A stretch of 61,632 nucleotides of DNA, from the IMG/VR virus record IMGVR_UViG_3300049783_001456, positions 1 to 61,632 of that record; one strand, 5' to 3'. The stretch comes from a virus. Its lineage: Duplodnaviria; Caudoviricetes. Positions within the stretch are counted from its first letter, which is position 1, and each line of letters opens with the position of its first letter. The notes below the pieces were generated by a model. It ran no database searches and was not told the DNA's origin. It saw nothing but the letters and a program-made list of their open reading frames with translations. Positions 1 through 61,632 of the stretch are shown piece after piece. The position numbers were made by a program, and so were the translations under genes.

Positions 1-1613
1 CAGGTCTCCTGGAGAACCTCGAAGTCTGTCTTCGATGCGAGCTCTACGACGCTGGGTTCGCGGTGGCCGATAGCAGGAGAGTCTGCGGTCTGCTTCCGAG
101 CCTCGAACCGACGGCCAGGCTTGTTAGTTAGATCCGGGAAAGCAGAATGGACAGCTTTCTGCAGAACGTCCTTGGTGAGCTCTGGGCGCATCGCAGAGAT
201 AACGTTCTCAACTGCTTCAGGAGTCGGGGCTGGACCGGTAACTCCCAGCAACGCTCTAGCATCGTCCGGGGAGAGGATCCCAGACAGCACCAGAGCGGGC
301 AGTCCGACGCTGGAGAAGGGAGAGGAGGCTGCATCGATAAGAGCTTCGTCCTTCTCTGGGAGGCTGGGGAGGCGAGTGCGTTGGCGAACCGCTCGCTCAG
401 TCTCTGCGTCCATCGTTATGACGCCGGCAGTGACCATGGAAGTCAGGTCGGTGATCGCCAGAGCCTGCTCACCTTGTGGGTACGACCACTCGAGAAGAGG
501 TGCCTGCTCGTCTTCGCCGAAGTTCCAGTCGACCAGGTCGTTGATCACGTGCTCGTTGGTGGTGTCGCGATACCAATTCGCGATCGCCTCGACCAGCATC
601 TGGAAGAAGTCAGCGAACGTCTCGCCGAGGGCACGGCTGCCCGTCTGTGTCTGCCCAAGCTGCACGACCATAGCCATGAAGGTGCGTGCCATGCTCTCGT
701 CGTAATAGCGGATCGAAGCCATGATGTCAGGGAGAGTTCCACGTACACCCTCGATACCGACGGTCGCTCCGTTGGCCAGGCCGACTCCACCGTTCTCGCT
801 TGCACGCATCGACTGAGCCAGCTTGGCGTACTGGGCCGGATCTCCGCCGGGAGGTGCCGTGGCTGTGGGGATACCCAAACCGAACCGCTCGTTCTTCATC
901 GAGTCGACACGGAGCGCTCGGTCCTTCAACACCCAGTCGCGGTACATCGGTCGGAGCATGGAGCGACCGTACCAATTACTGCCTTCACGCTTCCACACGT
1001 AGGCAGCGAGCGCTGATACGGGGATCTGAGGAGTGGATTCCCGGAGGTAGTTCAGACCTTGCCTGATGCTGGTTCCGTAGAACTTCGGGATATGCCCGAA
1101 CTGGTTGATGCCCGACAGTCCACCATCACGAGAGATGAGGATGTCTTGGATAGAGCCTGGCATGCGAGGTGCGAGCTTGCGGAGACGCCAGCCATCTTTC
1201 GCCAGGTCGAAGTTGTCCGTGTCTGGCACTTGCTCAAAGAACATGTGCCCGTACCAAGGAGCAAGGAGAGCATGCTCTAGGTGGTCACGGTGCTTGAACC
1301 TCCGACGTGAGCGAGGTGATACTTCATTGCTCCCTTTGATCGGTATCCCGAGGTCGGTGCTGACCTGCTGTACGACTTCGTCCCGAGCACCGTTGGGGTT
1401 CAGGGTCCATTCCATTCGGAGGATCGGCATCGTGACGGAGTCACACAAGCTACTGACCTGGGAGTCAACACGCATTTGGTTTACAGTCTGCACTCGCTGG
1501 CTTCCGACCCACGCAGGTGGTTCTGTAGAATCAGCCGTGCTTACAGCGAAAGAGCTCCACCCTGGGAGAGCCTCTACGCTTCCGATCTCTGTTTTGGGTG
1601 CTAGTGTAGCCAA
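1..1613 (-). CDS. Portal protein (Mu gp29/DUF935-like), runs off the left edge; not in the ORF track
   Basis: Manual translation from TTG at 1613 (AAGGAG RBS upstream): MATLAPKTEIGSV...YGHMFFEQ...NWYGRSMLRPMYRDWVLKDRALRVDSMKNERFGLGIP...GSRALGETFADFF. Open to position 1; directly follows the terminase. Confidence 0.85.
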   Translation of the reverse strand, partial: MATLAPKTEIGSVEALPGWSSFAVSTADSTEPPAWVGSQRVQTVNQMRVDSQVSSLCDSVTMPILRMEWTLNPNGARDEVVQQVSTDLGIPIKGSNEVSPRSRRRFKHRDHLEHALLAPWYGHMFFEQVPDTDNFDLAKDGWRLRKLAPRMPGSIQDILISRDGGLSGINQFGHIPKFYGTSIRQGLNYLRESTPQIPVSALAAYVWKREGSNWYGRSMLRPMYRDWVLKDRALRVDSMKNERFGLGIPTATAPPGGDPAQYAKLAQSMRASENGGVGLANGATVGIEGVRGTLPDIMASIRYYDESMARTFMAMVVQLGQTQTGSRALGETFADFFQMLVEAIANWYRDTTNEHVINDLVDWNFGEDEQAPLLEWSYPQGEQALAITDLTSMVTAGVITMDAETERAVRQRTRLPSLPEKDEALIDAASSPFSSVGLPALVLSGILSPDDARALLGVTGPAPTPEAVENVISAMRPELTKDVLQKAVHSAFPDLTNKPGRRFEARKQTADSPAIGHREPSVVELASKTDFEVLQET

Positions 1614-1626
1614 CTTGATCTCCTTG

Positions 1627-3210
1627 TCACCATTGTATGCCCAGGATATCGCTCGTTATCATGCGCTGTATATGATGTTGATTCGTGGTTCCGTCCGGTC
1701 TATCTGGAGCAAGAGCATACGCTAGCGCATCCCCTCGGTCAGGGCTGGACACCCCACGAGACTTCATAGCGTCTTTGCCTTCGATAAGGATCTGTCCCTG
1801 GCTGTTGATCTTGTACCTGACGTTTGAGAGTTGAGCGAGTAGGTCGTCGTCTTCAGGATCGATGTCGAGCCAACCATCAGACCCGTTCCCACTGGGACCG
1901 GCGAACGCTTCGCGCATGTTCCACCACAACTCTGCTCGCTTGTTTACGAAACGTGGCTTGCCGTTCGACATCAGTTGCCGGGCAGCAGCGCCGCCGATGA
2001 TCGCCACTGTGGGGAAGCCTTGCTCCTTCAGGAGGTCCGTCACGCCGCCACCCACACCAACATCATCGATACAGATGACGGGAAGCGTAGACCCCGATTC
2101 TTGGTGCTCCATGCTTCGCTTAGCAATCACACCTGCAAACTCAGTGATAGGTCCGTATGCGATGTCCTCAACAACTCTGCAATGCCCACCTTGACGGAGT
2201 ATCAGGATGCTGTGATCGACCCCGTACCGGGCAACGTCAGCGCCGAACTGAGCAGAGTTGGGGGTCACGCGAACTTCTCTCGCAGCGGCAAGCGTCAGCC
2301 AGTGTGGGTTGATCAAGGTGTCTGTCGTGACTGTGGGGAAACGACCTCGAACCTTGCTCTGGAAGATCGGGCTGTTGACACCCCAACGCTTGATTCTCTC
2401 TGCAACCCAGGTGGGTGAGACCAGTAAGTCTTTCAGGTCTTCGGGGATCACTTCGTCCGTCGGTGAGATCCCTTCGCTGATCATATACTTCTTCAGGTCG
2501 GGGTGCTTCTCTACTTCTTCCCGGTTGAACCTCGGCGAGGTAAGAGCATCGATAGGAACGACGTTCCAACCAGACCCCGGTTTGCATACTGTGTTGAAGT
2601 GTGAGTTGGGGTCGTCCGGGTTCCCCACAGCCAGAACTCGAGCGTACTCGTTGGTTGCGAGAGAGTCGACCGCATCGTACAGCAAGCGTGGGATGCCGCA
2701 GGCCTCGTCGAGGATGACGAGAACGTAACGAGCGTGGATGCCCTGGAAGCCTGTGGCGTCGTAATCGGATGGCTTGCGACCGTAGGCAACGAGCTCGGAA
2801 ACGCCACCCTTGTGGCCGATCTTCCATTCGTTGGCTCCGGTGACATAACCGAACAGTTCAGCCTTGCGGTGAGCACGACCAATCTCACGCCAGAGGATTG
2901 CCCCGACTTGAGCTGCAGTAGGGGCTGTCGTTACGACGAAGGCGTCCCCCTTGGGGTGGGAGTCCAGCCACCAGGCGGTCAACCTTGAAGCTGTGAAGGA
3001 CTTCCCGACGTCGTGACAAGAAGGAACAGCAGTGTATCGGTTCTCCACGACAGAGCGCATGATGGCTCCTTGATCGCGAGTGATCCATTCGTCCATCTTG
3101 TCGCGGACCCACTGAACCGGATCCTGCCCGTAGGGGTCAGTTGGAGGGTCGAGCCTGTTTGCTAACGCTTCAGCCCAGTTCAGTCCTGCAGGCGTAGCGA
3201 GAGTCTTCAT
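1627..3210 (-). CDS. terL: Terminase large subunit
   Basis: Walker A-like SCHDVGKS, Walker B VILDEACG, GNP coupling motif, nuclease motifs FGADVARYGVD and SPDRGDAL. Confidence 0.93.
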   Translation of the reverse strand: MKTLATPAGLNWAEALANRLDPPTDPYGQDPVQWVRDKMDEWITRDQGAIMRSVVENRYTAVPSCHDVGKSFTASRLTAWWLDSHPKGDAFVVTTAPTAAQVGAILWREIGRAHRKAELFGYVTGANEWKIGHKGGVSELVAYGRKPSDYDATGFQGIHARYVLVILDEACGIPRLLYDAVDSLATNEYARVLAVGNPDDPNSHFNTVCKPGSGWNVVPIDALTSPRFNREEVEKHPDLKKYMISEGISPTDEVIPEDLKDLLVSPTWVAERIKRWGVNSPIFQSKVRGRFPTVTTDTLINPHWLTLAAAREVRVTPNSAQFGADVARYGVDHSILILRQGGHCRVVEDIAYGPITEFAGVIAKRSMEHQESGSTLPVICIDDVGVGGGVTDLLKEQGFPTVAIIGGAAARQLMSNGKPRFVNKRAELWWNMREAFAGPSGNGSDGWLDIDPEDDDLLAQLSNVRYKINSQGQILIEGKDAMKSRGVSSPDRGDALAYALAPDRPDGTTNQHHIQRMITSDILGIQW

Positions 3211-3225
3211 GATTGCTACCCTACC

Positions 3226-3753
3226 TCAGAGCACCAGCTCTTTTACGAGGTGGACTGCGGCCGCAGCAAGCTGCTGGATTGCTTCGGTCTGTTGGGCGTT
3301 CGACATTTCGCGCACCTGCTGAATCCTTTCGAGCGCCTCGACTGCCCCTTTGATTCGTTCGGTCACTGCGTCGCGTTCGGCCTGCTCGGCGTCGGCTTTC
3401 AGCTCGGCGTCGGTCTTCGGGCGGACCGTCCAAACGACAGTGGAAACATTCCCGACTGTGACAACGGTTCGATCGTGGCTTTCCTCGGCTGTGTCTTCTG
3501 GCCGTGGAGTCCTGACCATCGACGCCCAAACCTGAACCGGTCGGCCGTCCACCAGATCGACCGACGACGACGTATAGCTGACGGTCTTGGTGTCTTCTGG
3601 CCGTGGCGTTCTGGTCACCTCAAAGATTCCGAACGTTGCAAGAATGGCCGGGTCCATTGGCCGGATATCTATGTCGCCGCCATCAGTGTGAATGATGGCG
3701 GGCACCTTGAACGGGTAAGCCATAACGCCGTTTGTGACTTGTGCGAAACTCAT
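3226..3753 (-). CDS. Hypothetical, possible fibre-associated or chaperone protein with an internal TPRPEDT duplication
   Basis: Start moved to ATG 3753 (GAAAGG RBS); C-terminal coiled coil; follows the Gly-rich fibre-like gene. Confidence 0.55.
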   Translation of the reverse strand: MSFAQVTNGVMAYPFKVPAIIHTDGGDIDIRPMDPAILATFGIFEVTRTPRPEDTKTVSYTSSSVDLVDGRPVQVWASMVRTPRPEDTAEESHDRTVVTVGNVSTVVWTVRPKTDAELKADAEQAERDAVTERIKGAVEALERIQQVREMSNAQQTEAIQQLAAAAVHLVKELVL

Positions 3754-3779
3754 TGCGCGCCTTTCGATTGAGTGTCCAT

Positions 3780-4634
3780 TCAGATTGCGTACCTGACAAT
3801 GACAATGCCCGAACCGCCATCGGACCCGGCTCGGTTGCTGCCACCGGCACCACCGCCGCCGCCGCCCGTGTTGACCGTTCCAACGATTCCGTTTTCGTTG
3901 TAAGCACCGCCTGCACCGCCGCCACCCGTACCGCCTGCGGCACCTGCACCGAAACCGGTACCGTCGAGACCGCCGCCGCCGCCACCGCCAGCAAAATAAT
4001 CCCCTGAGCCTGACGGCCATTCTTTGCCGTCGCCGCCAGCGCCTGGAGAATTCGGCGACTGCGTTGCATCGAACCCGACCTCTCCAGCACCGCCGCCACC
4101 AGCGCCGTTGTCGTAACTGCTTGAAGTCTGACCAAAGCCGCCACGGAATCCCTGGCCTGCGACCCCGGTGCCTGGTGTCGGTGTTGTTTCACGAATGGAG
4201 CATCCACCGCCCGAACCGCCATCCTTAGCGTCGCCTGTTCCGCTGAGGTCACCACCGCCGCCGCCGCCGCCGTCAGTCACGACGAGCGAGCCGATAGAAG
4301 AATCGGCCCCGTTGAGACCGGGAGAGTTACCGCCTGAGGGGTTTCTGACTCCGCCGTCTCCGACGGTGATTGTCTGCGTAGCTGAGATCGTTAGTGAGGT
4401 TCCTTCGCTCATGCCGCCAGCACCGCCGCCACCGCCGACGTTGTTACCGCCAGACGCACCGCCAGCGACGACCAGATATTCGACAACACCACCAGACGTG
4501 ACCGTCAACGTGCCCGAAGCCGTAAACGTGTGATATTTGAATCCGTCGCCCGGTGTGGTCTCGGTGCCGCCAGACATCACCGGACTACTAGCCGAAGATG
4601 TCACATGCGCTGAAGCAAATATGCCGAGGCTCAT
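3780..4634 (-). CDS. Glycine-rich virion fibre or receptor-binding-like protein
   Basis: YHTFTASGTL...VEYLVVAGGASGG...GGGGAGG...GGSGIVIVRY, a common phage Gly-rich domain; ATG 4634 overlaps the upstream stop. Confidence 0.75.
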   Translation of the reverse strand: MSLGIFASAHVTSSASSPVMSGGTETTPGDGFKYHTFTASGTLTVTSGGVVEYLVVAGGASGGNNVGGGGGAGGMSEGTSLTISATQTITVGDGGVRNPSGGNSPGLNGADSSIGSLVVTDGGGGGGGDLSGTGDAKDGGSGGGCSIRETTPTPGTGVAGQGFRGGFGQTSSSYDNGAGGGGAGEVGFDATQSPNSPGAGGDGKEWPSGSGDYFAGGGGGGGLDGTGFGAGAAGGTGGGGAGGAYNENGIVGTVNTGGGGGGAGGSNRAGSDGGSGIVIVRYAI

Positions 4635-5011
4635 GGTGTCGCCAAATCGCCGACAGCCAACCACGTGTCGGTCGCTATCTTGCGCAACGTAACCCCCGAA
4701 TACTGGTCACGAAACACCAGCGACGGCGTCGCATTAACCGTCACCCCCGCACCCGCGGCAATCGTCACGATCCCGGCACCGAGGCCAGCCACATCGACAA
4801 ACGAACCGACCGCAAACGCCACATCACTATTCGGTGGAACGGTGACCGTGACAGCCGAACCATTCGAGCAAGTCACCAAGCCATAAGCGTCGGTCAATAC
4901 CAACGTAACCGCCGTTCCAGTCTGAGCGTTGATTGCTTGCGCTGGGTCAACGGCGAGGTTGAAACCAGCGGGCACCCACTTCTCGCCATCCCAAAGTTTG
5001 AGGACACCCAT
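4631..5011 (-). CDS. Small fibre-associated protein
   Basis: TLVLTDAYGLVT...VTVTVP...GAGIVTIAAGAGVTVN...DTWLAVGDL, paralogous to the C-terminus of 6122..8392. Confidence 0.65.
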   Translation of the reverse strand: MGVLKLWDGEKWVPAGFNLAVDPAQAINAQTGTAVTLVLTDAYGLVTCSNGSAVTVTVPPNSDVAFAVGSFVDVAGLGAGIVTIAAGAGVTVNATPSLVFRDQYSGVTLRKIATDTWLAVGDLATP

Positions 5012-5424
5012 CAGAGACCACCCATCGGGTTGCTAGTCAATTCAATCACGAGAGCCGTTAATCGTTCGATCTGTCGTCGCATCTGTGCAGGGGTCGGGTT
5101 GGCGACTTCAAGGTAAGTCGGCAATTCTGCTGCGATGACTTGCAGCCTGGCCCGTTTGGCTTGCTCTGCTTCGGCCTGGATGCGTCGGTCTGCAAGTTCC
5201 TGGTCAAACGTCCATGCCTCGGTGAACGTGTCACCAAACCGGACGACGCTGCGCGCATGGTCAACGCTGGGCCGGTCCACCTCAATCAGCGGGAAGTATC
5301 CGGCGTCTAGGTCGGCAGGGACGAACCGGCCTTCGTTGTCGTCGTCTTGAATCCAATGGAGCTTTGGGGGTTTCCCGAATCGTTGAGTAACGGTTATTCT
5401 GTCTTCGCTGTAAATCGTGATCAT
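5011..5424 (-). CDS. Hypothetical, possible fibre-associated protein
   Basis: Coupled ORF in the fibre cluster; GAAAGG before ATG 5424; C-terminal helical segment. Confidence 0.5.
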   Translation of the reverse strand: MITIYSEDRITVTQRFGKPPKLHWIQDDDNEGRFVPADLDAGYFPLIEVDRPSVDHARSVVRFGDTFTEAWTFDQELADRRIQAEAEQAKRARLQVIAAELPTYLEVANPTPAQMRRQIERLTALVIELTSNPMGGL

Positions 5425-5435
5425 GGCGTTGCCTT

Positions 5436-6125
5436 TCATGGTGTCCCGTAATGGTCCTGCGACCAGGCCAGCAAGCTCGATTGTTCGGTGGAGGTAAATG
5501 CGCCGTTCTTTACACCAACAAAGACGGCCGACTGCCCAGTTCCTCTGTAAGTTGAATTAAAAGTTCCGACAGTCAATCGAGTGATGTCCTGGGTTCCAGC
5601 GTTCTCAACCTGACCACTACCATCAATCAGGTACTCGGAAGGCGCTCCGGCTGCGTAAAACGTATGTATATGAGCGTCTTGGTCACCGGCGACAGCCCCA
5701 GAAAAGCTGCCCCCGGCAAAGGCCCGCCATGAGCCCTGATGTATCCACCCGAAAAAGGCGCTTTGGCCGCTAAGCCATAACGCAACTCGGTTTGCTGAAA
5801 CGTTCCGACTAATTACCACAGCCGTAAACGGCTGCGCAACTGCCATGTATGCGTTTAGCTTGTCGTCAATGCCAGACATAACTATTGCAGGCGTTCCAAA
5901 TACGGAATCGGAAGCGTCGTATGTCGGCGGGTTAGTTGACTCAGTCAGGTCTGTTCCGCCCGAAACTTCATTCGGCCACGTCGGAACAGAATCACCATCA
6001 GCCAAGCCAAGCGCCTTGAACGCTGTCCCTTCTGTCCAATACAATGACTGCCAGGTGATGTCTGTTTCAGGGTTGAACCCGCCAGCGCTTTGCTCTGCGA
6101 TTGCTCCCAATGCTTGCAACATCAT
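5436..6125 (-). CDS. Concanavalin A/LamG-like beta-sandwich virion protein
   Basis: DGDSVPTWPNEVSGGTDLT...PTY...FGTPAI...QPFTAVVI pattern of phage LamG-like domains; ATG overlaps the upstream TGA. Confidence 0.6.
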   Translation of the reverse strand: MMLQALGAIAEQSAGGFNPETDITWQSLYWTEGTAFKALGLADGDSVPTWPNEVSGGTDLTESTNPPTYDASDSVFGTPAIVMSGIDDKLNAYMAVAQPFTAVVISRNVSANRVALWLSGQSAFFGWIHQGSWRAFAGGSFSGAVAGDQDAHIHTFYAAGAPSEYLIDGSGQVENAGTQDITRLTVGTFNSTYRGTGQSAVFVGVKNGAFTSTEQSSLLAWSQDHYGTP

Positions 6126-8392
6126 GCCGTCTGACCTCCAGCGATGATCCACGTGTCCGCCGAGGCATCGGCGCACGTTAGGAGCAGGCTCTTGTTCTGC
6201 GGGATTGTCAGGTTTGGTGACGACCCAATCAGCGACAAGCCTGTGACGGACACTGTGACCCCACCAGCGCCAGCAGCAAAGATGCCCACCATGTCGCCGT
6301 CGGCAAACTCAACATTAGCGAACAGCGGAATTGTCACAGTGACTAGGGCAGCGGCCGTCATGATCTTGTAGCTGTTTATGTCAGAAACGGCGAGCGTGTA
6401 CGTCGTGGCTGACTCGGTAGTTGGGGGAACGCTGGGTGATGCAGCGACTGCGTCAGTGTCAAACCACAACACCGTGGCATCACCAGTCGGTGCGCTCGCT
6501 TGCTGCACCAGCGTCCCAATGTTTGCACGGGCCGCCGCAAAGTCCAGCAGATCATTCAGGCTGTTGCCCTTGAGCAACGCACCTGCAAGCACCGAGCTCG
6601 AGCCGCCCTGGACGCCCATTGTGTACTCACGGAACTCGGCGAGGCTGGACTGATTGGTGTTGCTGGCTGTGCTAGAAACGAACCACCAGCCGAAGAACGT
6701 TGCGTTCTTGAGCTGCGGGTTGAGCACGAAATCTTCAAGCAGCGAACCGGCGCGAGCGAGCACGAGGTTGGCGTAGTTCCCCTGGCCCCGTTGCAGCGCG
6801 AACAGCCCAGAAGAGAACCGGAACAGTCGGTGAGCCACCCACGTGGTGCTGCCGAGTGCGGTAACCGTCGTGGCGTTATCCCACTCAAGCGGCAGCTCAG
6901 TTTCGGTAGCTGACTCAATCCCCGTTCTCGACATGAGACTGAAAGACGCACCAGCCACGGCGTCGAAGCTCTTGATATGGGCATTGTGGATATCGCCCGT
7001 GCCACCGAACTCAAGCAACGTTCCTGCTGAAACGTCGAAGCCGAGGTCTGCATCTCGTCCCGTAATCGTCTGGTCACGCTTGAACGGGACACCTGCGTCC
7101 AGGAGAAATGTGTAGATATCTCGCAGGCTGTTGGAATCGTTGCCGAGCGGGTTGTTGAGGTACTCGAACGCGATCACCTGGTTCGTGCTGGTGTTCACGC
7201 CGATACGCATCAGGAATAGTTTGCGACTCCAGTCTTCGCGGGTCGGCGTAGTCGTCTGCTGCTGCAGCACACTGCTGGAGTCAAGGTAAACATACGTTGA
7301 GCTCGCGTTCAGGTTGTTGACCGTGACGCCTGTGGCACCAGCGTAGATTATATGGAAGAAGCCGAGGTCGCTGTAGATCTGCCCATCCACGGCAGACAAG
7401 TCAAACGTCGTGCTGTTGACTGCTGCGGTGTAAGTGACAGCCACGCCGGTACCGCGAGCCTTCTGCAGAGCGTGATCTACGGCGTCGGCGAACGCCTGCA
7501 GGTTTGTCTCGCTTGCGACCACAAGCGCTGCGTCTGAGAGCGTCATGTTCGCGATATCGAAGGTCGGTGAAGCCCCGCTGGCCACGCTCTGGTTGAGCGC
7601 CTTGACCGCCGCGACCGACTGGAGCTCAGAATCCATCAGCGCCCCCGCACCTTGCACGTTTGCAGCGTCTACGGTTGCATCAGAACCAGCGGGGCCAGCC
7701 ACGGTGGAGTCAGCGCCTGCAGGGCCAGCCACGGTGGAGTCAGCGCCAGCGGGGCCAGCCACGGTGGAGTCAGCGCCAGCAGGTCCAGTGGGGCCAGCCA
7801 CGGTGGAGTCAGCGCCAGCAGGTCCAGCCACAGTGGAGTCAGCGCCAGCAGGTCCAGTGGGGCCAGCCACGGTGGAGTCAGCGCCTGCGGGGCCAGTGGG
7901 GCCAGCCACGGTGGAGTCAGCGCCTGCAGGGCCAGTGGGGCCAGCCGGTCCCTGCGACACTGCAAGATTGAGGAGGATAGTCTGAACCGTCGAGGAGACG
8001 CTGCTAGCTGCCCCCGACAATACGACCTCTATAGTGTTCACGCTGCCACCTGTGGGCTCAGCGTCGCCCCTGGTGATGTCTGCTCGGACAGATGCGGAGA
8101 AGTAGAGGATGGTCCCGAAGGTTGAACCCTCAATATCCCCCACGATCTTATCCTCGAACAGTCTGGACTTATCCCCCGAGAATGAGAGGCTGAGTATTCC
8201 GTCCGCTGAAGCGCTCTCATCTACGACGAGATCAACACCCACCGAGGAAGTCGGGAAGGAGCGAACCGTTGAGGTCCAAGTGGATAGAGAAAGATCGACC
8301 GCTGCGCCATCACCATCAACGACGCTAAGTATGATCGTGCGCGGGTCTCCTCGGGTGATGCGAGGTAGTTTGACTTCAGCGATATCTGCCAT
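6122..8392 (-). CDS. Collagen-like repeat fibre protein
   Basis: N-terminal RGD...VDLS adaptor-like domain, GPAGADSTVA repeats, LLKGNSLNDLLDFAAARANIG fibre motif. Confidence 0.75.
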   Translation of the reverse strand: MADIAEVKLPRITRGDPRTIILSVVDGDGAAVDLSLSTWTSTVRSFPTSSVGVDLVVDESASADGILSLSFSGDKSRLFEDKIVGDIEGSTFGTILYFSASVRADITRGDAEPTGGSVNTIEVVLSGAASSVSSTVQTILLNLAVSQGPAGPTGPAGADSTVAGPTGPAGADSTVAGPTGPAGADSTVAGPAGADSTVAGPTGPAGADSTVAGPAGADSTVAGPAGADSTVAGPAGSDATVDAANVQGAGALMDSELQSVAAVKALNQSVASGASPTFDIANMTLSDAALVVASETNLQAFADAVDHALQKARGTGVAVTYTAAVNSTTFDLSAVDGQIYSDLGFFHIIYAGATGVTVNNLNASSTYVYLDSSSVLQQQTTTPTREDWSRKLFLMRIGVNTSTNQVIAFEYLNNPLGNDSNSLRDIYTFLLDAGVPFKRDQTITGRDADLGFDVSAGTLLEFGGTGDIHNAHIKSFDAVAGASFSLMSRTGIESATETELPLEWDNATTVTALGSTTWVAHRLFRFSSGLFALQRGQGNYANLVLARAGSLLEDFVLNPQLKNATFFGWWFVSSTASNTNQSSLAEFREYTMGVQGGSSSVLAGALLKGNSLNDLLDFAAARANIGTLVQQASAPTGDATVLWFDTDAVAASPSVPPTTESATTYTLAVSDINSYKIMTAAALVTVTIPLFANVEFADGDMVGIFAAGAGGVTVSVTGLSLIGSSPNLTIPQNKSLLLTCADASADTWIIAGGQTA
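7685..7952 (-). repeat. Tandem 30/39-bp repeats encoding GP(TGP)AGADSTVA
   Basis: About 7-8 near-identical copies of gggccagccacggtggagtcagcgcc. Confidence 0.95.
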
Positions 8393-8502
8393 AGCGATTA
8401 CAATATACCTGACTCGGGTGATGTCTGCGACGACTCGTCCAATGTGCCCGGAACAGTTGACACCTGTGCTAGGGTACGAAGACCAACAGAGGAGGGGATA
8501 AA

Positions 8503-9531
8503 GTGACTACGAGAATTACGAAGCTCGACAACTGGACAAGAGGCGGAAGCCCTGGGACGGAACTGAAGTCTTCAGGGCACCGCAGTATCCGAACAGCGCG
8601 AGATGGACGGTTTGGGGCTCACGGGGTCTATCACCGATACTCGACCCCTCAGAAGTTTCAGGCTCCTTTCGTTTGGCGAGGTGAGATCAAGATCAGGGAA
8701 GTTATGGACCCCCCTGTCTTCGAGGACGGAACTCCCGCTTGGTATGATCCAGCGGTTAACTTCGACATGATCTACCCAAGCAACGATCTCAACGTATTCT
8801 GCAACTTCGCTCGTTGGGACGACCATCAGAAGACAAGCTCCTCGGCGGAGATGCGAGACGAGCGCCCGGACAAGCCGTATCAGTACCGCACTGGGGTCGC
8901 CTCCCGCACTAGGGAGCGCCTGCCTTTCGACCCCGTAGACGGTCGATTCCATGACTTCATCGTGGTTGTGCTGAGTACATCTCACTACGCCATGTCGCTC
9001 GACGGATTCACGTTCTTCGAGATACAGGAGAAGCTGCCCGCGACGATCCCACCAGGTCGCTGGCCTGTGGGGTTGCGCCTGGACTTCTGTGATGTTGAGT
9101 TCAGGAACATGACCGTTGAAGAGACCACCGTAACCAACCCACAACCCATCACACCTTTCAGGAGCAACCCGATGACATTGACGCCCATTGAACCCCGACG
9201 CGAAATCGACACGAGAGGAGGTCAGCTCCGCAAGGACGGCACCTTGATCCCCGACGGCGGAGGTCGCTTGCGCAAGGGGATGCCTCGCCGGATAAAGGTT
9301 GTCGCTGGCACCTCAGGCTCGTTTACCGTCTCAGCGTTCTCGGCATCCAGGCCTGGCTACGTGACCGTGTCGTCCGACGGATCCTTCTCCGGGGAAGCGA
9401 ACGCTGTTAGCTTCGCTCCGAACGACGTGCGTGAGAACGGAATGCTGCTCGGTGCACCGGACGGGTGCATCTGGGTCAAGGCCACGCAAGACTGCGACAT
9501 CGCTGTCGACTGCACAGCCGTTGGAAATTAG
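8503..9531 (+). CDS. Hypothetical two-domain protein: beta-sandwich-like N-terminus and an actinobacterial surface-protein-like C-terminus
   Basis: GAGGAGG RBS; C-terminal TPIEPRREIDTR...GYVTV...NAVSF...DIAVD pattern. Confidence 0.55.
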   Translation: MTTRITKLDNWTRGGSPGTELKSSGHRSIRTARDGRFGAHGVYHRYSTPQKFQAPFVWRGEIKIREVMDPPVFEDGTPAWYDPAVNFDMIYPSNDLNVFCNFARWDDHQKTSSSAEMRDERPDKPYQYRTGVASRTRERLPFDPVDGRFHDFIVVVLSTSHYAMSLDGFTFFEIQEKLPATIPPGRWPVGLRLDFCDVEFRNMTVEETTVTNPQPITPFRSNPMTLTPIEPRREIDTRGGQLRKDGTLIPDGGGRLRKGMPRRIKVVAGTSGSFTVSAFSASRPGYVTVSSDGSFSGEANAVSFAPNDVRENGMLLGAPDGCIWVKATQDCDIAVDCTAVGN

Positions 9532-9619
9532 TTCCTGTCTAGGGTAGCTTTCCAGGAACCGTTGCACTATGATGGTTGTTACTGGCCAACGGGGTCGGTA
9601 ACAACCAAGGGAGTAAGAC
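9531..9619 (+). promoter_or_regulatory. Composite promoter-hairpin-RBS element
   Basis: GTTCCTG..GGGTAGCTTTC..CAGGAAC, TATGAT, N7, ACTGGCC-AACGG-GGTCGGT, AAGGGAG. Confidence 0.8.
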
Positions 9620-9928
9620 ATGATAGTCAACCAGTCCGCTGCATACTCGGCAATGACACCAGTACTCGAGCAGATCCGTGAAGACGCTGTCGAAATGAAG
9701 CGGATGCGGGTCAACGTGCGCAACCTCCTCCCTGGCGACATGTTTGTCGGCAGCGGGAAGGTCGTCCGTCAGATGTTTGACCACATCTTCGGCGAAGACC
9801 TTTTCGAGAAAGCCACCCTCCAGCCCGGTCGGGTGCTCGTCCAGTTCGGCCAGGTCACCGGCCTAAGCGTCGTCAACGGCGACGACCTCCACTGCGTCGA
9901 GATCTTCCGCCCCGTGCAAGAATCATGA
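9620..9928 (+). CDS. Hypothetical early protein
   Basis: ATG directly after the element RBS. Confidence 0.7.
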   Translation: MIVNQSAAYSAMTPVLEQIREDAVEMKRMRVNVRNLLPGDMFVGSGKVVRQMFDHIFGEDLFEKATLQPGRVLVQFGQVTGLSVVNGDDLHCVEIFRPVQES

Positions 9929-10092
9929 AGCGCAAGTGCGTGTCGTGCAGTGGTCGGGGTTGGCACCCAGTCCAGTTCTTCACCCCCGAATACGGATATC
10001 AGATACTCGAGGACTCCTGCCTCGACTGCTCCGGAGCGGGAGACCTGGTTTGTGAGGCAGAGGGTTCTATCGAAATGGCGCTGGTCCGATGA
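9925..10092 (+). CDS. Small DnaJ-type zinc-finger-like protein (CxxCxGxG twice)
   Basis: Manual translation MKRKCVSCSGRGW...SCLDCSGAG; ATGA overlap. Confidence 0.55.
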   Translation: MKRKCVSCSGRGWHPVQFFTPEYGYQILEDSCLDCSGAGDLVCEAEGSIEMALVR

Positions 10093-10330
10093 TCCACTCA
10101 CACGTCCTAGACAACGGCACTGAGGTGCTTGTTTCCGAAAGCCTGGGCTGCTGCGAAGAATACTCTCCGGTCGGAGTGCTCTACTTCCGTGGTGGTGTTG
10201 GTAGGTGCACCCAGTGCGCTCTCCGCCTCGGTTGGTTGGACGAACCACTACGGTAACGTCAGCGGTTCCTCCCCCTACTGCTCGGTCATCCCCACACCCT
10301 GAAACACGGAGTGGGGATGATCTCGTTTTC

Positions 10331-10409
10331 AGGGTAGCTTTCTACCAGGAACTAGAGTATGATGATTCGTACCGGCCAACGGGGTCGGCAACTATCAAGG
10401 AGTTCTCCA
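10331..10409 (+). promoter_or_regulatory. Composite promoter-hairpin-RBS element
   Basis: AGGGTAGCTTT, TATGAT, N7, ACCGGCC-AACGG-GGTCGG, AAGGAG. Confidence 0.75.
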
Positions 10410-10643
10410 ATGTTTGGATGTCACAAGTGCGGCACTGTCGGTTCAACTGAAGCGTGTGCAACCCTGGTCCGGCCTGACGGTGTCCCTTACGTGAACACGG
10501 CCTGCGTGCCGGTCAGCTCGTCCGGTGCCGTCTGGGCTCATGAAGATCAGTGGCTTGACACCTTCTTCAATCAGCGCCGTGAGAGCTCTTACTTCGGTGA
10601 GGTTGAGGCTGACTACGTCGGCTGGTGGCCTGCGTCTATTTGA
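10410..10643 (+). CDS. Hypothetical Cys-containing early protein
   Basis: ATG after AAGGAG; MFGCHKCG... Confidence 0.65.
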   Translation: MFGCHKCGTVGSTEACATLVRPDGVPYVNTACVPVSSSGAVWAHEDQWLDTFFNQRRESSYFGEVEADYVGWWPASI

Positions 10644-10775
10644 ACCGGGCTGTTCGTCTCAGAGTAGCTCTGCTCATAGCAGCTGCACGCTTCCCTGAGA
10701 TGGACGCCTCTCGGTCCTTCCAGCGTAGTCCTACGCAATCCTCGCAGTAGCAGCGTCGGGCGTCGGGGTTGTGAC

Positions 10776-11120
10776 TCATAGCATCTCCTGAAGTTGTAGT
10801 CTGCCTTCGTCGTCTGGGAGGTAGACACCGAGGTCTTCATCCATGACGCTGTAGATCCAGCACTGGAGTTCGGGCTGAGCTAGGAGCTCGTCGAGCTCGC
10901 TCGGGATGGCGGGGTCGAAGCTGTGCGAATGCCACACGCCGGTGACCCTGCCAGTCTCCCACCAGAGGTCCGCAGACGCCTGAGGGATCAGGAAGCTATT
11001 CTGAGGGTCTTCCGCCACGTTGTTGCAGATGACGAACCCTCCGTAGTCCAGCAGGAATCCACAGGCCTCTGACGGGAACTGAGTGTTGGCTTCCTGGGCA
11101 ATAGCCTGCTTGATGTCCAT
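10776..11120 (-). CDS. JAB/MPN (Mov34) domain metalloprotease
   Basis: PSEACGFL...WHSH...PSELD matches the JAMM E-xn-HxH-x7-S-x2-D motif; GAGGGG RBS before ATG 11120. Confidence 0.85.
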   Translation of the reverse strand: MDIKQAIAQEANTQFPSEACGFLLDYGGFVICNNVAEDPQNSFLIPQASADLWWETGRVTGVWHSHSFDPAIPSELDELLAQPELQCWIYSVMDEDLGVYLPDDEGRLQLQEML

Positions 11121-11540
11121 CAGTTCCCCCTCGTTGATGCGGTGGCCTGGTTGTGGTGACCGATGCAGTGGCGTCGTTTCAACCCACCCCTGTCGTTTCG
11201 TTCCCACCAAGACTGTTCCGCTGAACTCGACCTGCAGAGTTTGCAGTGCTTGGGGGTGGGGATCATCGGTTGATCACGAAGACCCAGGCAGCGGCGCTCC
11301 AGAGGACGACATAGACGGCAGCGGCGAGCGACATTGCGAGGTCGCTGTCGGAAGGTTTGAGTTTCACAGTATCTCCACAGTGACTAGAGGTTCGTGGTGG
11401 CTGTTGAACCAGGCTTGGACTTGCTTATCCTTCTCCAGGAGGACGGAGCCACTGTGCCCTGGGCACGGTTCACCCTCAGACTCCAGCAGGACAATAGACT
11501 GGCAGCTACGACAGCCGAGGCACACGCTGTAGAGAGTCAC

Positions 11541-11720
11541 TCAAGACCTCTTGTGCGGGTGGGGTCGGGTGCCAACCCAACAGAGGACTACGTCCCACAG
11601 GACCCTGAGCTTGTTTCTCCCCACGCCGTGGCTGTTGCCGCAGCATGGGGAACTCTGTAGGACCCACCCGTGGGGGAGGCCTCCTGCGGCACCCCAGTCT
11701 TTCCAGTTCATCTTGTTCAT
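11541..11720 (-). CDS. Small hypothetical protein, probably leaderless
   Basis: GGGGTAG...GGGG-TAGGCT-N7-ATG; 59-aa ORF translated by hand. Confidence 0.45.
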   Translation of the reverse strand: MNKMNWKDWGAAGGLPHGWVLQSSPCCGNSHGVGRNKLRVLWDVVLCWVGTRPHPHKRS

Positions 11721-11764
11721 AGCCTACAGCCTACCCCACGCCAACTGAGAAACTACCCCAACCA

Positions 11765-12472
11765 TCAGATTAGGTCGATCTCTATGGCAGTGTTCTTGCG
11801 GAGCTCTGCGGATAGTGCAGCGTTCAACGCCTCACGCAAGTCCGGTGCCAAGCCTGCAGTTGCTACAGCGTTGTTGAGCGCTCTGAAGAAGACGTCGCTG
11901 GTGTCTTCAGCCAGTTGTATGCGACGCTCTTCGATGCCTGCCTCGAGCGCTGTCTTACAGGCTCGTTCGTAACGCTCGGTCCACACCCTCAGCAAGTTGA
12001 CGTAGATGCTCGGGACCATCTCCTCTTTGCTGTCGAGTCCCCAGAAGGCGTCGTTGGTTGTCACCTGCTTGGTTTGGATCATGTCGCCTGGACCTTCGAT
12101 GAGGACCTCGCTGACGGAAGGTTCTTCCTGCAGCTCGCCAACCTTGAAGCTGAGGACACGCATCATCGAACCAGAGATACGGACGACCTCGAGCAACCCA
12201 TCTATCGGGTGCTGATCGGGAAGATCGCATTCCCGCATGAGGTCGGCTATCTCCCCCTCGGCAGACATCATGGCGAGCTTATGAGATGCCGCCACCTTCG
12301 TCTTGGTCAACGCTCCGCCGTGGGAACGGCAAACCTCCGCACCGGCGATGGGTGCCTTTGTACAGGGCACCTGTCTGTCAGTCCCGGTGCGGTGTGCCTT
12401 GCAGGCAACGTTCCCGTGTCGGGTGACGTGGATCTTGCCGCAGTCATCACAGATCTTCTTTGCTCGGCTCAC
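11765..12472 (-). CDS. HGGxSTG-like Zn-binding protein, candidate terminase small subunit
   Basis: CKAH...PCTKAPIAGAEVCRSHGG followed by a helical region ending ERRIQLAE. Confidence 0.55.
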   Translation of the reverse strand: MSRAKKICDDCGKIHVTRHGNVACKAHRTGTDRQVPCTKAPIAGAEVCRSHGGALTKTKVAASHKLAMMSAEGEIADLMRECDLPDQHPIDGLLEVVRISGSMMRVLSFKVGELQEEPSVSEVLIEGPGDMIQTKQVTTNDAFWGLDSKEEMVPSIYVNLLRVWTERYERACKTALEAGIEERRIQLAEDTSDVFFRALNNAVATAGLAPDLREALNAALSAELRKNTAIEIDLI

Positions 12473-12474
12473 TT

Positions 12475-12609
12475 CTACTCGGCTTTCTTGAGGGGGATGG
12501 AACGTTCGGATTTCTTAGAGCACCGATGCATGACTTCCTTGACGCCGCTCGGTTGGGTGGTCATGAAACCACAGCCATTGGCGTGGCACTCCCAGAGTAC
12601 TTCGTTCAT
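12475..12609 (-). CDS. 44-aa Cys/His protein, paralogous to the C-terminus of 24236..24580
   Basis: MNEVLWECHANGCGFMTTQPSGVKEVMHRCSKKSERSIPLKKAE; GAGGAG RBS. Confidence 0.6.
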   Translation of the reverse strand: MNEVLWECHANGCGFMTTQPSGVKEVMHRCSKKSERSIPLKKAE

Positions 12610-13163
12610 GAAGTCTCTCCTCTTTGGTAAGTGAACGGCCAGTCAGGTGCACAGCCGTAGTTCGGTGCGGTCCAAGGTCGCTGCCCACACTCGGCATACA
12701 GCTCAAGCATCACGTCGAACTGCATCCCGATGTCCATGCGGAGCACGTCCTGACTGCAAGTGAACTCGGGGCAAGCCAGGCCATCGGCTGTCCGGTAGTG
12801 GATGCCGTTGATCATGAAGAGACCTGTGTCGCTTCGGTGGTGAGGTGGGCCTGCAGCTACATGCGTCACGTTGCAGTTGGCGTCGGTCCGATCCTGTCCC
12901 TGGATGAATGGGCAGCAGTTTGATTCACGCTTGGCAGTTGGCACCAGGAAGGCGATCACCCGAGGCTTGACGCTGAGTTCGTGTAGCTTGTCCTCGACCC
13001 ACTGGCACTCGAACGCAACGAACGATGTCGGCCACGCTGGCTCCGGCGGTGGAGGTGGCGCGACCATCCGGCGCTGCTCACCCCTCACGGCTGGTTGAAG
13101 ATCGCCCGCTGCTGCACTGGAGAACATGCTGAGGACAGTGGCGATGATGATGGCGATTATCAA
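12606..13163 (-). CDS. Secreted lytic transglycosylase (SLT/lysozyme-like)
   Basis: Signal peptide, catalytic RES motif, DTGLFMIN motif, GQRPW near the C-terminus. Confidence 0.7.
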   Translation of the reverse strand: MIIAIIIATVLSMFSSAAAGDLQPAVRGEQRRMVAPPPPPEPAWPTSFVAFECQWVEDKLHELSVKPRVIAFLVPTAKRESNCCPFIQGQDRTDANCNVTHVAAGPPHHRSDTGLFMINGIHYRTADGLACPEFTCSQDVLRMDIGMQFDVMLELYAECGQRPWTAPNYGCAPDWPFTYQRGETS

Positions 13164-13363
13164 CGCTCAACCTCCAGAATGATGGTGTTGGCTACGTGAG
13201 GCTTGATGACCATCTGGACTTCGGTACTTCGTACCTGTATGCCACCTTCACCGAACTCTTCAATGCCGAACTCAGTGCCGTTGTCTGTCACGACCCGGAA
13301 CCAACCTTCAACCCCTGCATCTTCCCATTCCCTCTTCTTGAGGTTGTATGTCTGCACCTTCAT
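13160..13363 (-). CDS. Hypothetical protein
   Basis: Coupled ORF with plausible composition. Confidence 0.55.
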   Translation of the reverse strand: MKVQTYNLKKREWEDAGVEGWFRVVTDNGTEFGIEEFGEGGIQVRSTEVQMVIKPHVANTIILEVER

Positions 13364-13436
13364 CCGTCGTACCTACGAACGTCTTCCAGGGATTCGCGTG
13401 CGTCCTTCTGATCTGCCGTCAGCTCTTCGTAGCTCT

Positions 13437-13718
13437 TCACTTCAGCTTCCATTCCTTGTTGCCGGAGAGTACCTTGTTGAAGGACTTGAGCATGCTCTTG
13501 ATCCAGGCTTCAGGCTTGCCTTCAGTCCACTCGCTGCGTGCGTCGTCGGCGAACACCCAGACGTACTTCACGTCTAGAGTGTAGTAGAACCGGGGTCCGT
13601 CGTGGAGTACGACGACGTTGCAGTCGAGCTTCGGCCCTGGGCAGGCGTCGGGCGTCCGCATGGGTTCCCCGAGACGGTGGTTCGTGCACCGGTATCCAAC
13701 GACTGGTGTGTCGCTCAT
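13437..13718 (-). CDS. Hypothetical protein
   Basis: Preceded by a GGGGTAG...GGGGTAGGCT promoter-like motif (13751-13782, minus strand). Confidence 0.6.
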   Translation of the reverse strand: MSDTPVVGYRCTNHRLGEPMRTPDACPGPKLDCNVVVLHDGPRFYYTLDVKYVWVFADDARSEWTEGKPEAWIKSMLKSFNKVLSGNKEWKLK

Positions 13719-13839
13719 GTTGAGCTCTCTTTCGTTTGAGGTTTGCTACAGCCTACCCCAAGCTGCTGGGAGACACTACCCCAGGTCTGTAACAGCGATC
13801 ATGAAGGCGAAGACGACAGCCAGAGCCACCAGGATCGAC

Positions 13840-14049
13840 CTAATAAGAAACGGCGTCACAGAGCGAAGCACGGAGCGAAGCACGACTGATCCCTGAAGCT
13901 CCGAGCTTCTTTGCGATCGCCTTCAGGTGAGGGTTCACGGTGCCGTCAGAAATCCCCAGCTGCTCGGCGAGGTCGCGATATTGAACGTCGTTCAACCAAA
14001 GGTTGAGCACCTCTTGCTGCCTTGGTGTGAGTGGTAGTTGGTCTGCCAT
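13840..14049 (-). CDS. LuxR/GerE-type helix-turn-helix protein
   Basis: LTPRQQEVL...YRDLAEQLGISDGTVNPHLKAIAKKLG; leaderless TACCCT-N7-ATG. Confidence 0.85.
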   Translation of the reverse strand: MADQLPLTPRQQEVLNLWLNDVQYRDLAEQLGISDGTVNPHLKAIAKKLGASGISRASLRASLCDAVSY

Positions 14050-14254
14050 GGAGCTTAGGGTACTGTGCCCCGAGGCAGACCGGTCTAGAGACATAGCCTG
14101 CAGAAGTCTGGCACCGAGACATCGTTGGGCTCGAGGATGTCGTCAGACTCACGTCGAGGGAACGGTGCACACTTGGCCCTGCCTAAGGGGAAGCGCTCGG
14201 TGTCAGGGTCGTTGACGAGCCTGTGAGCTTTCCCCCTGGGCAGCTTGAAGCAGA

Positions 14255-14395
14255 TCAGGTGCACGATTCGCAGACCTCCGGATTCTCAAGGCCACACTCG
14301 AGCGGGGTGTCGTCGCTGAAGAGGTCGGCGTCGGGATCTCCTGTCACCTGCAAGAACTCTTCGAAACCCATCTTGATTACTTTGTCTGATTGCAT
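14255..14395 (-). CDS. 46-aa acidic peptide ending CGLENPEVCESCT
   Basis: Manual translation; TAGGGT-N7-ATG leaderless start. Confidence 0.6.
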   Translation of the reverse strand: MQSDKVIKMGFEEFLQVTGDPDADLFSDDTPLECGLENPEVCESCT

Positions 14396-14470
14396 GGTCC
14401 GTACCCTACTCTACAAAATACTTCCTGGTTGGGGTAGTGTTCCAGGATGTGTTGCGCTATCATGATGTAC

Positions 14471-14701
14471 ATGGCCAACACAAACCTCCTCCTCAACTTC
14501 ACGCTCACCGAAATCCAGGACCTCAAACTCCTCACTCCGCTCTCGGCAGCTGGGCAGATCCTGGTCCGTAACGGCTTCAAGCTGCCAAGCGTCTCTGATG
14601 AATGGCTTCACGCTATGGCTGACACGGCAAACGCTAGCACTGAGTCCTCCGTCAAGGCAGCGCTCGAGGCTATCAAGGCGCATCACCCAGCCTTCAGCTG
14701 A
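14471..14701 (+). CDS. Hypothetical protein, leaderless, driven by a copy of the composite element
   Basis: GGGGTAGTGTTCCAGGA...TATCAT-GATGTAC-ATG. Confidence 0.65.
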   Translation: MANTNLLLNFTLTEIQDLKLLTPLSAAGQILVRNGFKLPSVSDEWLHAMADTANASTESSVKAALEAIKAHHPAFS

Positions 14702-15869
14702 GCGGCATGTAGACAGTCTCGCCTGGCTGGAACACGTGGTCCCATCCACCGTTCCAAGCGTAGAACGTGTCCAGCCTCGAGCGGTCTACCCCGATGCGGT
14801 CCAACGTGGCTAGAGGTCCCTCTCCCGGGAGCACTTGCGTCCGCAGCCCGGATACGCCAGGAGTGAAGATGCGGTGCGGATGGGAAGGCGTCGAGAACGT
14901 CTTGAAGCCTGCCGTGTCGATACGGAGGTTCTTGCTGCCGTCTCCGTATGCGAGCTCAGCCACGCTCCAGGGTGAGTCGCCCGACTCGACGTAGTACATG
15001 ATGTCGCCCACGGCCACGACGTCGAACTCCGGTGTGACTTCGATGGCGGGAGCGGGAGCGTTGAGACCGACGATGTAGTCCATGACTGGCCATGTCTCCT
15101 TGGTACCCACGACGCCATCGCTCGTGATCCCGAAGTAGCGCTGGAGCTCCTGCACTCGCCGCTGGGTCTTGGGGCCGAACCGACCGTCGACAGAGATGTT
15201 GCCGCCGCAGTAGTAGAAGATGACATCTTGCAGGTAGCGGACGTGGTTGGACTCTGCGCCTCTTCGAAGCTCTGCCTTGTTTCCGTCGAGCGGGAACCAC
15301 CACCAATCATGGGGTGGGTTGTATCCGACGTTAGACAGGCCCAGAGGAGCCTGTCTAACGATGCTGGGAGCGCCGTGTCCGATGATGCCTGCTCTCACTT
15401 GGCCGATGACGCCGACACCGCAGCACGACGTGTAGTCGACATCGCCGTGGATGATGACGTCCCAATTCGGTCGAGTCGCAATGAGCTCATTGGCTGCCTT
15501 GACGGCTGCCGGGAAGGCTGGGTCCTGAGCGCCGACCATGATCTGGATCGTCCGCGACTTGTAGTTGAAGTTTCCCGAGACCTTCTTGCCTGGGTTGCTT
15601 GCTGGACGCTGGTCCCAACCACGCACTTCGTACGTCAGGCCGAACTGTGCGATGACCCAGGAGTATCCGTAGGAGTATCCCCGGTTGCGCAGGTAGGACT
15701 CGTGAGCGCTGCGGAGATGAGAGCGGAATTCGATGTCGGTGGACGGTGTGTGCGGAGAGGTAGATCCTGGATAGTGGACCACCCAGGTTCCTCCTGCTGT
15801 GTCGTCGGCTGGACCAGCCACCGGGAACATCGGGTCTTGCCAGAGGGATCTTGATATGACAGAGGGCAT
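14694..15869 (-). CDS. Endolysin: amidase-2, peptidoglycan-binding and LysM-like domains
   Basis: VVHY...GYSWVI...YEVRGW...HGDVDYTSCCG amidase motifs; VDGRFGPKT...LQ...DGVVG PG-binding; YYVESGDSPWSVA LysM; start reassigned to leaderless ATG 15869. Confidence 0.85.
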   Translation of the reverse strand: MPSVISRSLWQDPMFPVAGPADDTAGGTWVVHYPGSTSPHTPSTDIEFRSHLRSAHESYLRNRGYSYGYSWVIAQFGLTYEVRGWDQRPASNPGKKVSGNFNYKSRTIQIMVGAQDPAFPAAVKAANELIATRPNWDVIIHGDVDYTSCCGVGVIGQVRAGIIGHGAPSIVRQAPLGLSNVGYNPPHDWWWFPLDGNKAELRRGAESNHVRYLQDVIFYYCGGNISVDGRFGPKTQRRVQELQRYFGITSDGVVGTKETWPVMDYIVGLNAPAPAIEVTPEFDVVAVGDIMYYVESGDSPWSVAELAYGDGSKNLRIDTAGFKTFSTPSHPHRIFTPGVSGLRTQVLPGEGPLATLDRIGVDRSRLDTFYAWNGGWDHVFQPGETVYMPLS

Positions 15870-16121
15870 GCTATGAACCGTACCCTCGCTCCCTCTGATA
15901 CACGTCTCATTTCCCTCCTCTCTCCCGATAATGTCTGTCGGCTCACCTCGTGTCCTCCATGTGAGCGGCAGCCCATCTCCACCTATCCTGCGTCTCGTGA
16001 CCTCCACACGGCCCGGATACTCCAGCAAGACCCAGGTACACCCTTGCAAACAGCCACCAGGAACACCCGACTTAGCCAGTTTTCCGTACATTTCTACTCA
16101 GTACGCTGGTGTTATACCCCC

Positions 16122-16220
16122 TTCGGCTTAGACGGCTTATTCAGTTCCAATCCTCCTACGTATAGAAAAAATATTCAATATATATAAAGGATGGGAAGCG
16201 ATTAAGCCGTCTAAGCCGAA
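16122..16220. other. Candidate replication origin: perfect 18-bp inverted repeat flanking an AT-rich core
   Basis: TTCGGCTTAGACGGCTTA (16122-16139) and TAAGCCGTCTAAGCCGAA (16203-16220) around TATAGAAAAAATATTCAATATATATAAA; directly downstream of the primase-helicase. Confidence 0.6.
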
Positions 16221-16232
16221 CACCACATTTCC

Positions 16233-18710
16233 TTACTCTATGCAGGGGCTAAAGCTGATTCCCTGAAAGACCCAAGGACGAGTCGGGAGTTCCTGATTGT
16301 ACGATTCTGGCCTGTTTATGCTGTCAAGATCTCGAGTTTGCATCTTTTCAACATGTGGGAACGTGCTGCTGCCGACGATCCTGGCCACGATTAGGGGTAG
16401 ACCCCACACTGTTTGACCCCGACCGATGAGCCATTTCGAGAAGACGTAATGGAAGTCGGCGGTGCTGACTCTGGAGTTTGGGTCCAGGTGGACGTTGCCT
16501 TCACCTAGGAAGAGGCGGAGCATGTCCGACCCTCCACGCCACTCCTGAGTGTCTTGCTCGACCCTGGCAGGCCTCGGAGGGAGCACCTCGCCGCTCTCGT
16601 GCCATCGCACTGCACCTTTCACGAGCCAAGCGAGGACAGCCTCTCGACGGCCTCCTACACCGCTGCTGACGTTGGCCCTGAAGTTGTCCTTCTTCGGGAA
16701 GGTCTTGTTGTACTTGACTAGCGCCAACCGTCGCCACGTCCCGTGGTCCGTCTCGTGTATCTGCGGCGTGTAGTTGGTCATGAGAAAGAGGGAGTGCGTC
16801 GGCTTCCAGGACATGTTGTCTTTGAACATGCCACGGGCTGTGATACGGTCTGTTCCGAGCACTGCCTTGAGGCGCTGCACGTTCAGCTTTCCAGCCTCCG
16901 GCGTCTCCTCGATAACAGCCACCCGGACACCCAGCAGAGACATGAGCTCGGTTGGGTGGTCGTTGGGTGAGGCCCGCAACAGCTTGTCGGGGACGAGGGT
17001 AATGTGCTCACCCAGTGCCGAGAAGAGTCCCGCTAACAGCGTCGACTTCCCGTTAGAGCCGTTGCCGACGCCGACAGGGAGTACGTCGTCGGAGGTGGGC
17101 CAACCGGTGGCAGCCTGTCCGAAGCGGAGCTGCATCCAGTCCATCACGTCCGGCTCGAGTGCTTCGAGGCAGGCGTCCCAGTCTGGGTGGGTCGCATCGG
17201 GTTCGTAGTCTGCTTCGGTGAGCTTGGTCATGAGGTAGCGACGTTGGTGCTCGAGAAGCTCACCGTTACGTAGGTCGATGACACCGTTGCCGACGTTGAG
17301 GAGGTAGTTCTGCGTGTCGAAGCTGTTTGATCGGACAGCCACGAACCCCTTCATGAGCTTCGCTACCGAACCGACCTTGTTGGCTCCCAGTAGACCTTTC
17401 GCAGCAGACACAGCAGCCTTGAGGTCTTTGGGGTCGCCGATGTCAGCCTTGTACTTCTTGATCAGCTTGGGGGCGAGGTTGCTCATCACCTTGCGGACTG
17501 CCTCGACGGACTCCTCGTTGGAGCGGAGCGACCACTGGCGACCGTCCCAGCTCATCCAACCCATTCCCGACGACCAACACCAGTCGTTGTCGAGACCTTT
17601 GCGGGCGACCCACATAGTCATGTACGAGTCGTCGAGCTGCTTCGGGAGATCAGGGAGCGCCTTGAGGGTTGCCTCGGGAGGGTCGACCATAGCGAAGTCG
17701 TCGACGGGGTCGAAGCGCTCGAGCCAAGGTGGCGTGTCGACGGGGTCGAGGGTCGCCTTGTCGACGAGCGCACCTTCTGCCCACTTGTCGAGGATGTAGT
17801 TACCGAGCTCCTCGTCGGACGTCACGTTGCTGATGAACTGCTCAGCGTCTTCCCGAGTGAAGTCGGTCCAGGGCGACGCCACCATCTTAGAGAGCGACCA
17901 GGCAAACCGGTAGCACTGAGCGTCCCAGCCTCTGCCGGATTCCTCGTCCCGGTCCTGCTCCTTGAAGTCCTCATAATTGACGTCTTGGAACGTCTTGAGC
18001 CAACCGGCGAGGCGCTCGTCTACGTACTCTCGTGCCTCCCTCTGCTTGTCTTCGTCAAGTTCGTCGTATCGGTCGCCGTCGTACTCGCTGACGTTGCCGA
18101 GCCCAGACCCACCGCTATGGGTGTCGTGCCACGTGCGGATGAATTTGGCGAAGTCCTCGACGCTTGTATCGACACCGAGGAGGTTCAGGTTGTCGAGGTC
18201 GGGGTCGAGCTCCCACTTGTAGGTGAGCATCTTGCCCCGGTTTGCTTCGGACTTGCTCGCCTTGACGGTGGGTGCTAGGTAGATGAACGTGCGACCGACC
18301 CCTTCAGCGTTACCACCTTGGAAGTCGATTCCCGGTAGGACGTCTTGGATCTTGCGTTCGCCGATAGTAGCCACCAAGTAGTGTTCGCCTCCTGACGGGG
18401 TCGAGGCACGGCCATACACCGTTGGTAGCTTGCCCCCGAGTGCCTCGGTGAGCGCTTCGATTGTACCACCGTTCTGCGGGTCGATGTCGATGGCGTCGAC
18501 GGTGTGGCCCATGACAGCGCACAGTGCCCAGCCAGGCTTCCAGCGGTCGACTTTCTTTGGGTCAGCTTTGGCCTGTTGCCAGCCGACGGGAAGCTTGAAT
18601 GGGATCTCCCCCTTCTGAGCGTTGGGTCGAGGCGGAGCCACAAACACAGGTACCCCTGCTTCGGCGAGGTACCGTGCGACATTGAGCGCTGATTCCTGTT
18701 CGTCGGTCAC
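16233..18710 (-). CDS. Bifunctional primase-polymerase fused to a D5/P4-type SF3 helicase
   Basis: AIDIDPQNGG and TPSGGEHY Prim-Pol motifs; LLNVGNGVIDL, GNGSNGKST Walker A, TNYTP, GTWRRL; GTG 18710 after GGAGG. Confidence 0.9.
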   Translation of the reverse strand: MTDEQESALNVARYLAEAGVPVFVAPPRPNAQKGEIPFKLPVGWQQAKADPKKVDRWKPGWALCAVMGHTVDAIDIDPQNGGTIEALTEALGGKLPTVYGRASTPSGGEHYLVATIGERKIQDVLPGIDFQGGNAEGVGRTFIYLAPTVKASKSEANRGKMLTYKWELDPDLDNLNLLGVDTSVEDFAKFIRTWHDTHSGGSGLGNVSEYDGDRYDELDEDKQREAREYVDERLAGWLKTFQDVNYEDFKEQDRDEESGRGWDAQCYRFAWSLSKMVASPWTDFTREDAEQFISNVTSDEELGNYILDKWAEGALVDKATLDPVDTPPWLERFDPVDDFAMVDPPEATLKALPDLPKQLDDSYMTMWVARKGLDNDWCWSSGMGWMSWDGRQWSLRSNEESVEAVRKVMSNLAPKLIKKYKADIGDPKDLKAAVSAAKGLLGANKVGSVAKLMKGFVAVRSNSFDTQNYLLNVGNGVIDLRNGELLEHQRRYLMTKLTEADYEPDATHPDWDACLEALEPDVMDWMQLRFGQAATGWPTSDDVLPVGVGNGSNGKSTLLAGLFSALGEHITLVPDKLLRASPNDHPTELMSLLGVRVAVIEETPEAGKLNVQRLKAVLGTDRITARGMFKDNMSWKPTHSLFLMTNYTPQIHETDHGTWRRLALVKYNKTFPKKDNFRANVSSGVGGRREAVLAWLVKGAVRWHESGEVLPPRPARVEQDTQEWRGGSDMLRLFLGEGNVHLDPNSRVSTADFHYVFSKWLIGRGQTVWGLPLIVARIVGSSTFPHVEKMQTRDLDSINRPESYNQELPTRPWVFQGISFSPCIE

Positions 18711-18883
18711 GCCTCCACCTGCGACCGGCGAAGATTGGCAGCCTGTTCCTCGAGTACCGCAACACGTGCCTCGATACGTTCCGGGTGATGGTGGGCGCAT
18801 GTCAAAGCACCCATCTTGCGGTGCCTTGTGCAGGGCGACCCGTCTAGGTTTGTGCCGACGCACAGCACTTCTTTGATATGCAT
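18707..18883 (-). CDS. Small Cys/His (Zn-finger-like) protein
   Basis: CVGTNLDGSPC...CAHH; ATG 18883; overlaps the primase start. Confidence 0.5.
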   Translation of the reverse strand: MHIKEVLCVGTNLDGSPCTRHRKMGALTCAHHHPERIEARVAVLEEQAANLRRSQVEA

Positions 18884-18979
18884 TGTGTAGCTACCCTCTG
18901 TAGGTGGAGGTGGCACACTATAGCCCAGCCGATAGTTCTCCACTACCCAAACCAAAATTCTCACGGTACCCTCTACCCC

Positions 18980-19243
18980 ATGCTTGAATCAAAGGTAGAA
19001 TCGATCTTCGCAGACAGGGTCAGGGAGCTAGGTGGTCGGAGTTTCAAGTTCGCTCCGATATTTGCAGGCAACCCGGACCGTATCGTGCTGATGCCAGGGG
19101 GCGTGATCCGCCTGGTCGAGCTGAAGGCCGACGACGGAGCGCTGAGAGCCGTGCAAGTCCTCTGGCACCGTCGAGCTGCCGACCTAGGCACCGATGTTGA
19201 AGTGGTGACTGGCGCCACCGAGGCTAGAGCTTGGATACTGTGA
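18980..19243 (+). CDS. VRR-NUC domain nuclease
   Basis: ESKVE...GNPDRIVL...LVELK...Q; leaderless TACCCT-N7-ATG. Confidence 0.88.
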   Translation: MLESKVESIFADRVRELGGRSFKFAPIFAGNPDRIVLMPGGVIRLVELKADDGALRAVQVLWHRRAADLGTDVEVVTGATEARAWIL

Positions 19244-19668
19244 GGGGGAAATGGCAGGAGCAGAAAGCGTGCTCTGTAGATACGCACCGATACTTCTTCA
19301 ACTACCGGGAAGCAGCAGTGGCGAAGGCGAAGGCGATATGCGGTGGTTGCCCTGTCAAAGACGAGTGCCTCGACCACGCCATGAACGAACCAGAAGAACA
19401 TGGGCTCTGGGGTGGCCTCACCGAATCTGAGAGGGTGTCCCTGTCCCGCAGGGCGACCCCAACCTCAGGCTCGCGACCGCTCGAGCTTGTGACCTACACA
19501 ACCAGAGCTCGCTCCACGGGATCGACGTGCAGTGCAGGGAAGACAGACAGTGGTTGGGGGGTGTTGTGCGAGACCCATCATACCACTGCGGAGGCGCACA
19601 ACCGGACCGCAGCCGAGTACGCTGTGAGCCGTCCCGAGGAGTGGTGCGAGGGCTGCTCAGTAGTATGA
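19231..19668 (+). CDS. whiB: WhiB-family transcription factor with a C-terminal Cys/His extension
   Basis: WQEQKAC...AKAICGGCPVKDECL...GLWGGLTESER; extra CETH...WCEGC domain. Confidence 0.88.
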   Translation: MDTVRGKWQEQKACSVDTHRYFFNYREAAVAKAKAICGGCPVKDECLDHAMNEPEEHGLWGGLTESERVSLSRRATPTSGSRPLELVTYTTRARSTGSTCSAGKTDSGWGVLCETHHTTAEAHNRTAAEYAVSRPEEWCEGCSVV

Positions 19669-19724
19669 GGTGTGTGGAAGCTACTAGGTTTCGGCGATAG
19701 CGCACTCTATCTGAAGGACTGAAA

Positions 19725-20192
19725 TTGACTTCCGAACAAACCAACATAGCTTCGAAGTCGGAACTCATCAGTTGGGTTCGGCGGATAGCTCATTTCTTGG
19801 TAGGACCGTTCCCAACGTTCCTGCTGGGAGTATTCATGGTCATCCTCGGTGTAGCGACAAGCGGTGCCGGCAGCGACGGTCTGCCCCTGCAGGACTTCAT
19901 CGTCGTAATCTCTATCGGGGCAGGAGCTGCAGCTGTGTACGCTTCCGTGTTGTTCCGGGACCGCATGCGCCGCTCACATGTTATCATCGCGATCGTCCTC
20001 TCCACCTACTCAGTTATCCGAGGAACGTCCCTAGGAATCCTCAGCTACCGCAACAACGGACGGAGCTTCGTACGCCTCTTCACGGAAGCGACACCCCCAT
20101 GGGTGTGGGCTGTTGTTTGCACGTTCGCCCTGATAGCTTTGGGGATGCTCTTGACAGCTATCCTCGATGAAGAAACAGAACATGAGAGTTGA
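19725..20192 (+). CDS. Multi-pass membrane protein
   Basis: About 4 hydrophobic segments. Confidence 0.6.
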   Translation: MTSEQTNIASKSELISWVRRIAHFLVGPFPTFLLGVFMVILGVATSGAGSDGLPLQDFIVVISIGAGAAAVYASVLFRDRMRRSHVIIAIVLSTYSVIRGTSLGILSYRNNGRSFVRLFTEATPPWVWAVVCTFALIALGMLLTAILDEETEHES

Positions 20193-20419
20193 GGATGACG
20201 TTCAAGGATTTGATCCCGAAGCGCTCAACCGTCATGTTCACCGTCGGAATGGCAATCATCGTATGGTTCGCTGTAGACGAACGGGACATCGGTACAGAGT
20301 GGCTGTTCATCATTGGCGTCCTTCTCGGACTCCCTATGCTCGGACCTGACCAGTCTTGGGGCGATAGGCTGAGAGTCGCCATATCGAAAGACGAAACACC
20401 TACCCAAGGAGAGACATGA
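20189..20419 (+). CDS. Small membrane protein (holin-like)
   Basis: Two hydrophobic segments. Confidence 0.5.
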   Translation: MRMTFKDLIPKRSTVMFTVGMAIIVWFAVDERDIGTEWLFIIGVLLGLPMLGPDQSWGDRLRVAISKDETPTQGET

Positions 20420-20640
20420 AGAAACTGAATCTGGCCAACCCAGGCGAGAAGCCTTCCGGCTTCGTTGCCGACCTGACCCTCGTGACAGCAGCCGTGGTGG
20501 CCGTTGTGAGCGAGGTCGCGAGCTATGATATCCCAGGATCGCTGCTGGTGCTCGCCGCCCTGGTCGTCAAGCTGGTCGACAAGTATTACGTGCAGCCGAA
20601 GTCGAAGGCGGTCTTCGAGGCTGCCTTCCCTGCCCCATAG
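20416..20640 (+). CDS. Small membrane protein (holin-like)
   Basis: Two hydrophobic segments; AAGGAG RBS. Confidence 0.55.
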   Translation: MKKLNLANPGEKPSGFVADLTLVTAAVVAVVSEVASYDIPGSLLVLAALVVKLVDKYYVQPKSKAVFEAAFPAP

Positions 20641-20697
20641 ATCCCCGCTACCACGGGACCGTGCGCCACTCCTCTCCTGTGGGTGAGCGCACGAAGA

Positions 20698-20741
20698 GAA
20701 CGACCCCCACCGCTTTCATGGGCAGGCAGTGGGGGTCGTTC
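20698..20741 (+). terminator. Hairpin, probable terminator
   Basis: GAACGACCCCCAC / GTGGGGGTCGTTC 13-bp stem after the membrane-protein genes. Confidence 0.55.
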
Positions 20742-20931
20742 GCCGTTTCGAGCTCAGTACAAGAAAGTTCCTGCTTGGGGTAGGTTTAGCAGGAACTAGA
20801 AGGTAAGATGATTGTGGTGCTGATAGACTGATCGTAGAAATACTTCTTGCTAGGGGTAGCTTTCCAGGATGTGTTGCGGTATCATGATGTACATAGCCAA
20901 CGGGGCTATCACCGAGCAAGGGAGCAAGACC

Positions 20932-21237
20932 ATGGAAGCCAAGATAAATGCGACCGTCTGGGATACCGAGCACACGGGCAGGACCCGCAAAGTCATCGCC
21001 GACGTGCACGAGGCCTTCGAGCTCGACCTCGGAGAATTCCTGATATCGTCTTTCCAAGGGTTCATCACTATCGGAAGGTTCACAGGGCGCACACGCCGGT
21101 TCTGGCACCACGCCTGCCCGACGATCGAGCGTTTCGAGGTAGATACCTTCGCCACCACCGAGGGTGTAATCATGGGACGCAAGGGCATGCGCCTCGCCGG
21201 CACCTTGGCCATCCGCCCTGAAAATACTTCCTGCTAG
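20932..21237 (+). CDS. Hypothetical early cassette protein
   Basis: ATG after the element RBS (the ORF track start lies inside the repeat). Confidence 0.7.
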   Translation: MEAKINATVWDTEHTGRTRKVIADVHEAFELDLGEFLISSFQGFITIGRFTGRTRRFWHHACPTIERFEVDTFATTEGVIMGRKGMRLAGTLAIRPENTSC

Positions 21238-21314
21238 AGGTAGCTTTCCAGGATGTGTTGCGGTATCATGATATACATAGCCAACGGGGCTATCACCTAA
21301 CAAGGAGCAAAGCC

Positions 21315-21476
21315 ATGAAGTTCAAAGTCGGAGATCGCCTCTTCCGTGAATATTCGGTGAAAAATTACGTCTTGATGTCAACCCACGTTGATGCCTACGG
21401 CAGCGTCTCGGTGCTTTCCATGGGTGCGTTTGAAATCGTCCCGCTGGAAGGTCTTCAAGTTCGCCCGGTCCACTGA
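21315..21476 (+). CDS. Small beta-rich protein, paralog of 21877..22056
   Basis: MKFKVGDRLF...STHVDAYGSVSV; ATG after the element. Confidence 0.7.
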   Translation: MKFKVGDRLFREYSVKNYVLMSTHVDAYGSVSVLSMGAFEIVPLEGLQVRPVH

Positions 21477-21579
21477 GAAACATCCTGGAAAGTTGCCTTT
21501 CGGGGTAGCTTTCCAGGATGGGTTGCGCTATCATGATGTACATAGCCAACGGGGCTGTCAACTAGCAAGGAGAAACACC

Positions 21580-21768
21580 ATGAACGAGAAATGCGAATTC
21601 TGCAAGCGGACTCTCACGCCCGACCTGAGCCCGGGATGGTTCTACTACCGGTCCGAGATCGGGGCCACCGAGCCGGTCGAGCACATCGGAGCCACCGAGC
21701 ACGTTGCCTGCCGTAGCTGCCTCGAGGAGAACTTCGGGCACCGCCCAGAGGCCATCCTCGAAGTCTGA
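21580..21768 (+). CDS. Small CxxC...CxxC zinc-binding protein
   Basis: CEFC...CRSC; ATG after the element. Confidence 0.7.
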   Translation: MNEKCEFCKRTLTPDLSPGWFYYRSEIGATEPVEHIGATEHVACRSCLEENFGHRPEAILEV

Positions 21769-21876
21769 TAGAAAGTTCCTGGGAAGTTTGCCCTCTGAGG
21801 TAGCTTTCCAGGAACCTACCGACTATACTCAACTCAGCTGGCCAACGGGGCCAGCCACTAGCAAGGAGAGACCAAC

Positions 21877-22056
21877 ATGGGAACCAACCACGGTGACGAT
21901 CAGATGATCGCCGGGGACAAGTTCTGGCACAACAACTCGATGAAGCCGGTTGAGCTCGCCTCGACTTTCGTCGACACCTACGGACGGGTCGCAGTCATCG
22001 CCGCCAGCGGAGTCTTGCTACTCGTCCACCTCGGAGAGTTGGAGCCGGCATCGTGA
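21877..22056 (+). CDS. Small beta-rich protein, paralog of 21315..21476
   Basis: Manual translation MGTNHGDDQMIAGDKFW...STFVDTYGRVAV. Confidence 0.65.
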   Translation: MGTNHGDDQMIAGDKFWHNNSMKPVELASTFVDTYGRVAVIAASGVLLLVHLGELEPAS

Positions 22057-22424
22057 GGTACCTCTACCGCCTGCTCTCGATCGCTGGGACGTTCAAGGCT
22101 GCCCGGCGAGGCCCAGGTTCCCTCGGACGGAGACAGGGACGTAGGGTAGCGAATCGGCACTTCAACCGCTGGCTGCGGAAGGTGCTGAAGCCGTGAACGT
22201 CTTCTTCGGTATCTGCTCTATCTACTCTGGTGTCTGGTTCTTTACCCAACGCACCCACTGGGTACACGCCTTCATGGGTGTCCTGTTCATCTTGTCGGGA
22301 GCGCTGTTCATCCTGCCGTCGGTAATTTCTTGAATACTTCTTGGTTGGGGTAGCTTTTCAGGAACCAGCCCGCTATCATGATGTACATAGCCAACGGGGC
22401 TATCACCTAGCAAGGAGCCAGACC

Positions 22425-22691
22425 ATGAACGCACCGCAGATCCCCGGCACAACAGAATGCAACACCTGCTACGGCACCACGACAATCGACCAGGGTGGCG
22501 CAGAGATCAACTGCCCGGACTGCCCGGTAGCAGAGAACTTCGAAGTAACGACCGTATGGGAGAACGTCTCCGGTCGCGAGTTCACCCGCACTAAGAGCTA
22601 CCGGGCAGCCTGGGTCGCCGACGCTATGGACCTTGCCCTTGGCGACATGCCCGAGTCCTGCAGCGAAATTGTCGATCAGTACCTGGCCTGA
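22425..22691 (+). CDS. Small zinc-ribbon-containing protein
   Basis: CNTCYG...CPDC; ATG after the element. Confidence 0.7.
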   Translation: MNAPQIPGTTECNTCYGTTTIDQGGAEINCPDCPVAENFEVTTVWENVSGREFTRTKSYRAAWVADAMDLALGDMPESCSEIVDQYLA

Positions 22692-22794
22692 GGAAGTTTC
22701 AAAATACTTCTTGGTTGGGGTAGCTTTCCAGGAACCAGCCCGCTATCATGATGTACATAGCCAACGGGGCTATCACCTACCAAGGAGAACAGCC

Positions 22795-22935
22795 ATGACG
22801 AAGAAGCCAGCAATTGACCCCAAGAACCCACTGACCTGGGAGCGCAGCCTTCACGGCAAGAGCACTTGCCCCACCTGCGGTGGCAAGGGCATGCGCCATA
22901 TCCCGGGCTGGGTTGCACGCCACGTCAACCACTGA
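22795..22935 (+). CDS. Small C2H2-like protein
   Basis: CPTC...H..H; ATG after the element. Confidence 0.65.
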   Translation: MTKKPAIDPKNPLTWERSLHGKSTCPTCGGKGMRHIPGWVARHVNH

Positions 22936-22946
22936 GCTCGAACAGC

Positions 22947-22976
22947 CCGGAGGAGGGGCTCAGTTCCCTCCTCCGG
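22947..22976 (+). terminator. GC-rich hairpin (terminator or processing site)
   Basis: CCGGAGGAGGG / CCCTCCTCCGG 11-bp stem. Confidence 0.5.
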
Positions 22977-23028
22977 TCCCGTAACAACTTCCCAGCCCAG
23001 TAGGGCCACAACCACAAGGAGCAACACC

Positions 23029-23232
23029 GTGAACGCAACAGACCAGATCAGCAGCGACTACCGCGAGTTGATCGAAGGATCCAACCTCGACTGGAAGGTC
23101 GCCCAGTACGTCAATCTGATAGCCAAGGCGTGCGACCACAGTTTCAACGAGGTCAAGGCAGCCGCCATCCGCGAGATCGGAATCACCCAGCACGGGCAGG
23201 AGGAGTTCGACACAGCCTGCGATCGCTACTGA
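23029..23232 (+). CDS. Hypothetical protein
   Basis: AAGGAG RBS, GTG start. Confidence 0.65.
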   Translation: MNATDQISSDYRELIEGSNLDWKVAQYVNLIAKACDHSFNEVKAAAIREIGITQHGQEEFDTACDRY

Positions 23233-23352
23233 GCTCGGAACCCCAACCGGGAAGTTTCAAAATACTTCTTGGTTGGGGTAGCTTTCCCGCACCGGTTGAG
23301 CTATCATGATGTACATAGCCAACGGGGCTATCACCTAACAGGGAGAACCGCA

Positions 23353-23532
23353 ATGAACGCAACAGACATCCTTATCGAAAACTTCGGATATGGAAAAGAC
23401 CTCTCGACGGTCACCCTCGCCGAGATCGAAGACGCCTTCACTTCCGCAGGGTACAGCGAGGAAGACGCCCAAGAAGAAGCGGCCATGCAGGACGGGCGAA
23501 TCCTCCCCCGCAAGATCCGGATCCACCGATGA
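23353..23532 (+). CDS. Small acidic protein
   Basis: ATG after the element. Confidence 0.65.
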   Translation: MNATDILIENFGYGKDLSTVTLAEIEDAFTSAGYSEEDAQEEAAMQDGRILPRKIRIHR

Positions 23533-24239
23533 GCCTCGAAGCCACCATCGCCAAGCTGCTCGCCAAGGCAGAGGGAACCACCAACCAGCACGAGGCAGAA
23601 GCCTTCATGGCCAAGGCCGAGGAGATGATGCTGAAGAACGGCATCGACCGAGCTGCCGCCGAAGCCCACCTGCCGGGACACCGTCGGGAAGAGATCGTCA
23701 CGGTCCGCTGGCGCATCAAGAACGGCCATGGGTACGCCTTGGCCATGGAAGACATCGCCCACGCCATGGCTCCGAACTTCTCTATCAAGTCCTTCCAGAC
23801 CGTCATGGACGACGGCAGCCGGATCATTTGGTACGTCGGCCACGAGAGCGATGTCAAGCAGGCAGAGGAGCTTGCCCAGTCCCTTATCGCCCAGAGCCGT
23901 ACACAGGCGCTGCATTGGTGGAAGACCGAAGGCAAGCAGGATTGCCCAGGGTACACCGACAACGATGCGTACATCGCTCGCCGCCAGTTCATCTCTTCGT
24001 TCGGCTTCGGGGCAGGGGCACGCCTTCGGGAGACACGCAGCCGTGTCGTCGAGGAATCCGACCCCGGCACTTCCCTCATGCTCGTTGACCGTAAGAAACT
24101 GGTCAACACGTGGGTTGACGAGAACATGAACGTCGGCAAGGCACGCCGGACCAACCCCCACAGCGGGAGCGACTCCGCAGCACGAGCAGGACGCTCGGCA
24201 GGCCGTGAAGCGGTCGGAACCAAGAAGGTGACACGATGA
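23529..24239 (+). CDS. DUF2786-domain protein
   Basis: IAKLLAKAEGTTNQHEAEAFMAKAEEMMLKNGID N-terminal signature. Confidence 0.8.
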   Translation: MSLEATIAKLLAKAEGTTNQHEAEAFMAKAEEMMLKNGIDRAAAEAHLPGHRREEIVTVRWRIKNGHGYALAMEDIAHAMAPNFSIKSFQTVMDDGSRIIWYVGHESDVKQAEELAQSLIAQSRTQALHWWKTEGKQDCPGYTDNDAYIARRQFISSFGFGAGARLRETRSRVVEESDPGTSLMLVDRKKLVNTWVDENMNVGKARRTNPHSGSDSAARAGRSAGREAVGTKKVTR

Positions 24240-24580
24240 TATCAAGCAAGAAGATCGAGCCAGGTCTCTACGAAACGGAAGACGGCCACAGGATCGAGAG
24301 CGTCGAGCACCGGACCGGGGAAGTTGTCAATGGGTGGCTACTCACATATTCAGGGGACGACGAGCCGGAAGATCACGTGTACGAGACCAAGGCTTCAGCC
24401 TTGTCCCAGCTCGACGACAGCGTCCCGCTGGAGTGGCCAACGTGGACGTGCACCGCGAAGGGTTGCGACTACTCGAGCCAACAGCCTCCAGGCGTGTTGG
24501 CGATGGAACATCTTTGCGGCAAAGGGAAGCGCTCGACAAAGCTGAAGAAGGAAGAAGTCGATGGGTACGACCTAATCTGA
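24236..24580 (+). CDS. Two-domain hypothetical protein
   Basis: N-half resembles 35973..36161; C-half resembles 12475..12609. Confidence 0.65.
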   Translation: MISSKKIEPGLYETEDGHRIESVEHRTGEVVNGWLLTYSGDDEPEDHVYETKASALSQLDDSVPLEWPTWTCTAKGCDYSSQQPPGVLAMEHLCGKGKRSTKLKKEEVDGYDLI

Positions 24581-24673
24581 AGAAACTTCCTGATTGGGGT
24601 AGCTTTCCAGCTACCGGTCCGCTATCATGATGTACATAGCCAACGGGGCTATCAACTAGCAAGGAGCAACACA

Positions 24674-24913
24674 ATGAACGCAGATGATATTCGCCGCACC
24701 ATCCAAATCATTACTCAAGACTCTCTGATAGATTCTGCAAGCTGCCAGGTTCCAACAGCCTGCAACCTGGCAGAAGCAGGCGCCAGCCGTCGGCAGCTTG
24801 ACAACGCCATCCAGAAGCTGGGTCTCGACGACACCCAGTGGTCCAAGATGTTTCGCCAGGTGTTTGACAACGCAATAAAGGCAGCAGCAGCCCACGCAGG
24901 TGATGACCAATGA
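24674..24913 (+). CDS. Hypothetical protein
   Basis: ATG after the element. Confidence 0.65.
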   Translation: MNADDIRRTIQIITQDSLIDSASCQVPTACNLAEAGASRRQLDNAIQKLGLDDTQWSKMFRQVFDNAIKAAAAHAGDDQ

Positions 24914-25067
24914 GAAGCCGTTACAAGTACCGCAGGCCATTGCCACTGGCACCAACGCCTGAACCCTTGTTCACACGGGGCGAGCGGGCAGCCTTGGTGG
25001 GCATTGCCCTGTTCGTGGCCTACCTGACAGTGCACGTCATCGCCGCAATGGCAACCGGGAACCTGTC

Positions 25068-25403
25068 ATGAGCACCTTCGGGAATCCCCAAGGCCCACGC
25101 CAACACCCAGGGCACCTTCACGATTCTGTGTGCCATGTGGTGGGGTGCCCCGAGGGGATGTTTAAGGGTGAAGACCCCATCGCACCTGTCGTGAAGACCT
25201 ACGGAAAGTTGAGCGCCGAGATCAACACCGAAGACGAAGACTTCAAGGTGTTCTGCAGAGGCTGGGATGCCGCTGTTCGGTGCCACTCTATAGCAGCCCA
25301 CGAACGCAACGAGCGCCGTGACCTCGACTCGTCTACCTACTCCATGGCCCAGGAAGCCCAGCTGTGGGGGTTCTACACTGGCCAGATCTCGATCCCGAAA
25401 TGA
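25068..25403 (+). CDS. Hypothetical protein
   Basis: ORF in the early-gene run. Confidence 0.5.
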   Translation: MSTFGNPQGPRQHPGHLHDSVCHVVGCPEGMFKGEDPIAPVVKTYGKLSAEINTEDEDFKVFCRGWDAAVRCHSIAAHERNERRDLDSSTYSMAQEAQLWGFYTGQISIPK

Positions 25404-25638
25404 GCCGGAGCGCAGCCAGTCAAGCAGCAGCAAGGTATGCGAACCTCAAGCGTGTTCGCCGCAACAAGATGAACATCTGCGAAGTCTGCCTCCTCTGGGT
25501 CTACACCGACCAGAAGAGCACTTGGATGATCCTGCGAGGGGACGCCATCCGAATCCACGAAGAATGTCGCCCGGTCTCCTAGAGGCTGGGGTATGCTCTA
25601 CCAGAGGCCAACAAGGCCCACGAACAGAAGGGAAAAGA

Positions 25639-26094
25639 ATGAGCACTTTCAGTGTTGAAGATAGCTTCGGACGGAGCACCAATTTCAAAGGTTCTCTCTT
25701 GGCCGACGAGACAACCGACAACGATAACGAGCGGAAGCCACAGTGGTCCGACGTCGAAGTCTGGGTTACAGAAGCCGGAAACTTCGTCGTCCGCCGGACC
25801 AGCAATTACCGGATACGCCACAACCATGTTGGTTGCACCCGTGCCGAGGGGTTCACCTTGATCGAAGCAGACGAATCAGACACCTACCTCTGCCCAACAT
25901 GTGGAGCCGACGGTAACAGTCTGCACGCCCAGGAAGCTAGAGTGTCAGTTCAGCACTACTTGGACCTGAAGAGTTTCGTAGAGAGCTTCCAGCAGGACGG
26001 TCGGTACAGCCAATTCGCAAGGACGGTTCTCTCCAACATTTCCGACCAGAACGACGCTGTGAACAACTTCTGGAACACGGTCCACGTCGAATGA
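25639..26094 (+). CDS. Hypothetical protein with a Zn-ribbon insert
   Basis: Preceded by TATGCT-N7-AGGCC-AACAA-GGCC and AAGGGA; H..GC...CPTC. Confidence 0.65.
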   Translation: MSTFSVEDSFGRSTNFKGSLLADETTDNDNERKPQWSDVEVWVTEAGNFVVRRTSNYRIRHNHVGCTRAEGFTLIEADESDTYLCPTCGADGNSLHAQEARVSVQHYLDLKSFVESFQQDGRYSQFARTVLSNISDQNDAVNNFWNTVHVE

Positions 26095-26273
26095 TCAACT
26101 ACCTGAAGAGGCAGGAGAAGAGCCGGGAGGCGCTCCAGAAAGCTGTAAGAGGATACGTCAACCTCCGGGCTGGCCATGGCTCCCACACCACGGTCGTTCC
26201 GGCGAAGGACAGGTCCGGCAGGTCGGTAGAAGTTCTGGTTACTCTGGATATTATCTCCGTAGAAACAACGTAA
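26091..26273 (+). CDS. Hypothetical protein
   Basis: ATGA overlap. Confidence 0.45.
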   Translation: MINYLKRQEKSREALQKAVRGYVNLRAGHGSHTTVVPAKDRSGRSVEVLVTLDIISVETT

Positions 26274-26340
26274 GTCAATCTCGTGGGGTAGGCTCCACAT
26301 CAAGCGCCAACGAGGCGCACCAAATCGAACAGGAGAAAGT

Positions 26341-27516
26341 ATGACTCTCACACCCAATGAAGACCAGCAACAAGCGCTCGAATCGATACACGACTGGTTC
26401 GGCTCGAACACGGACAAGCCGTTCGTACTTGGGGGACTAGCAGGCACAGGCAAGACCGCACTGCTACCGATGCTCCACCAGAGCTTCTCTAAGACGCCTC
26501 GAATCCGCTACGTCTGCCCGACGTGGAAGGCAGCTCACGTACTGACCAAGAAGCTCAATGCGGCTGGTGTCGGGGCTTCAGCAACCTCTATCCACAACTT
26601 GATCTACAACCCAAAGGGAATCCTCCACGACGAGGATTGCGGTATCTGGGACAACCCTGAAGACGGCTGCACCATATCGCCTCCTTGCCGCCAGCTGTGC
26701 TGGGAGTACGACCCCAAGGACCGTCCCGAGCTCCTCATCGTAGACGAAGCCTCGATGGTGGACCCTCGCCAACGTGAAGACATCGCTCGTTTAGGCAGCC
26801 CGACCCTCTACGTCGGCGACCACGGCCAGCTCCCACCGGTACAAGGCAACTCAGTCTTCGACGAACGGAAGCCTGACGCCTTGCTGGAGCGCATTCAACG
26901 GCAAGCCTTGGACAGCCCGATCATCCCACTCAGCCGCATCATCCGGTCGGGTGACTCAAAGTGGTTGCGGCAAGCAGAGGCACTTGGGTTCAAGGTTCTT
27001 GATTCTGGTTCCAAGAGCACCGATAGGTATGACCCGAAGGCAGCGTTGCCACCTCACAGCGACCCGCAGACTGTCTTCATCGCAGCTACCAACTTCGGCG
27101 TCGACAAGTTGAACGCTCTCGTTCGCCGGGTGCTCGAACGAGGCCCAGGCAACCTTGTTCCTGGCGAGCTGGTTATGGCCCAGAACAACAACCGCAAGAC
27201 CGGCATCTACAACGGTCAGCAAGGCGTCATCAAAGACGTCAAGAAGTACGGCAACCAGGTGTCGATCGACTTGGTGATGGAGACCGGTATCCGGTACACA
27301 GGACCTGTCCTCCTCAAAGGTGTGGACGACATTCCGCAACATACTGACACGCCAGTCATTCGGCACAGCTACGCAGTGACTTGCCACAAGGCACAGGGCA
27401 GCGAGTTCAAGAACGTCGTAGTGTACTTGGCCAACTCCCGACCTGAGACCACACGGTGGCTCTACACCGCAGTCACCAGGGCCACGACCAACCTGACTTT
27501 CGTCCGGGCATTCTGA
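26341..27516 (+). CDS. SF1B (Dda/RecD-like) DNA helicase
   Basis: GLAGTGKT, IVDEASMV, VGDHGQLPPV, YAVTCHKAQGSE, WLYTAVTRA. Confidence 0.92.
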   Translation: MTLTPNEDQQQALESIHDWFGSNTDKPFVLGGLAGTGKTALLPMLHQSFSKTPRIRYVCPTWKAAHVLTKKLNAAGVGASATSIHNLIYNPKGILHDEDCGIWDNPEDGCTISPPCRQLCWEYDPKDRPELLIVDEASMVDPRQREDIARLGSPTLYVGDHGQLPPVQGNSVFDERKPDALLERIQRQALDSPIIPLSRIIRSGDSKWLRQAEALGFKVLDSGSKSTDRYDPKAALPPHSDPQTVFIAATNFGVDKLNALVRRVLERGPGNLVPGELVMAQNNNRKTGIYNGQQGVIKDVKKYGNQVSIDLVMETGIRYTGPVLLKGVDDIPQHTDTPVIRHSYAVTCHKAQGSEFKNVVVYLANSRPETTRWLYTAVTRATTNLTFVRAF

Positions 27517-27707
27517 TGGCCATCAACCGGGAGTTCATCGCCCACATGGACAGGGCGTTCAAGGAAGCAGAAGACAGCGACAGGCAGACTGCAGAGCAGC
27601 TGTGCGCAAGCAACACAGGTTCGTTTATCGAGCTGATCGCCGAGCTGGAAGCGCTGCTACCATGCGAGGACCTAGAGGGTTGCTGCGAGTGTGGGGTTGA
27701 GCAGTGA
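27516..27707 (+). CDS. Hypothetical protein
   Basis: Coupled ORF between the two helicases. Confidence 0.45.
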   Translation: MAINREFIAHMDRAFKEAEDSDRQTAEQLCASNTGSFIELIAELEALLPCEDLEGCCECGVEQ

Positions 27708-29023
27708 AGCTGCGCGACTATCAGTTGCTGGCTCGGGACTTCCTCCGCAACCAGCCCCGAGGCGCTGGCTTGTTCCTCGATATGTCGCTGGGCAAGACCG
27801 CCATCTCGCTGTGCGCTCTCGAGCCTCGCCACCTGCCCGTCCTCGTGATCGCACCAAAGAGGGTCGCCGAGCGTGTATGGATTGCCGAGAGGGACAAGTG
27901 GAGGCCCGACCTGAGTATGGCTCTGGCTGTTGGCGACCCACCCAAACGGAAGGAAGCGGTCGCCGAGCAGGCCGACATCACGGTGAGCTCGAACCACCCT
28001 TCGTTCATTGCCGAACTGAAGCCGATCTACAAGACGGTCATCATCGACGAGAGCTCGGTGTTCCGGGAAAAGATGACCAAGCGTTGGAGAGCGGCACGCA
28101 AGCTGTGCGTCAAGGCCGACCACGTGTGGGCGTTGTCCGGCACGCCGGTACCGGCAGGGTTGCTCAACCTCTGGTCGCAGATGTTCCTCCTAGACGGTGG
28201 AGAGCGCCTCGGAACAACCTTGGGTGGCTACCGAGGCCGATACTTCTTCCCAGGAGCGACGCTTCCTTCTGGGGTGGTTACAGAGTGGATCCTCCGGGAA
28301 GAGTCGCAGGGGTCTATACACGCAAAGATCGAAGGCATCTGCCTCTACATGAGCGCTGCCGACGAGCTCGACCTTCCACCCACACACCACAACGTAGTTG
28401 ATGTGCCGCTGCCGGCAGCAGCCAAGAGCCAGTACAGGGAATTCAAGGATACGTTGGTGCTCGACCTGGAGTTGATCGGCGAAGAGATCTACAGCGCTGC
28501 CAATGCAGCCGTGTTGTCGGGGAAGCTCCGGCAAGTGACCTCAGGGTTCATTTACAGCGACGAGCAGGACGGAACGTACACACCGCTGCACACCGCCAAG
28601 CTAGACGCTCTCGAGGAGATCGTAGACGGCACTGGCGACAACCTGTTGGTGTTCTACAACTTCCGCCCTGAGATCGATATGATCCGGGAGCGGTTCCCAC
28701 AAGCCAAGATGATGGACGATAAGGGTGCACTCGACGCTTGGGACCGAGCCGAGCTCCCGATGATGTTGGCTCACCCTGCTTCCGTAGGTCACGGGCTCAA
28801 CCTTCAGTTCGGCGGGCACACTGCGGTGTGGTTCTCTCTAACCTGGGATCTTGAACTCTACCTGCAATCCAACGGCAGGCTCCCACGCCCAGGACAGAAG
28901 CATTCGGTCGTCATACATTCGATAGAGTGCCCAGGTACCGTCGACAAGATCGTCGCTCGAGCACTCGCCAACAAGGACTTCAACCAAACCAGTTTCCTCG
29001 ACCACGTAAGGAGCCCGATCTAG
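27704..29023 (+). CDS. SNF2-like SF2 helicase
   Basis: LRDYQ, LDMSLGKT, IIDESS, LSGTP, GHGLNLQ, QSNGRL. Confidence 0.9.
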   Translation: MKLRDYQLLARDFLRNQPRGAGLFLDMSLGKTAISLCALEPRHLPVLVIAPKRVAERVWIAERDKWRPDLSMALAVGDPPKRKEAVAEQADITVSSNHPSFIAELKPIYKTVIIDESSVFREKMTKRWRAARKLCVKADHVWALSGTPVPAGLLNLWSQMFLLDGGERLGTTLGGYRGRYFFPGATLPSGVVTEWILREESQGSIHAKIEGICLYMSAADELDLPPTHHNVVDVPLPAAAKSQYREFKDTLVLDLELIGEEIYSAANAAVLSGKLRQVTSGFIYSDEQDGTYTPLHTAKLDALEEIVDGTGDNLLVFYNFRPEIDMIRERFPQAKMMDDKGALDAWDRAELPMMLAHPASVGHGLNLQFGGHTAVWFSLTWDLELYLQSNGRLPRPGQKHSVVIHSIECPGTVDKIVARALANKDFNQTSFLDHVRSPI

Positions 29024-29025
29024 AT

Positions 29026-29475
29026 ATGCAGACTTTCCACACCCACGTAGACCCTCGAGCAGGGGCTGCTGCTCTCGACATGCGACGACTCAACAAGCAA
29101 ATCGTAGAGTGTGTACAGATAATTCGAACAGCAAGAGGCGAGACGGCAGGATACCGCAACCACCCAGCAGTAAAGATGTGGGTCGGTCACGAGCGTTCTT
29201 TGGCGGAGTACACACAGGCAATGATTGACGAGTGGTGGTCTCGAGGGTACGAGAGCCACACCGGTAGCGCACTCAAAGTCGCCGAGTACCTACAGGATCT
29301 CGAAGATACTGGTTGGCCTGCTTGGTGGGGGTACCCAACTATGGTCCAGAGCCACCAGTCCAACTTGGTTCGCAAAGAACCAGAACACTACGGTCCGCTC
29401 TTCCCAGGTGTACCTGACGATCTCCCGTATTTCTGGCCCACCAAGGAACCAAGTTTCGAGGTGTCAGGCAGATGA
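29026..29475 (+). CDS. Pyrimidine-dimer DNA glycosylase (DenV/MSMEG_6728-like)
   Basis: MQTF...LDMRRLNKQIVECVQI...YRNHPAVKMW...SHQSNLVRKEPEHY. Confidence 0.85.
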   Translation: MQTFHTHVDPRAGAAALDMRRLNKQIVECVQIIRTARGETAGYRNHPAVKMWVGHERSLAEYTQAMIDEWWSRGYESHTGSALKVAEYLQDLEDTGWPAWWGYPTMVQSHQSNLVRKEPEHYGPLFPGVPDDLPYFWPTKEPSFEVSGR

Positions 29476-29583
29476 CTCTCTACTGTATGGACTGCAACCA
29501 GCCAAGCGAGCAAGAATCGTTCACTGGTTGGACCTGCCCGAACTGCCACACAGAACAGATAGAACCGTTCAGAGCAGGGTGGG

Positions 29584-30231
29584 ATGAAAGTGACTGAGCC
29601 AGGACCACCGAGGCGGATCTACGGGTTCACCCCGTGGGGGAGACCGATATTCGAGGACCCAACAGCAGAACCCAAGGAGCCCAGGATGATCGGACGACAC
29701 CCGTTCCAACCATCGCAGGAGTACCCGATGATATGTGGCGTCTGCAACAAAACGATGGCGCGGCACACCTACGACGAATCTCAGGAGCCGACTCGCCCGA
29801 CCGTAGATACGAGGCCTGACACCGGCACAGGTGACCCAATCCCCTGGATCCGCCACCGACCGACAGTCGATGAGTATTACCTCGGGATCGCCCGAGCAGT
29901 AGCAGCTCGAGCTGAGTGCAGTCGTAGGCAGGTTGGCGCTGTCATCGTCCGGGACCAGTCCATCATGTCTACAGGTTTCAACGGTGCGCCTCCAGGAGAG
30001 CCGAGCTGTCTAGACGGCGCATGCCCAAGGGCACTCAGCGGTGTAGCACCTGGCACTGGATACGCTTCTAGCGGCTGCGTGGCTGTGCACGCTGAAGCCA
30101 ACGCCATCATCCGTGCAGGACGCGAGAGGTGCCTTGGAGCGACGCTCTACGTCACCTCCGAGTGCTGCGACCTGTGCGCCCCGTTGGTGCGTGCTGCTGG
30201 GATAACTAGGGTGGTGACACCTTTGGGGTAG
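29584..30231 (+). CDS. dCMP deaminase with an N-terminal extension
   Basis: CSRRQVGAVI, GFNGAP, HAEANAI, CCDLC. Confidence 0.9.
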   Translation: MKVTEPGPPRRIYGFTPWGRPIFEDPTAEPKEPRMIGRHPFQPSQEYPMICGVCNKTMARHTYDESQEPTRPTVDTRPDTGTGDPIPWIRHRPTVDEYYLGIARAVAARAECSRRQVGAVIVRDQSIMSTGFNGAPPGEPSCLDGACPRALSGVAPGTGYASSGCVAVHAEANAIIRAGRERCLGATLYVTSECCDLCAPLVRAAGITRVVTPLG

Positions 30232-30309
30232 CGTAATCGAATTCTTTGGGGTACTATGAGTTTCCGAAACAACGTACACACGTAAACCAGAACCAACAGG
30301 AGAAACAAA

Positions 30310-30744
30310 ATGCAGATCACGATCGACACCAACAACCTCTCGGAGATGGACATCAACATGCTGTCCTTCCTCGCCGACCAGGGTGAGGTGCAGAACAATG
30401 TCGAACCCGATGAGGAAGAGCTCGAGCTCGAGATTGACGAAGACGACACTGTCGACCGAGCAGATGAAGCTGCAGCCGCCAAGAAGGAAGCAGCCGCTGC
30501 CAAGAAGGCTGCTGCCGCCAAGAAGGAAGCTGCCAAGAAGGCTGAAGAAGCGACCGAGGAAGAAGCGACCGACGACGATGCACCGACCATGTCGGATGCA
30601 GTTGCTGCCGCCACGAAGCTCGTGTCAAGCGGGCAGGCTGCCCTGGTCAAGACAGCACTAGCCAAAGTCGAAGTGAAGCGAGTTAGCGAGATGGACGTTG
30701 CGGACATTCCGACGTTCCTCGCAGCTCTCGAAGAAGGTGAATGA
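30310..30744 (+). CDS. Acidic, Ala/Lys-rich protein of the PolA-Cas4-SSB module
   Basis: AGGAG RBS; directly upstream of the DUF2800-like gene. Confidence 0.7.
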   Translation: MQITIDTNNLSEMDINMLSFLADQGEVQNNVEPDEEELELEIDEDDTVDRADEAAAAKKEAAAAKKAAAAKKEAAKKAEEATEEEATDDDAPTMSDAVAAATKLVSSGQAALVKTALAKVEVKRVSEMDVADIPTFLAALEEGE

Positions 30745-31898
30745 GCGTGGCTGCCCACGCAAAGCTGAGCCCAAGCTCGGCTGAACGATGGATAAGTTGC
30801 CCTGCATCTATCCGGATGACGGAGGCAGCTCCCCCTGACGAGGGTTCCAGCTACGCCAACGAAGGTACTGCAGCCCACGAGATGGCCGAGCTGATGGCTC
30901 GGGAGCAGATCCTCGGCAGCATCACCAAGGCCCAGAAGACCAAGGCGCTCAAGGTTTGGCGGAAGCAGTACGACATCTCCGAAGAGGCCGAAGAAGATAT
31001 GGTCGTTCACGGACAGGGATATGTCGACTACCTGAAAGAACGGATGCTCGAGCACCCCGGTTCGGTCCTCCTCTTAGAGCAGCGCCTGCCGACAGGTATC
31101 AAGGATTCATGGGGCACCTCCGACTCGGTCATAGTGTCTTTCGACTACATCGAATCTTGCGACTACAAGTACGGTGCGGGAGTCAAGGTGGAAGCCGAAC
31201 GCAACCCACAGACCAGGCTGTATGGCGTAGGTGCTCTGGAAGCCTACGGAGATCTCCTTGGAGACGTCCAAATGGTGAGGCTCACCGTGTACCAGCCTCG
31301 CCTCAACCACGTCGTCTGGGAGGAGATCCCCGCGTCTGAGTTACGGGAATGGCGGGACAGCCTGATCCCCATAGCAGAATCTGCTCTTGGGCCAGACGCA
31401 CCTTTCGGTCCGAGTGATTCTGCTTGCCGTTGGTGTCCCGCTTCTGGTTCTTGCATGGCCCAGATGGAGTGGGCTACCGAGCGTGACTTCGGTGTGAAGC
31501 CAGACTTCATGTCGGAGGACGAGCTCGCCAAGTCGCTGGACGATATCCCACTCATAAAGAAGTGGTGTGCAGCGGTTGAATCCCACGCCTTGGACGCTGT
31601 GTATTCGAAGGGCCAAGAGATCCCTGGTTACAAGGTGGTCATGTCCGGAGGTAAGAGGTCAGTAACAGACTCCGAAGGCCTCATCAATACCGCAATCGCT
31701 ATCGGGTACACTCGTGACGAAGTGTCAAACACGAAGGCACGTGGGATAGGTGAGCTCGAGAAGATACTCAAGAAGGACTTCGGCTTGGTCGCTGGACCGT
31801 TCGTAACCAAGGGAACCGGCAGCCCATCGCTCGTCCCTGAATCGGACCGCCGCACAGCCATCAACCCCGAGACCCAGGCAGCGGAGGACTTCGCATGA
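30741..31898 (+). CDS. Cas4/RecB-like exonuclease (DUF2800-like)
   Basis: HAKLSPSSAERWISCP, EGTAAH, GTSD, DYKYG, CRWCP..C. Confidence 0.88.
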   Translation: MSVAAHAKLSPSSAERWISCPASIRMTEAAPPDEGSSYANEGTAAHEMAELMAREQILGSITKAQKTKALKVWRKQYDISEEAEEDMVVHGQGYVDYLKERMLEHPGSVLLLEQRLPTGIKDSWGTSDSVIVSFDYIESCDYKYGAGVKVEAERNPQTRLYGVGALEAYGDLLGDVQMVRLTVYQPRLNHVVWEEIPASELREWRDSLIPIAESALGPDAPFGPSDSACRWCPASGSCMAQMEWATERDFGVKPDFMSEDELAKSLDDIPLIKKWCAAVESHALDAVYSKGQEIPGYKVVMSGGKRSVTDSEGLINTAIAIGYTRDEVSNTKARGIGELEKILKKDFGLVAGPFVTKGTGSPSLVPESDRRTAINPETQAAEDFA

Positions 31899-32419
31899 AC
31901 CACTTCGTGCAAACACAATCAGGTGAGCCGTTCTTCCCAACGCACCAGAACCCTGGCCAAGTGTTCATTGAAGACATCGCTCATAGCCTTGCCATGCAAT
32001 GCCGCTTCAACGGCCACACCGACAGGTTCTACAGCGTTGCCGAGCACTGCGTGTTACTATCACATGCGGTGTCGCCAAGGAACGCTCCGTGGGCACTGCT
32101 GCATGACGCAGCTGAGGCCTACATCGGGGACATGGTGTTTCCTCTCAAAGAGGAGATCCCCCAGTACAAGCAGATTGAAGACCCTATCATGGGTGTCATC
32201 TGCGCAAGGTTTGGGCTGGAAACCAACCAGCCCGAAGAGGTTACAGAGTACGACCGCAGGATTGTCATTGACGAGCGAGATGCGTTGATGGCAGCGACCC
32301 GTACTGTGTGGCCAGCCCTTGAGGGTTTCGACCCCCTGGGTGTCAACATTGTCGGTTGGAGCCCAGACTGGGCGAAGGCCGAATTCATGAGCCGGTTCCA
32401 CCAGCTCTTCACACGTTAA
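31895..32419 (+). CDS. HD-domain 5'-deoxynucleotidase-like phosphohydrolase
   Basis: IEDIAHSL...CRFNGH...YSVAEH...LLHDAAEAYIGD. Confidence 0.85.
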   Translation: MNHFVQTQSGEPFFPTHQNPGQVFIEDIAHSLAMQCRFNGHTDRFYSVAEHCVLLSHAVSPRNAPWALLHDAAEAYIGDMVFPLKEEIPQYKQIEDPIMGVICARFGLETNQPEEVTEYDRRIVIDERDALMAATRTVWPALEGFDPLGVNIVGWSPDWAKAEFMSRFHQLFTR

Positions 32420-32442
32420 CAACGAGAAACGAGAAACACGAA

Positions 32443-32994
32443 ATGCCTAAGAACCCCACCCGCACAGTGACCGGCAAGGTGCGACTGTCTTACGTCCATC
32501 TCTTTGAGGCGTACACAAGCGACTCCGAAGAGTACGACGCAAAGTTCAGCGTCACCATCTTGATCCCCAAGAAGGACAAGGCCACGCTGAAGAAGATCGA
32601 CGACTGCATCGAAGCTGCCAAGCTGGAAGGCAAGGCGTCGAAGTGGAGCGGGAAGATCCCGAAGAACTTCGCCACCACCATGCACGACGGCGACGAGGAA
32701 GCCGACCTGGAGCGCAACCCGGAATACGCTGGCCACATGTACATGGCGATGTCTTCCAAGCAGCGCCCAGGTGTCGTCGACGAAGACCGCAACACAATCC
32801 TGGACCCGACGGAGGTGTACTCCGGCTGCTACGGTCGGGTGTCGATCAACGCTTTCCCGTTCAGCGCCAAGGGTAACAACGGGGTCAGCTTCGGCTTGAA
32901 CAACGTGCAGTTCCTCGAGGACGGTGACCCGCTGGGTGGCCGTACACGAGCAGAGGACGACTTCGCCGAAGACGACGACGACGGACTCCTCTAG
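32443..32994 (+). CDS. Single-stranded DNA-binding protein (DUF2815-like)
   Basis: VRLSYVHLF, VYSGCYGRVSI, GVSFGLNNVQ, acidic C-terminal tail. Confidence 0.88.
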   Translation: MPKNPTRTVTGKVRLSYVHLFEAYTSDSEEYDAKFSVTILIPKKDKATLKKIDDCIEAAKLEGKASKWSGKIPKNFATTMHDGDEEADLERNPEYAGHMYMAMSSKQRPGVVDEDRNTILDPTEVYSGCYGRVSINAFPFSAKGNNGVSFGLNNVQFLEDGDPLGGRTRAEDDFAEDDDDGLL

Positions 32995-33030
32995 CAATAT
33001 CTAGGTGTACCGTCGTCGGTGCATCTTGGA

Positions 33031-33084
33031 GGGTGGCCCGACGGTATGGGCTGATCATGCGAGGTTCGAGTCCTCGCCCACCCA
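33031..33084 (+). ncRNA. Anticodon-less tRNA-like element 1
   Basis: GGGTGG/CCACCC acceptor-like stem plus A; T arm CGAGG-TTCGAGT-CCTCG; one short internal hairpin. Confidence 0.5.
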
Positions 33085-33106
33085 CTCACTCAACAAGGAG
33101 AGACAA

Positions 33107-33355
33107 ATGATAGACACACGTGACGTGCTTGAAGCCATAGGGCAAGACCCCGAGCTGCACGCAGCTTACGAAAGCAATACCGAGTTTCGCAACCTGATGA
33201 CACACGTCACCCAGGCAACGAACGGTATCAAGGCGATTCAGATTCTGTGTCGCGGTTACTTGGAACTGGCTGATGAAGTACCAAATGTCTGCGGGGCACC
33301 GCTGTCGCTGGACCCCGCAGACAAGCCTGAACCGAACGACCCCCTACACCCCTAG
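33107..33355 (+). CDS. Hypothetical protein
   Basis: AAGGAG RBS before ATG 33107. Confidence 0.65.
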   Translation: MIDTRDVLEAIGQDPELHAAYESNTEFRNLMTHVTQATNGIKAIQILCRGYLELADEVPNVCGAPLSLDPADKPEPNDPLHP

Positions 33356-33357
33356 AG

Positions 33358-33450
33358 AAATACTTCCTGGTTGGGGTAGCTTTCCAGCAACCCACCCGCT
33401 ATCATGATGTACATAGCCAACGGGGCTATCACCTACCAAGGAGAACCGCA
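33358..33450 (+). promoter_or_regulatory. Composite promoter-hairpin-RBS element
   Basis: Near-consensus copy. Confidence 0.85.
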
Positions 33451-33831
33451 ATGACGAACACCTACCGCACACACGGAAGCCTCACCGGCGATGTTAACGA
33501 CTTCGAAACGGCGAGAGACTACCTCCGTGAAAGCGACATGACGCAGTACGTCAAGCATGCTTCCTTCAAGGGTCTCGAGGACATCGTCCACAACATCCAG
33601 TGGAACCTTCTGGGGGTAGACACCTGGGAAGTCATCGTCATTACCAACCGGGAGCTGACGGCAGAAGAATCCACCGGGGTCAGCGAGTGGATCTCCGGCC
33701 AGAACAGCGACGGCTTGGGTGAGGGGTTCGAGCAGCAAGAGTTCGCCGAGCACGAGGACCTCGACGGGGAATACTCGATGAGCTCGTTCGACTGGCACAC
33801 CAACAAAGCCATCTTGACCCTCGTCAAGTAA
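33451..33831 (+). CDS. Hypothetical protein with a WISGQNSDGLGEGFEQ motif
   Basis: Cassette inserted before PolA; ATG after the element. Confidence 0.7.
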   Translation: MTNTYRTHGSLTGDVNDFETARDYLRESDMTQYVKHASFKGLEDIVHNIQWNLLGVDTWEVIVITNRELTAEESTGVSEWISGQNSDGLGEGFEQQEFAEHEDLDGEYSMSSFDWHTNKAILTLVK

Positions 33832-33841
33832 CGCAACTATC

Positions 33842-33871
33842 CGGGGCAGGGGCCATAGCGCTCCTGCCCCG
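33842..33871 (+). terminator. Hairpin closing the cassette before PolA
   Basis: CGGGGCAGG...CCTGCCCCG. Confidence 0.45.
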
Positions 33872-33884
33872 TAGAAAGAACTAC

Positions 33885-35720
33885 GTGACAGACTTCCTCT
33901 ACATAGACATCGAGACCCGTTCCCGGGCGGACCTCAAGAGGCTGGGTGTGTACAAGTACACCGAGTGTCCCGACTTCTCCATCTTGATGGCTGCCTGGTC
34001 GGAGGATGGGGAGCCTGCGAAGATTGCTGTCGGCCACGACGAGATACTTGATATCCCTGGGCTGCTCGACCCACAGCAAACCAAGGTGGCTCACAACGCA
34101 CAGTTCGAGCGGCTGTGCTTGGGTGTACTCGTGGAGTCGCTCCAGGTTCCCGAGCAGTGGATAGACACGCAAGCACTTGCAGCAGAGTATGGGTTCCCTG
34201 TGAGCCTCAGCGCAGCCGCCAAGGCACTTGGGGTCACCGAGAAGGACGACGCTGGGGGCAAACTGATCCGGTTGTTCTGCATCCCTAAGAAGGATGGCAC
34301 CTGGAACGACTTCACCACCCACCCTATGGAGTGGCTCGACTTCATCGCATATTGCGAGCAGGATGTAGACACGATGGTGGAGGTACACCAGAAGCTGGGT
34401 GATTGGCCCAGTGAAGCAGAGCGCAAGGTGTGGAACGCTGACCAGCGTATCAACGACCGGGGGATGTCTATCGACCGGGAGCTGTGTATCGTCGCAGCGG
34501 AGACCGTCGAGGTCAACCGGATATCAGATAGCGCAGAGTTCCGCTTGTTGACTGACGTAGACAACCCACGCTCGGTTCAGCAGGTGAAGCGCTGGTCGGA
34601 GGAGGTCGGCCTGGACCTTCCGAACCTCAAAGCAGAGACCATCCAAGAAGCTATCGACGACCCCGATACCGACCCCGTCCACCGACGTGTGCTCGAGCTA
34701 CGGCAAGATCTTTCCCTGGCTGCTGGTGGTAAGTTCTCGGCAGCACTCGCCATCGTGTCGCCGGATGACCGCATACGTGGCGGGTTCCGCTTCTTCGGGG
34801 CTCATACAGGTCGCTGGTCAGGGCAACGAGTACAGCCGCAGAACCTCCCTCGAGCAAGCGTGGACAATACGGAGGCAGCCATCCTCGACCTCAAGATGGG
34901 TATGGGTGCTGACCCGTACACGCTCAAGGCTCTCGTTCGGGCGATGTTTGTCGGGCCGATTTCGGTCGTTGACTACGCATCCATCGAAGCTCGAGTGGTG
35001 TCTTGGATTGCTAACGAGGAGTGGGCGCTGGAAGCCTTCCGAGAGGGTCGTGATATCTACGTAGAGACGGCCAACCGTATGTCTACTCCCAGCAACCAGT
35101 TGACCCGTTTCCAAGGCAAGGTGGCCGTCCTAGCGCTTGGCTACAACGGAGGTGTTACTGCGCTCCGGGCGATGGGTGCAGAAGGAGACAACGATGACCT
35201 CCGGCGGCTGGTGAACGTGTGGCGCAAGGCCAACGCTCGGATCGTCAATCTGTGGTCGACGATGGAGGGTGCGATCGAGGACGGAGGCAAGGTCGGCCCA
35301 CACGTCAAGATCACCCGTCGTGGTTCCGACATGAAGATGCATTTGCCTTCCGGCAGGGCGATCCACTACCACGGAGTCAAGTGGGAGAAGTATGTTGTCG
35401 TGGACCCAGACACAGACAAGAAGCTACAGAAGCGAGGGTGGCGATACAGCGACCCCAAGCGTGGTGGGGCACGTATCGGCACCTACGGTGGACGCCTTGT
35501 GGAGAACGCCACTCAGGCTATAGCTCGGGACATCCTAGCGGAAGCGCTCGTGCGTCTGGACGAAGCTGGTTACCAAGTCACCGGCCACGTACACGACGAG
35601 GCCATCGTAGAGGGAACCGACCTCGAGGAGATCAACCGCATCATGACGCAGGTGCCCCGTTGGGGACGAGGCCTGCCTATCGACGGCGACGGATACGTCG
35701 CAGACAGGTACAAGAAATGA
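33885..35720 (+). CDS. polA: Family A DNA polymerase with a 3'-5' exonuclease domain
   Basis: DIETRS, AHNAQFE and YCEQDV exonuclease motifs; TGRWS; motif A DYASIEARV; motif B RFQGK..LGY; motif C HVHDE. Confidence 0.92.
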   Translation: MTDFLYIDIETRSRADLKRLGVYKYTECPDFSILMAAWSEDGEPAKIAVGHDEILDIPGLLDPQQTKVAHNAQFERLCLGVLVESLQVPEQWIDTQALAAEYGFPVSLSAAAKALGVTEKDDAGGKLIRLFCIPKKDGTWNDFTTHPMEWLDFIAYCEQDVDTMVEVHQKLGDWPSEAERKVWNADQRINDRGMSIDRELCIVAAETVEVNRISDSAEFRLLTDVDNPRSVQQVKRWSEEVGLDLPNLKAETIQEAIDDPDTDPVHRRVLELRQDLSLAAGGKFSAALAIVSPDDRIRGGFRFFGAHTGRWSGQRVQPQNLPRASVDNTEAAILDLKMGMGADPYTLKALVRAMFVGPISVVDYASIEARVVSWIANEEWALEAFREGRDIYVETANRMSTPSNQLTRFQGKVAVLALGYNGGVTALRAMGAEGDNDDLRRLVNVWRKANARIVNLWSTMEGAIEDGGKVGPHVKITRRGSDMKMHLPSGRAIHYHGVKWEKYVVVDPDTDKKLQKRGWRYSDPKRGGARIGTYGGRLVENATQAIARDILAEALVRLDEAGYQVTGHVHDEAIVEGTDLEEINRIMTQVPRWGRGLPIDGDGYVADRYKK

Positions 35721-35781
35721 TTATCGAGAAACATCCTGGTTGGGGTAGTTTTGCAGGATGTGGTGGGGTATACTCATAACT

Positions 35782-35976
35782 ATGAGCTTCCCCACACGCA
35801 CCTACTCCACTAACGGCCACACGGTCGAAATCACCAAGACCGCTTGTGAAGCAGTACCGAGCCAGGCCAGCTACAAGGTCAAGGTCGACGGCCAATTCGC
35901 CGGTCAGCCTGGAACCTTGAAGCGTGCCAAGGAATTCGCAGCCCTGAAGATCCGCATGATCGAAGCAGCCGCATGA
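35782..35976 (+). CDS. Hypothetical protein, leaderless
   Basis: ACATCCTG..GGGGTAG..CAGGATGT, then TATACT-N7-ATG. Confidence 0.65.
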   Translation: MSFPTRTYSTNGHTVEITKTACEAVPSQASYKVKVDGQFAGQPGTLKRAKEFAALKIRMIEAAA

Positions 35977-36161
35977 ACGCCACACGCACCTGGGAAAAGA
36001 TCGAAGCTGGTCTGTACCAGTCAAGCGACGGAGTGCTGGTCGAATCCTGCCGCCACTACGGTGAACAACGTGAAGGTTGGTACAGCACCTATCCGGAAGA
36101 GCGCATCCCAGGTGGTTGGAATCTGACCCTCAAAAGCGCAAAGTTGGATGCCGGTGCGTAG
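35973..36161 (+). CDS. Small protein, paralog of the N-half of 24236..24580
   Basis: EKIEAGLYQSSDG..VES...GW..TY. Confidence 0.65.
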   Translation: MNATRTWEKIEAGLYQSSDGVLVESCRHYGEQREGWYSTYPEERIPGGWNLTLKSAKLDAGA

Positions 36162-36471
36162 CCAACTCAAGATCCGAAACTCAACGAAGAAGAACGGGAG
36201 CGTTCTATCGGAGGTCAAGTTTCCGCAGGGGTTGCCGTTCGAACATAGGAACCTGGGTAGGGTCTCCGTGAGCCGGGTTCGTATCTGGTCTCGTCCAGAT
36301 GGGAGGATGCACCTGGGTTCTATGAACATCGGAAACGGCAACGAACAGAAGTGGGTCGAGACTTCTCTGTTCGAATTCGACCCTCGGCAACTCATTGACG
36401 TCCTGGCCCCCCACGTACTCGAATCTGTAACTAAGTACAAGCCAGGTCATTTCGAAGGGAACGACGCATGA
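36148..36471 (+). CDS. Hypothetical protein
   Basis: Coupled to the downstream modification locus; start uncertain. Confidence 0.5.
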   Translation: MPVRSQLKIRNSTKKNGSVLSEVKFPQGLPFEHRNLGRVSVSRVRIWSRPDGRMHLGSMNIGNGNEQKWVETSLFEFDPRQLIDVLAPHVLESVTKYKPGHFEGNDA

Positions 36472-37508
36472 CTGATTGGCGACTCCCAGAGAACAAAGAG
36501 CACGCCTTCTTGGCTTTCTACTGGTTCCATCTCGAGCACCGCAGCCACCCAGGAATGGTGTACTCCTTCTTGCCGGCAATCGCCGACGCCTTCGACCTCG
36601 ACGACGACCAGCGTGCCTGGCTCGTGTGGCTGAACGGCAACACTCAGAACGCAGTGACTTCGCTGATGTTGCTCGAGGTTGCCCCGACGCCCAACGACTG
36701 GAAGAAGGCAGTCGACTTCTGGAACGAGAACTTCAAGAAGCTTGAGTGGGACACTGACCGTCGCCACCAGAAGTCCAAGTTCGGCGAGGCCACCGAGGCC
36801 TGGTTCATGGACTTCGGATACCGACCATCAACCGACTGGCTCAAAGCTGGCGCTCGAGGCTGGAGCCATACGTGGAAGCACGCCTTCAGCCAGCCGTACA
36901 TGGGCAGGCTCTCTAGCTGGTCGATGATCGAGTACGCACGTATCCTCCTGGGGCAAGATATCCCCGACTCCGACACGTGGATGCTCGAGGACAAGAGCGG
37001 TTCCAAGTCGCACCGGAATGGCATCGCCGTCGTCAAGGGATATGACGCCACTTACTGGGATGCCGACACCCCCGACTTGCTCGGCATAGTCGGCGAGCTC
37101 GAGGACTATGCAGACCACCTACTGGCTCGCGTCGACCACCCGGACGCCGGACGCCTCACCATGGAGTCGGCACTGTGTACGTTCAAGTCCTGGCACAAGC
37201 CGAACCGACGGTATCCGAACGTGTACGCCGACATGATGTACACCCGTATCAAGAAGGCAGAGGCTCGGTTCGACCGTACCTTCGACCTCCTCTGGGAGAC
37301 CCGAAAGTACGACCTCCCCGAGTACCTTCGACTCGAAGACCAGTCGACCGACCCAGGCGTTGCCGGGGTCAAACAGAACTGGTTCCTCGAGACTGGTGAG
37401 GTTCACTACCTCCACCACGTATCCGATCTCTTCGAGCCATCTGGCTTGGAGCTACAAATCATTGCTGGCGACAAGCTGGCCCCACGAAAGGACCAAACAT
37501 GGAGCTGA
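36468..37508 (+). CDS. Amino acid:DNA transferase (AADT, aGPT-Pplase2 family)
   Basis: WDTDRRHQK, MGRLSSWSMIEY, SKSHRNG, MESALCTFKSWHKPNRRYPNVYADM; clustered with 5hmU genes. Confidence 0.78.
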   Translation: MTDWRLPENKEHAFLAFYWFHLEHRSHPGMVYSFLPAIADAFDLDDDQRAWLVWLNGNTQNAVTSLMLLEVAPTPNDWKKAVDFWNENFKKLEWDTDRRHQKSKFGEATEAWFMDFGYRPSTDWLKAGARGWSHTWKHAFSQPYMGRLSSWSMIEYARILLGQDIPDSDTWMLEDKSGSKSHRNGIAVVKGYDATYWDADTPDLLGIVGELEDYADHLLARVDHPDAGRLTMESALCTFKSWHKPNRRYPNVYADMMYTRIKKAEARFDRTFDLLWETRKYDLPEYLRLEDQSTDPGVAGVKQNWFLETGEVHYLHHVSDLFEPSGLELQIIAGDKLAPRKDQTWS

Positions 37509-38221
37509 CCATCTGCGAGAAGTGGACCCTCTACTGCCCGGAACCAACCGAGGAAGGGCAGTGGTTCCTAGACTACGTGCTGCGTTCACCCAGAGATGCA
37601 GGCATTCACCTCACAGCAGGGTTGAACGCATACCAAGCGCTGTCCGAATTGGGTGTCAAACCTGATACAGCAATGGAGTACTTCGGCGGTATGGGTGCCC
37701 AGTCCGGGATGATCCAACACTTCTTCTCAGTACGTTCGCACCTGGTCCTCGACAACAGCGAGGAGGCAGTCAGGCACATCGAGTCGAACATGGAAGGGTA
37801 CGACGTCGTCGCTAGTTGCGAAGACAGCTACGACCCCGCCAGCTACCGGCCTGCCGACATCGTCGGGTTGGACTTCGGCGACCTCACCGTTTGGAAGACA
37901 CGGGAAGGAGAGAAGCATCGTGAGCTCCTCGACCGTGTCTTCGCCGGCAAGCCGAAAGGTGTTGTTCTGACAGACGTCGCCTGCCGGTATCTGCACCTGC
38001 ATCGGGAACGCTACGAAACGCTCCTCGGGGCTGGCACTTGTGCCGACTATCCAACGTATCTCGAGGCGCTCGCCGACCGGCTCGAGGAGATCTACGGATA
38101 CGTCATGGTGGCTGGGTTCCACCACCGTTGGTCTACCGTCATGGCGCTACGACCTGAAGGCGTGCGAGGCGAGTTCATCCCGACGCCGGAGTCGCCTGTC
38201 GGACTTGTGGTCACTCGATGA
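37499..38221 (+). CDS. Class I SAM-dependent transferase-like protein (putative methyltransferase)
   Basis: Motif I AMEYFGGMG, acidic end of beta2 (LVLDNS), EDSY, ADIVGLDF at beta4. Confidence 0.55.
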   Translation: MELTICEKWTLYCPEPTEEGQWFLDYVLRSPRDAGIHLTAGLNAYQALSELGVKPDTAMEYFGGMGAQSGMIQHFFSVRSHLVLDNSEEAVRHIESNMEGYDVVASCEDSYDPASYRPADIVGLDFGDLTVWKTREGEKHRELLDRVFAGKPKGVVLTDVACRYLHLHRERYETLLGAGTCADYPTYLEALADRLEEIYGYVMVAGFHHRWSTVMALRPEGVRGEFIPTPESPVGLVVTR

Positions 38222-39096
38222 AGACAAAGATCCACACAGAGCTCACGCCGGTAGAGTCCCGTGGTGGGCGTCTATGGAAACGTGAAGATGCACATCGCAA
38301 CGACTATGGGGTGAACGGTAGCAAGTACCGGGCATGTCGCCACCTACTGACCCAGGCCATCTTGGATGGGTACACACACGTCGTCACTGCCCAAGCCACA
38401 GCCAGCCCGCAGTCTTCGATCTGTGCTACGTTGTGTGAGGAGCTGGGTCTGGAATGCACTGTCGTTGTCGGAGCCAGTAAACCACACACCGCAATCAAGC
38501 ATCCGAACATCGCTATCGCTATGGCAGCAGGAGCCAACCTCGACACCGGTTGCCGAGTGGCCTACAACGGGACTCTTCAACCCTACGCTTCGAGGCTCGC
38601 TGAGGAGCTCGGAGCATATCAGCTGCCCTACGCCATCACCTACCCAACGAGCGGGACGAGAGAGGGACTCGAGGCCTTCCTCGCAGTAGGTGGAGCGCAG
38701 GTGGTGAACCTACCCGACAGCGTCGAACGTCTCGTCATCCCGTTCGGCTCAGCAAACACAGCTTGCGGGGTGCTCTACGGGTTGAACGAGAAACGACCAG
38801 CCAACCTCAAAGACATCTACTTGATGGAGATCGGACCGAGCCGAAGAGATTGGGCGATGGAGCGACTAGAGATAGTGGGTAAGGAGTTCGAGTTGACCAG
38901 CGTCAACACTCACTTCATCACGCTCCACGAGGTGTGGGCCAGCTACAGCGACCAGATGCCGGAGACGATGGAAGATATCGTGTTCCACCCATGGTACGAA
39001 GGGAAGATGATTCGGTGGCTCAATCTCGTTCAGCCTGATTGGTGGAACCTCCAAGACGAGACCACCTGCTTCTGGATCGTAGGTGGTCCATCGTGA
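38218..39096 (+). CDS. Fold-type II PLP-dependent enzyme
   Basis: LTPVE...WKREDA...NGSKYR PLP lysine; LVIPFGSANT; FHPWYEGK. Confidence 0.82.
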   Translation: MKTKIHTELTPVESRGGRLWKREDAHRNDYGVNGSKYRACRHLLTQAILDGYTHVVTAQATASPQSSICATLCEELGLECTVVVGASKPHTAIKHPNIAIAMAAGANLDTGCRVAYNGTLQPYASRLAEELGAYQLPYAITYPTSGTREGLEAFLAVGGAQVVNLPDSVERLVIPFGSANTACGVLYGLNEKRPANLKDIYLMEIGPSRRDWAMERLEIVGKEFELTSVNTHFITLHEVWASYSDQMPETMEDIVFHPWYEGKMIRWLNLVQPDWWNLQDETTCFWIVGGPS

Positions 39097-39272
39097 TCGA
39101 GTTCGAAGCCCAGTTCAAGAGCGACTGTGGCAACTGCGAGTTCCCGGTAGAGAAAGGTCAAGCTGCAACCTTTGAGGACAACGAAGCTGTACACATCAAG
39201 TGCCCCAAGGTTCGCCCAGCGTGCCCTGATTGCTGGCTGGTGCACGGCACGGCTCAGGAGTTCTGCGAATGA
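39093..39272 (+). CDS. Small Cys-rich zinc-binding protein
   Basis: CGNC...HIKC...CPDC...H; GTGA and ATGA overlaps on both sides. Confidence 0.55.
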   Translation: MIEFEAQFKSDCGNCEFPVEKGQAATFEDNEAVHIKCPKVRPACPDCWLVHGTAQEFCE

Positions 39273-40162
39273 GGACTGATGACTTCCTCGACTTCGTCGT
39301 CGAGCGCCACCGCATCTGGGAACAGAGGCAGGCAGGCACTGCCCAACCTTGGACCGAAGACCCTGTGCTCGCCAACCGCAAGTTCACCAACGTCTTCCGG
39401 GTGCTCGATCCAGGCACTCAGTTCCTCTTGAAGGACCTCTTTGAGCCCGACCTCAACCCTCGGGACACCTTGATGCGAGCGTTCCTCTACCGGCATACAG
39501 GCAAGGTAGAGACGTGGGAGCTGCTGGACCTCATGGTCGGCGAATATCCGACAGTCCCGATGCTCGAAGACGTCCGTAAGATCTGGCATGGGTACCGGGA
39601 CACGAAGGCACCGTTCTTCACGAATGCGTACCTCGTCTATCCGCAATCTTCCACACCCGGTACAGACAAGCTCGACTCGATCGTCGACTTGACAAAGCGG
39701 CTGTTCACTCCTGGTTCGCCAGACGACATCATGCCGGAATGGCTCTCTGCTCAGACCCAGAAGGAGCGGTTCAAGATCCTTCGCCGCAACAAGGGCGTCG
39801 GCGACTTCATGTCAATGCAGATACTGACTGACTGGGGCTACCAATGTGGCGAAGATCGGGAAGACGAATTCCTCGTGCCTGGCCCTGGCTCTATCAAGGG
39901 AGCGAAGGCTCTCGACCCCGACGCCAAGACCATGGAAGTGGTGCGGCGTGTCGTGAAAGAAGTTCGTGGGGTAGCTTCTTCACCTCGGTTGGGGTACCGT
40001 TCACCAAGTCTCATGGACATCGGCTCTAATCTCCTCTGCGAGTGGAGCAAGTACGTGAGGTTCAGAGGGCAATCGTTGCCCAAGACCAACTACATCCCGG
40101 CTCACCCAGGTCCGCAACCGGACCCAGTGCTGCCGAGCTATTACACAGAGGAACTGATATGA
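39269..40162 (+). CDS. 5-hmdU DNA kinase helical domain (aGPT-Pplase1 family)
   Basis: FLDFVVERHRIW...PWTEDPVLANRKFTNVFRVLD; GVGDFMSMQILTD; GPGSIKG; LCEWSKY. Confidence 0.82.
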   Translation: MRTDDFLDFVVERHRIWEQRQAGTAQPWTEDPVLANRKFTNVFRVLDPGTQFLLKDLFEPDLNPRDTLMRAFLYRHTGKVETWELLDLMVGEYPTVPMLEDVRKIWHGYRDTKAPFFTNAYLVYPQSSTPGTDKLDSIVDLTKRLFTPGSPDDIMPEWLSAQTQKERFKILRRNKGVGDFMSMQILTDWGYQCGEDREDEFLVPGPGSIKGAKALDPDAKTMEVVRRVVKEVRGVASSPRLGYRSPSLMDIGSNLLCEWSKYVRFRGQSLPKTNYIPAHPGPQPDPVLPSYYTEELI

Positions 40163-40410
40163 ACAAAGCGCAAGAGCTGGACCTGCTTATGGTAGACCCA
40201 CCGCCAGGGTCGCACCTCAAGATGAAATTGGTGTACCCAGGCAGCCCGAAGTCCTATGTCTACGTGGCCATCTCTCTAGGCACTCTTTGGTACCTCAGCG
40301 GTATCAGCGGGTCATTCCCGTCTTGGGCTTCCCTGGTTAACTGGATGCAAAACAAGAACGCCGAAGTAATTTCAATCCAAACCGCAACGTCCTGGGAGGA
40401 CCTACTGTAA
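40159..40410 (+). CDS. Hypothetical protein
   Basis: GAGGA RBS; ATGA overlap. Confidence 0.55.
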   Translation: MNKAQELDLLMVDPPPGSHLKMKLVYPGSPKSYVYVAISLGTLWYLSGISGSFPSWASLVNWMQNKNAEVISIQTATSWEDLL

Positions 40411-41822
40411 TGAACCACAACTACCAATTCAACAACGTCAACGACGCATTGCCTCGACTTATGGAGGCTCTGCTGGGAGACGGTGCGGAGTTCCCTTCTC
40501 GTGCCGGCAACACCAAAGAGTTGATGCACGTCGGTATCACCCTCCGGAAGCCTTGGCAGCGGGAGATCGCACTGCCTGGTCGCAAAGCCAACATCGCTGC
40601 GCAGATCATGGAGACCATGTGGGTGTTGTCGGGTCGCAACGACGTCGCAGGTCTCAGCCATTACCTGCCTCGAGCCATCGACTTCAGTGACGATGGCTTG
40701 GAGTGGCGGGCAGGCTACGGTCCTCGCCTGCGAAACTTCCACGGTGTTGACCAGCTTGCCTACCTCGTTGACACGATCGCTGACTCGCCTGGTTCACGGC
40801 AAGCGGTAGCGTCCATTTGGGACCCGACCGTCGACACTGAGCCCGGCAAAGACATCGCCTGCAACAACTGGATCTCGCTCAGTGCCAGGGACGGCAAGCT
40901 GGACGTTCACGTAGGTCTCCGCTCAAACGACGCCATGTGGGGTTGGAGCGGTATCAACGCTTTCGAATGGTCGGTACTACAGGAAGTAGTGGCACACATC
41001 GCAGGCCTGGAAATCGGATCACTCCACTTCTCCACAACCAGCTTCCACTTGTATGAGCAACACTGGGATAAGGCAAGTTCCCTCTCCAAGCTCAACGGCA
41101 ACTTCATGTACGGTGACTCCCCAAGGTTCAACCTGAGTGGGTACAACGTGCTGAGCCGTTTCGACGAGCTTGCCCAGGAGTGGTTCGCACTCGAAGAAGA
41201 CATCCGCTTCGGCCGGGAGATCGGCAACGCTGTCAACGACTTCCCCGAGCCGATGTTGCGGTCGTGGTTGCGGGTTCTTCAGTGGTACTGGTCAGGCGAG
41301 AGCATCTACCTGCAGCCTCTCCGACGATCAAACCTTTACCACGCTTGCCTGGAAGGTGTCAAGCCTGCCGGCAAGCACCAGGAAGAGCAGCTCGAGATCG
41401 TAGAACCCTACGACCGCATCGACGGTGAGTTCCTCGACTTCGTCAACCGACTGCACACCCAGAAGCACCTGGCATACGGTGACAGCTGGAAGCGTCGAGG
41501 CGAGTATATGATCCTCGCTAACATCGCCCGCAAGGTCGACCGCATCGAGAGCGGCAAGGACACTCCGGACGAGACCCAGGCCGACACCGCACAAGACCTG
41601 ATGGTCTACCTCGCCAAATACAAGTCTTGGCTCAGCGGTGGAGAAGGCAACCCAGACGAGGTCCGCCTCATCCTCCGGGGACAAGAGAGCCTCTACTTCT
41701 CTACGGTAGATATCGTGAGCTTGTTCGATAACCTAGAGAACGCTCACGGACCAGCCTTCAAGATGAGCGTGGTGGACAAACTACTGAGCCAAGCCTACAC
41801 CTTCGCCCTGTCGTTGTGGTGA
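40410..41822 (+). CDS. Thymidylate synthase-family enzyme (probable dUMP hydroxymethylase) fused to a nucleotide-modification-associated helical domain
   Basis: YGPRLR, SRQAV, catalytic DIACNN, RSNDAMWG..INA with Asn (uracil specificity), SFHLY; C-terminal KHLAYGDSWK...ARKVDRI...DTAQDLMVY. Confidence 0.82.
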   Translation: MNHNYQFNNVNDALPRLMEALLGDGAEFPSRAGNTKELMHVGITLRKPWQREIALPGRKANIAAQIMETMWVLSGRNDVAGLSHYLPRAIDFSDDGLEWRAGYGPRLRNFHGVDQLAYLVDTIADSPGSRQAVASIWDPTVDTEPGKDIACNNWISLSARDGKLDVHVGLRSNDAMWGWSGINAFEWSVLQEVVAHIAGLEIGSLHFSTTSFHLYEQHWDKASSLSKLNGNFMYGDSPRFNLSGYNVLSRFDELAQEWFALEEDIRFGREIGNAVNDFPEPMLRSWLRVLQWYWSGESIYLQPLRRSNLYHACLEGVKPAGKHQEEQLEIVEPYDRIDGEFLDFVNRLHTQKHLAYGDSWKRRGEYMILANIARKVDRIESGKDTPDETQADTAQDLMVYLAKYKSWLSGGEGNPDEVRLILRGQESLYFSTVDIVSLFDNLENAHGPAFKMSVVDKLLSQAYTFALSLW

Positions 41823-42331
41823 CCCGCTCCATCTACATCATCGGTGCGCCAGGCTCCGGCAAGTCGACGGCCATGGCCCAACTCCTCGAGGGTTGGGCCA
41901 TGGGTCCGTACACTCGTTGGCAGCGGGAGATCTATGGACACTATCTCGAGCACCCCGAGAGAGGACGAGGAGCGTACCTCGGTCACCTTCGCCCCGAGTT
42001 CCCCGGAACGGACGCTCTCTCCCTCTCAGCAGGTCCTCGAGCGGTTGAATGGCTCGACGCTCTCCCACTCCTTGGGCTTGATTGGGTTCTGGCCGAAGGT
42101 GCTCGCCTCGCTCACATGGGTTTCCTACTTGCTCTCAACGAAGCCACAGACCTGACAGTCGTGTATTTGGATGTGGACCCAGAGGTTGCTGCCCAGAGGC
42201 GAATCGACCGGGGTGGGAAACAGCTTTCTGAAAAGTTCTGCAAGACGATGACCACTAAGTCGGCCAACATCTACAAGGGTTGCAAGGAAGCAGGCATAAC
42301 TATCGTGAAGGATGTTCCTGCCTTGAGGTAG
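41816..42331 (+). CDS. P-loop nucleotide kinase (5hmU kinase-associated)
   Basis: IYIIGAPGSGKST, FPGTDALS, EGARL, RRIDRG. Confidence 0.8.
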   Translation: MVTRSIYIIGAPGSGKSTAMAQLLEGWAMGPYTRWQREIYGHYLEHPERGRGAYLGHLRPEFPGTDALSLSAGPRAVEWLDALPLLGLDWVLAEGARLAHMGFLLALNEATDLTVVYLDVDPEVAAQRRIDRGGKQLSEKFCKTMTTKSANIYKGCKEAGITIVKDVPALR

Positions 42332-42401
42332 CTTTCCAGGAACAGTTGGGGTAGTATGATTGTCACTGGCCACAAGGGCTAGCATCTACCAAGGAGCAAC
42401 C
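42314..42401 (+). promoter_or_regulatory. Divergent copy of the composite element
   Basis: GTTCCTG..GAGGTAGCTTTC..CAGGAAC, TAGTAT, N7, ACTGGCC-ACAAG-GGCTAG, AAGGAG. Confidence 0.7.
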
Positions 42402-42902
42402 ATGATCGCACTTAACGAAGCACCGGCCACTGCCAACCAGAAGAAGTACGCTCGTGACCTGCTTGCACAGCGAGTCGGCATCGAAGCTGCAGAAGAAGTC
42501 CGAATCATCTTGAACACCTGCCGGGAGCGTAACGCTCTGACCGCCAAGCTGCTTTCGGCCTGCATCACACAGCTGCTCAGCATCTCTCGCCGCACCTACG
42601 TGAAGCCCAACCCCCACCTCGATATGGAGGCAGGCGTCTACGTCCTTCCGAGTGGTTCGCTCGTCCGGGTCTACTTCGGCCAGAAGTCCGGCCAGCTGCT
42701 GGCCAAGGTCGCCATCGACGGTGAGCTCGTCTACAGCGGCACTGCCCGCAAGGTTCTTGCCGCTGGCAGCCGCAAGGCCACCGCCGACGAGATCGGTGCG
42801 TGGGGCCAGACCACCGGCACCTGCTTGATCTGCAGCCGCCACCTCAACGACCCCGAGAGCGTTGATCGTGGCATCGGCCCAGTCTGCTTCGCCAAGCTGT
42901 AA
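42402..42902 (+). CDS. DUF6011-like zinc-finger protein
   Basis: CLICSRHLNDPESVDRGIGPVC. Confidence 0.75.
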   Translation: MIALNEAPATANQKKYARDLLAQRVGIEAAEEVRIILNTCRERNALTAKLLSACITQLLSISRRTYVKPNPHLDMEAGVYVLPSGSLVRVYFGQKSGQLLAKVAIDGELVYSGTARKVLAAGSRKATADEIGAWGQTTGTCLICSRHLNDPESVDRGIGPVCFAKL

Positions 42903-42913
42903 CACCTGAAACC

Positions 42914-42956
42914 GGACGGCTTGGAGAAGCCTGGGGTTCGATTCCCCTACCGTCCA
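42914..42956 (+). ncRNA. Anticodon-less tRNA-like element 2
   Basis: GGACGG/CCGTCC stem plus A; T arm GGGG-TTCGATT-CCCC; short internal hairpin. Confidence 0.5.
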
Positions 42957-42990
42957 CGCAATATCAACCCACAACGCCAAGGAGCGTGTT

Positions 42991-43386
42991 ATGCCCAAGC
43001 AACCCACCAACATCCGGGATCTCCGTGAGTCAAAGAACCTGTCGCAAGACAAGGTTGCTGCAGCTGCCGGGGTCACGTACAACGTCTTCGTCCGGATCGA
43101 AGAATGCTCTGGAAAGACCACCCCGCAGGAAGTCTCCAACGTGATGACTGCCCTGAAAGAGATGGAACCAGGCACTCGAAAGCTGGCCGGTCGCCCGTTC
43201 AAGGACGCTGCCAAGGAAGCTGCTGTACGTGCCGCTCGTGAAACCGGGAGCTCGGTTTCTGAGGCGCTCGGTATCGAGCTCATCAAGCCTGCCCGGAAGA
43301 GGGCTCCCGCCAAGAAGGCTGCAGCCAAGAAGGATCCCGCAAACTCCATGGCTTCTGTTCTCTCAAAGGGACGTGCGAAGAAATGA
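42991..43386 (+). CDS. XRE-family HTH protein with a Lys/Ala-rich tail
   Basis: IRDLRESKNLSQDKVAAAAGVTYNVFVRIE. Confidence 0.8.
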   Translation: MPKQPTNIRDLRESKNLSQDKVAAAAGVTYNVFVRIEECSGKTTPQEVSNVMTALKEMEPGTRKLAGRPFKDAAKEAAVRAARETGSSVSEALGIELIKPARKRAPAKKAAAKKDPANSMASVLSKGRAKK

Positions 43387-43793
43387 ACCTGGGCAAGGTC
43401 AAGCGAACACGAGAAGTTCTTGAGCTCGTGTTCGCTGAGCGGGAATCCCAGGAAGCCCAGTACGGGGAAGAGAATATCGACCGTCCGTCGGGGACAGGGC
43501 CGAGCACTTGCTGGCTCGGACCCTACACGGGAGACTCAGCGGACCAGATCCAGCGGACCCTGCGAACCGATTACGAAGAGTTCGAAGACGAGACCGGTCG
43601 GGTCACCTGGGTCCACCTCATCCGGGAAGAGATCGCAGAAGCGTTTGAAGAAGACGACAACGCCCGCTTGGCATCTGAGATGATCCAAGTAGCTGCGCTC
43701 TGCGTGGCATTCGTAGAGACCTTGGATACACCCCTCAGGTCTCCTCTGGCAAGCGAAGAGCAACTTGCGAACCCCTTGCGCCAGACAACCTGA
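43383..43793 (+). CDS. MazG-like NTP pyrophosphohydrolase
   Basis: ERESQEAQYG...LIREEIAEAFE...EMIQVAAL. Confidence 0.65.
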   Translation: MNLGKVKRTREVLELVFAERESQEAQYGEENIDRPSGTGPSTCWLGPYTGDSADQIQRTLRTDYEEFEDETGRVTWVHLIREEIAEAFEEDDNARLASEMIQVAALCVAFVETLDTPLRSPLASEEQLANPLRQTT

Positions 43794-43798
43794 GGGGA

Positions 43799-43848
43799 GC
43801 ACGAGGCGGGTCAGAAGAGCGTGTCGGAACGCCTGACCCACCTCGTGC
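43799..43848. terminator. Hairpin between the convergent early and late transcription units
   Basis: GCACGAGG.GGGTCAG / CTGACCC.CCTCGTGC. Confidence 0.6.
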
Positions 43849-43851
43849 GAT

Positions 43852-44247
43852 CTATTCCAGCTGCGCGGCGACCAGCTGGAGGATCTGAGAGTCCACTGAT
43901 TGGGCCACCATATTCGCAGCCATCTCTGCGCCAGTTAAAGCGCCGTCAACGATCGGCGCGAACCCTGGCTGGCTGGGGTCGTGCGGCTGGAACATAACCA
44001 GCTGTCCGTCATGCTTCACGATGACCACCTCGCCGGTTGCTGGAATGTCGTTGCGCTTGTCAAGAACGTCGGCAGCAGACACCCCGTTGACCGGGGTGGT
44101 GCGGTCCCAGATTTCGTGCGTCCAGCGTGGCGTTTCGGCATCGGTGAGTGCGTCTGAGTCAATAGACTCGAATGCTGCCTGGATTTCTTCGTCTGTTGCT
44201 CTGGGGTGTGTGAATTGTATTGCGTTCTTTACGTCTTGAAGATTCAT
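43852..44247 (-). CDS. Hypothetical protein, last gene of the tail operon (possible fibre chaperone)
   Basis: GAGGAG RBS before ATG 44247. Confidence 0.6.
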   Translation of the reverse strand: MNLQDVKNAIQFTHPRATDEEIQAAFESIDSDALTDAETPRWTHEIWDRTTPVNGVSAADVLDKRNDIPATGEVVIVKHDGQLVMFQPHDPSQPGFAPIVDGALTGAEMAANMVAQSVDSQILQLVAAQLE

Positions 44248-44260
44248 AGTTTCTCCTCTT

Positions 44261-45211
44261 TTAGGTTGCGGCCAGATAGCCGAGCAGGACGGCACGGCCG
44301 GGTGTGGGTCTGTCGCCGCCTGGGTCGTATTGTTGAACATCACTCGAAACCGATCCGGCCACAATTCCTCCTGTTACTAAAACGGAGCCGTCATTTAACG
44401 TGCTCTGCTTGTGGTAGTAGCGGATGGCTGGAAGTACATCTTTAGATGTCCAAGTGTTAGTAGACAAATCATATTGTTGAACGTCAGCCGACGCCCCGTA
44501 GTCGACAAGTCCTCCTGTTACTAAAACTGTTCCGTCACCCAGCGTGCTCTGACCGTGGTAGTAGCGTTGTGCGGGTAAAGCTGCTTTAGATGTCCAAGTA
44601 TTAGTAGACAAATCGTACTGACGAACATCAGTATTAGCTGCTCCTCCTGTTACTAAAACGGTGCCGTCATTTAACGTGCTCTGGCCGTGCTGGCGCTGGG
44701 TGGCTGGCATTGCTGCTTTAGATGTCCAAGTGTTAGTTGACAAATCGTATTGTTGAACATCACTAGAAACCGATCCACCAACTTCACCGCCTGTAACTAG
44801 AACTGTTCCGTCATCCAGCGTGCTCTGACCGTGGTGGCGCCGGGTGGCTGGCATTGCTGCTTTAGATGTCCAAGTGTTAGTTGACAAATCGTACTGACGA
44901 ACATCAGCCGTAGTTGATCCTCCTGTTACTAAAACGGTGCCGTCATTTAACGTGCTCTGACCGTGGTGGTAGCGGGTGGCTGGCATTGCTGCTTTAGATG
45001 TCCAAGTGTTAGTTGACAAATCGTACTGACGAACATCACTCGAAACCGATCCACCAACTTCACCGCCTGTAACTAGAACTGTTCCGTCATCCAGCGTGCT
45101 CTGACCGTGGTAGCGCCGGGTGGATGGCATTGCTGCTTTAGATGTTACGGACTTGGCAACGAAAGCCGTTTCAGGGATCTGTGTAGCGAGTGCAAAAGCT
45201 AAAGCATCCAT
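44261..45211 (-). CDS. Six-repeat Kelch beta-propeller protein, probable receptor-binding protein
   Basis: Six repeats of MPxxRxxHGQSTLxDGTVLVTGG...DVxQYDLSTNTWTSK. Confidence 0.85.
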   Translation of the reverse strand: MDALAFALATQIPETAFVAKSVTSKAAMPSTRRYHGQSTLDDGTVLVTGGEVGGSVSSDVRQYDLSTNTWTSKAAMPATRYHHGQSTLNDGTVLVTGGSTTADVRQYDLSTNTWTSKAAMPATRRHHGQSTLDDGTVLVTGGEVGGSVSSDVQQYDLSTNTWTSKAAMPATQRQHGQSTLNDGTVLVTGGAANTDVRQYDLSTNTWTSKAALPAQRYYHGQSTLGDGTVLVTGGLVDYGASADVQQYDLSTNTWTSKDVLPAIRYYHKQSTLNDGSVLVTGGIVAGSVSSDVQQYDPGGDRPTPGRAVLLGYLAAT

Positions 45212-45747
45212 TAGCTCAACGTCCTTGTCCGGCCGGTGAGTAGTCCAGCGGTGTAGGTCAGTGCAGTTGTCATTGTTACGGTCCCTTCAGGAGTGACGAC
45301 TTCCTCAACCACGGTTGTAGGCAGGTCATCGGTGTACGTCAGCGTCGTTGTCTTCACCGTGGTGCTACCATCTTTCTCGACCACGCTCGTGAGTACACCT
45401 GCGGTATGTGTCATCGTGAGATTTCGCTCGTCGGTCGGTAATAGAAGCGCCTGGTGCTGCTGCACCGAGATATCCGAAGAGCCCTTCTGCATATACGGCG
45501 TGAAGTCTGCCACCGATACCCAGGCAGCTCCGTTGTAGCGCTCTAGCGCTGATGTGGTGCTGTTGTAGATAACTCGGCTGACCCACTCCTCCGCAGACGT
45601 TAGGGCATTCCGAGCGGTGGTAGTCATCGAGGCGATACCTGGGTTATCGTCTACCCACTGAGCGAGTGATTGAACGATGGTATCAAGCTCTGCGGCTGCG
45701 TCTGAACCCAGGGGGTACGGGACGCCTTTCGTGGTGGTGCTGGGCAT
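45211..45747 (-). CDS. Tail fibre or baseplate-distal protein
   Basis: TTTARNAL...VIYNSTTSALERYNGAAW fibre motif; follows the baseplate genes. Confidence 0.65.
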   Translation of the reverse strand: MPSTTTKGVPYPLGSDAAAELDTIVQSLAQWVDDNPGIASMTTTARNALTSAEEWVSRVIYNSTTSALERYNGAAWVSVADFTPYMQKGSSDISVQQHQALLLPTDERNLTMTHTAGVLTSVVEKDGSTTVKTTTLTYTDDLPTTVVEEVVTPEGTVTMTTALTYTAGLLTGRTRTLS

Positions 45748-45762
45748 ATCTGCTGCTTCCTG

Positions 45763-46356
45763 CTATGCGGGGGTCAGGTCGGAATAGTCGCTAATCGTCC
45801 CGGGCTGGGAGTCGATTGTTCCGGTAATTGCGTTGATCTCGATACCCTCTTGAACTTCGTAAACGAACACTAGCCCAGCGGGTTTCAGTGCCGCCACGGC
45901 ATCCTGAACCAGCTGAGAGTCCGGGGTCTCCCCGAGGTAGGTCCGGAGGCGGAACGTCCAGGCGCTGCCCTCGCGCTCATACAGTTCCACTCTGCGGGTT
46001 CCTGTGAGGTGCTGTTGCGCCGCTGCCCTAATGGCGGAGACGCTGCCACGGTTGAAGCCTGCGGCAGCTTTTATGCGAATCCGCTGGCTTGCTTCGTCCA
46101 GCCCGGTGATGGTCTCTACGCCTACGAACTGCGCGACCCAAGGGAGCGCAATAGCTGGAGCCTCGTCCACGTCTAGGAGCTTCCCCCAGCCTGTGTGGGT
46201 GTCGCTGTCACGAACGATGTCGTCTATGGCGACGATCGGATTGAACAGAGCGTAGACAAGCTGGAGCAGCTCGCCGCTCTCGTCTGCACGCGACCAGGGA
46301 CCGAGGGCTGCGTAGGCTTCCTGGACGATGCGGGGAGCGGTGTCGAGCTCGATCAT
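45763..46356 (-). CDS. Baseplate/tail protein (P2 gpI-like)
   Basis: ALPWVAQFVGV...RGSVSAI...ALKPAG. Confidence 0.75.
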   Translation of the reverse strand: MIELDTAPRIVQEAYAALGPWSRADESGELLQLVYALFNPIVAIDDIVRDSDTHTGWGKLLDVDEAPAIALPWVAQFVGVETITGLDEASQRIRIKAAAGFNRGSVSAIRAAAQQHLTGTRRVELYEREGSAWTFRLRTYLGETPDSQLVQDAVAALKPAGLVFVYEVQEGIEINAITGTIDSQPGTISDYSDLTPA

Positions 46357-47501
46357 CAGGTTGCTGTTCCCGTCACTGAGGTAGCGTTAGGAAGTGGGGC
46401 TACACCAGCCAGAGCAACGTCAGCCGTGCCAGCGTCCAGCGTCAATGCGCTGACGTATCGAACACCCTCGACCCGGTTGAGGACCTCGGCAACTTCGAGG
46501 TACCTCACGACGTTCTCGCTTGATCTCCAGGTAGGAGTCGCCTCGTCACCGCCTGCCCATACAGAAGGCGAGAGATAGGTCTGCACAGCCAGTATGCTCG
46601 CGGCACCCAGGGCTGTGGTGTCGTACCCTGAGGAAGCCACGACCGTGAAGTCCACAGCGATGTCAGTGTAGGTCGGATCCTCTACGTGGATGATGAAGTT
46701 GATCTCGCGAAGCGTGGCGAGGTAGGCTTCTAGCTCGTCCTTGATAGTCGTGGAGAGAGCGACCCCGTCCACGTCTACGACCGAGACCGTGATCATCTTC
46801 TCGTTGTCCGAAGTGTCATCCGAAGGATTGTAATTGTCGGTCCCGATCGCACGGTACACACCTGCGATGCGTCGGCTGAGAACGGCTGCGTCCGAGGCTA
46901 GAACGAAGCGAGGAGTGAGCAGCTGCATCTCTGCCCGGAGGCGGGATAGGTAAGCAGCGTCGGTCTCGGCATCTAGCCCACCGCTCGTGGCACCTGAGGC
47001 AGTAATGGAGGAGACGAAAGAGAGGCTGTCCACAAGCTCCCACGCTCCGGGACCGAGACCGTTAGAATCGTCTCCCGCCACCAGCGACTGGATAACCACG
47101 TCGATGGCTTGAGTGTCTCCCGGGGCCACCGTGAAACTGTTCAAGGTGCTGAACGGAACCAGCTGGTCACCTGAGATTCGGTAGGCGACGACAGTCCCAG
47201 CTTCGACGGTGTAGCCTGAGTTGTCTTGCATCGTCCACGTCGTGGCTGTAGAGGCTCCCACTGCTTCAACGAAGACTACACTGACCAGGCTCTCCCCGAA
47301 GTACCGGAAGATCGTATCGGGAACGATGTTGCCAACGTTGCGGGTCTCTGCGTTTATGCGTGAGGCGACCTCAAGAAGAACGACTTCCAGATGTGCCTCT
47401 TTTGGTTCAAACCCTGTGACGTTCGCAACGAGAGATTCCAGCGCTTCGTCCACGAGGACGTCGGGGTCAGTCTCGAATGGGATGCCGATGTAGCCTGCCA
47501 T
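46356..47501 (-). CDS. Baseplate J-like protein
   Basis: GGLDAETDAAYLSRL; size and position. Confidence 0.85.
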   Translation of the reverse strand: MAGYIGIPFETDPDVLVDEALESLVANVTGFEPKEAHLEVVLLEVASRINAETRNVGNIVPDTIFRYFGESLVSVVFVEAVGASTATTWTMQDNSGYTVEAGTVVAYRISGDQLVPFSTLNSFTVAPGDTQAIDVVIQSLVAGDDSNGLGPGAWELVDSLSFVSSITASGATSGGLDAETDAAYLSRLRAEMQLLTPRFVLASDAAVLSRRIAGVYRAIGTDNYNPSDDTSDNEKMITVSVVDVDGVALSTTIKDELEAYLATLREINFIIHVEDPTYTDIAVDFTVVASSGYDTTALGAASILAVQTYLSPSVWAGGDEATPTWRSSENVVRYLEVAEVLNRVEGVRYVSALTLDAGTADVALAGVAPLPNATSVTGTAT

Positions 47502-47845
47502 CAGTCTCCTGCTTCCCGGACATCTATCGACAGTGTTCGCACCATAGCTTCTACCTTATCGGGTTCCTCCTGTAGAAGGACATCAATACGGTCGTCCCAA
47601 GTAACGGCTCGGTCGATGAGATCGTTCTCGTCTATCTCCGTCTGGAACGTAGGATCTTCGACCCCGAATTCAGGCACCTCCAATCTTTCCCCCAGTGGGG
47701 TCAGGAACAACACTCGAACGTTCTGTTCAAGTTCTTTCGGGGAACCTTGCTCGTTCACTGAAGCTTCCCCGTTCACAGTGAACCTGAAGGGGAACTCAAA
47801 GTGTGGGATCTGAACGTGAGTCACGGCCACCAGCCTAGTACCCAA
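47501..47845 (-). CDS. Baseplate wedge protein (gp25/gpW-like)
   Basis: LFLTPLGERLEVPEFG. Confidence 0.8.
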   Translation of the reverse strand: MGTRLVAVTHVQIPHFEFPFRFTVNGEASVNEQGSPKELEQNVRVLFLTPLGERLEVPEFGVEDPTFQTEIDENDLIDRAVTWDDRIDVLLQEEPDKVEAMVRTLSIDVREAGD

Positions 47846-48114
47846 GGACGTTCCACGCCGCCACCCAGAAAGAGAACCAGCACTCTGTCACCTGCAGTGG
47901 GTACTGTTTCTGAGTGGTCGTGGGCGTCTGGCCCGAGATCTACACGGCTCGTGGGCCAAGGCGCTGGGCCGAAGACATACTTGCCTTCGTCCCAACCGTC
48001 TATCGTGAAGTACATCCCTTCAGCGGTGACGCTGTGGCACTCACCTTCCACGAAAGAGTTGGATGTTGACTGAGACCGCAAAGGCTGCGATCGAATGAAG
48101 GCGTCGATGTTCAT
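47821..48114 (-). CDS. Short baseplate spike-like (OB-fold) protein
   Basis: PTAGDRVLVLFLGGGVERPWVLG; start reassigned to ATG 48114. Confidence 0.6.
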   Translation of the reverse strand: MNIDAFIRSQPLRSQSTSNSFVEGECHSVTAEGMYFTIDGWDEGKYVFGPAPWPTSRVDLGPDAHDHSETVPTAGDRVLVLFLGGGVERPWVLGWWP

Positions 48115-49490
48115 TTGCAAACCTGATATGAGAAGTGCCAGGGCTCTCGCGTGCGACCTTTGGATGTGCCGTTCTTGAGTTGGTAATTGCACCAACCCTC
48201 CGACTCGAAAGCAGTGACTATTCTGCGGTAGGTGGGATCGTTGAGCCAGTTGGTTGGGTCTCCCTGAGGGTTCGCTCCCATTGCCCGCAGGTCTACGTCG
48301 ACCGCTCGACCCTCGACATGTGCAGAATCTGAGGCCTTGCCGAACTTGGCACGGTCGCCGAGGAAGGCAACCCCTTGAACAGCTGTTGATCGGTACGAGT
48401 CGCTGATGGTGATCTGTACCCTCTGCCCCGAGGGGTTCTGCATTCCGAGAGCTATCTCCACCCGCCTGAAAGAAGCAGCTGCAGCGCTGGCCAACCGGTG
48501 CCCACCCTGCCCAATCTTCACGAGGTCTGCGGGGTCGTCGGGCCAAGTCTGCTGACCAATGGCAGATGCAGCGCCAACGGTAGAACCTCCAGCGTACGAA
48601 ACAACTGAAACTGCAGAAGCCTCTGGCTCTGGGAGAACCGGCCTGGGCTTCTCCAACGATACGTCGGTGAACAGGCTGAACAATGAACGGGATGTCTGCG
48701 TAACGAGCCATTCCCCGTCGGCCGGTCCGAGACCTTCGACAGTCACTACGGTACCGATGGGAACTTCCCAGCGAGCTGCCCGTACTCTCGCTGACAATGT
48801 GGCTATCGTCTTCCCCGTATCGAAGTCGAAGTTGATACTCTCTACACCCTTGCTACCCTCACGTAGGGTGTAAGAAGAAGCCTGCTCGAACAGAGCTGTT
48901 TCAGGGGTGTATGCGATGGTGCTGTTGTTTAGGACATACCTTCGCCAACCACGCTCTTCAGCGATACGTCCGAGAGCTGCCCATGAGTCTTCCGGGATGG
49001 CTTCGGTTGCAGTTGCTTCTACGGCAGGTTGACCTCTAGTGAGTTCAACCTTGCTCTTCTCGCTCGAGCGGAACTTGGCAGGTGTCTCAAACGACAACCA
49101 AGGCTCTTCTTTCACGAGCCGTTCTGCGAAGTCGATATGGGTCAAGGTGTTGGCCCCCACCTTCAACGGTTTGTCGTGGCGACGCAGCGCTGCTACCGGG
49201 AGGTCTTCCATGACCACAGTCAAGGCAGGACCACTCTTCCGAACCTGCACGAGCTCAAAACTGAATTCGCCCACCTTCACGACCAACTGCTGCTTGAACA
49301 ACCCACTATTCAGGAGCTTGTTGGTGTCGTCGTACAGCTCTAGCGTTAGTGTGCTGGCACCCTCGATAGTCCGGGACACGTTCGCTTCTTGGAGTATCTC
49401 AGCAACGTCACTCTGCAGGGTCTTGCCTTCGAGGAAGAGGCTGTTGAACCCATTCAATGTCGCCAGTGCTTGGTCGGCTGCGCTGCTCAT
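48111..49490 (-). CDS. Baseplate hub protein fused to an M15 D-Ala-D-Ala peptidase domain
   Basis: N-terminal hub-like region; C-terminal SDSYRS...SAHVEGRAVD...EPWHFSY. Confidence 0.75.
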   Translation of the reverse strand: MSSAADQALATLNGFNSLFLEGKTLQSDVAEILQEANVSRTIEGASTLTLELYDDTNKLLNSGLFKQQLVVKVGEFSFELVQVRKSGPALTVVMEDLPVAALRRHDKPLKVGANTLTHIDFAERLVKEEPWLSFETPAKFRSSEKSKVELTRGQPAVEATATEAIPEDSWAALGRIAEERGWRRYVLNNSTIAYTPETALFEQASSYTLREGSKGVESINFDFDTGKTIATLSARVRAARWEVPIGTVVTVEGLGPADGEWLVTQTSRSLFSLFTDVSLEKPRPVLPEPEASAVSVVSYAGGSTVGAASAIGQQTWPDDPADLVKIGQGGHRLASAAAASFRRVEIALGMQNPSGQRVQITISDSYRSTAVQGVAFLGDRAKFGKASDSAHVEGRAVDVDLRAMGANPQGDPTNWLNDPTYRRIVTAFESEGWCNYQLKNGTSKGRTREPWHFSYQVCK

Positions 49491-50158
49491 GGGAGCTTCA
49501 AAACCTGACCCACTTGGATGCGGTTCGGATCTCTGATATCATTGAGCGTGGCGATCTCGGTGTAGCGTTTCCAGGAGCCTAGCTGAACCTGCGCTATCCG
49601 ACCAAGGGTGTCGCCCTTCTTGACTGTGTAGGAACGAACGGCAGTTGCTGCCGTCTCAACAATCTTTTCTGTGATCCGGGTCGCGGGGGAGGGGGAAGCT
49701 ACTGTCGAAACGAGCACGTCTGCCTCAACGTATTCCATCAGAACGACGGTGGCCGATACTCGGAGAAGCTTCCCGTCGCCCGACCTCCGGATAACCGATA
49801 CTGGGTCTTGCGTGATTGTTTGGATGACCCACAGGAGGTCGGTCATGGGTACTGGCCCAGAGAGGCGAACAGGGGAAGGTTGCTTGGTCGGTCCGACCTG
49901 TTTTCTCATGATGTTGCTGAGTGTACCGTAGTCACGTTCCTGAGGCCGGTTGCTGGAGAGTCCATCGAACATCAAGGTGATGGTCATCTGATATGGGTTG
50001 TACCCTGCCCAGGTTGTGAAACCTTTGTTCTTCGGTCGGGTGATAACCACCCAGCCGCCGTCAGCTTCGGTAACTGCTGCAGAGGCACCTAGAAGGACGC
50101 TGACGGGACGATTCCCGCTCTCGGCCACTACGGGGCTGAAGGTCACTTTCGGAGTCAT
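49487..50158 (-). CDS. LysM-containing tail tube initiator
   Basis: YTVKKGDTLGRIA...IRDPNRIQVGQVLKLP; follows the tape measure gene. Confidence 0.8.
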   Translation of the reverse strand: MTPKVTFSPVVAESGNRPVSVLLGASAAVTEADGGWVVITRPKNKGFTTWAGYNPYQMTITLMFDGLSSNRPQERDYGTLSNIMRKQVGPTKQPSPVRLSGPVPMTDLLWVIQTITQDPVSVIRRSGDGKLLRVSATVVLMEYVEADVLVSTVASPSPATRITEKIVETAATAVRSYTVKKGDTLGRIAQVQLGSWKRYTEIATLNDIRDPNRIQVGQVLKLP

Positions 50159-52392
50159 GCTCGGGCTACCCTATCCCCTGCGTGGTCGTACACAGCCTCA
50201 GCGATAACCTTGCGGTCTAGGACGACCTGCAGAGTGATCGGTTCGCTAGACCCACCGCCAGTGAAGGGAGGTGCCATGTTGCGTACGTTGTCGGTCATCG
50301 GAACGACCGAAGCAGCCTCTGGGAGGAAGACGATCTCTTCACCTGGCAGCATATTGACTAGGCCAGCGGAGGTTGTCGTACCTCCGCTGTGCAGCTTGCT
50401 GATCTCGTCAACCTGCGTTACTTCCAGACGGCCACCGCCGATGGTGCCGATGCCAGGGATATTGAACTCAGGTATGTCGAAACCGAGCCCGTTCCATTTG
50501 CGGATGATCCAGTTGAGGGTGTCGATGAAACCGTTCCTCAAGCCGTCCCACATACCGCTGAGTGCGTCAGTGGCACGCCCAGGGATGCCTTCTAGGAAGC
50601 CGACTGCCATGTCGAACTTCTCTACGATCCAATCGTAGACACCTGTGACGGTCGACTTGATTGTTTCGAAGTGCGTGACGATAGCTAGCACAGCTAGGCC
50701 GACCGGTCCGACCAAGATAGCGAGCAGCAACTTCCAGTTATCCACGACCCAGTTGAAGACTCCCATAACTACAGCCTTGACTGTGTCGAAGTTCTTGATG
50801 ATCGCCACTGCAGCTAGGCCGAATGGCCCACCAATGATCACGAATAGCTTGGGCCAGTTCTTCTCGACCCACTTGTAGACAGTCATCGCGATGTTCTTCA
50901 CCGCTTTGAAGGCACCGTCTACGATCCTTCGGAAGGTCTCGCTGTTCTTGTAGGCATAGATCAAGCCTGCAGCCAGGCCAGCTATGGCGACGATGATGAG
51001 GCCGATTGGGTTCGCTGTCATCACCACGTTCAGGAGCGCCTGCGCAGCGGTAACGGCTCGGATGATTCCGGTTACGACCTTGAATGCGATGAACCCAGCG
51101 AGCAGGGCAGCCAGCACCGGCTGGAGTATCTCACCGTTCTCAGCAACCCAACCGAGGCCAGTTGCCAGGAGCTCGATAGGACGGATACCTTCGGGGACCA
51201 ACTCGTTGAATTCGGTGAGGACAGGGACCACTAGGTCTGTCCATATAGTGCCGAGCGATTCGAAGATCGACTGGAGCGCCTCGACAGTACCGGTCAGCAA
51301 GTCGCCAGTACCGAGCATCCCGTCTAGCTCTTGGGTGACCCCCAAGATACCGCTATCCTTGAAGGCTCCGGACAGCTTTTCCCAGAGGTCTCGAACGATG
51401 ATGGCGACCCCACCGAGCTTCTCCATCACACCCAGCAGTGTGCCAGCATCCTCGGTAGCTTCCCCACCTCGGAACACGTTCATGAAAGCTGCCCCGAGTA
51501 GGGGAGCTGTCTTGGTCAGCTCTTCGACTATCGGGCCAAGCCTCTTGTTCAATGCGGTGACGAGCTTGTTTGCCTGGGGGAGCATCGCCGAACCGATTGC
51601 TGTACCAGCTTCTTTGAGTCGCCCAGTGAAGGCACGCCATTGGTTGGCCAAGCCGTCGCTCGTTCTGGAGAGGTCGCCCTGGGCGTCCCCGAGATTCGCC
51701 AAGATGAACTTCTGGCGGAGTGCCACCTTCTCGCCTTCGGTCATCTGCGCTGTGGTCTTCTCGAGACCTTGCTCTAGAGCGAAGGCATCAAGGCTTGCGG
51801 CGGACATGAAGATACCGAACTTGCGCAGTCCTTCTGTCTCTCCGGAGAGGCCTCCCTGGAGCGATGCGAAGACGTCTTCAGGGGCAGCGTTGTAGAACGA
51901 GCCGAGGTCTAGACCCGCTTGCGTGAGCGAAGTAGAGAAGGATGCGAGCTCGTCGATAGGTACCTTGGCTGCTTTACCGAACACGCCGAACTGACGAGCG
52001 GCATCTTGAAGCTCTGCAGTGGGGATACCGAAGTCCTGGTTCAACGTGTCGACGAAACCTTGAACCTCAGTAGAAGCAGGTCCGAAGACGGTGTTGAAAG
52101 CGCTTGCGGTCTCTGCAGCGTTCATGGCGAGGCCAACGAACTTCACAGCCGCCACCCCAGCCGCTACTGTCAGAGCGCCGATTGCGGCAGCGCCGACCTT
52201 GGCTACTTGCATGACGCCGCCGATGCCTGCTTTCAGGATCCCCATTCCTGAACCCATTCGGCGACCAGACCGGTCAGCTTTATCAGCTTTGTCGCCGATT
52301 TCCTTGATCCCCTTCGAGGCCTTGTCGGCGTCGTTGGTGAACTGCTTCCGGTCTTTCAGCTTGAGGCGTGCGCCAATCTCTTCTTCAGCCAT
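50155..52392 (-). CDS. Tape measure protein
   Basis: Ala/Gly-rich helical sequence, ANPIGLII..YKNSETFR, aromatic-periodic repeats. Confidence 0.9.
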   Translation of the reverse strand: MAEEEIGARLKLKDRKQFTNDADKASKGIKEIGDKADKADRSGRRMGSGMGILKAGIGGVMQVAKVGAAAIGALTVAAGVAAVKFVGLAMNAAETASAFNTVFGPASTEVQGFVDTLNQDFGIPTAELQDAARQFGVFGKAAKVPIDELASFSTSLTQAGLDLGSFYNAAPEDVFASLQGGLSGETEGLRKFGIFMSAASLDAFALEQGLEKTTAQMTEGEKVALRQKFILANLGDAQGDLSRTSDGLANQWRAFTGRLKEAGTAIGSAMLPQANKLVTALNKRLGPIVEELTKTAPLLGAAFMNVFRGGEATEDAGTLLGVMEKLGGVAIIVRDLWEKLSGAFKDSGILGVTQELDGMLGTGDLLTGTVEALQSIFESLGTIWTDLVVPVLTEFNELVPEGIRPIELLATGLGWVAENGEILQPVLAALLAGFIAFKVVTGIIRAVTAAQALLNVVMTANPIGLIIVAIAGLAAGLIYAYKNSETFRRIVDGAFKAVKNIAMTVYKWVEKNWPKLFVIIGGPFGLAAVAIIKNFDTVKAVVMGVFNWVVDNWKLLLAILVGPVGLAVLAIVTHFETIKSTVTGVYDWIVEKFDMAVGFLEGIPGRATDALSGMWDGLRNGFIDTLNWIIRKWNGLGFDIPEFNIPGIGTIGGGRLEVTQVDEISKLHSGGTTTSAGLVNMLPGEEIVFLPEAASVVPMTDNVRNMAPPFTGGGSSEPITLQVVLDRKVIAEAVYDHAGDRVARA

Positions 52393-52413
52393 CTCGACGC
52401 ACACCTCCTTCCA

Positions 52414-52641
52414 TTAGTTCTTGCCGCCGAACGCTCTGGCTACGCCATTCTGCACAGTGGCTTGCATGTTCTTCCAGTGGTTGTTCTCTTTCTCGCTTCT
52501 TCGCTCAGCTGCTTCCTGGAGAATCTCTTTGGCGACGAGCCTGTCGACACCCTCCAGGTTCAGGTAGCTGATCGGGTCCCAACCGCATTCTAAGGCGAGC
52601 GCACCGTCCTGAACCGCAGCCCGGTAACGCCCGTTCGTCAT
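52414..52641 (-). CDS. Tail assembly chaperone, -1 frame extension
   Basis: In the -1 frame after a GGGGGAA slippery site; directly before the tape measure gene. Confidence 0.65.
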   Translation of the reverse strand: MTNGRYRAAVQDGALALECGWDPISYLNLEGVDRLVAKEILQEAAERRSEKENNHWKNMQATVQNGVARAFGGKN

Positions 52642-53174
52642 TCCCCCAAGAGGGTTGAATCTGCTTCTGTCTCGCGGTACCCACTGAACTTGATCAGCTC
52701 TGTAGAGGCAGACAAGATGTCGCCTTGAGTGAGGAACAGTGCGCTCACAACCTGGCGAGCTGTGGGGTGGCGCCCACCGCTGCCTTCCACACCGAGGTTC
52801 TCTGCGAGGTCCCCATCAAACAAGGTGGGGTCGCCATTCTCGTCGCCGGGACGCAGGCTGTATTCCTCGCCGTCGACAATAGCGACGACACCTGCGCAAC
52901 CTCGGATCAAGATGTCCGTATTGGAGTCGAGCTCGACCTCAGCTTGCTTATCCCGCTTGGCCTTCTCTACACGGGACTGTGCAGTCCGGATGAAGCTGTG
53001 CGTCACCGGCTTGTACAGAACCACGATTGTGGGGTTGTTCCAACGAGGTACCGGGAGACGAAGAATCTGCTCCTTGAGTACCTCCTCACGACGTTCCTTC
53101 AGGCTCGACAAGACGCTTGGAGCTGAGCTCCAAGATACCTCTTCGGAGCCGACACGCTCTTCATGATCTTCCAT
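52638..53174 (-). CDS. Tail assembly chaperone
   Basis: Between tube and tape measure; ends TTG GGG GAA TGA. Confidence 0.7.
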   Translation of the reverse strand: MEDHEERVGSEEVSWSSAPSVLSSLKERREEVLKEQILRLPVPRWNNPTIVVLYKPVTHSFIRTAQSRVEKAKRDKQAEVELDSNTDILIRGCAGVVAIVDGEEYSLRPGDENGDPTLFDGDLAENLGVEGSGGRHPTARQVVSALFLTQGDILSASTELIKFSGYRETEADSTLLGE

Positions 53175-53178
53175 TGGT

Positions 53179-53583
53179 CTAAGCCACGCTTCCTTCTGTG
53201 CTGATTTCGATGTCCCAGATTTGGGCACCGCTGCTGTTGCTGTCGGTATCACCCGGCATCACTGCCTTGAGGATACCGCCATAAACCATCGGCTGCCCCC
53301 AGGGGTTGCCGTCTGCGTCGAGAGGCTGACGACTGACGACGCACTTGGCGCTGCCGGTCTTGTTCATGAGGCTGCTCATGTAGCCCCAGTCCGCTCGGTC
53401 GCAAAGACGCGAGAGGGTCAGGTTGCCGATCGACTTCGACCCGCCGAGAGACACTTCAGGTTGCATCCCGCCTGGCTTGTACTTTGTCTCTTCGCTGTCG
53501 GAACCACCTCCCGAAAGCGTGTCCCACACGCCCATCGATTGCCCGTCAATTGTGACGGTGTTGCTCCATTGATCCTGCCTCAT
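53179..53583 (-). CDS. Tail tube protein
   Basis: 134 aa, directly after the sheath; LGGSKSIGNLTLSR. Confidence 0.8.
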   Translation of the reverse strand: MRQDQWSNTVTIDGQSMGVWDTLSGGGSDSEETKYKPGGMQPEVSLGGSKSIGNLTLSRLCDRADWGYMSSLMNKTGSAKCVVSRQPLDADGNPWGQPMVYGGILKAVMPGDTDSNSSGAQIWDIEISTEGSVA

Positions 53584-55016
53584 TACAGCTCCTCTGTGGT
53601 GGGAATCTTGACGAATTCCATGTAGACGATTTCGGCGAACTCTGTCATCCGCACGCCGATGACGGCAGAGAGTTTGCGTTCGGCGAGCGACTCTGGCGTG
53701 TTCACGGTGCTTCCCGTGTCCACGACGAAGGCTTCGGCGGGGGTATCGCCGAACAACGCTCCGAGGTTGTAGTAACCGAGAAGCATGCCTGTGAGGACAC
53801 CTTGGTACTCGGCGATCTTGGCCTTAGTGATCTGAGTGAAGACGAAGGGTTCTGCCTTCTCGGCTGCGTCTGCTTCGAGAGCCATTCGCAGCCGAGCGCT
53901 CGCAGCGCTCAACCATCCAGCGGTCGAGCCGTTAGGACTGACCATGGTTCGGTACCCATACAGCCGTTGAGTGCCACCTACTTCTCGGAAGACGTTGACG
54001 CCTGCCAGGTTGAGGGTGCCTCGTTCGGTGTCGCTCCAGTTGACTCGGTTCAAGCCCAGGCTGAAAGATGGGATTCCGTTGACACCTGCAGCAGGCTCGT
54101 TGGGGTTCCCTGTGGCTGCGTCGTGTGCAGCCATGAGAGCTGCGACAACAGCGCTCGGAGGGACGATACGGGTGGTGCCGACAGTAGCACCCGAGATGAC
54201 GTTCCAACCCTCTACGAGGAAAGCGTAGGACATCTCCTGGTCTGTCAGCGTGGCTTTGACCGCAGTTGAAGCGTTGACGAGGTCAGCCGCAACACTGCTG
54301 TCTGCAGAATCGATCAGTGCGAACCGGTTGGTTACAGCTGCGTGCTTGACTACTCCGGTGTGTGCAGCCGTCGTGGTCGAGCCTGGGATTGAAACCTGCC
54401 CAGCGCCTGCGCCTGCGGGAATGAGATTCAACGCTGCGATGCGGTGAACGTCGGTGATGTTTGCGCGATCGTCGTCGCCACCAGCCAGGTCTTTTGCCGT
54501 TGCAGCAGCAGGTGCCACAGAGCCGACTGCACGGAGCCGGATGTAAGCGTTGGTCGCTGCCCAGGTAACTGCCTCGGTGGGCAGCGTGAACGGGGGAGAA
54601 GTCTCCAGGAGGGTGGTGTCTTCGTAGATGGCCAGGGTGAACCGGGCATCAGCGGTAACCGCGACGAGGACCGAGTAGTCCGAGGTGCCTTCGCCGACGC
54701 TGTCAGCCTCGAGGCTGTCTGCCGCAGCAGCACCTTCAAGAGCGACGGTCGCCTTTGCGGCAGCTGGCCCGACGACGCGAATCATATTGACTGCGACGCC
54801 ACCGTTGCGGAAGTATGTCTCGACCGAGTCACGAACACCATAGGCGACTCGTGCGCCGAAGTGCTTGTCGAAGTCGGTCAGGTTCTTCAGCAGGCGGGCA
54901 ACATCCGTCGGACCACGCTCAGCGAGAGCTGCAATGTGCCAGGTGCCCGTCGGGACGGTGCCTCCTGGGGTCGGTGCTGCAGCTCTGCTGACGATCAGTG
55001 TACCTGGGGTCGTCAT
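53583..55016 (-). CDS. Tail sheath protein
   Basis: AERGP, NRFALID, VPPS, EPAAG, LNLAGVN, LYGYRT, GALFG...AFVVD. Confidence 0.92.
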   Translation of the reverse strand: MTTPGTLIVSRAAAPTPGGTVPTGTWHIAALAERGPTDVARLLKNLTDFDKHFGARVAYGVRDSVETYFRNGGVAVNMIRVVGPAAAKATVALEGAAAADSLEADSVGEGTSDYSVLVAVTADARFTLAIYEDTTLLETSPPFTLPTEAVTWAATNAYIRLRAVGSVAPAAATAKDLAGGDDDRANITDVHRIAALNLIPAGAGAGQVSIPGSTTTAAHTGVVKHAAVTNRFALIDSADSSVAADLVNASTAVKATLTDQEMSYAFLVEGWNVISGATVGTTRIVPPSAVVAALMAAHDAATGNPNEPAAGVNGIPSFSLGLNRVNWSDTERGTLNLAGVNVFREVGGTQRLYGYRTMVSPNGSTAGWLSAASARLRMALEADAAEKAEPFVFTQITKAKIAEYQGVLTGMLLGYYNLGALFGDTPAEAFVVDTGSTVNTPESLAERKLSAVIGVRMTEFAEIVYMEFVKIPTTEEL

Positions 55017-55231
55017 TGGGTTTCTTCCTCTCCGGTGGTGTCAGTGCTCGCCGAACGGCTTGACTGCTTTTTCGCAGGTGCGCTCTTGACCTCGATTAAG
55101 AGACCCTGAGCAACTGCAACCTTATTGTGTGTGATGTTGAGATTCACTCCAACGGCTTCTTCGCCGGGAGCGAGCGTGCGTCCGTCGTCGAGATCAATCG
55201 GGTGGCTCGCCACGTTCAGAACTTTGGACAT
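55013..55231 (-). CDS. Small hypothetical virion protein
   Basis: AAGGAG RBS; directly before the sheath. Confidence 0.6.
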   Translation of the reverse strand: MSKVLNVASHPIDLDDGRTLAPGEEAVGVNLNITHNKVAVAQGLLIEVKSAPAKKQSSRSASTDTTGEEETQ

Positions 55232-55232
55232 G

Positions 55233-55847
55233 TCAAACTCCTTGAGTGGTTTCTGTTTCGACTTCTACAAACGTAGCCCGGGATCCGGGGTCGGGGATGG
55301 GATCAGCGAGCGGTTCGTCTGGGCCACCCATGGGGTCGATGGTTCGCTGAACCTCTACAGCGAATTGAACGCTCCCTGCAGCCAACGTTCGAAGCATTTC
55401 GTTCGGGACTTCATCGTAGCGTTCCCCGAGCCAATCGGTGGCGGTCGCGAAACCTCCCAAGCTGGAGTTCTGAACGACCGAAGCACGTACTGCAGCAGCG
55501 TACATTTCAGCGAGCTTGAAGGTTCCTTCTCGGTCCTGCCCCGAAACCACGCAACCTACGCTCAACGCCCAAGTTGCTACGTGGGATCCTCCCAACCTCT
55601 CAGGTTCCGTTGCGAGGCCGGGAGCGACGATAACGCAAGAAGGCATCTGGTTCTCTGCGTACTTGCCTCCGGGGAGATCCAAGGCGCTGACCCAGGACTT
55701 GAAGTTGGGTAGCTTGGACGGGTCTAAACCCTCCAAGCGAGCGACCTCAGCGAGGTATGTCGGGAACCAGAGCTGAAGGTGGGACCTCATCGCGTGGCGT
55801 ACTTTCGTGCCGCTGACGATTGGTCCGAAGATATTGGTCTCGCTCAC
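55233..55847 (-). CDS. Putative tail terminator/completion protein
   Basis: Synteny between neck and sheath genes. Confidence 0.55.
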   Translation of the reverse strand: MSETNIFGPIVSGTKVRHAMRSHLQLWFPTYLAEVARLEGLDPSKLPNFKSWVSALDLPGGKYAENQMPSCVIVAPGLATEPERLGGSHVATWALSVGCVVSGQDREGTFKLAEMYAAAVRASVVQNSSLGGFATATDWLGERYDEVPNEMLRTLAAGSVQFAVEVQRTIDPMGGPDEPLADPIPDPGSRATFVEVETETTQGV

Positions 55848-56317
55848 CCGAACGCTCCGGAACCGACGAGGTGCGACTGGAGCATCTTGAGTATGTTCTT
55901 ACGCAAGACATCCGACAGTTCAACAGGGCGACGCTGAGGCATGCGAGCTCCAGCTTTCTTCTTCTTCTGGTGATAGATTCCGTATGGTACCTTCGAGCCG
56001 AAGAACATCTCGTCCGCTGAAGAGCGGAAGACGTGGTCTGGGTGACCCTTCTCAGTGAGTGAATCTCGGAGACGCAACGTAGCGTGCAGGATTCGGGGGT
56101 CCAAGTTTCGAGCAGCCTTGTACCGGACGGTGGAGGCAGCGAGAGGCTTCCAGCCTCCACTGTATCGACCTTGGTAGGAGAACTGTTCCTTCTCTTTCTG
56201 GAGAAGGTAAGTGTGGATGTCGTCAAACGCTGGACGCATGTCCGCAGCGTTGTCTCCCACTCTTAGGATCTCCCGGGAGAACTGCGTCTCCCCGAAGACC
56301 TCGAGGTCAAGCCTCAT
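55844..56317 (-). CDS. Virion morphogenesis (Mu gpG-like) neck protein
   Basis: GWKPLAAST...IL..T..LRDSL...GSKVPYGIYHQ...MPQR. Confidence 0.8.
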   Translation of the reverse strand: MRLDLEVFGETQFSREILRVGDNAADMRPAFDDIHTYLLQKEKEQFSYQGRYSGGWKPLAASTVRYKAARNLDPRILHATLRLRDSLTEKGHPDHVFRSSADEMFFGSKVPYGIYHQKKKKAGARMPQRRPVELSDVLRKNILKMLQSHLVGSGAFG

Positions 56318-56805
56318 GGGTAGGTTCCCCGAAGGTTCGGAGGAACGTTGTAGGTTCCCGGAGGAGGACCGAGGAGAGTGTCCAAGGTGTTCGTGACGGG
56401 GAAGCCGTAGGACGGAGGAGCGGAAGAAGAAGAGGACTCTCCAGGGAGTTCTCCGGCGATGGCTCGCTTCAAGTCGGCAAGCGCTTCTGAATACAACCCA
56501 CGGATCTGATCATATGGGCTGCTTCCCTGAGATACCATCTCCGGGAAGAAGGACAGTTCGATTAGCATCGCTACTTTGTAGGACGCTACGGTCCCTGCTT
56601 GCACCCAGAACGAGGAAAGTATGTCCGATCCGATTGCCGATGCGAGGCTCGACAGCGAGCTCGTGATAAGCTCGAGGACCTGTTCTTCATCGGGTCGGGT
56701 GTCGTCGTTGAAAGTGCCGACCTCATTACCTTCGGTGTCGCGGGTGCGAGCACGAAGGAGAGAACCAACGCTTGCTACATCTACGTTCCAGTCGGAGGTC
56801 GGCAC
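56314..56805 (-). CDS. Head-tail adaptor
   Basis: Synteny; GTFNDDTRP..QV...AMLIELSFFPE. Confidence 0.6.
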   Translation of the reverse strand: MPTSDWNVDVASVGSLLRARTRDTEGNEVGTFNDDTRPDEEQVLELITSSLSSLASAIGSDILSSFWVQAGTVASYKVAMLIELSFFPEMVSQGSSPYDQIRGLYSEALADLKRAIAGELPGESSSSSAPPSYGFPVTNTLDTLLGPPPGTYNVPPNLRGTYP

Positions 56806-56815
56806 TTTCAGCTAC

Positions 56816-57490
56816 TCACTTCGTGAATTCTGCAGCCGCTTCGGCTGCTTTGACGATGGATACTCTGACAGGCTCGTTCCGTGAGACGGAGCGGCGACCT
56901 TCAGCCTCAACGATGGTTGCGGCAACGGCATGGTTCTCGGAGATGTACTCGATGACATCTTTGGCGTTGCCATCAACAATGGCGTCTGCAGCTTCGGCGG
57001 AGATACCATCGGGGGTCGAGCTGTCCCCGATGAGGTCAGCAGCTTCTTTCGCTGCAGCCTCAGCGTCGAGAGCTGTTTGGAATTCAGCTGCTTCCGCAGC
57101 CTCCTTCTTCCCTGCGTCGTCGAGGGGTTCGTGGCCTCCCCCAAGGTGCTGGTTCTGCTCTTCCTGGCGTACCTTGACCGTAGCCTGTGCAGCTGCGATC
57201 CGTTCCGCCATCTCTGGTCGCTCTGCAGCGAGGTCATTGCTTTCGTCTTCGGTCGCTCCGATGACCCAGTTAAGGATCTCCGAATCCGACGCAGTGTGGG
57301 GGAGTAGGGACATGGTGCCCGGTCGTTCCAGGACTACTCCTGGAAGGACCGTGGCACCGAGTGCGTCCAGGCGTTCTACCTGGTCGTCGGGAATGTCCAC
57401 GGTTTGCCCTCGGAACGCTGTCTCGAAGGAGGATCTCTCCCCCTTCTTGACAGTGTACCGAACGAGTGCGTGGCGGATAGTGCGCTTCAT
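56816..57490 (-). CDS. Hypothetical head-associated protein
   Basis: Start reassigned to ATG 57490 (GAAAGGG); follows the capsid gene. Confidence 0.6.
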   Translation of the reverse strand: MKRTIRHALVRYTVKKGERSSFETAFRGQTVDIPDDQVERLDALGATVLPGVVLERPGTMSLLPHTASDSEILNWVIGATEDESNDLAAERPEMAERIAAAQATVKVRQEEQNQHLGGGHEPLDDAGKKEAAEAAEFQTALDAEAAAKEAADLIGDSSTPDGISAEAADAIVDGNAKDVIEYISENHAVAATIVEAEGRRSVSRNEPVRVSIVKAAEAAAEFTK

Positions 57491-57503
57491 GGGAAGCCCT
57501 TTC

Positions 57504-58439
57504 TCAGTGGCCCGTCGACCGAATGACGGCGAAGGGGTTGTTGACGAACATGACCGGACGAACCGAGCTCTGCACCCAGGTGCGCTCAGTCCCATTCTCG
57601 CGCCACGTCTCGGTGGCCAGAGCCTGCTCGAGACGCATCTCGCCAAGCTGACCTTCCGCGACATAGTAGACGGTGCCGGCAGGGACTCGGTTGGAGGCGT
57701 AGGCCTCGTCGAATCCGTTGTCGATCAACATCTGCTGCAGGGAAGCCCCGTAGAAGAGGCGCATCTCGTTGAGCTGAACCGGGTTCATCAGAACGACGTT
57801 GTACTGAATACCCAATTCGCGCTGGTCGGCGATGAGCTGGCTCTTCCCGAGGTCTGCTCCAGGAGTCAATGCGGGTGCGGTCGGGTCGCTGCCATTCGGG
57901 ATGGCCTCGCTCCAGTCGTTGCCCGTGAACTCGGAGAGACCACCGTTGCCGGCGATTGCTGCAGTCACGACCTCGATTGCACGAGCGTTCAGCTTTCGAA
58001 CGATCGTGTTGGCGAGCTTGATGTTCTCGTTTCGGAACGCCGACTGGTCGTTGCGGTCTCGAGCTTCGTCGGTGAAGTAATACTTCCCGCCGAACTTCTC
58101 AACCTGTGCAACCTTCGGTGCCCGACGGGTGCTCGTGACGATCGGGAACTCGCCACCTGGGGAGACGGGTTCAACGTCGCGGTCCAGGTACAGCTCGTTC
58201 TCGGTGACCAGGTCGTATACGACTGCGCCGCCAGTGACGCCACCCTCGCTCGTGAAGAGCCGGTCCAAGATGAACCGCTGCAGGGTGAGGTCCTGCAGGA
58301 AGTTGGTGATACGGGTCGGCTGTTGCAGCATCGTATCGATGGTGATCGTGTCGCCCGTGACGACGGGTGCCGCCAACGGGTGCGCGACCGGGTTCGGGGA
58401 TGCTCCGGCGAAGACCGGTGCAGGTGTGTTGTGCTTCAT
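57504..58439 (-). CDS. Major capsid protein
   Basis: 311 aa; VSPGGEFP, VEKFGGK, position after scaffold and decoration genes; GGAGG RBS. Confidence 0.85.
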   Translation of the reverse strand: MKHNTPAPVFAGASPNPVAHPLAAPVVTGDTITIDTMLQQPTRITNFLQDLTLQRFILDRLFTSEGGVTGGAVVYDLVTENELYLDRDVEPVSPGGEFPIVTSTRRAPKVAQVEKFGGKYYFTDEARDRNDQSAFRNENIKLANTIVRKLNARAIEVVTAAIAGNGGLSEFTGNDWSEAIPNGSDPTAPALTPGADLGKSQLIADQRELGIQYNVVLMNPVQLNEMRLFYGASLQQMLIDNGFDEAYASNRVPAGTVYYVAEGQLGEMRLEQALATETWRENGTERTWVQSSVRPVMFVNNPFAVIRSTGH

Positions 58440-58453
58440 TGTTACCAGCCTCC

Positions 58454-58849
58454 TCAGGCGATGTGATTCGTGAGTTGAACGACGGCGTCAGCCTCGTCGG
58501 CTGCGCCCGTGAGGACGATGCCGCAAGCTCGTGCGTCGGCGACCGCGACGACTGCAGCGCCATTGGCGTCTGCGGTGATCGAGTCTCCTGCTGTCAGGGC
58601 TGCGCCTGCTGTGATCGGAACAATCATCCCCGAAGAAATCGTGATGATTGTTACCTTGGCGCCAGTGAGAGCGTCCCAGCTGGCAACGCCGAAGGCTTGC
58701 TCGCCTGCACCCGTGGGTCCGACGGTGTATGTGCCGTCGGCGTTCTTGTCGCCAGAGATCGAGACAAGCGTCTTGCCTGCCACACTGGCCGAAGCTGTTG
58801 CGGTTACCCGCACAGCGTTCTCCATGAAGGGGATGAGTTCGTTCTGCAT
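58454..58849 (-). CDS. Capsid decoration/cement protein (DUF2190-like)
   Basis: FGVASWDA..G..V...AGAALTAGDSITADANGAAV. Confidence 0.75.
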   Translation of the reverse strand: MQNELIPFMENAVRVTATASASVAGKTLVSISGDKNADGTYTVGPTGAGEQAFGVASWDALTGAKVTIITISSGMIVPITAGAALTAGDSITADANGAAVVAVADARACGIVLTGAADEADAVVQLTNHIA

Positions 58850-60405
58850 CAGTCTGAGGTCACTTTCACTCGGTCATTGCTTGTGGTGTGGCTGGCTTCG
58901 ATTGCCCGCTTCCAGTTGGAAGGGTAGGCAGTCTCGTCTGCGGCTGCAACGTCGTTGCCTTCGCCAGTCTCGGTCACCGGCACGAGGCCAGCTTCGAGCG
59001 AGGAGATGAGAGCGCTTGCGCCGACGGGGTCGGCGGAGAGCATCGTCTCATAATGGACTCGGCGAGCAATCGGGAACTTGCCTGCCCGGATGGCCGTATC
59101 GAGAACAGCGTCTCGGTCGGCCTTGTCCTGGCGCTTGACGAGACCTGCAGCTGCGGCAACACCGGAGCGCATTTCTGCAAGCGTGGTGGCGTCCACCAGG
59201 ACCATCCCCTCGGGAATGGATACCTCTGCGTCGGCGACTTCGCCTGCATCGGTCTCAGCTTTGGGGGTGTCGGCGGGAGCGTCGTTCGTCAAGTCCGGTT
59301 CGCCAGAGGCAACCTTATTGGCGAGGACGGCAGCCGAGATTTCCTCGTTGGTTGCTCCGGGCTCAAGGCCCAGGGCGATCAGCGCCTCATCGGTCAGCAT
59401 GACAGTTTTCTCCTCTTGTTCGGGAATGTTGGATGCCGTCACTTTAGCTTCGTCTTCTGGGTTGGGTCGAGAAGTCCTCCCAGCATCCTCAGGAGTGGCG
59501 TGAGAAGCAGCGACGATCTGGCCTGCCTGGGAGGCTGCGACGAGGGTTCCGCCAGCAGCGACATACTGGACCTTCACTTCGACATGTTCGCCGAAGGAGA
59601 TCTCGTCGTTGCTGTCGATAGACACGGGAACTTCCCAGAGGGAACCTTCGTCGTCGTCTACGATCAACGTCATGGGGTTGACTCGGACTTCCCGGCACCA
59701 CCACCACATACCGTTCCCGCTCGCGTCGAGCATTGCGTAGTATGCGGTCTTGACGTTATCCAGATTCACCGAGGCTTTGACCTCAGCCCCTGCGTCAACA
59801 TTCTTGTTTCGTCGGGTCTTCATGTCTACCTTTCGTGAGCGGAAAGCGCCAGCAGCGATTGCCGGCTCGGTTTCTTCCATTGTGTATAGAGGTGGTGGGT
59901 TCTCTCCCCAAAGAGCTTGTATGTCTTCGAGGGTATCGATAGCAGGGTAGCTGGTGCCCAGGAGAGCTACGCCAGTGAGAACCATATCCCACGTGTTACC
60001 GGTGCGGGTGGTGACGTCGAGGTTGCCTTCTATCGAGCGGCGAGGATATGCAGTGTACATGACCTTGGCGAGCCAGAGCGGCATGGCGACAAGGTCACCT
60101 ACAAGAGTCTGGTCGTTGTTCGTCAGACGCAAGTTCTCGATTCGGCCGATGGCAGGCTGACCGTCGAAACGTGGGTCAATGTGACCCAGCTTGACGACCG
60201 GGGTGCGCACTGCTGGATCGTCCTGACTGGCTATGCAAGACTTGAGGTCTTCCATATCGAAGTCGAACGTGCCTGTAGACGTCGCCCAGTCGGTGCCGAC
60301 CTCGAGGAGCTCGACGTTGGGGAGGGTGACGAGGGACGGTTGGGCAACGCCAACGTCACCCGGTTCAACGAGCGCTGCGTGTACGAGCTTGTTCTTAGAT
60401 TTCAC
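58849..60405 (-). CDS. Capsid maturation protease-scaffold protein
   Basis: KLGH...PAIGRIENL...YPRRSIE...LTGVALLG..PAI (Mu gpI-like); acidic helical C-half. Confidence 0.8.
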   Translation of the reverse strand: MKSKNKLVHAALVEPGDVGVAQPSLVTLPNVELLEVGTDWATSTGTFDFDMEDLKSCIASQDDPAVRTPVVKLGHIDPRFDGQPAIGRIENLRLTNNDQTLVGDLVAMPLWLAKVMYTAYPRRSIEGNLDVTTRTGNTWDMVLTGVALLGTSYPAIDTLEDIQALWGENPPPLYTMEETEPAIAAGAFRSRKVDMKTRRNKNVDAGAEVKASVNLDNVKTAYYAMLDASGNGMWWWCREVRVNPMTLIVDDDEGSLWEVPVSIDSNDEISFGEHVEVKVQYVAAGGTLVAASQAGQIVAASHATPEDAGRTSRPNPEDEAKVTASNIPEQEEKTVMLTDEALIALGLEPGATNEEISAAVLANKVASGEPDLTNDAPADTPKAETDAGEVADAEVSIPEGMVLVDATTLAEMRSGVAAAAGLVKRQDKADRDAVLDTAIRAGKFPIARRVHYETMLSADPVGASALISSLEAGLVPVTETGEGNDVAAADETAYPSNWKRAIEASHTTSNDRVKVTSD

Positions 60406-61632
60406 TGGCGATCACCTTTGAACGGTTGAGAACGATAACGAAGGTTTCCGAAGTTCGTTCAAGCCGAACAGCATCATACCCTTGGGACGCAAGTATAAGT
60501 GACGGGTCGTTCTCAAAGGGGGAACCGATGAACTCGTCAGACAACTTCCTCAGGTCTCTCGACGTAGCGGTGTACACCTTGGCGTCGGGAGCCATCGTCA
60601 TATTGAGCTGTTTGCCGCCAGCGCTGAATGGGAGAGCTCGACTGATGTACTCTTCGAACTGTTCTTGCGTACCCTCAACCGTGTAGGTGCCTGTCCCTGA
60701 GATCCCGTCTCCGATGAAGTGGTTGCCGGTGAGGTACTGGGTAGCGAATTCATCCTCTGCCACGACACGGTGGAGGACGTCTGTGGGTCCGAGATCCGCT
60801 GCGTCTTGTACAGCGTCGATACTGTCGACGAGAGTGGGGAGCTCGTTGTACCCAAGAGCTTCGTACACCGCCAATGCCTTCTCCTTCTCGTCCCCGTCTA
60901 CAGCGTTGAAGATACTCTCAAGCTCTCCTCGGTTCGGGGTCTCGGTCACGTCGTCGAGAGCATCTGGCGTCGGCTCTGGCGTCGGCTCTGGCGATATGTC
61001 ATCGTCGCCTTCTTGGTACACGGCAACGAGCGTGCCGCGACAACGGGGTCCGCCCAGGCAGTCCTTGTGGCCACCGGTCGGGTACTCCTGCTCTGCCCCG
61101 AGCATGTCGTCGAACTTCTTCCCATCGATAGCGCTGCACCGTTCGCACGTGTTCTGGTCGAGGAGCTCGCTGGCGTAGATGGTAGAAGGCTTCTCTTTGA
61201 ACACTGCTTTCCGACCAGTGTTCTGAGCTTGCGTCATGGAACCGCCGAGCATGTCGTTCAAGTACGCATCGCTCAGACCGTCCAGATGCTCCCTGACGGC
61301 GTCCACAACCTGGTCGGCGGCGAGGTCGGCACCCAAGTTAACGGCAACACGAGAGGCGCTGTCAGCTATGCCTCGGGAGAGGAGGTTGGCGGTAGACTCG
61401 GCTCTTGAAGCGAGCAACGGTTCGACCGTAGTTGCGGTGTTGACTGTTCCGATGCTGACGCCTTGAGCAAGCGCCTCCGCTCGGGCACCTACGATAGCGT
61501 CTTCCGCAAGTTCCTTCATCCGGTCGAAGAGAAGGTCCGCACCGAGGACGGGAGCTTCCAGGCGAGACAGAGCGACCAGGTCTCCAGCGTCAACCGCTGC
61601 GCGAACCTGCCGAAGGATATCTTCGATCTGTT
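60395..61632 (-). CDS. MuF-like minor head domain plus ADP-ribosyltransferase-like C-terminal domain; open to the right edge, probably the C-terminus of the portal ORF
   Basis: Frame stays open past 61519 (QIEDILRQVRAAVDAGDL...); ASELLDQNTCERC...DG...CLGGPRCRG MuF cysteines; LHR...GTGTYT...GYDAV...ETFVIVLNR. Confidence 0.7.
   Translation of the reverse strand, partial: QIEDILRQVRAAVDAGDLVALSRLEAPVLGADLLFDRMKELAEDAIVGARAEALAQGVSIGTVNTATTVEPLLASRAESTANLLSRGIADSASRVAVNLGADLAADQVVDAVREHLDGLSDAYLNDMLGGSMTQAQNTGRKAVFKEKPSTIYASELLDQNTCERCSAIDGKKFDDMLGAEQEYPTGGHKDCLGGPRCRGTLVAVYQEGDDDISPEPTPEPTPDALDDVTETPNRGELESIFNAVDGDEKEKALAVYEALGYNELPTLVDSIDAVQDAADLGPTDVLHRVVAEDEFATQYLTGNHFIGDGISGTGTYTVEGTQEQFEEYISRALPFSAGGKQLNMTMAPDAKVYTATSRDLRKLSDEFIGSPFENDPSLILASQGYDAVRLERTSETFVIVLNRSKVIASEI

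Follow-up and report, generated by a model that had tools for sequence, protein, structure and literature searches.

A repeated head of predicted promoter, hairpin and ribosome site before many early genes of an uncultured actinophage, and its possible part in gene turnover

Introduction

Middle promoters of phage T4 join, in many copies, a sigma-70 -10 hexamer to a phage-specific MotA box that replaces the host -35, and MotA redirects host RNA polymerase to them; in the actinophage phiC31, repeated early promoters lie beside conserved inverted repeats. T4-like phages also carry PeSL (promoter-early stem-loop) cassettes, which, as far as the accounts of Arbiol et al. 2010 (PMC2839356) and Comeau et al. 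2014 (PMC4122927) are drawn on here, are repeats of ~100 bp running from an upstream stop codon through a promoter and a variably placed stem-loop to a Shine-Dalgarno (SD) sequence and start codon. They are concentrated before small genes of unknown function, a few copies flank replication genes, relatives differ by the genes contiguous to the repeats, and a cassette array in one genome can be a single element in another.

Shorter repeats are described in actinophages. SAS and ESAS repeats, reported from cluster K mycobacteriophages and cluster EF Microbacterium phages (PMC3203893, PMC7302621), are asymmetric, lie in one orientation in the non-structural half of the genome directly 5′ of ATG codons, often come with an inverted repeat upstream, do not occur in the host genome and stand beside genes of different families. 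Other Microbacterium phages carry an 18-bp asymmetric motif (EC), 18-bp inverted repeats (EG) or 30-bp repeats (EI), each genome having 5-12 copies, which lie 14-30 bp ahead of starts in short gaps between genes; these are kept among cluster members despite diverged flanking DNA, and their function is given as unknown (PMC7302621).

Here, we analyse an uncultured phage of actinobacteria, a myovirus of ~61.6 kb whose IMG/VR record is complete at 61,632 bp (the window, meaning the whole stretch of DNA analysed). Many of its early genes open with one common "expression head" of ~90 bases, in which we recognise a predicted promoter, RNA hairpin and ribosome site.

Results

An nhmmer profile trained on the 12 full copies and run over the window found every one of the ~15 positions listed in the original prediction, as 12 full copies (E-values 5e-27 to 5e-18) and three truncated ones, all 15/15 on the plus strand (Table 1). 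The truncated copies are the three said to lack hairpin and RBS (14420, 20766 and 35730), and the order box, TAnnnT, 7 nt, hairpin, AAGGAG, ATG was also as claimed. Allowing ≤2 mismatches, the 17-mer core gave 13 forward and 0 reverse matches (0 and 0 for its reversed control) and GGGGTAGCTTT gave 35 against 9.7 expected, while GGTAG-N20-TAnnnT occurred 19 times against 0.38 expected, a number reached in 0/100 shuffles. Most intergenic sites in the early region carry an element, and the elements sit tight to the previous stop codon, as had been proposed: of 16 box promoters (30225 and the 15 copies), 12 follow a called plus-strand gene, and in these the gap from gene end to box is -7 to 42 nt. 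No Rfam family matches the element.

Table 1. Positions of element copies and related promoter sites in the window
Feature	Position	Strand	nhmmer start	Promoter and leader	Genes behind it
c9541, full	9530..9622	+	9530	box AGGGTAGCTTT, 7-bp inverted repeat, TATGAT, hairpin, SD, ATG 9620; 5′ edge at upstream gene's stop codon (9529-9531)	3 small genes (102, 55, 37-55 aa)
c10331, full	10321..10412	+	10321	without left arm; box pairs with downstream CTACC	one 77-aa gene
c14431, truncated	14420..14473	+	14420 (E 1.5e-12)	similarity stops inside former hairpin (GCCAAC); ATG exactly 7 nt past TATCAT, leaderless candidate	
c20777, orphan	20766..20811	+	20766 (E 0.16)	box, perfect 8-bp inverted repeat (TTCCTGC/GCAGGAA), TAAGAT; no hairpin or RBS	none
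c20853, full	20842..20934	+	20842	in 8-member subfamily	one gene, ~101 aa
c21237, full	21226..21317	+	21226	upstream gene ends within element	53-aa gene, paralogue of gene headed by c21797
c21502, full	21481..21582	+	21492	box is 3′ arm of 18-bp hairpin (-31 kcal/mol, with G-U wobble pairs)	62-aa gene
c21797, full	21775..21877	+	21787	long hairpin (-24.8 kcal/mol), TATACT; 5′ hairpin GCUGGCC/GGCCAGC	3 genes (59, 47, 46 aa)
c22347, full	22336..22427	+	22336		88-aa CxxC protein
c22717, full	22706..22797	+	22706		2 genes (46, 67 aa)
c23275, full	23264..23355	+	23264	right arm lost	59-aa gene, DUF2786 protein (236 aa), 114-aa gene
c24596, full	24585..24676	+	24585	box pairs with downstream AGCTACC (7-bp stem)	at least 4 small genes
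c33373, full	33362..33453	+	33362	between SSB and DNA polymerase genes	126-aa gene, polymerase
c35742, truncated	35731..35784	+	35731 (E 5e-5)	directly past polymerase stop codon; 8-bp inverted repeat, GGGGTATACT, 7 nt, ATG 35782; leaderless candidate	operon 35758-42331, 11 genes, including thymidine-hypermodification genes
c42325, full	42315..42404	+	42315	-10 is GGGGTAGTAT; box TAG is the kinase gene's stop codon TAG	DUF6011 protein, Xre-like HTH protein, 136-aa gene
Box promoter	30225..30312	+		GGGGTAGCGTA-N16-TACTAT; no inverted repeat or hairpin	144-aa gene, exonuclease, nucleotidase, SSB
Box-less -10 site	25588..25641	+		GGGGTATGCT, hairpin GGCC-AACAA-GGCC, SD, ATG 25639	
Box-less -10 site	26285..26343	+		GGGGTAGGCT, hairpin GCGCC-AACGA-GGCGC, SD, ATG 26341	Dda-like helicase
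Box + GGGGTACCGT pair	39968..40000	+		within 5-hmdU DNA kinase gene	
Promoter signature	18917..18949	-		GGTAG-N20-TATAGT	primase operon (- strand)
Promoter signature	13750..13782	-		GGGGTAGTGT-N12-GGGGTAGGCT	gene 13437-13718 (- strand)
GGGGTAGTTT + GGGGTAGGCT pair	11718..11759	-		22-nt offset, then 7 nt, ATG 11720; leaderless candidate	ORF 11541-11720
Box-less -10	15867..15886	-		GGGTACGGT, 7 nt, ATG 15869; leaderless candidate	endolysin gene
Box-less -10	18961..18982	+		GGTACCCT, 7 nt, ATG 18980	HNH gene, then WhiB

Only GGTAG..TT and TA...T are invariant in 15/15 copies. The box GGGGTAGCTTT, which is specific to the phage, lies at a fixed 16 nt from the TAnnnT -10, a spacing that stays constant even with an unrelated spacer sequence or with the right arm displaced by 3 nt (c10331), and a stretch of ~23 nt 5′ of the -10 is conserved among copies. 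The hairpin starts at about 7 nt after the -10 in 12 copies, and at five sites (14471, 35782, 11720(-), 15869(-) and 18980) the ATG of the best gene candidate follows it by exactly 7 nt, which in the truncated copies suggests leaderless mRNAs. In Corynebacterium glutamicum, as reported in PMC3890552, 2,591 starts were mapped, 97% of which have TAnnnT 3-11 nt upstream; the -35 there is weak, and leaderless transcripts make up 33% of mRNAs. Read from the sequence, the element thus looks like the promoter plus 5′-UTR head that had been proposed, with a predicted promoter activity and a predicted start site. Among the sequencing runs that contain the sequence, none is an RNA run. Its promoter signature is strand-specific and directed at genes on both strands, the same signature recurring without a hairpin at 30225(+), 39968(+, intragenic), 13780(-), 18947(-) and 11758(-), and hairpin plus RBS stand behind a box-less GGGGTAnnnT -10 at 25589 and 26286. 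Both motifs of the 39968 pair are retained in the relative L065 with a different spacer; this pair may, at most, be an internal promoter.

Who reads the box? It is unlike the weak actinobacterial -35 (ttgnca), and a search of 201 genomes, taken from the class around a Rhodoluna MAG, for the box-plus-(-10) pattern gave 6 matches, against 33 for the reversed control, so that host RNA polymerase may by itself fail to read it.

The 5′ hairpin bears the marks of a paired RNA. Among 12 distinct sequences both sides have changed in 4/7 pairs, and the covariation score is 0.355 against 0.158 in shuffles (0/500 reach it) and ≤0.10 in slid controls. Its G-U wobble pairs are compatible with the sense RNA only; the loop and its two closing C-G pairs are invariant, and the conserved top reads CC-AACGG-GG. 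The inverted repeat assigned to every copy around the box fared less evenly: it folds strongly in 3/15 copies (21502, z -8.1; 21797, z -5.0; 24596, z -3.2), in the other 12 its fold does not surpass that of shuffled sequences (z from +0.2 to -1.9), and at 10331 and 23275 it is missing. In the long forms of this hairpin AAAGUUGCC pairs with GGUAGCUUU via two wobble pairs. A palindrome of 7-14 bp is sited between box and -10 in the relative L153, with the box as one of its arms; in L064 and L065b the upstream inverted repeat is absent.

One to three small genes per copy, as the original prediction had it, is right for 11/15 copies. The exceptions are c33373, which also heads DNA polymerase, c35742 with its 11-gene operon, c24596 with at least four genes and c20777 with none; the next box (20853) lies 76 bp downstream of this last one, which we read as a probable scar left by cargo loss. 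The copy c14431 is indeed a one-gene plus-strand island amid minus-strand genes. Searches of the small genes against PHROGs, Pfam and the ESM Atlas gave no match, and some cargo genes are paralogous within the window (g39/g41; g19/g50/g71). The phage also encodes a gp2.5-like annealing protein, an exonuclease and a GerE-like HTH protein of 84 aa.

Module order is the same in L065, L063, L064, L153 (polymerase 69% identical, GC 68%) and L159 (51%), and the relatives keep the architecture, each with its own version of the sequence. Copies within a genome are 82-94% alike, those at the same position across genomes 37-51%. For example, c33373 is 94% identical to c22717, 10.6 kb apart, 50-51% identical to the L064 copy and 39% to L153_E4, both of which occupy that SSB|polymerase junction too; between L153_E2 and L153_E4 identity is 82%. 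This far greater resemblance to own-genome paralogues than to positional counterparts amounts to concerted evolution, which is expected if copies recombine, and the exact blocks of 18-52 bp common to the ~90-bp heads likewise suggest that copies recombine or convert one another.

Different cargo stands behind the same element-bearing junctions in related genomes, which bears out the predicted cargo turnover. At the SSB|polymerase junction, compared in six genomes, the only shared cargo is the 126-aa gene of the window and L064; the 82-aa gene of the window is missing from L064, and the other 4/6 genomes have unrelated cargo or none. At the kinase|HTH junction cargo differs in 4/4 genomes examined. 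An interval that in L153 reads HNH, one element, DUF2786 holds in the window (19231-23529) WhiB, three genes and eight elements with 13 genes. Two of the four indels between the window and L065 are unrelated to elements; element-independent indels in relatives include, in L065, the insertion of an HNH endonuclease and a tail-gene replacement. The contigs of four runs hold the same strain in the same order, and no deletion, circle or recombinant junction between copies was seen in them; contigs break at the repeats. Cassettes shuffled by recombination, as first pictured, accordingly have cargo turnover and within-genome homogenisation on their side, but not a recombinant junction, deletion or circle.

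Discussion

PeSL cassettes are the closest analogue of the element, and the proposed likeness fits point by point. As those cassettes are described (PMC2839356, PMC4122927), size, order of parts, company of small genes and differences between relatives agree, an array in one genome is likewise a single element in another, and DNA polymerase is bordered on both sides, here by c33373 and c35742. The differences, in the same accounts, are that PeSLs belong to another host phylum and phage lineage, whereas the present element, in an actinophage, has an upstream box that is not the host consensus -35, an extra covarying 5′-terminal RNA hairpin with a conserved loop, and leaderless variants; PeSL function was defined by promoter and terminator assays and mini-circles, whereas the present element is known from sequence. 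The suggested analogy with SAS is weak. The features listed for SAS in the Introduction are shared, but the SAS itself is a motif of 13 bp located at the RBS (GGGATAGGAGCCC), matched once in the window against 1.33 expected and thus absent, and, as described, is without a -10 or box promoter part and without fixed start-site phasing, while the arms of ESAS do not support RNA pairing, unlike the covarying hairpin here. The EC, EG and EI repeats have other sequences and are much shorter, and a composite of promoter, hairpin and RBS is not among the features given for them in the account drawn on (PMC7302621).

With its phage-specific upstream box and host-type -10 in many copies, the promoter part is also like the T4 middle promoters; no MotA or AsiA homologue was seen and no repressor or integrase is evident, a difference from T4 and phiC31. 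It is possible, though we think it rather unlikely, that the box, alone or together with its palindrome, serves chiefly as DNA to which a regulator encoded by the phage binds, either an activator (MotA-like) or a repressor (like the stoperators named for cluster A mycobacteriophages in PMC3203893), and not as a -35 read by sigma. A box that is phage-specific and not enriched in actinobacterial genomes, with ~23 conserved nt upstream of the -10, would suit such a site, and the HNH/WhiB operon, which precedes the array, has a -10 promoter that lacks the box. Candidate regulators exist in the GerE-like protein and in WhiB with the Xre-like HTH protein, a pair shared by the window and G204, which bears the box, and missing from G206 and G207, which are complete and box-less; but very few genomes are compared, G208 carries a single box copy without either protein, and G205 has the HTH protein and no strict box. 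Moreover, the wobble-paired long hairpins indicate RNA, not a symmetric DNA site, and the fixed 16-nt spacing suits a promoter element, not a freely placed operator.

Could the elements be merely strong promoters and leaders, their turnover ordinary mosaicism and their likeness the product of recent duplication and selection for one optimal sequence? We give this somewhat less weight still. In any phage, small accessory genes are variable and tend to have a promoter each, so co-location of elements with variable genes is no proof of causation; elements stand at most early intergenic sites, and any indel there falls near one. The element-unrelated indels in L065 (HNH insertion, tail-gene replacement) and the lack of junction reads point the same way, and selection for a single optimal sequence could partly account for the similarity within a genome. 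Against it, copies at the same junction are 37-51% alike across genomes versus 82-94% to paralogues kilobases away, homogenisation extends to silent positions (spacer, discriminator, stem base), which functional selection does not demand, and L153 has one element where the window has an array.

It is improbable that the box is a second -10, its GGGG-TAGCTT being of TAnnnT form, which would place two tandem promoters 23 bp apart in each element. Many true -10 sites in the phage and relatives do read GGGGTAnnnT, and box-less ones drive the hairpin leaders at 25589 and 26286, but the box is far more constrained than these (GGTAGCTT vs TAnnnT), it keeps the same distance to the -10 even when the surrounding sequence is unrelated, and hairpins and leaderless ATGs are phased only to the downstream hexamer. 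That the element is no promoter, and instead signals RNA processing or termination or is a small non-autonomous mobile element, is very hard to believe: the strong hairpins at 21502 and 21797 and the repeated, homogenised copies might suggest it, but there are no terminal inverted repeats, target duplications or matching Rfam family, every copy is oriented with the genes it precedes, TAnnnT is invariant and leaderless ATGs lie at +1.

We therefore regard the copies as, probably, modular expression heads that recombine with or convert one another; what the hairpins do, and that recombination is the mechanism, is deduced from sequence. A stem-loop of variable form overlapping the box would act as attenuator or terminator on read-through RNA from the upstream gene. 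In the promoter, the phage-specific box GGGGTAGC(TTT) would occupy roughly positions -39 to -29 and be followed, after exactly 16 nt, by a TAnnnT -10 of actinobacterial type, with transcription starting 7 nt past the -10. The RNA hairpin at or near +1 would most likely protect the 5′ end and may bind a regulator, and a strong Shine-Dalgarno site followed by ATG would complete the head as a translation start module. Recombination or conversion between copies would keep them homogenised within a genome, and, as with PeSL cassettes in T4-like phages, small early genes would be acquired, lost and exchanged at their junctions.

Copies of the element

The window is a complete virus record of 61,632 bp that encodes tail sheath, tape measure, capsid and terminase proteins, a WhiB-family regulator, an endolysin with a peptidoglycan-binding domain and a replication set of primase, two helicases, a gp2.5-like SSB, exonuclease and a family A polymerase, a gene content that points to a tailed phage of an actinobacterium. 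Searches by megablast and blastn with the array and with one element gave no match to a close cultured phage, and the best protein matches were to Gordonia phage GMA4 for the capsid (51%) and to Glutamicibacter phage Montesquieu for the polymerase (50%). The strain is also present in many runs labelled ice metagenome; among the runs listed with the sequence, none is of RNA. No tRNA was found in the window, and Rfam gave no match over its whole length at gathering thresholds.

Fifteen copies had been listed in the original prediction, and a profile built from the 12 full copies, which measure 88–93 nt each, recovers all 15, every one on the plus strand. The three copies near 14420, 20766 and 35730, said to lack hairpin and ribosome-binding site (RBS), indeed appear in the profile search as truncated copies (14431, 20777 and 35742; copies are named by the position of their box). 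The upstream gene's stop codon sits −7 to 42 nt away from the box. A 17-mer core has 13 forward and no reverse matches in the window, with none for a reversed control, and the pattern GGTAG-N20-TAnnnT is found 19 times where 0.38 are expected. These counts exclude chance, and the element family is a real and well-defined family of regulatory cassettes.

Promoter and 5′ hairpin

When the 15 copies are aligned, no columns are invariant except GGTAG..TT within the box and TA...T, located 16 nt downstream of the box. This spacing is fixed even when the spacer sequence is unrelated (at 30225, 35742, 13780− and 18947−) and is kept in copy 10331 although the right arm of its inverted repeat is displaced by 3 nt, so that the two motifs behave as a two-part promoter. 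The hairpin starts about 7 nt after the −10 hexamer in 12 copies and is followed by CAAGGAG and ATG; in truncated copies 14431 and 35742 it is the ATG that stands exactly 7 nt after the hexamer, a spacing also seen at three other genes (five sites in all), one of them the endolysin gene (−). Of the starts mapped in Corynebacterium glutamicum, 97% lie 3–11 nt downstream of a TAnnnT; −35 elements there are weak, and one in three mRNAs is leaderless (PMC3890552). These marks of an actinobacterial primary sigma factor, TAnnnT 3–11 nt upstream and a leaderless ATG or GTG at +1, are matched in the phage by the invariant TA...T and, at the five sites, by an ATG at the predicted start. From the common phasing of hairpin and ATG, together with the C. 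glutamicum values, we infer that the hexamer is the −10 and that transcription starts seven bases on. The element is likely to be a promoter with its leader.

The −35 position holds GGGGTAGCTTT, not the sigma-70 consensus, the −10 is TAnnnT, and a short A-rich tract lies upstream of the promoter. Our scan showed no enrichment of sigma-70 consensus promoters (4 sites versus 5.0 expected, 2 versus 5.8), nor were U-tailed terminators enriched. A −10 of the form GGGTAY recalls SigB/SigF-type promoters; the −10 is TATCAT in 8 copies. Box promoters without hairpin occur, among other places, before the primase operon (−), hexamers with hairpin and RBS occur without box, and the points at which the modules break cluster at the start site (see table).

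The hairpin alignment comprised 17 examples, taken from the window and from three relatives, among which 12 sequences are distinct. Both sides have changed at 4 of its 7 pairs, the covariation score is 0.355 versus 0.158 in shuffles, a value that none of 500 shuffles reaches, and the signal is lost when partner columns are slid. Several copies have G-U pairs, which are mismatches on the opposite strand. Judged by this covariation, the 5′ hairpin is an RNA structure. Its loop, AACGG (variants ACAAG, AACAA and AACGA), and the two C-G pairs that close it are constant. Hairpins at +1 are a classic means of protecting a 5′ end; because the loop sequence is fixed, the data suggest that something also recognises the hairpin.

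Upstream inverted repeat

An inverted repeat had been described as a constant part of the element. Only three copies sustain this, with folds much stronger than those of shuffled sequence at 21502 (z −8.1), 21797 (z −5.0) and 24596 (z −3.2); the other 12 do not. The two long forms have an 18-bp stem whose 3′ arm is the box, paired via two wobbles, which fits a sense RNA, and at 24596 and 10331 the box pairs with downstream sequence instead. In the related contig L153 the copies fold strongly, the box being one arm of a 7–14 bp palindrome between box and −10. Taken together, a box-containing stem-loop recurs, its position differing, and the stem-loops of the PeSL elements of T4-like phages are likewise described as variable in position (PMC2839356).

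Relatives and homogenisation of the copies

A 15-mer core gave 53 single matches in IMG/VR, which is chance level; a composite pattern matched one IMG/VR contig, two metagenome contigs of about 1 kb (L063 and L064) and no genome contig, and three other patterns gave, in IMG/VR, no match, no match and, besides the known contig, chance matches only. The IMG/VR contig (L062 and L065 are one contig) has 65–83% nucleotide identity over 39281–47995. A polymerase search retrieved many uncultured relatives with 64–81% identity, of which P0004, P0007 and P0012 (78–81%) lie on contigs of 65.3, 62.6 and 64.3 kb, and an alignment-based scan added contigs with polymerases 69% (L153), 64% (L178), 59% (L173), 54% (L154) and 51% (L159) identical. 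At least five copies are present in L153, in a version of its own (box GGGGTAGCG, −10 GGGGTACGCT, hairpin GGGCC-ACAGG-GGCCC, AAGGAG, ATG). L159 has one full copy, L178 keeps −10, hairpin and RBS with the strict box absent, and the box is missing from the complete genomes to which L173 and L154 belong.

The copies cluster by genome, not by position. Those at the SSB/polymerase junction of the window, L064 and L153 (33373, L064 and L153_E4) are 39–51% alike, versus 94% identity between 33373 and 22717, 10.6 kb apart in the window, and 82% between L153_E4 and L153_E2, 6.8 kb apart. Eight window copies form a 77–94% subfamily with exact common blocks of 18–52 bp. Homogenisation is incomplete, since copy 42325 retains private features in common with the L065 copy at the corresponding position. 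Such grouping by genome is the pattern that gene conversion or exchange between copies would produce.

Cargo turnover

The original prediction saw the elements as heads of cassettes that are gained, lost or shuffled, and the cargo does differ beside them: three conserved junctions hold different cargo in 4–6 genomes, in relatives so distant (polymerases 51–81% identical) that single turnover events are not resolvable. Between HNH and DUF2786 genes L153 has one element, and the window has WhiB, three genes and eight elements with 13 genes. The SSB/polymerase junction contains an 82-aa gene, an element and a 126-aa gene in the window; a terminator, an element and a homologue of the 126-aa gene in L064; an element, 98-aa and 62-aa genes and a dCMP deaminase in L153; a promoter with hairpin and an unrelated 149-aa gene in L178; nothing in L173; and 2.4 kb of other genes in L154. 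What follows the nucleotide kinase is different in each of four genomes: the window, L065, L153 and L178. In contrast to these junctions, the element-free hypermodification operon is syntenic. Some differences from L065, an HNH insertion and a tail-gene replacement, are unrelated to elements.

Accessory genes with their own promoters vary in any phage. The concerted evolution of the copies lends indirect support to recombination between the repeats. Contigs from four runs are of the same strain and none of them joins one copy to another, but they are interrupted at the repeats and are uninformative for rare variants; the loose contig ends at 22702 and 22802 are cross-mapping of the paralogous copy 33373. 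The small cargo genes gave no functional lead in PHROGs, Pfam or the ESM Atlas. A domain of about 40 aa (43–46% identity) is common to three small proteins, two of them in element-headed cassettes, and the 53-aa and 59-aa genes headed by 21237 and 21797 are paralogues too.

Positions of element modules, candidate regulators and other features of the phage genome
Position	Strand	Feature	Observation
14431	+	Truncated copy	Similarity reaches hairpin loop; ATA to ATG at +1
35742	+	Truncated copy	Similarity stops at −10
20777	+	Truncated copy	Cargo absent altogether
11541–11720	−	ORF	ATG 7 nt after hexamer
18980		HNH gene	ATG 7 nt after hexamer
30310–32994		Operon	Preceded by box promoter without hairpin
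13437–13718	−	Gene	Preceded by box promoter without hairpin
25639; 26341		Genes	Preceded by box-less GGGGTAnnnT, hairpin and RBS
12475–12609; 24236–24580; 35973–36161	−; +; +	Small proteins	Common domain of about 40 aa
13840–14094	−	GerE/LuxR-type HTH protein, 84 aa	Candidate regulator
19231–19668	+	WhiB-family protein, 145 aa	Candidate regulator; long C-terminal tail
42991–43386	+	Xre-like HTH protein, 131 aa	Candidate regulator; conserved in L065, L153, L178
29686–30231; 36468–42331		Apparent thymidine hypermodification set	dCMP deaminase, amino acid:DNA transferase (PF18724), PLP-enzyme-like protein, 5-hmdU DNA kinase (PF18723), 470-aa thymidylate-synthase-like protein with long C-terminal extension, P-loop nucleotide kinase (PF18751); syntenic in L153, L178, L173
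L065 ~975–1590		204-aa HNH-type endonuclease gene	Exactly at kinase/next-gene stop/start overlap; absent from window; looks like free-standing homing endonuclease
16122–16220		33-nt inverted repeat, 88% complementary, 33-nt AT-rich loop	In 360-bp primase/endolysin gap; could be origin or packaging site
33031–33090		tRNA-like fragment, T-arm and acceptor end (GGTTCGAGTCC...CCCACCCA)	Between SSB and 82-aa genes; no ARAGORN call, below Rfam thresholds (stretch 33031–33083 scored); canonical terminator here in L064
43793–43852 (L065 6276–6443)		Long GC-rich hairpin	Between convergent early (+) and structural (−) blocks; kept in L065 with compensatory changes; probably two-way terminator
43852–45211	−	Two virion genes (131, 316 aa)	No L065 counterpart, next gene only partly alike; probably receptor-binding variation
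12774–12842	−	69 bases omitted in frame by one X10 contig	Within gene 12606–13163; shorter joint side only 35 letters

Discussion

How does the element compare with known repeats? The PeSLs of T4-like phages are intergenic repeats of about 100 bp that run from the upstream stop codon to a promoter, SD and start codon, as the element does, and in both systems the genes that differ between relatives adjoin the repeats. The PeSL stem-loop is a terminator or attenuator of variable position; the predicted folds of the element are strong in 3 of 15 window copies and in the L153 copies, lying upstream of the box or in the box/−10 interval, and weak in the others. The element appears PeSL-like in its layout, in its location and in being associated with variable genes, as PeSLs are described in PMC2839356 and PMC4122927. 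PeSL promoters are identical to the host's sigma-70 consensus at both −35 and −10, with AT-rich sequence upstream, and the −35 of the element differs. Compared from sequence alone, the element is not a member of the PeSL family: it is of another lineage and its −35 is not a host consensus. The literature searched yielded no paper linking PeSLs with Actinobacteria, and only primer matches to the element motif.

The suggested analogy to the start-associated sequences (SAS) of mycobacteriophages is weak. In cluster K mycobacteriophages, the SAS consensus is described at the RBS, 3–7 bp before the start codon (PMC3203893), and its 13 bp, GGGATAGGAGCCC, have a single match in the window (2 mismatches; 1.33 expected), which is not at a gene start. 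The ESAS of the same phages are imperfect inverted repeats of 17 bp, and the departures between their arms speak against RNA pairing, unlike those in the hairpin between −10 and SD, with its compensatory changes and wobble pairs. The element differs from SAS and ESAS, as described in that account (PMC3203893), in sequence, position and RNA pairing.

Who reads the box? In 201 actinobacterial genomes the box-plus-(−10) pattern is not enriched, with 6 matches versus 33 for the reversed control, and a 17-base box pattern had 59 matches in the genomes of a species collection, a chance level, three of them actinobacterial and in single copies. The HNH/WhiB operon directly upstream of the array has a predicted box-less leaderless promoter. 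WhiB and the Xre-like HTH protein are present in the window and in the box-bearing genome G204, and absent from the complete box-less genomes G206 and G207; from so few genomes, this co-occurrence is a lead, not a finding. We consider it rather unlikely, as a whole, that the cassette is a mobile orthogonal expression system of the following kind. A phage protein from the box-less upstream operon or a nearby gene, for which the WhiB-like, Xre-like and GerE-like proteins would be candidates, would redirect the primary-sigma polymerase of the host to GGGGTAGC promoters; the invariant hairpin loop would dock a second phage factor controlling when translation or decay occurs; and the cassette would move between phages of different GC content along with any gene picked up.

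Repeated intergenic motifs have often been noted in actinophage genomes, their function left open in the accounts cited here (PMC3203893, PMC7302621), and the element joins the motifs listed there with no known role (PMC7302621). It is unusually legible, since box, −10, start point, covarying RNA hairpin and RBS can be read from the sequence, and the seams between modules are visible in its truncated copies. The PeSL concept, in which regulatory cassettes also serve as sites of recombination, would thereby be extended from T4-like phages of Gram-negative hosts to an uncultured actinophage clade. If the box needs a phage factor, the element would exemplify the redirection of polymerase by actinophages and would provide compact orthogonal promoter and leader parts for actinobacteria.

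Follow-up and report, generated by a model that had tools for sequence, protein, structure and literature searches.

A pentaloop hairpin with compensatory stems at the predicted 5' ends of leadered messages in a probable actinophage

Results

Genome and location of the hairpins

The window analysed here, that is the whole stretch of DNA of 61,632 nucleotides, is the complete record (61.6 kb) of a myovirus-like virus which carries a WhiB-like gene, and the phage is therefore probably an actinophage. Neither an integrase nor a clear repressor was found among the proteins scanned; a helix-turn-helix match at 42991-43386 was weak (HTH_3, E 3e-4, under the Pfam cut-off). A search of 185,579 bacterial genomes returned no match, and thus gave no sign of a prophage lifestyle. 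Fourteen copies of a hairpin with the top GCC-AACRR-GGC and a variable lower stem (4-7 bp in all) lie on the plus strand, all 14 reading in the same direction as the gene that follows. The non-structural messages that bear it are presumably early, as judged from gene content. The hairpins and related promoters are given below, the main class being ATAGCC-AACGG-GGCTAT.

9581..9599, plus: hairpin ACTGGCC-AACGG-GGTCGGT, 7 bp, two G.U
10372..10388, plus: hairpin CCGGCC-AACGG-GGTCGG, 6 bp, one G.U, starts at predicted +2
20893..20909, plus: hairpin ATAGCC-AACGG-GGCTAT, main class, starts at predicted +1
21277..21293, plus: hairpin, main class
21542..21558, plus: hairpin ATAGCC-AACGG-GGCTGT, main-class variant with U.G
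21837..21855, plus: hairpin GCTGGCC-AACGG-GGCCAGC, 7 bp, -13.3 kcal/mol at 37 C
22387..22403, plus: hairpin, main class
22757..22773, plus: hairpin, main class
23315..23331, plus: hairpin, main class
24636..24652, plus: hairpin, main class
25606..25618, plus: hairpin GGCC-AACAA-GGCC, 4 bp; promoter with extended -10 (GGGGTATGCT), without the GGTAGCTTT box
26304..26318, plus: hairpin GCGCC-AACGA-GGCGC, 5 bp, before a RecD-like helicase gene; extended -10 only
33413..33429, plus: hairpin, main class, before gene 33451-33831
42366..42382, plus: hairpin CTGGCC-ACAAG-GGCTAG, 6 bp, one G.U
20852..24676, plus: array of eight full cassettes, each followed by a small gene without known function (E 1e-19 to 3e-15 with covariance model R1; repeat families D2 and D4), at 20852-20934, 21236-21317, 21501-21582, 21796-21879, 22346-22427, 22716-22797, 23274-23355 and 24595-24676
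14430..14473, plus: hairpin-less sister promoter, leaderless ATG at 14471 (TATCAT, 7 nt, ATGGCCAAC; the main-class hairpin begins ATAGCCAAC there)
35741..35784, plus: sister promoter, leaderless ATG at 35782 (TATACT, 7 nt, ATG)
11709..11760, minus: sister promoter, leaderless ATG at 11720 (TAGGCT, 7 nt, ATG)
30224..30312, plus: sister promoter with leader, without the CC-AACRR-GG hairpin

Enrichment of the motif

The pattern CCAACRRGG was matched 20 times in the window (15 on the plus and 5 on the minus strand) as compared to 2.56 expected from 100 shuffles (sd 1.51, largest 6), none of which reached 20. Promoter-linked hairpins on the plus strand account for 13 of the 20 matches; the copy at 42366 was missed by the pattern because its loop is ACAAG. 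The other seven matches fall inside coding sequence without promoter context (28968 and 53040 on the plus, 17383, 17521, 30187, 35663 and 59351 on the minus strand), and a 5-bp stem is possible at 17521 only. The loop is AACGG in 11 window copies and AACAA, AACGA and ACAAG in one each, with A as the first base throughout. The contiguous stem measures 7 bp in two copies, 6 bp in ten, 5 bp in one and 4 bp in one. There are eight distinct hairpin sequences, and since the main class is identical in 7 of the 14 copies, the independent cases are few. All eight examples quoted in an earlier, sequence-only reading of this DNA were present at their sites, except that the GCGCC copy starts at 26304 and not at 26303. 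Rfam gave no match for the whole window at gathering thresholds, and the three matches obtained for 20700-26400 at a permissive threshold were at chance level (E 2.7-4.3), none of them on the hairpin. We conclude that the motif is genuine and that its details are new.

Compensatory changes and folding

The same reading had claimed a conserved loop on stems that change in a compensatory manner, which was borne out by the enrichment above and by the covariation. Of the stem cells in the 14 window copies, 84.6% were paired, as compared to 13-36% in slid controls, both sides had changed in four of the seven stem pairs, and the covariation score was reached by none of 500 shuffles. When five units of relatives were included (19 rows), 80.5% of the cells were paired (slid controls 12-37%) and the covariation score was 0.352 against 0.161. 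Covarying pairs of the lower stem comprise A-U, G-C, C-G and G.U. The three loop-proximal GCC/GGC pairs never changed on both sides, and they and the loop are invariant or show wobble-only changes; pair 7 is formed in just 2 of the 19 rows. The G-U pairs had been taken as a sign of RNA. This held within the stems, where all six G.U cells are in plus sense, but not past them, since the first unpaired cell is A.C or C.A in 7 of the 19 rows and would allow a wobble on the other strand.

At 37 C, the folding energies of the hairpins lay between -5.7 and -13.3 kcal/mol, and in 13 of the 14 copies the minimum-energy fold contained the hairpin while the linker stayed open. Energies of the whole UTR, calculated for 9 UTRs, did not stand out (z -0.2 to -2.7). 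The copy at 9581 can be extended to a 15-bp stem (9573-9607, z -6.6); this uses bases upstream of the predicted +1, and an RNA or DNA form containing those bases may therefore matter.

Promoter cassette and predicted transcript start

The hairpin belongs to a repeated cassette of about 85-100 nt, in the order upstream stem-loop, an unusual GGGGTAGCTTT box at -35, -10 box, hairpin, C/A-rich linker, AAGGAG and ATG. Twelve full cassettes have the box. Eight are 66-100% identical over 117 nt (repeat family D2), while those at 25606 and 26304 retain the loop without the -35 box or other flank similarity. In sixteen window units and four of the relatives a stem of 6-18 bp lies before or around the -35 box, and the hairpins preceding each promoter have no U-tract. 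U-tract terminators in 8-27 kb were not in excess (9 found, 12.9 expected), nor were sigma-70 consensus promoters above chance (4 as compared to 5.5 expected). Assemblies from other samples break at the cassette repeats.

At a model E<0.1 we found 20 promoter-like units, of which 14 carry the hairpin, three are leaderless and three are leadered without hairpin. The distance from TANNNT to the first paired base is 7 nt in ten of the 14 copies, 8 nt in three and 9 nt in one, in agreement with the 7-9 nt claimed earlier. The proposed match with the spacing of leaderless genes was likewise confirmed: the three sister promoters place a leaderless ATG exactly 7 nt past the -10 box (14471, 35782 and, on the minus strand, 11720). 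The one at 14471 belongs to a main-class cassette with ATGGCC in place of ATAGCC, and its frame is typical of coding sequence (GC1/2/3 0.58/0.43/0.71). Since these ATGs sit at the position of the first base of the hairpin, the hairpin should begin at +1 to +3 of the mRNA, within the first 1-3 nt of the predicted transcript. The 5' UTR so predicted is 38-40 nt long in 12 of the 14 copies, with the motif about 21 nt upstream of the ATG. The -35 box GGGGTAGCTT also resembles the phage's own extended -10 motif; if it were active as such, about 24 nt of leader would precede the hairpin. A look for the phage among RNA runs found it in none.

Relatives

The hairpin design recurs in contigs of five relatives, found through a search pattern that itself demanded the loop, and twice it stands at orthologous genes. 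Their loops are AACGG or AACAG. One contig, G001, is syntenic to 39.3-48.9 kb of the window at 66-83% nucleotide identity, and its unit orthologous to the copy at 42366 is CTGGCC-AACGG-GGCCAG, i.e. a different stem with the canonical loop. This unit is closer to the non-orthologous window unit 9530-9594 (81.5%) than to the unit at the corresponding position, where G001 possesses one additional promoter and gene. The metagenome contigs L122/L124, L123 and L125 (64-68% GC) carry GGCC-AACRG-GGCC 8-11 nt past the -10 box; the L125 unit, GGCC-AACGG-GGCC, is orthologous to the copy at 33413. The L124 hairpin comes after four unpaired bases, a marginal arrangement for a 5' shield. L122 has a second unit not picked by the search pattern, CTGGTC-AACGG-GGCCAG, directly 7 nt past the -10 box. 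The hairpin is kept between phages of 58% and 64-68% GC.

Discussion

Interpretation of the hairpin

We favour, at a probability of about 45%, a 5'-terminal protective stem-loop whose invariant loop would also be the recognition site of a putative factor. The hairpin would act as RNA, at the first 1-3 nt of leadered mRNAs made from the phage's own promoter cassettes. Its paired 5' end would withhold a single-stranded end from an RppH-type pyrophosphohydrolase, RNase E and RNase J, and could so stabilise the message. The short C/A-rich linker would leave the AAGGAG site open, so that the hairpin would abut a start-bound ribosome. The invariant top GCC-AACRR-GGC exceeds what stability requires, from which we infer that it may also be read by a factor treating all tagged messages as one set. 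A 5' shield, as proposed earlier, agrees with known 5'-terminal stem-loops; a pure shield leaves the invariance of the loop unexplained.

Less probable, though credible, is a main role as a tag on nascent or mature RNA, at which a phage or host protein would bind the invariant top and control the whole set jointly, stability being secondary. Such a tag could work through anti-termination or anti-pausing (like lambda N on boxB), translational repression, or timed cleavage at the early-to-late switch. Free variation of the lower stem under a fixed loop and three closing pairs would fit this, as would persistence of the loop top at 25606 and 26304 and in the relatives of 64-68% GC; the stem-loops of 6-18 bp just before each promoter could be the read-through barriers. 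Against it, Pfam gave no RNA-binding candidate, nor any N-like arginine-rich protein, among 36 small or unassigned proteins. The count of U-tract terminators, the presence of 14 sites, one per promoter, where lambda has two nut sites, and a loop that is not GNRA-like also argue against it.

Rather unlikely, in our estimate, is a further reading in which the hairpin serves as an RNA 'address label' specific to this lineage, its invariant top being bound by a dedicated phage protein or a hijacked host protein. If true, nearly all leadered non-structural messages would bear a 5'-end mark separating phage from host RNA; tagged messages might, for example, be spared from a phage-induced RNA shut-off, or alternatively the whole set might be silenced jointly when late genes take over. 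It would then be a new class of cis-regulatory RNA in actinobacteriophages, acting from the first nucleotides of the transcript.

We consider it improbable that the conserved 11-13 bp form a double-stranded DNA operator at +1 to +17, at which a repressor or another regulator would block or modulate RNA polymerase, with the oriented stoperators and the phiC31 sites compared below as precedents. The conserved core is asymmetric and, at promoters, always oriented with transcription, 17 bp is a typical operator size, and the weak HTH_3 match offers a candidate. However, the arms covary rather than hold a half-site sequence, a conserved centre with free outer bases is the reverse of a dimeric operator, and RNA pairing is retained in every C-to-T and A-to-G change of the 3' arm (the six in-stem wobbles). 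The lack of an integrase or clear repressor among the scanned proteins and of matches in bacterial genomes is also against it. Least probable of all is a functionless passenger of a promoter cassette spread by duplication or gene conversion, the repeat being a recombination point that shuffles small genes: cassette identity, the G001 unit and its extra promoter and gene, the assembly breaks and the same recombination role proposed, in the parts of PMC4122927 used here, for PeSL cassettes of T4-like phages account for the spread but not for the compensatory changes, and divergent cassettes with unrelated flanks, as well as phages of different GC content, retain the hairpin, the former keeping the loop and re-pairing the stem.

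Comparison with known systems

The hairpin and its cassette share features with several known elements. Lambda boxB has a stem of some 5 bp topped by a GNRA-like pentaloop with G as its first base and a sheared G.A; in lambda nut, of which there are two per genome, a linear boxA lies a few nt upstream of boxB. Like lambda nut and the HK022 put RNAs, the present element is a short promoter-proximal hairpin of presumably early transcripts with a conserved pentaloop and variable stem. The term 'boxB-like' used in the sequence-only reading was not supported, since the loop is AACRR and begins with A, there is no boxA, for which a hairpin at the predicted +1 to +3 leaves no transcribed sequence, the sites number 14, one per promoter, and terminators are not in excess. 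We therefore rejected identity with boxB/nut.

The stoperators of Cluster A mycobacteriophages and the CIR of phiC31 are fixed-sequence DNA sites of temperate phages bound by a repressor. They, too, are short and conserved and are found in numerous oriented copies at or near promoters in non-structural regions of actinophages, but in the present phage the arms covary and no integrase or clear repressor was seen among the scanned proteins.

The T7 gene 10 leader has a stem-loop at its 5' end. Papers on 5' stem-loops of the ompA, papA and aprE leaders are cited in a review which also states, in the part considered here, that B. subtilis RppH requires at least 2 unpaired 5' nucleotides (PMC3997798). 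As in those leaders, the stem-loop is predicted to lie 0-2 nt from the 5' end (13 of 14 copies) and to be followed by an open ribosome-binding site. Such hairpins need no special loop and are single cases per gene, whereas here one loop recurs at 14 promoters and in relatives.

Within the portion of Pope et al. (2011, PMC3203893) drawn on here, the SAS of Cluster K mycobacteriophages, GGGATAGGAGCCC, measures 13 bp and is situated at the ribosome-binding site and translation start, about half of the SAS have an imperfect inverted repeat upstream, the ESAS arms are 17-bp inverted repeats of conserved sequence, and the function is unknown. Likeness lies in a motif repeated 11-19 times in one orientation before a subset of non-structural genes of actinobacteriophages (PMC3203893, same portion). 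The present motif, in contrast, lies about 21 nt before the ATG at the predicted transcript start, with a conserved loop and covarying arms; motif, position and conservation pattern all being different, it is not a member of SAS/ESAS.

PeSL cassettes of T4-like phages have reportedly also been dealt with by Arbiol et al. in 2010. As described in the sections of Comeau, Arbiol and Krisch (2014, PMC4122927) used for this comparison, PeSL and PmSL cassettes have one stem-loop, before the promoter. The resemblance to those sections (PMC4122927) is extensive: the cassettes are intergenic, are repeated within the variable non-structural region of a myovirus genome and have a stem-loop just before the promoter, then -35/-10, Shine-Dalgarno and the start codon of a small gene without known function, and there are signs of cassette-mediated exchange in relatives. 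The present cassettes differ from what is described there (PMC4122927) in a second hairpin, with an invariant pentaloop, after the promoter at the predicted +1. They also differ in the actinobacterial host group and in the -35 box GGGGTAGCTTT, which is not sigma-70-like. Having no sequence relatedness to the T4-like cassettes and no sigma-70-like or Mot-box promoter, they are an analogue of PeSL and not a member, and the new part with respect to PeSL is the hairpin that follows the promoter.

Organisation of the promoter-hairpin cassette

The hairpin copies are part of a repeat, about 85-117 nt long (families D2, D4, D6 and D8), which forms a cassette of seven elements arranged in the following order.

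Elements of the cassette
Element 1: stem-loop of 6-18 bp right behind the upstream stop codon, often enclosing the box
Element 2: box GGGGTAGCTTT at the -35 position
Element 3: TANNNT hexamer, 16 nt past the box
Element 4: hairpin, 7 nt past TANNNT
Element 5: C/A-rich linker of 7-12 nt
Elements 6 and 7: AAGGAG, then ATG

With the start taken 7 nt past the hexamer, the implied 5' UTR was 38-40 nt long in 12 of the 14 copies and 34 nt in copy 25606 (copies are named by their start coordinate). In copy 42366 it was 34 nt, or 37 nt with TAGTAT as the hexamer, which preserves the 16-nt spacing. Copies 25606 and 26304 kept the hairpin behind an extended -10 element only (GGGGTAnnnT), with neither the box nor other flank similarity. 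R1, a covariance model of the cassette made from 19 units, recovered the 14 hairpin units at E values of 1e-19 to 1e-7 and also matched promoter-only relatives at 30224, 14430, 35741, 13783 (-), 11760 (-) and 39967. Neither classical sigma-70 promoters nor U-tract terminators were above chance in 8-27 kb and, thus, the cassette family appears to be the main promoter type of the phage for its non-structural genes.

The -35-position box is unlike TTGACA. As TTGGGGTAGCTTT, it is a near copy of the phage's extended -10 motif TGGGGTAnnnT, exactly 23 nt upstream of that motif, with sites at 9542, 20854, 22718, 35743, 30226, 13781 (-), 11758 (-) and others. The box is either half of tandem promoters or else a site read by a factor. 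The WhiB-like family binds sigma region 4, and the WhiB-like protein of the phage (19231-19668, Pfam E 5e-20) is a candidate reader.

Upstream stem-loops were seen, for example, at 21481-21520, 21775-21815, 23240-23279, 20766-20797 and 10284-10322, and also in the metagenome contigs L123, L124 and L125. In many cases they enclose the GGGGTAGCTTT box or lie against it, and no U-run is found behind them. Their sequences are wholly different among copies and phages, yet they remain paired, over 18 bp at 21481 and in L123 and over 15 bp in L124. By analogy with the PeSL (promoter/stem-loop) cassettes, their probable role is to form or protect the 3' end of the preceding message. An extra promoter-like unit at 20778-20850 (+), 76 nt upstream of the array's first cassette, has a perfect 10-bp inverted repeat around the box and is followed by a frame of only 4 codons. 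A 9-bp hairpin (33842-33871, +) separates gene 33451-33831 from the GTG start codon of the DNA polymerase gene. The corresponding position in L125 (about 723-750) has CTGGCC-ATCGG-GGCCAG, which nearly repeats the 5' hairpin; no -10 box could be recognised ahead of it, and a ribosome site and then GTG come after it.

Predicted transcript start

Three promoter-only relatives, at 14471, 35782 (+) and 11720 (-), have an ATG exactly 7 nt past TANNNT without a ribosome site, and their genes are predicted to be leaderless. The 14471 unit is a main-class cassette up to the 5' arm of the hairpin, but with ATGGCCAAC in place of ATAGCCAAC. Its gene starts inside the region equal to that arm in the other cassettes (ATGGCC versus ATAGCC), and the frame from this ATG carries the GC1/2/3 signature of the phage's own genes. 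If the three genes are leaderless, +1 would coincide with the hairpin's first paired base in 10 of the 14 copies; in the remaining four, the hairpin begins at predicted +2 or +3. The sequence-only reading had put the hairpin at the 5' end of early mRNAs, and the spacing of the three ATGs agrees with this placement, which is a prediction from sequence. Since the -35 box resembles an extended -10, a second start about 24 nt upstream is possible. Copy 9581 can, moreover, be extended to a 15-bp stem (9573-9607, +; -25.3 kcal/mol for 9566-9622, z -6.6). This stem runs right up to the ribosome site and takes in 8 bases before the predicted +1, a caveat on the start placement. A similar unit in the IMG/VR record G001 has the 5' arm in common with copy 9581, but not the extension.

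Structure of the hairpin

CCAACRRGG occurs 20 times in the window against 2.56 expected. Thirteen of these 20 sites are + strand hairpins with a 5-nt loop and CC/GG closure, and copy 42366 (loop ACAAG) is the 14th. Of all hairpins with a five-nt loop and a stem of 5 bp or more, 1,010 on the two strands together, the commonest loop was AACGG, in 13 cases, and 11 of these are the hairpin copies. Stems of the 14 copies are 4-7 bp long; 7 copies are identical, which leaves eight distinct hairpins for the window. The eight examples quoted in the sequence-only reading were found at their positions, except that the GCGCC copy starts at 26304.

The observation of a stem-loop with a conserved loop and varying, paired stems was confirmed. 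In the 14 copies 84.6% of cells were paired, both sides had changed in 4 of 7 pairs, and the covariation score was reached by none of 500 shuffles; sliding the 3' partner by 1-3 columns as a control brought pairing down to 13-36%. With five units from relatives added (19 rows), pairing was 80.5%, with a score of 0.352 versus 0.161 and 12-37% in the slid controls. Pair 4 from the loop was G-C in 9 rows, A-U in 8, C-G in 1 and G.U in 1, and the pair type switches at pairs 5 and 6 too. The three loop-adjacent pairs were never changed on both sides and showed only G.U or U.G, in three rows. Hairpin energies lay between -5.7 and -13.3 kcal/mol at 37 C and between -9.7 and -20.3 at 4 C, and whole-UTR folding z-scores between -0.2 and -2.7. 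With energies so modest and z-scores so unremarkable, the case for structure stands on covariation and placement, not on energy.

Three other explanations of the element were discarded. A small ORF (ATGATG...) through the hairpin varies in frame among copies and is absent in 21837; an intrinsic terminator on either strand is ruled out, as no U-run follows the hairpin; and conceivable matches of the loop to 16S rRNA or the start region are only 5 nt long.

Phage, host and habitat

The 61,632-base window is one complete virus record with a G+C content of 54-61% along its length. No integrase was seen among the window proteins scanned, and neither tRNA genes nor Rfam families were found in the window.

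Gene layout and other features
Window, -: terminase, tail sheath, baseplate, tape-measure and head genes
About 20.8 to 43.8 kb, +: small unknown genes, then replication and nucleotide genes
29584-30231: dCMP deaminase
36468-42331, +: thymidine hypermodification gene set
36468-37508, +: amino acid:DNA transferase
38218-39096, +: PLP-enzyme-like protein, below the Pfam cut-off
39230-40162, +: 5-hmdU DNA kinase
40410-41822, +: thymidylate-synthase-like protein, 470 aa
41816-42331, +: P-loop nucleotide kinase
3826-4444, -: Gly-rich coding repeats in structural gene 3780-4664
7642-7974, -: collagen-like coding repeats, 9-nt period, in the 756-aa tail protein (6122-8392)
44325-45186, -: six tandem units of 132/144 nt in structural gene 44261-45211

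The phage DNA, hence also its T-containing promoter boxes, probably has modified thymidines. By tblastn, the nearest relatives of the primase were in Brevibacterium, Microbacterium and Mycobacterium phages (best identity 38%); together with the WhiB-like protein, this points to an actinobacterial host. Twelve runs labelled ice metagenome contained near-identical DNA (0.39-0.97 of sampled words), and the record may come from 3 of them. In a cold habitat, stable pairing would be expected even of the 4-bp GGCC hairpins (about -10 kcal/mol at 4 C). No RNA run was listed among those matching 20800-26400. Contigs from four DNA runs aligned to that stretch broke at the repeats, and the hairpins were without informative variants.

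Relatives of the cassette

Searching IMG/VR with a pattern joining box and loop gave 12 stretches, one of them a true relative. This record, G001 (10,288 bp), is syntenic with 39.3-48.9 kb of the window at 66-83% nucleotide identity and has a full cassette, CTGGCC-AACGG-GGCCAG, at the position orthologous to copy 42366; one of its three cassette-family promoters has the hairpin. With a stricter pattern, four of five metagenome stretches were true (L122, L124, L123 and L125), with one unit shared by L122 and L124. These contigs (64-68% G+C) each contain the box, GGGGTAGTAT, and GGCC-AACRG-GGCC 8-11 nt past the hexamer, and the L125 unit precedes an ortholog (63% identity) of window gene 33451. 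As the patterns demanded the loop, its conservation in G001 and L122-L125 is partly by construction. Unbiased cases are the two box-less window copies and a second L122 unit, not picked by the search pattern, with CTGGTC-AACGG-GGCCAG directly 7 nt past the hexamer. In L124 (4,092 bp), the phage unit immediately follows HrcA-like, NAD-kinase-like and truncated RecN-like genes (1-2790; names read off translations, not by family search). At this junction L122 carries phage sequence, and L124 is probably a chimeric low-coverage assembly, unfit for host inference.

Megablast of 20800-26400 gave no match among GenBank phages. Helicase-based loci in IMG/VR reached at most 34% identity, R1 found nothing on 80 such distant loci (best E 0.64), and the DNA-polymerase and gene-33451 alignment searches found no IMG/VR relatives. 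The exact 15-nt -35 box had 19 IMG/VR matches, all single-copy; a -10 pattern derived from the high-GC relatives had 0. The lone bacterial-genome pattern match, in a 36%-GC Flavobacteriaceae MAG, was taken as chance. Judged from the 80 helicase-related loci and the bacterial genomes searched, this is a narrow lineage that does not turn up as a prophage.

Among 101 matches read in 100 IMG/VR stretches for a hairpin-plus-SD pattern, Gly-Pro-Thr coding repeats of collagen-like type and lone matches made up the majority; G001 was one of the matches. Look-alikes (L139, L223 and the L140/L166/L178/L196 family) were present in the unrelated virus records G002-G006, two of which are classed as proviruses. 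They show a promoter-proximal GGCC-AACRG-GGCC, a C/A-rich linker, AAGGAG or similar, and a start codon. At one copy per record, they are not distinguishable from the estimated chance matches, roughly 80 in number.

Possible function of the hairpin

5'-terminal stem-loops guard bacterial mRNAs against 5'-end-dependent decay. The review PMC3997798 lists the ompA, papA and aprE cases and states that RppH of B. subtilis requires at least two unpaired 5' nucleotides. By analogy, the cassette anatomy fits a 5'-protective design, with the hairpin at predicted +1 to +3, a G-poor linker left open and a strong ribosome site. The constant leader length would place the hairpin at the edge of the bound ribosome, and its position at the 5' end would protect the message from 5'-end-dependent decay. 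A shield alone needs no invariant loop and top stem, from which we infer that something reads that part. Our preferred reading, at a probability of about 0.45, is a 5' stem-loop that both protects the message and serves as a recognition site.

The same invariant loop and top stem would suit a hairpin that is mainly a protein-binding control tag; no candidate reader protein emerged from the Pfam scan of small or unassigned window proteins, and we consider this reading possible but rather unlikely. That the element is a DNA operator is improbable. G-U pairs had been taken as a pointer to RNA, and all six wobble cells within stems do keep pairing only in the + sense, but in 7 of 19 rows A.C or C.A occupies the first unpaired cell past the stem, and this counts against a firm strand call. 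Stoperators and the phiC31 repeats are the comparison systems here. Slightly less probable still is a mere passenger of a recombining cassette; the exchange pattern of G001 (below) speaks for it, and the hairpin's retention in the box-less copies against it.

Comparison with known systems

The interpretation given in the sequence-only reading is partly supported: the structure and the predicted placement hold, its boxB-like assignment does not. A boxB/nut site is rejected by the loop type, the missing boxA, the copy number and terminators that are not in excess in 8-27 kb. The SAS/ESAS of Cluster K (PMC3203893) differ from the hairpin in motif, position and conservation pattern. No description of the hairpin motif was found in the open-access papers and bioRxiv preprints searched, and it had no Rfam match; it is a candidate RNA motif missing from Rfam, with covariation enough to be modelled (R1).

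Gene regulation in actinobacteriophages is known chiefly from a few temperate models, and the early-expression layout of uncultured lytic actinobacteriophages is little described. Here, one compact cassette unites an upstream stem-loop, an unusual promoter, a hairpin at the predicted first nucleotide and a ribosome site left open. Should the hairpin serve to protect or tag messages, it would be a simple natural case of standardised 5' ends across a phage gene class, a portable expression part for actinobacteria, perhaps in the cold, and a handle toward the protein that reads it.

Overall, the cassette is like the PeSL cassettes of T4-like phages, which are sites of gene exchange and in which a small variable gene starts behind a stem-loop, -35, -10 and ribosome site (PMC4122927). 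The window unit most similar to that of G001 is a non-orthologous one, and an additional promoter and gene lie at that spot in G001, a pattern consistent with PeSL-like gene exchange. The cassette promoter is unlike sigma-70 or Mot-box promoters, and the hairpin after the promoter and its conserved loop belong to the cassette and not to the PeSL description in PMC4122927. With this added hairpin and differing promoter, the cassette is a PeSL analogue with an extra element, and the hairpin is a predicted 5'-terminal stem-loop within a PeSL-like cassette, a variation on known kinds.

What the first reader, a model, noticed from the sequence alone, without database searches (positions are those of the whole stretch)
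36468..42331. Thymidine hypermodification locus with a SAM-dependent transferase-like gene: candidate new DNA base
Seen: a translationally coupled run of AADT, Rossmann SAM-transferase-like (EYFGGMG), fold-II PLP enzyme, Zn finger, 5hmU kinase helical domain, small ORF, TS-family enzyme with the uracil-specifying Asn, and a P-loop kinase. Known: in phages ViI, M6 and PaMx11, 5hmdU is phosphorylated on DNA, substituted with Ser or Gly by AADT, then tailored by a PLP decarboxylase, a radical SAM isomerase, or a flavin enzyme plus acetyltransferase. Inference: here the tailoring partner is a class I SAM enzyme and no radical SAM CxxxCxxC motif is seen. This predicts an N-methylated or aminoalkylated derivative, e.g. 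a methylated aminoethoxymethyl-dU, which I do not recognise as characterised.
Basis: partly seen in the sequence, partly recalled or inferred. Interest (0 to 1): 0.88.

Follow-up and report, generated by a model that had tools for sequence, protein, structure and literature searches.

The report
Methyltransferase-equipped phage thymine hypermodification operon
An uncultured phage carries the full gene set for rebuilding the thymines of its DNA, plus an unnamed virus-only methyltransferase-type enzyme that almost always travels with these pathways, so it probably makes a methylated DNA base nobody has measured.

Summary
Window 36468-42331 (+) is one run of overlapping genes: AADT, a 240-aa protein (here X240), a fold-II PLP enzyme, a small Zn-ribbon-like ORF, HMUDK_hel, an 83-aa ORF, a TS-family enzyme and a P-loop kinase. 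No radical SAM gene is in the complete 61.6-kb virus record.

X240 matches no Pfam, PHROG or NCBIfam model. Its AlphaFold model (pLDDT 94.9) is a class I SAM-methyltransferase fold (best Z 15, all top rows SAM enzymes), and the SAM motifs are conserved across 63 diverse relatives.

The family is virus-only in my searches: 392 clusters, and none in the species genomes scanned. It stays with AADT: 21 of 23 IMG/VR loci have AADT in the same record, and the 2 misses are fragments. It occurs in ViI-like, M6-like and ParB/TET-type clusters, often beside the PLP decarboxylase gene. One cultured phage, Pseudanabaena phage Pam3, has a member.

Best reading (about 0.5): a ViI-type pathway leaves a primary amine on thymine and X240 N-methylates it. 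The chemistry is untested. I found no paper describing a methyltransferase as a tailoring step after AADT. Earlier notes of this scan flagged look-alike genes on other DNA. It is a new variant of a known kind; interest about 0.62.

The parts
35715..35800 (+). Upstream copy of a repeated promoter-like boundary element (inverted repeat around GGGGTAG, then a TA..AT box). It is the likely start of the transcription unit.
   Evidence: Alignment with the copies at about 42314 and 33358. Function is inferred; the lead came from scan note e1-6285780.
36468..37508 (+). Amino acid:DNA transferase (AADT, clade 2 aGPT-Pplase), with Glu233 and Cys237
   Evidence: PF18724 at 1.9e-11, above the cut-off. phrog_3271 at 1.5e-57. 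59.9% identity to the Glutamicibacter phage Montesquieu AADT. E233 and C237 are invariant in 7 of 7 aligned AADTs, including M6 gp51 (E243/C247) and a Kuttervirus AADT.
37499..38221 (+). X240: unnamed virus-only family with a class I SAM-methyltransferase fold; the proposed tailoring methyltransferase
   Evidence: No Pfam, PHROG or NCBIfam hit. 238 homologues. AF2 pLDDT 94.9. Top PDB neighbours are all SAM enzymes, Z up to 15.3. Motif conservation.
38218..39096 (+). Fold-type II PLP enzyme, homologue of the ViI-type side-chain decarboxylase; Lys36 in the NGSK motif
   Evidence: PALP at 9e-7, below the cut-off. phrog_3650 at 7.1e-67. About 30% identity and E about 1e-34 to Kuttervirus PLP genes. 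E 1e-6 to M6 gp52.
39093..39272 (+). Small Cys-rich (CxxC...CxxC) Zn-ribbon-like protein of unknown role. The start is GTG 39093 or TTG 39039.
   Evidence: ORF, junction, phrog_1581 at 5.8e-6. Conserved in L043 and L045.
39269..40162 (+). HMUDK_hel domain protein (helical domain associated with the 5-hmdU DNA kinase). The likely start is ATG 39269; the ORF is open from 39230.
   Evidence: PF18723 at 8.6e-45; junction read.
40159..40410 (+). 83-aa ORF of unknown function, syntenic in relatives
   Evidence: tblastn matches in L043-L046.
40410..41822 (+). TS-family enzyme, a probable dUMP hydroxymethylase, with a conserved all-alpha C-terminal domain (about residues 337-470)
   Evidence: PF00303 at 2.2e-20. 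The best PDB match is the CMP 5-hydroxymethylase MilA at 1.8e-25, against about 1e-13 for thymidylate synthases, with Asn at MilA's Asp position. AF2 model.
41816..42331 (+). P-loop kinase of the 5-hmdU DNA kinase type
   Evidence: PF18751 Ploopntkinase3 at 5.3e-18. Lee 2021 Table 1 lists the characterised 5-hmdU DNA kinases as P-loop kinases.
29584..30231 (+). dCMP deaminase; a probable dUMP supply for the hydroxymethylase (accessory, outside the flagged span)
   Evidence: PF00383 at 6.2e-21.

Best explanation
The locus is a complete ViI-type thymidine hypermodification operon of an uncultured phage whose nearest cultured relatives infect Actinomycetota.

Proposed path:
1. The TS-family enzyme makes 5-hydroxymethyl-dUMP. 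dUMP is fed by the phage dCMP deaminase.
2. 5-hmdU enters the DNA.
3. The P-loop kinase phosphorylates 5-hmdU in the DNA.
4. The AADT (Glu233/Cys237) replaces the phosphate with an amino acid. The link leaves the alpha-amine free; serine O-linkage, as in ViI, is the model.
5. The fold-II PLP enzyme (Lys36) decarboxylates it, leaving a primary amine on a short side chain (5-NeOmdU-like).
6. The 240-aa protein uses S-adenosylmethionine to methylate that amine once or more, giving an N-methylated hypermodified thymidine.

Shown here by computation: the family assignments, the catalytic residues, the methyltransferase fold and SAM motifs, and the genomic linkage. Inferred: the donor amino acid, the order of steps, SAM use, and nitrogen as the acceptor atom.
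For: Pathway type:
- AADT, PLP enzyme, kinase, HMUDK_hel and TS domains are all present.
- The AADT catalytic Glu and Cys are invariant in 7 of 7 aligned AADTs.
- AADT and PLP are both nearer to the Ackermannviridae (ViI-type) pair than to M6. The AADT finds them by tblastn but gives only E 0.061 against M6 gp51. The PLP enzyme gives E about 1e-34 to 1e-35 against them and 1e-6 against M6 gp52.
- No radical SAM gene is present. Lee 2021 explains that without the isomerase the PLP enzyme needs a side-chain-linked amino acid with a free amine.

X240 is a real, conserved gene:
- 238 homologues at E <= 0.01; the 120 listed carry no Pfam domain.
- 392 clusters at E <= 1e-3.

Fold:
- AF2 pLDDT 94.9, pTM 0.92.
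- Foldseek against PDB gives at least 500 hits at E <= 0.001, and the top rows are all SAM enzymes.
- VIA-align wide: PrmA Z 15.2 (rmsd 3.0, 168 aligned), Trm1 Z 15.1, Trm5, TrmM, RsmD and HemK2. All 50 rows are class I SAM-fold proteins. The second look agrees.

SAM motifs across 63 diverse members:
- G64 and G66 in 63 of 63.
- E60: 59 E and 3 D.
- F62: 57 of 63.
- An acidic residue at the end of strand 2 in 63 of 63.
- D109: 50 of 63.
- D125 and D159: 62 of 63 each.
- Y187: 63 of 63.
- No conserved Cys.

Linkage:
- AADT lies in the same record for 21 of 23 IMG/VR loci. The two misses are 56% and 30% complete fragments.
- PF18724 rings in 0 of 14 control genomes.
- X240 sits directly between AADT and PLP in 6 IMG/VR loci and in 4 metagenome loci.
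- Remote members (23-28% identity) lie beside the PLP gene inside M6-like clusters in both complete records (coordinates).
- The cultured cyanophage Pam3 has a member (hhalign 92.7%, E 4.3e-7) in an M6-like cluster.

Every complete record therefore pairs the family with enzymes that end in a primary amine.
Against: - No biochemical datum exists for any member.
- The structural neighbours are tied within about 1 Z. They include RNA m5C methyltransferases (Tt1595, RlmO) and SAM enzymes with other chemistry: Tyw2 (Z 13.1), AzeJ (13.4-13.9) and CmoA. The fold therefore does not identify the acceptor atom or even prove methyl transfer.
- Motif IV is D-F-G-D, not the (D/N/S)PP(Y/F/W) of known amino-methyltransferases, and only its first Asp is family-wide.
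- In the L022-type cluster (ParB, TET/JBP, kinase, AADT, X240-like) no PLP enzyme was found on a 58%-complete contig. A decarboxylated amine is therefore not proven to be the universal substrate.
- The AADT donor is unknown. At the position of the glycine-type Lys248 the window has Thr, while the Kuttervirus enzyme has Trp.
- The closest cultured relative, Montesquieu, has AADT-PLP without X240, so X240 is dispensable for the core pathway.
Confidence: 0.5

Rival explanations
1. X240 is a SAM-dependent tailoring enzyme of the hypermodified thymine but does something other than N-methylation. Options are transfer of the aminocarboxypropyl or aminopropyl part of SAM onto the side-chain amine, O-methylation of the amino-acid carboxylate, or methylation of a ring atom.
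For: - The linkage evidence is the same as for the best explanation.
- Non-methyl SAM enzymes with this fold score nearly as high as methyltransferases: Tyw2 Z 13.1-13.6, AzeJ 13.4-13.9, CmoA 13.1-13.3.
- One remote member gives a weak TRM5/TYW2 Pfam hit (E 0.0012).
- The close subfamily has a D-x-x-D after strand 4. From memory this resembles aminopropyltransferases; it was not tested.
Against: - Carboxyl methylation fits poorly with constant pairing with a decarboxylase in complete records.
- Motif I has no extra Asp of the kind I recall in decarboxy-SAM users. The second Asp of D-x-x-D is present in only 20 of 63 members.
- Methyl transfer is the usual chemistry of this fold.
Confidence: 0.2
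2. X240 is an ordinary methyltransferase unrelated to thymine hypermodification. It could be an anti-restriction DNA adenine/cytosine methyltransferase, or an RNA or protein methyltransferase, that merely sits in the replication module.
For: - Its motif I (E-x-F-G-G-x-G) resembles the DNA-methyltransferase consensus (recalled).
- The neighbours include RNA and protein methyltransferases.
- In about six IMG/VR loci X240 lies 5-6 kb from the other modification genes.
Against: - No (D/N/S)PP(Y/F/W) motif and no conserved Cys for C5 chemistry.
- AADT is in the same record in 21 of 23 loci, across three unrelated cluster architectures and down to 23% identity.
- No member was found in the genome-contig scan of bacterial and archaeal species genomes.
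Confidence: 0.15
3. X240 is a non-catalytic or regulatory SAM-binding subunit that assists AADT or the PLP enzyme, for example by holding DNA or a flipped base.
For: - Near-obligate co-occurrence with AADT.
- Translational coupling to both neighbours.
Against: - The full set of SAM-binding motifs, plus invariant Asp125, Asp159 and Tyr187 near the expected methyl site, is kept over 63 diverse members. This is typical of active enzymes.
- Close relatives of the AADT work without it: Montesquieu and ViI and M6 in vitro (Lee 2021).
Confidence: 0.1

Closest known systems
Salmonella phage ViI pathway to 5-NeOmdU: P-loop 5-hmdU DNA kinases gp67/gp243, serine:DNA transferase gp247, PLP decarboxylase gp226 (Lee 2021, PMC8989533)
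   Same: Kinase, AADT and a fold-II PLP enzyme with no radical SAM isomerase. The window's AADT and PLP proteins find the Ackermannviridae homologues directly by tblastn: about 26% identity for the AADT and about 30% (E about 1e-34) for the PLP enzyme. The catalytic Glu/Cys is conserved.
   Different: An extra methyltransferase-fold gene sits between AADT and PLP. Sequence identity is low. The donor amino acid is unproven. The genes here form one coupled operon, whereas in the Kuttervirus record examined (Marshall) AADT and PLP are about 10 kb apart.
Pseudomonas phage M6 pathway to 5-NedU (gp51 AADT, gp52 PLP, gp53 radical SAM, gp54 kinase)
   Same: The same enzyme families and the same clustered layout. 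Remote X240 relatives sit inside M6-like clusters.
   Different: The window has no radical SAM enzyme. Its AADT shows no significant BLASTP match to gp51 (E 0.061). M6 itself has no X240 in the fetched region.
Glutamicibacter phage Montesquieu (OV696619.1), the closest cultured relative
   Same: AADT 59.9%, PLP 38.7% and DNA polymerase 50.2% identical. It also has HMUDK_hel and a TS/hydroxymethylase.
   Different: AADT is followed directly by the PLP gene, with no X240 homologue. It has two P-loop kinase-like genes instead.
tRNA MnmC (FAD domain, then SAM methyltransferase domain: cmnm5U to nm5U to mnm5U)
   Same: A functional analogy: a class I SAM methyltransferase N-methylates an amine hung on C5 of uracil. 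Lee 2021 already relates PaMx11 gp47 to the MnmC FAD domain. The MnmC methylation step itself is recalled.
   Different: The substrate is RNA. No sequence similarity was detected. MnmC is not among the 50 rows shown, so homology is neither shown nor excluded.
Amino-group methyltransferases PrmA, Trm1, TrmM, RsmD/RsmC and HemK2/N6AMT1
   Same: Best structural neighbours, Z 13.7-15.2 over about 160-210 residues. The glycine-rich motif I and the acidic residues after strands 2, 3 and 4 are shared.
   Different: 8-14% identity and no Pfam membership. Motif IV is D-F-G-D rather than (D/N)PP(Y/F). There is a family-specific N-terminal hairpin with helices, and a helical insert after strand 5.
Pseudanabaena phage Pam3 gene 39 (ON014755.1)
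   Same: The only cultured-phage member found. hhalign 92.7%, E 4.3e-7 over 148 columns with motifs I and IV aligned. It lies near the PLP, radical SAM and aGPT-Pplase2 genes.
   Different: About 22% identity, 208 aa, an M6-type cluster and a cyanobacterial host. Its DNA chemistry is not mentioned in the one Pam3 genome paper that I searched.

Membership tests
Class I (Rossmann-like) SAM-dependent methyltransferase fold | Seven-stranded beta sheet flanked by helices, matching solved SAM methyltransferases | tested here: met
   AF2 pLDDT 94.9. Foldseek top E 9e-9. VIA-align Z 15.2-15.3, and all 50 rows are SAM-fold enzymes.
Class I (Rossmann-like) SAM-dependent methyltransferase fold | Glycine-rich motif I after strand 1, plus acidic residues ending strands 2 and 3 (SAM ribose and adenine contacts) | tested here: met
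   E60-x-F62-G-G64-x-G66, with G64 and G66 in 63 of 63. Position 85 is D or E in 63 of 63. D109 in 50 of 63.
Class I (Rossmann-like) SAM-dependent methyltransferase fold | Match to a curated methyltransferase sequence family | tested here: not met
   No Pfam hit even at E 10. No PHROG hit. No NCBIfam hit. No PDB sequence hit at E 10.
Class I (Rossmann-like) SAM-dependent methyltransferase fold | Binds SAM and transfers methyl | not testable with these tools
   Needs protein biochemistry.
DNA/RNA amino-methyltransferases (N6-A, N4-C, m2G type) | Motif IV (D/N/S)-P-P-(Y/F/W) after strand 4 | tested here: not met
   D125-F-G-D128 in the close subfamily. In 63 members only D125 is kept (62 of 63). 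Position 127 is G 20, N 19, P 16.
C5-pyrimidine methyltransferases | Conserved catalytic cysteine | tested here: not met
   C162 and C181 are not conserved in the 63-member alignment.
Kinase/AADT thymidine hypermodification pathway, ViI subtype | AADT with the essential Glu and Cys | tested here: met
   PF18724 above the cut-off. E233 and C237 align with M6 gp51 E243/C247. These residues are essential per Lee 2021 and the PaMx11 structure paper.
Kinase/AADT thymidine hypermodification pathway, ViI subtype | P-loop 5-hmdU DNA kinase | tested here: met
   Ploopntkinase3 at 5.3e-18, above the cut-off. The activity itself is not testable here.
Kinase/AADT thymidine hypermodification pathway, ViI subtype | Fold-II PLP decarboxylase homologous to ViI gp226, with a Schiff-base lysine | tested here: met
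   About 30% identity and E about 1e-34 to Kuttervirus PLP genes. Lys36 lies in the NGSK motif (sequence). The Pfam PALP score is below the cut-off. Decarboxylase activity is inferred.
Kinase/AADT thymidine hypermodification pathway, ViI subtype | No radical SAM isomerase | tested here: met
   PF04055 gives 0 hits in the complete record; controls give 14 of 14.
Kinase/AADT thymidine hypermodification pathway, ViI subtype | Source of 5-hmdU: a dUMP hydroxymethylase of the TS family | tested here: inconclusive
   TS family at 2.2e-20. It is nearer to the hydroxymethylase MilA (1.8e-25) than to thymidylate synthases (about 1e-13), and it has the uracil-type Asn. Hydroxymethylase versus synthase cannot be settled by sequence.
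Kinase/AADT thymidine hypermodification pathway, ViI subtype | Serine as donor and 5-NeOmdU as product in virion DNA | not testable with these tools
   The donor-pocket comparison was uninformative. No virion DNA is available.

The most novel reading that the evidence does not exclude
The X240 family is a dedicated methyltransferase for DNA side-chain amines, shared by ViI-like, M6-like and ParB/TET-type clusters. Phages would then make a whole series of N-methylated hypermodified thymidines. In the boldest form it methylates exhaustively to a choline-like trimethylammonium, a permanent positive charge in the major groove. Alternatively it transfers the aminocarboxypropyl part of SAM. Either would be a DNA base chemistry never measured.
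Probability: 0.15. Interest if true: 0.8.

Novelty: new variant of a known kind. Interest (0 to 1): 0.62.

Why it matters
The published tailoring steps for amino-acid-derived thymine hypermodification are radical SAM isomerases, PLP decarboxylases, flavin lyases and acetyltransferases (Lee 2021; repeated in the 2026 dapT paper). A SAM methyltransferase would add a fifth enzyme class.

It would also predict new natural DNA bases, N-methylated 5-NeOmdU-like or 5-NedU-like. These would have altered charge, bulk and hydrogen bonding, and therefore altered resistance to restriction enzymes, glycosylases and other DNA-targeting defences.

The family has no name in Pfam, PHROGs or NCBIfam. It comprises hundreds of clusters and was virus-only in my searches, so one assay would annotate many phage genes. 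One cultured host-phage pair (Pam3) makes the question directly testable. Enzymes that methylate an amine on DNA in situ could also be useful for DNA labelling.

Tried and rejected
- **Neighbourhood look-ups.** I studied neighbourhoods with the search for related loci and the genome search instead.
- **Sequence families for X240.** No Pfam, PHROG, NCBIfam or PDB-sequence hit. Remote members gave only weak hits: TRM5/TYW2 at 0.0012 and RrnaAD at 0.15.
- **Apparent fusion.** The 443-aa protein P0171 has no Pfam domain and a low-complexity tail. It looks like a read-through and is not informative.
- **A false negative that I corrected.** Searching the five remote records with the window's PLP protein gave 0 of 5. 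The Pfam PALP model then found 3 of 5, including 2 of 2 complete records, all below Pfam's cut-off. Radical SAM was found in 2 of 5, 2 of 2 complete. I dropped an interim idea that remote members work without a PLP enzyme, except for the L022 type, where the question stays open.
- **Donor specificity.** I compared the two pocket positions reported for YuA and 15599 Pplase2. The window has Thr238 and Tyr249 where M6 has Lys248 and Tyr257. This is inconclusive. I assumed, but did not verify, that YuA numbering equals M6 numbering.
- **Cellular genomes.** The genome-contig scan found no relatives.
- **Cultured phages.** tblastn with the window X240 and with three remote members found only Pam3.
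- **AADT-X240 binding.** The complex-prediction job gave 'no answer' (score 0.00). I draw nothing from it.
- **C-terminal domain of the TS-like protein.** No Pfam hit. The only lead is an ESM Atlas resemblance to Nmad1/DUF1599 (0.90).
- **Literature.** One search was too broad to be useful. Iyer et al. 2013 (NAR 41:7635) is not held, so I could not check whether its gene-neighbourhood figures show this methyltransferase. Figure 2 and the supplementary figures of Lee 2021 may depict such genes, and I could not see them.
- **Published co-occurrence.** The 2026 T-dioxygenase paper lists O-methyltransferases and N6/N4 methyltransferases among domains that co-occur with 5mYOX genes. It does not describe this family or a step after AADT.

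Full report
**What is there.** The window is a complete 61,632-bp virus record. On the + strand, 36468-42331 holds eight ORFs whose starts overlap the preceding stops by 1 to 10 nt.

- AADT: PF18724, 1.9e-11.
- A 240-aa ORF, here called X240.
- A PALP-type PLP enzyme: 9e-7, below Pfam's cut-off, but phrog_3650 at 7.1e-67.
- A 59-77-aa Cys-rich ORF.
- HMUDK_hel: 8.6e-45.
- An 83-aa ORF.
- A 470-aa TS-family protein: 2.2e-20.
- A Ploopntkinase3 kinase: 5.3e-18.

A repeated promoter-like element brackets the block at about 35730 and 42314. No internal promoter or convincing terminator stands out: 1 promoter-like site against 1.5 expected, and 4 terminator-like sites against 6.1 expected. Elsewhere the phage encodes a dCMP deaminase. 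No radical SAM gene exists in the record, while the controls ring 14 of 14.

**Relatives of the phage.** The nearest cultured relatives are Glutamicibacter phage Montesquieu and Brevibacterium phage LuckyBarnes. Montesquieu is 59.9% identical in AADT and 50.2% in DNA polymerase. Megablast finds no near-identical phage.

**Which pathway type.**
- The AADT keeps the Glu and Cys that Lee 2021 showed to be essential in M6 gp51 and ViI gp247. E233 and C237 are invariant in an alignment with M6 gp51 (E243/C247), a Kuttervirus AADT, Montesquieu, a mycobacteriophage and two metagenomic AADTs.
- Among characterised systems, both the AADT and the PLP enzyme are nearer to the Ackermannviridae (ViI-type) pair than to M6. 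tblastn with the AADT finds 376 phage records, dominated by ViI-like phages of Salmonella, Klebsiella and Escherichia at about 26% identity. BLASTP against M6 gp51 is not significant (0.061).
- The PLP enzyme matches Kuttervirus PLP genes at about 30% identity, E about 1e-34. It matches M6 gp52 at 1e-6. It has Lys36 in an NGSK motif; Lee 2021 names K36 of M6 gp52 as the likely Schiff-base lysine.
- Lee 2021 reasons that without the radical SAM isomerase, the PLP decarboxylase needs an adduct whose alpha-amine is free, as with O-linked serine in ViI. The core pathway here should therefore end in a primary amine on a short side chain.
- The donor is not established. At a pocket position that reads Lys in glycine-type enzymes, the window has Thr and the Kuttervirus enzyme has Trp.
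- The TS-family enzyme is closer to the CMP hydroxymethylase MilA (1.8e-25) than to thymidylate synthases (about 1e-13). It has Asn where MilA has Asp.

**The 240-aa protein.**
- It is a real, conserved gene. There are 238 homologues at E <= 0.01; the 120 listed all lack Pfam domains and carry only 'hypothetical protein' names. A full profile search of 1.84 billion representatives gives 392 clusters at E <= 1e-3 and 58 at E <= 1e-30.
- It matches no Pfam model even at E 10, no PHROG, no NCBIfam model and no PDB sequence.
- The AlphaFold model built from 34 sequences is confident: pLDDT 94.9, pTM 0.92.
- Foldseek against the PDB returns at least 500 hits at E <= 0.001, and the top rows are all SAM enzymes.
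- An exhaustive VIA-align search puts these first: PrmA (Z 15.2, rmsd 3.0, 168 aligned), Trm1 (15.1), Tt1595 (14.8), Trm5 (14.5), TrmM and RsmD (14.1) and HemK2 (13.9). All 50 rows shown are class I SAM-fold proteins, and the second look agrees.
- BFVD's two best viral matches (TM 0.77 and 0.74) are uncultured-phage proteins labelled only 'AdoMet_MTases domain containing'. ESM Atlas places the protein in virus-only unnamed clusters.
- The SAM-binding signature survives in 63 members down to about 19% identity. G64 and G66 are 63 of 63. E60 is 59 E plus 3 D. F62 is 57. The end of strand 2 is acidic in 63 of 63. D109 is 50.
- Also near-universal are H81 (62), D125 after strand 4 (62), D159 after strand 5 (62) and Y187 (63).
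- There is no conserved Cys and no (D/N/S)PP(Y/F/W) motif. The protein is therefore neither a C5-pyrimidine methyltransferase nor a standard amino-methyltransferase.
- Two carboxylates next to the expected methyl site would suit an ammonium substrate. This is inference.

**Linkage.**
- Of 23 IMG/VR loci encoding a relative, 21 have an AADT in the same record. The two without are fragments, 56% and 30% complete.
- The Pfam AADT model rings in 0 of 14 control genomes.
- In 6 loci the order is AADT-X240-PLP-kinase. In 2 it is polymerase-X240-HMUDK_hel-TS-AADT-PLP-kinase.
- Four metagenome contigs repeat the window's exact order.
- Where X240 lies 5-6 kb away, the PLP homologue is still in the record in 5 of 5 cases.
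- Members at 23-28% identity sit in other architectures. In both complete records (102 kb and 77.5 kb) the order is AADT, radical SAM, X240-like, PLP, which is M6-like. In a third record the order is AADT, PLP, X240-like (coordinates).
- In L022 the member lies between a primase-helicase and AADT, next to a kinase, a TET/JBP dioxygenase and ParB.
- The cultured cyanophage Pam3 has a member (hhalign 92.7%, E 4.3e-7) near PLP, radical SAM and aGPT-Pplase2 genes.
- No member was found in the scan of bacterial and archaeal species genomes.
- Montesquieu has AADT directly followed by PLP, without X240. X240 is therefore an add-on, not a core component.

**Mechanism and rivals.** The simplest reading is that X240 N-methylates the amine left by AADT and the PLP decarboxylase (about 0.5). 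A recalled RNA precedent is MnmC, where a SAM domain methylates 5-aminomethyl-U. Lee 2021 already links PaMx11 gp47 to MnmC's FAD domain.

The fold does not fix the chemistry. Tyw2, AzeJ and CmoA score within 2 Z of the best methyltransferases, so other SAM-dependent transfer stays open (0.2). An unrelated methyltransferase (0.15) is disfavoured by the linkage and the missing motifs. A non-catalytic partner (0.1) is disfavoured by the conserved active-site-like residues.

**Novelty.** I searched for 'methyltransferase' in three papers.
- Lee 2021: 4 occurrences, none a tailoring enzyme (I read sections 17 and 21 and passages of 16, 18-20 and 23).
- Lee 2018: 0 occurrences (passages only).
- The 2026 dapT paper: 0 occurrences; its list of tailoring enzymes has no methyltransferase (and section 38).

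Five library searches found no paper on a methyltransferase step after AADT. Iyer 2013, figures and supplements could not be seen.

Earlier AI notes of this scan flagged look-alike genes on other DNA. One of them led me to recheck PLP and radical SAM in the remote records.

**Caveats.** Everything about chemistry is inference. Related contigs are not independent samples, although the three architectures and the 23-70% identity range argue for repeated association. Several PALP and radical SAM matches in remote records are below Pfam cut-offs.

Noticed in passing
window 41418-41822 (residues about 337-470 of the TS-like protein): The TS-family enzyme carries a conserved all-alpha C-terminal domain after a low-confidence linker, with many invariant residues in 9 homologues. 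It has no Pfam hit. ESM Atlas features resemble 'Nucleotide modification associated domain 1' / DUF1599 at 0.90. This is a lead only.
   Followed up: partly
L042 (Pseudanabaena phage Pam3, ON014755.1) 5959-12564: This cultured cyanophage has an M6-like set (PLP Pam3_43, radical-SAM-like Pam3_46, aGPT-Pplase2 Pam3_47) plus the X240-family gene Pam3_39, which is annotated as hypothetical. The Pam3 genome paper that I searched does not mention DNA modification.
   Followed up: partly
L022 7806-11746: A third context for the family: primase-helicase, X240-like, AADT, then on the other strand a P-loop kinase, a TET/JBP dioxygenase and ParB. This is the ParB-dependent T-dioxygenase type of cluster, with no PLP enzyme seen on a 58%-complete contig.
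   Followed up: partly
L038 11686-12249 (M6 gp54); L002 2875-3465 (Zemanar gp4); phrog_800: P-loop 5-hmdU DNA kinase homologues are annotated 'terminase small subunit' in RefSeq records and in PHROGs. Lee 2021 shows that M6 gp54 is the DNA kinase, so this is probably a propagated misannotation.
   Followed up: no
L002 (Mycobacterium phage Zemanar and about 27 related records) 1-3465: Coopervirus mycobacteriophages encode an AADT 44-45% identical to the window's. It sits beside a ParB-like gene, a 'queuine tRNA-ribosyltransferase' and the kinase-like gp4. This suggests thymine hypermodification in a well-studied phage cluster.
   Followed up: no
window 28927-29475: A pyrimidine-dimer DNA glycosylase (Pyr_excise, 8.6e-22) in a phage that probably replaces thymine. 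How it deals with modified T is unclear.
   Followed up: no
window 35715-35800, 42300-42385, 33345-33460: A repeated element with an inverted repeat around GGGGTAG followed by a TA..AT box brackets the hypermodification block. It is the same element as in scan note e1-6285780.
   Followed up: partly
L001 (Montesquieu) 8909-10982: The closest cultured relative lacks X240. After its PLP gene it has two P-loop kinase-like genes (annotated ABC transporter and thymidylate kinase) and a 295-aa hypothetical protein. Its final base may differ from the window's.
   Followed up: no
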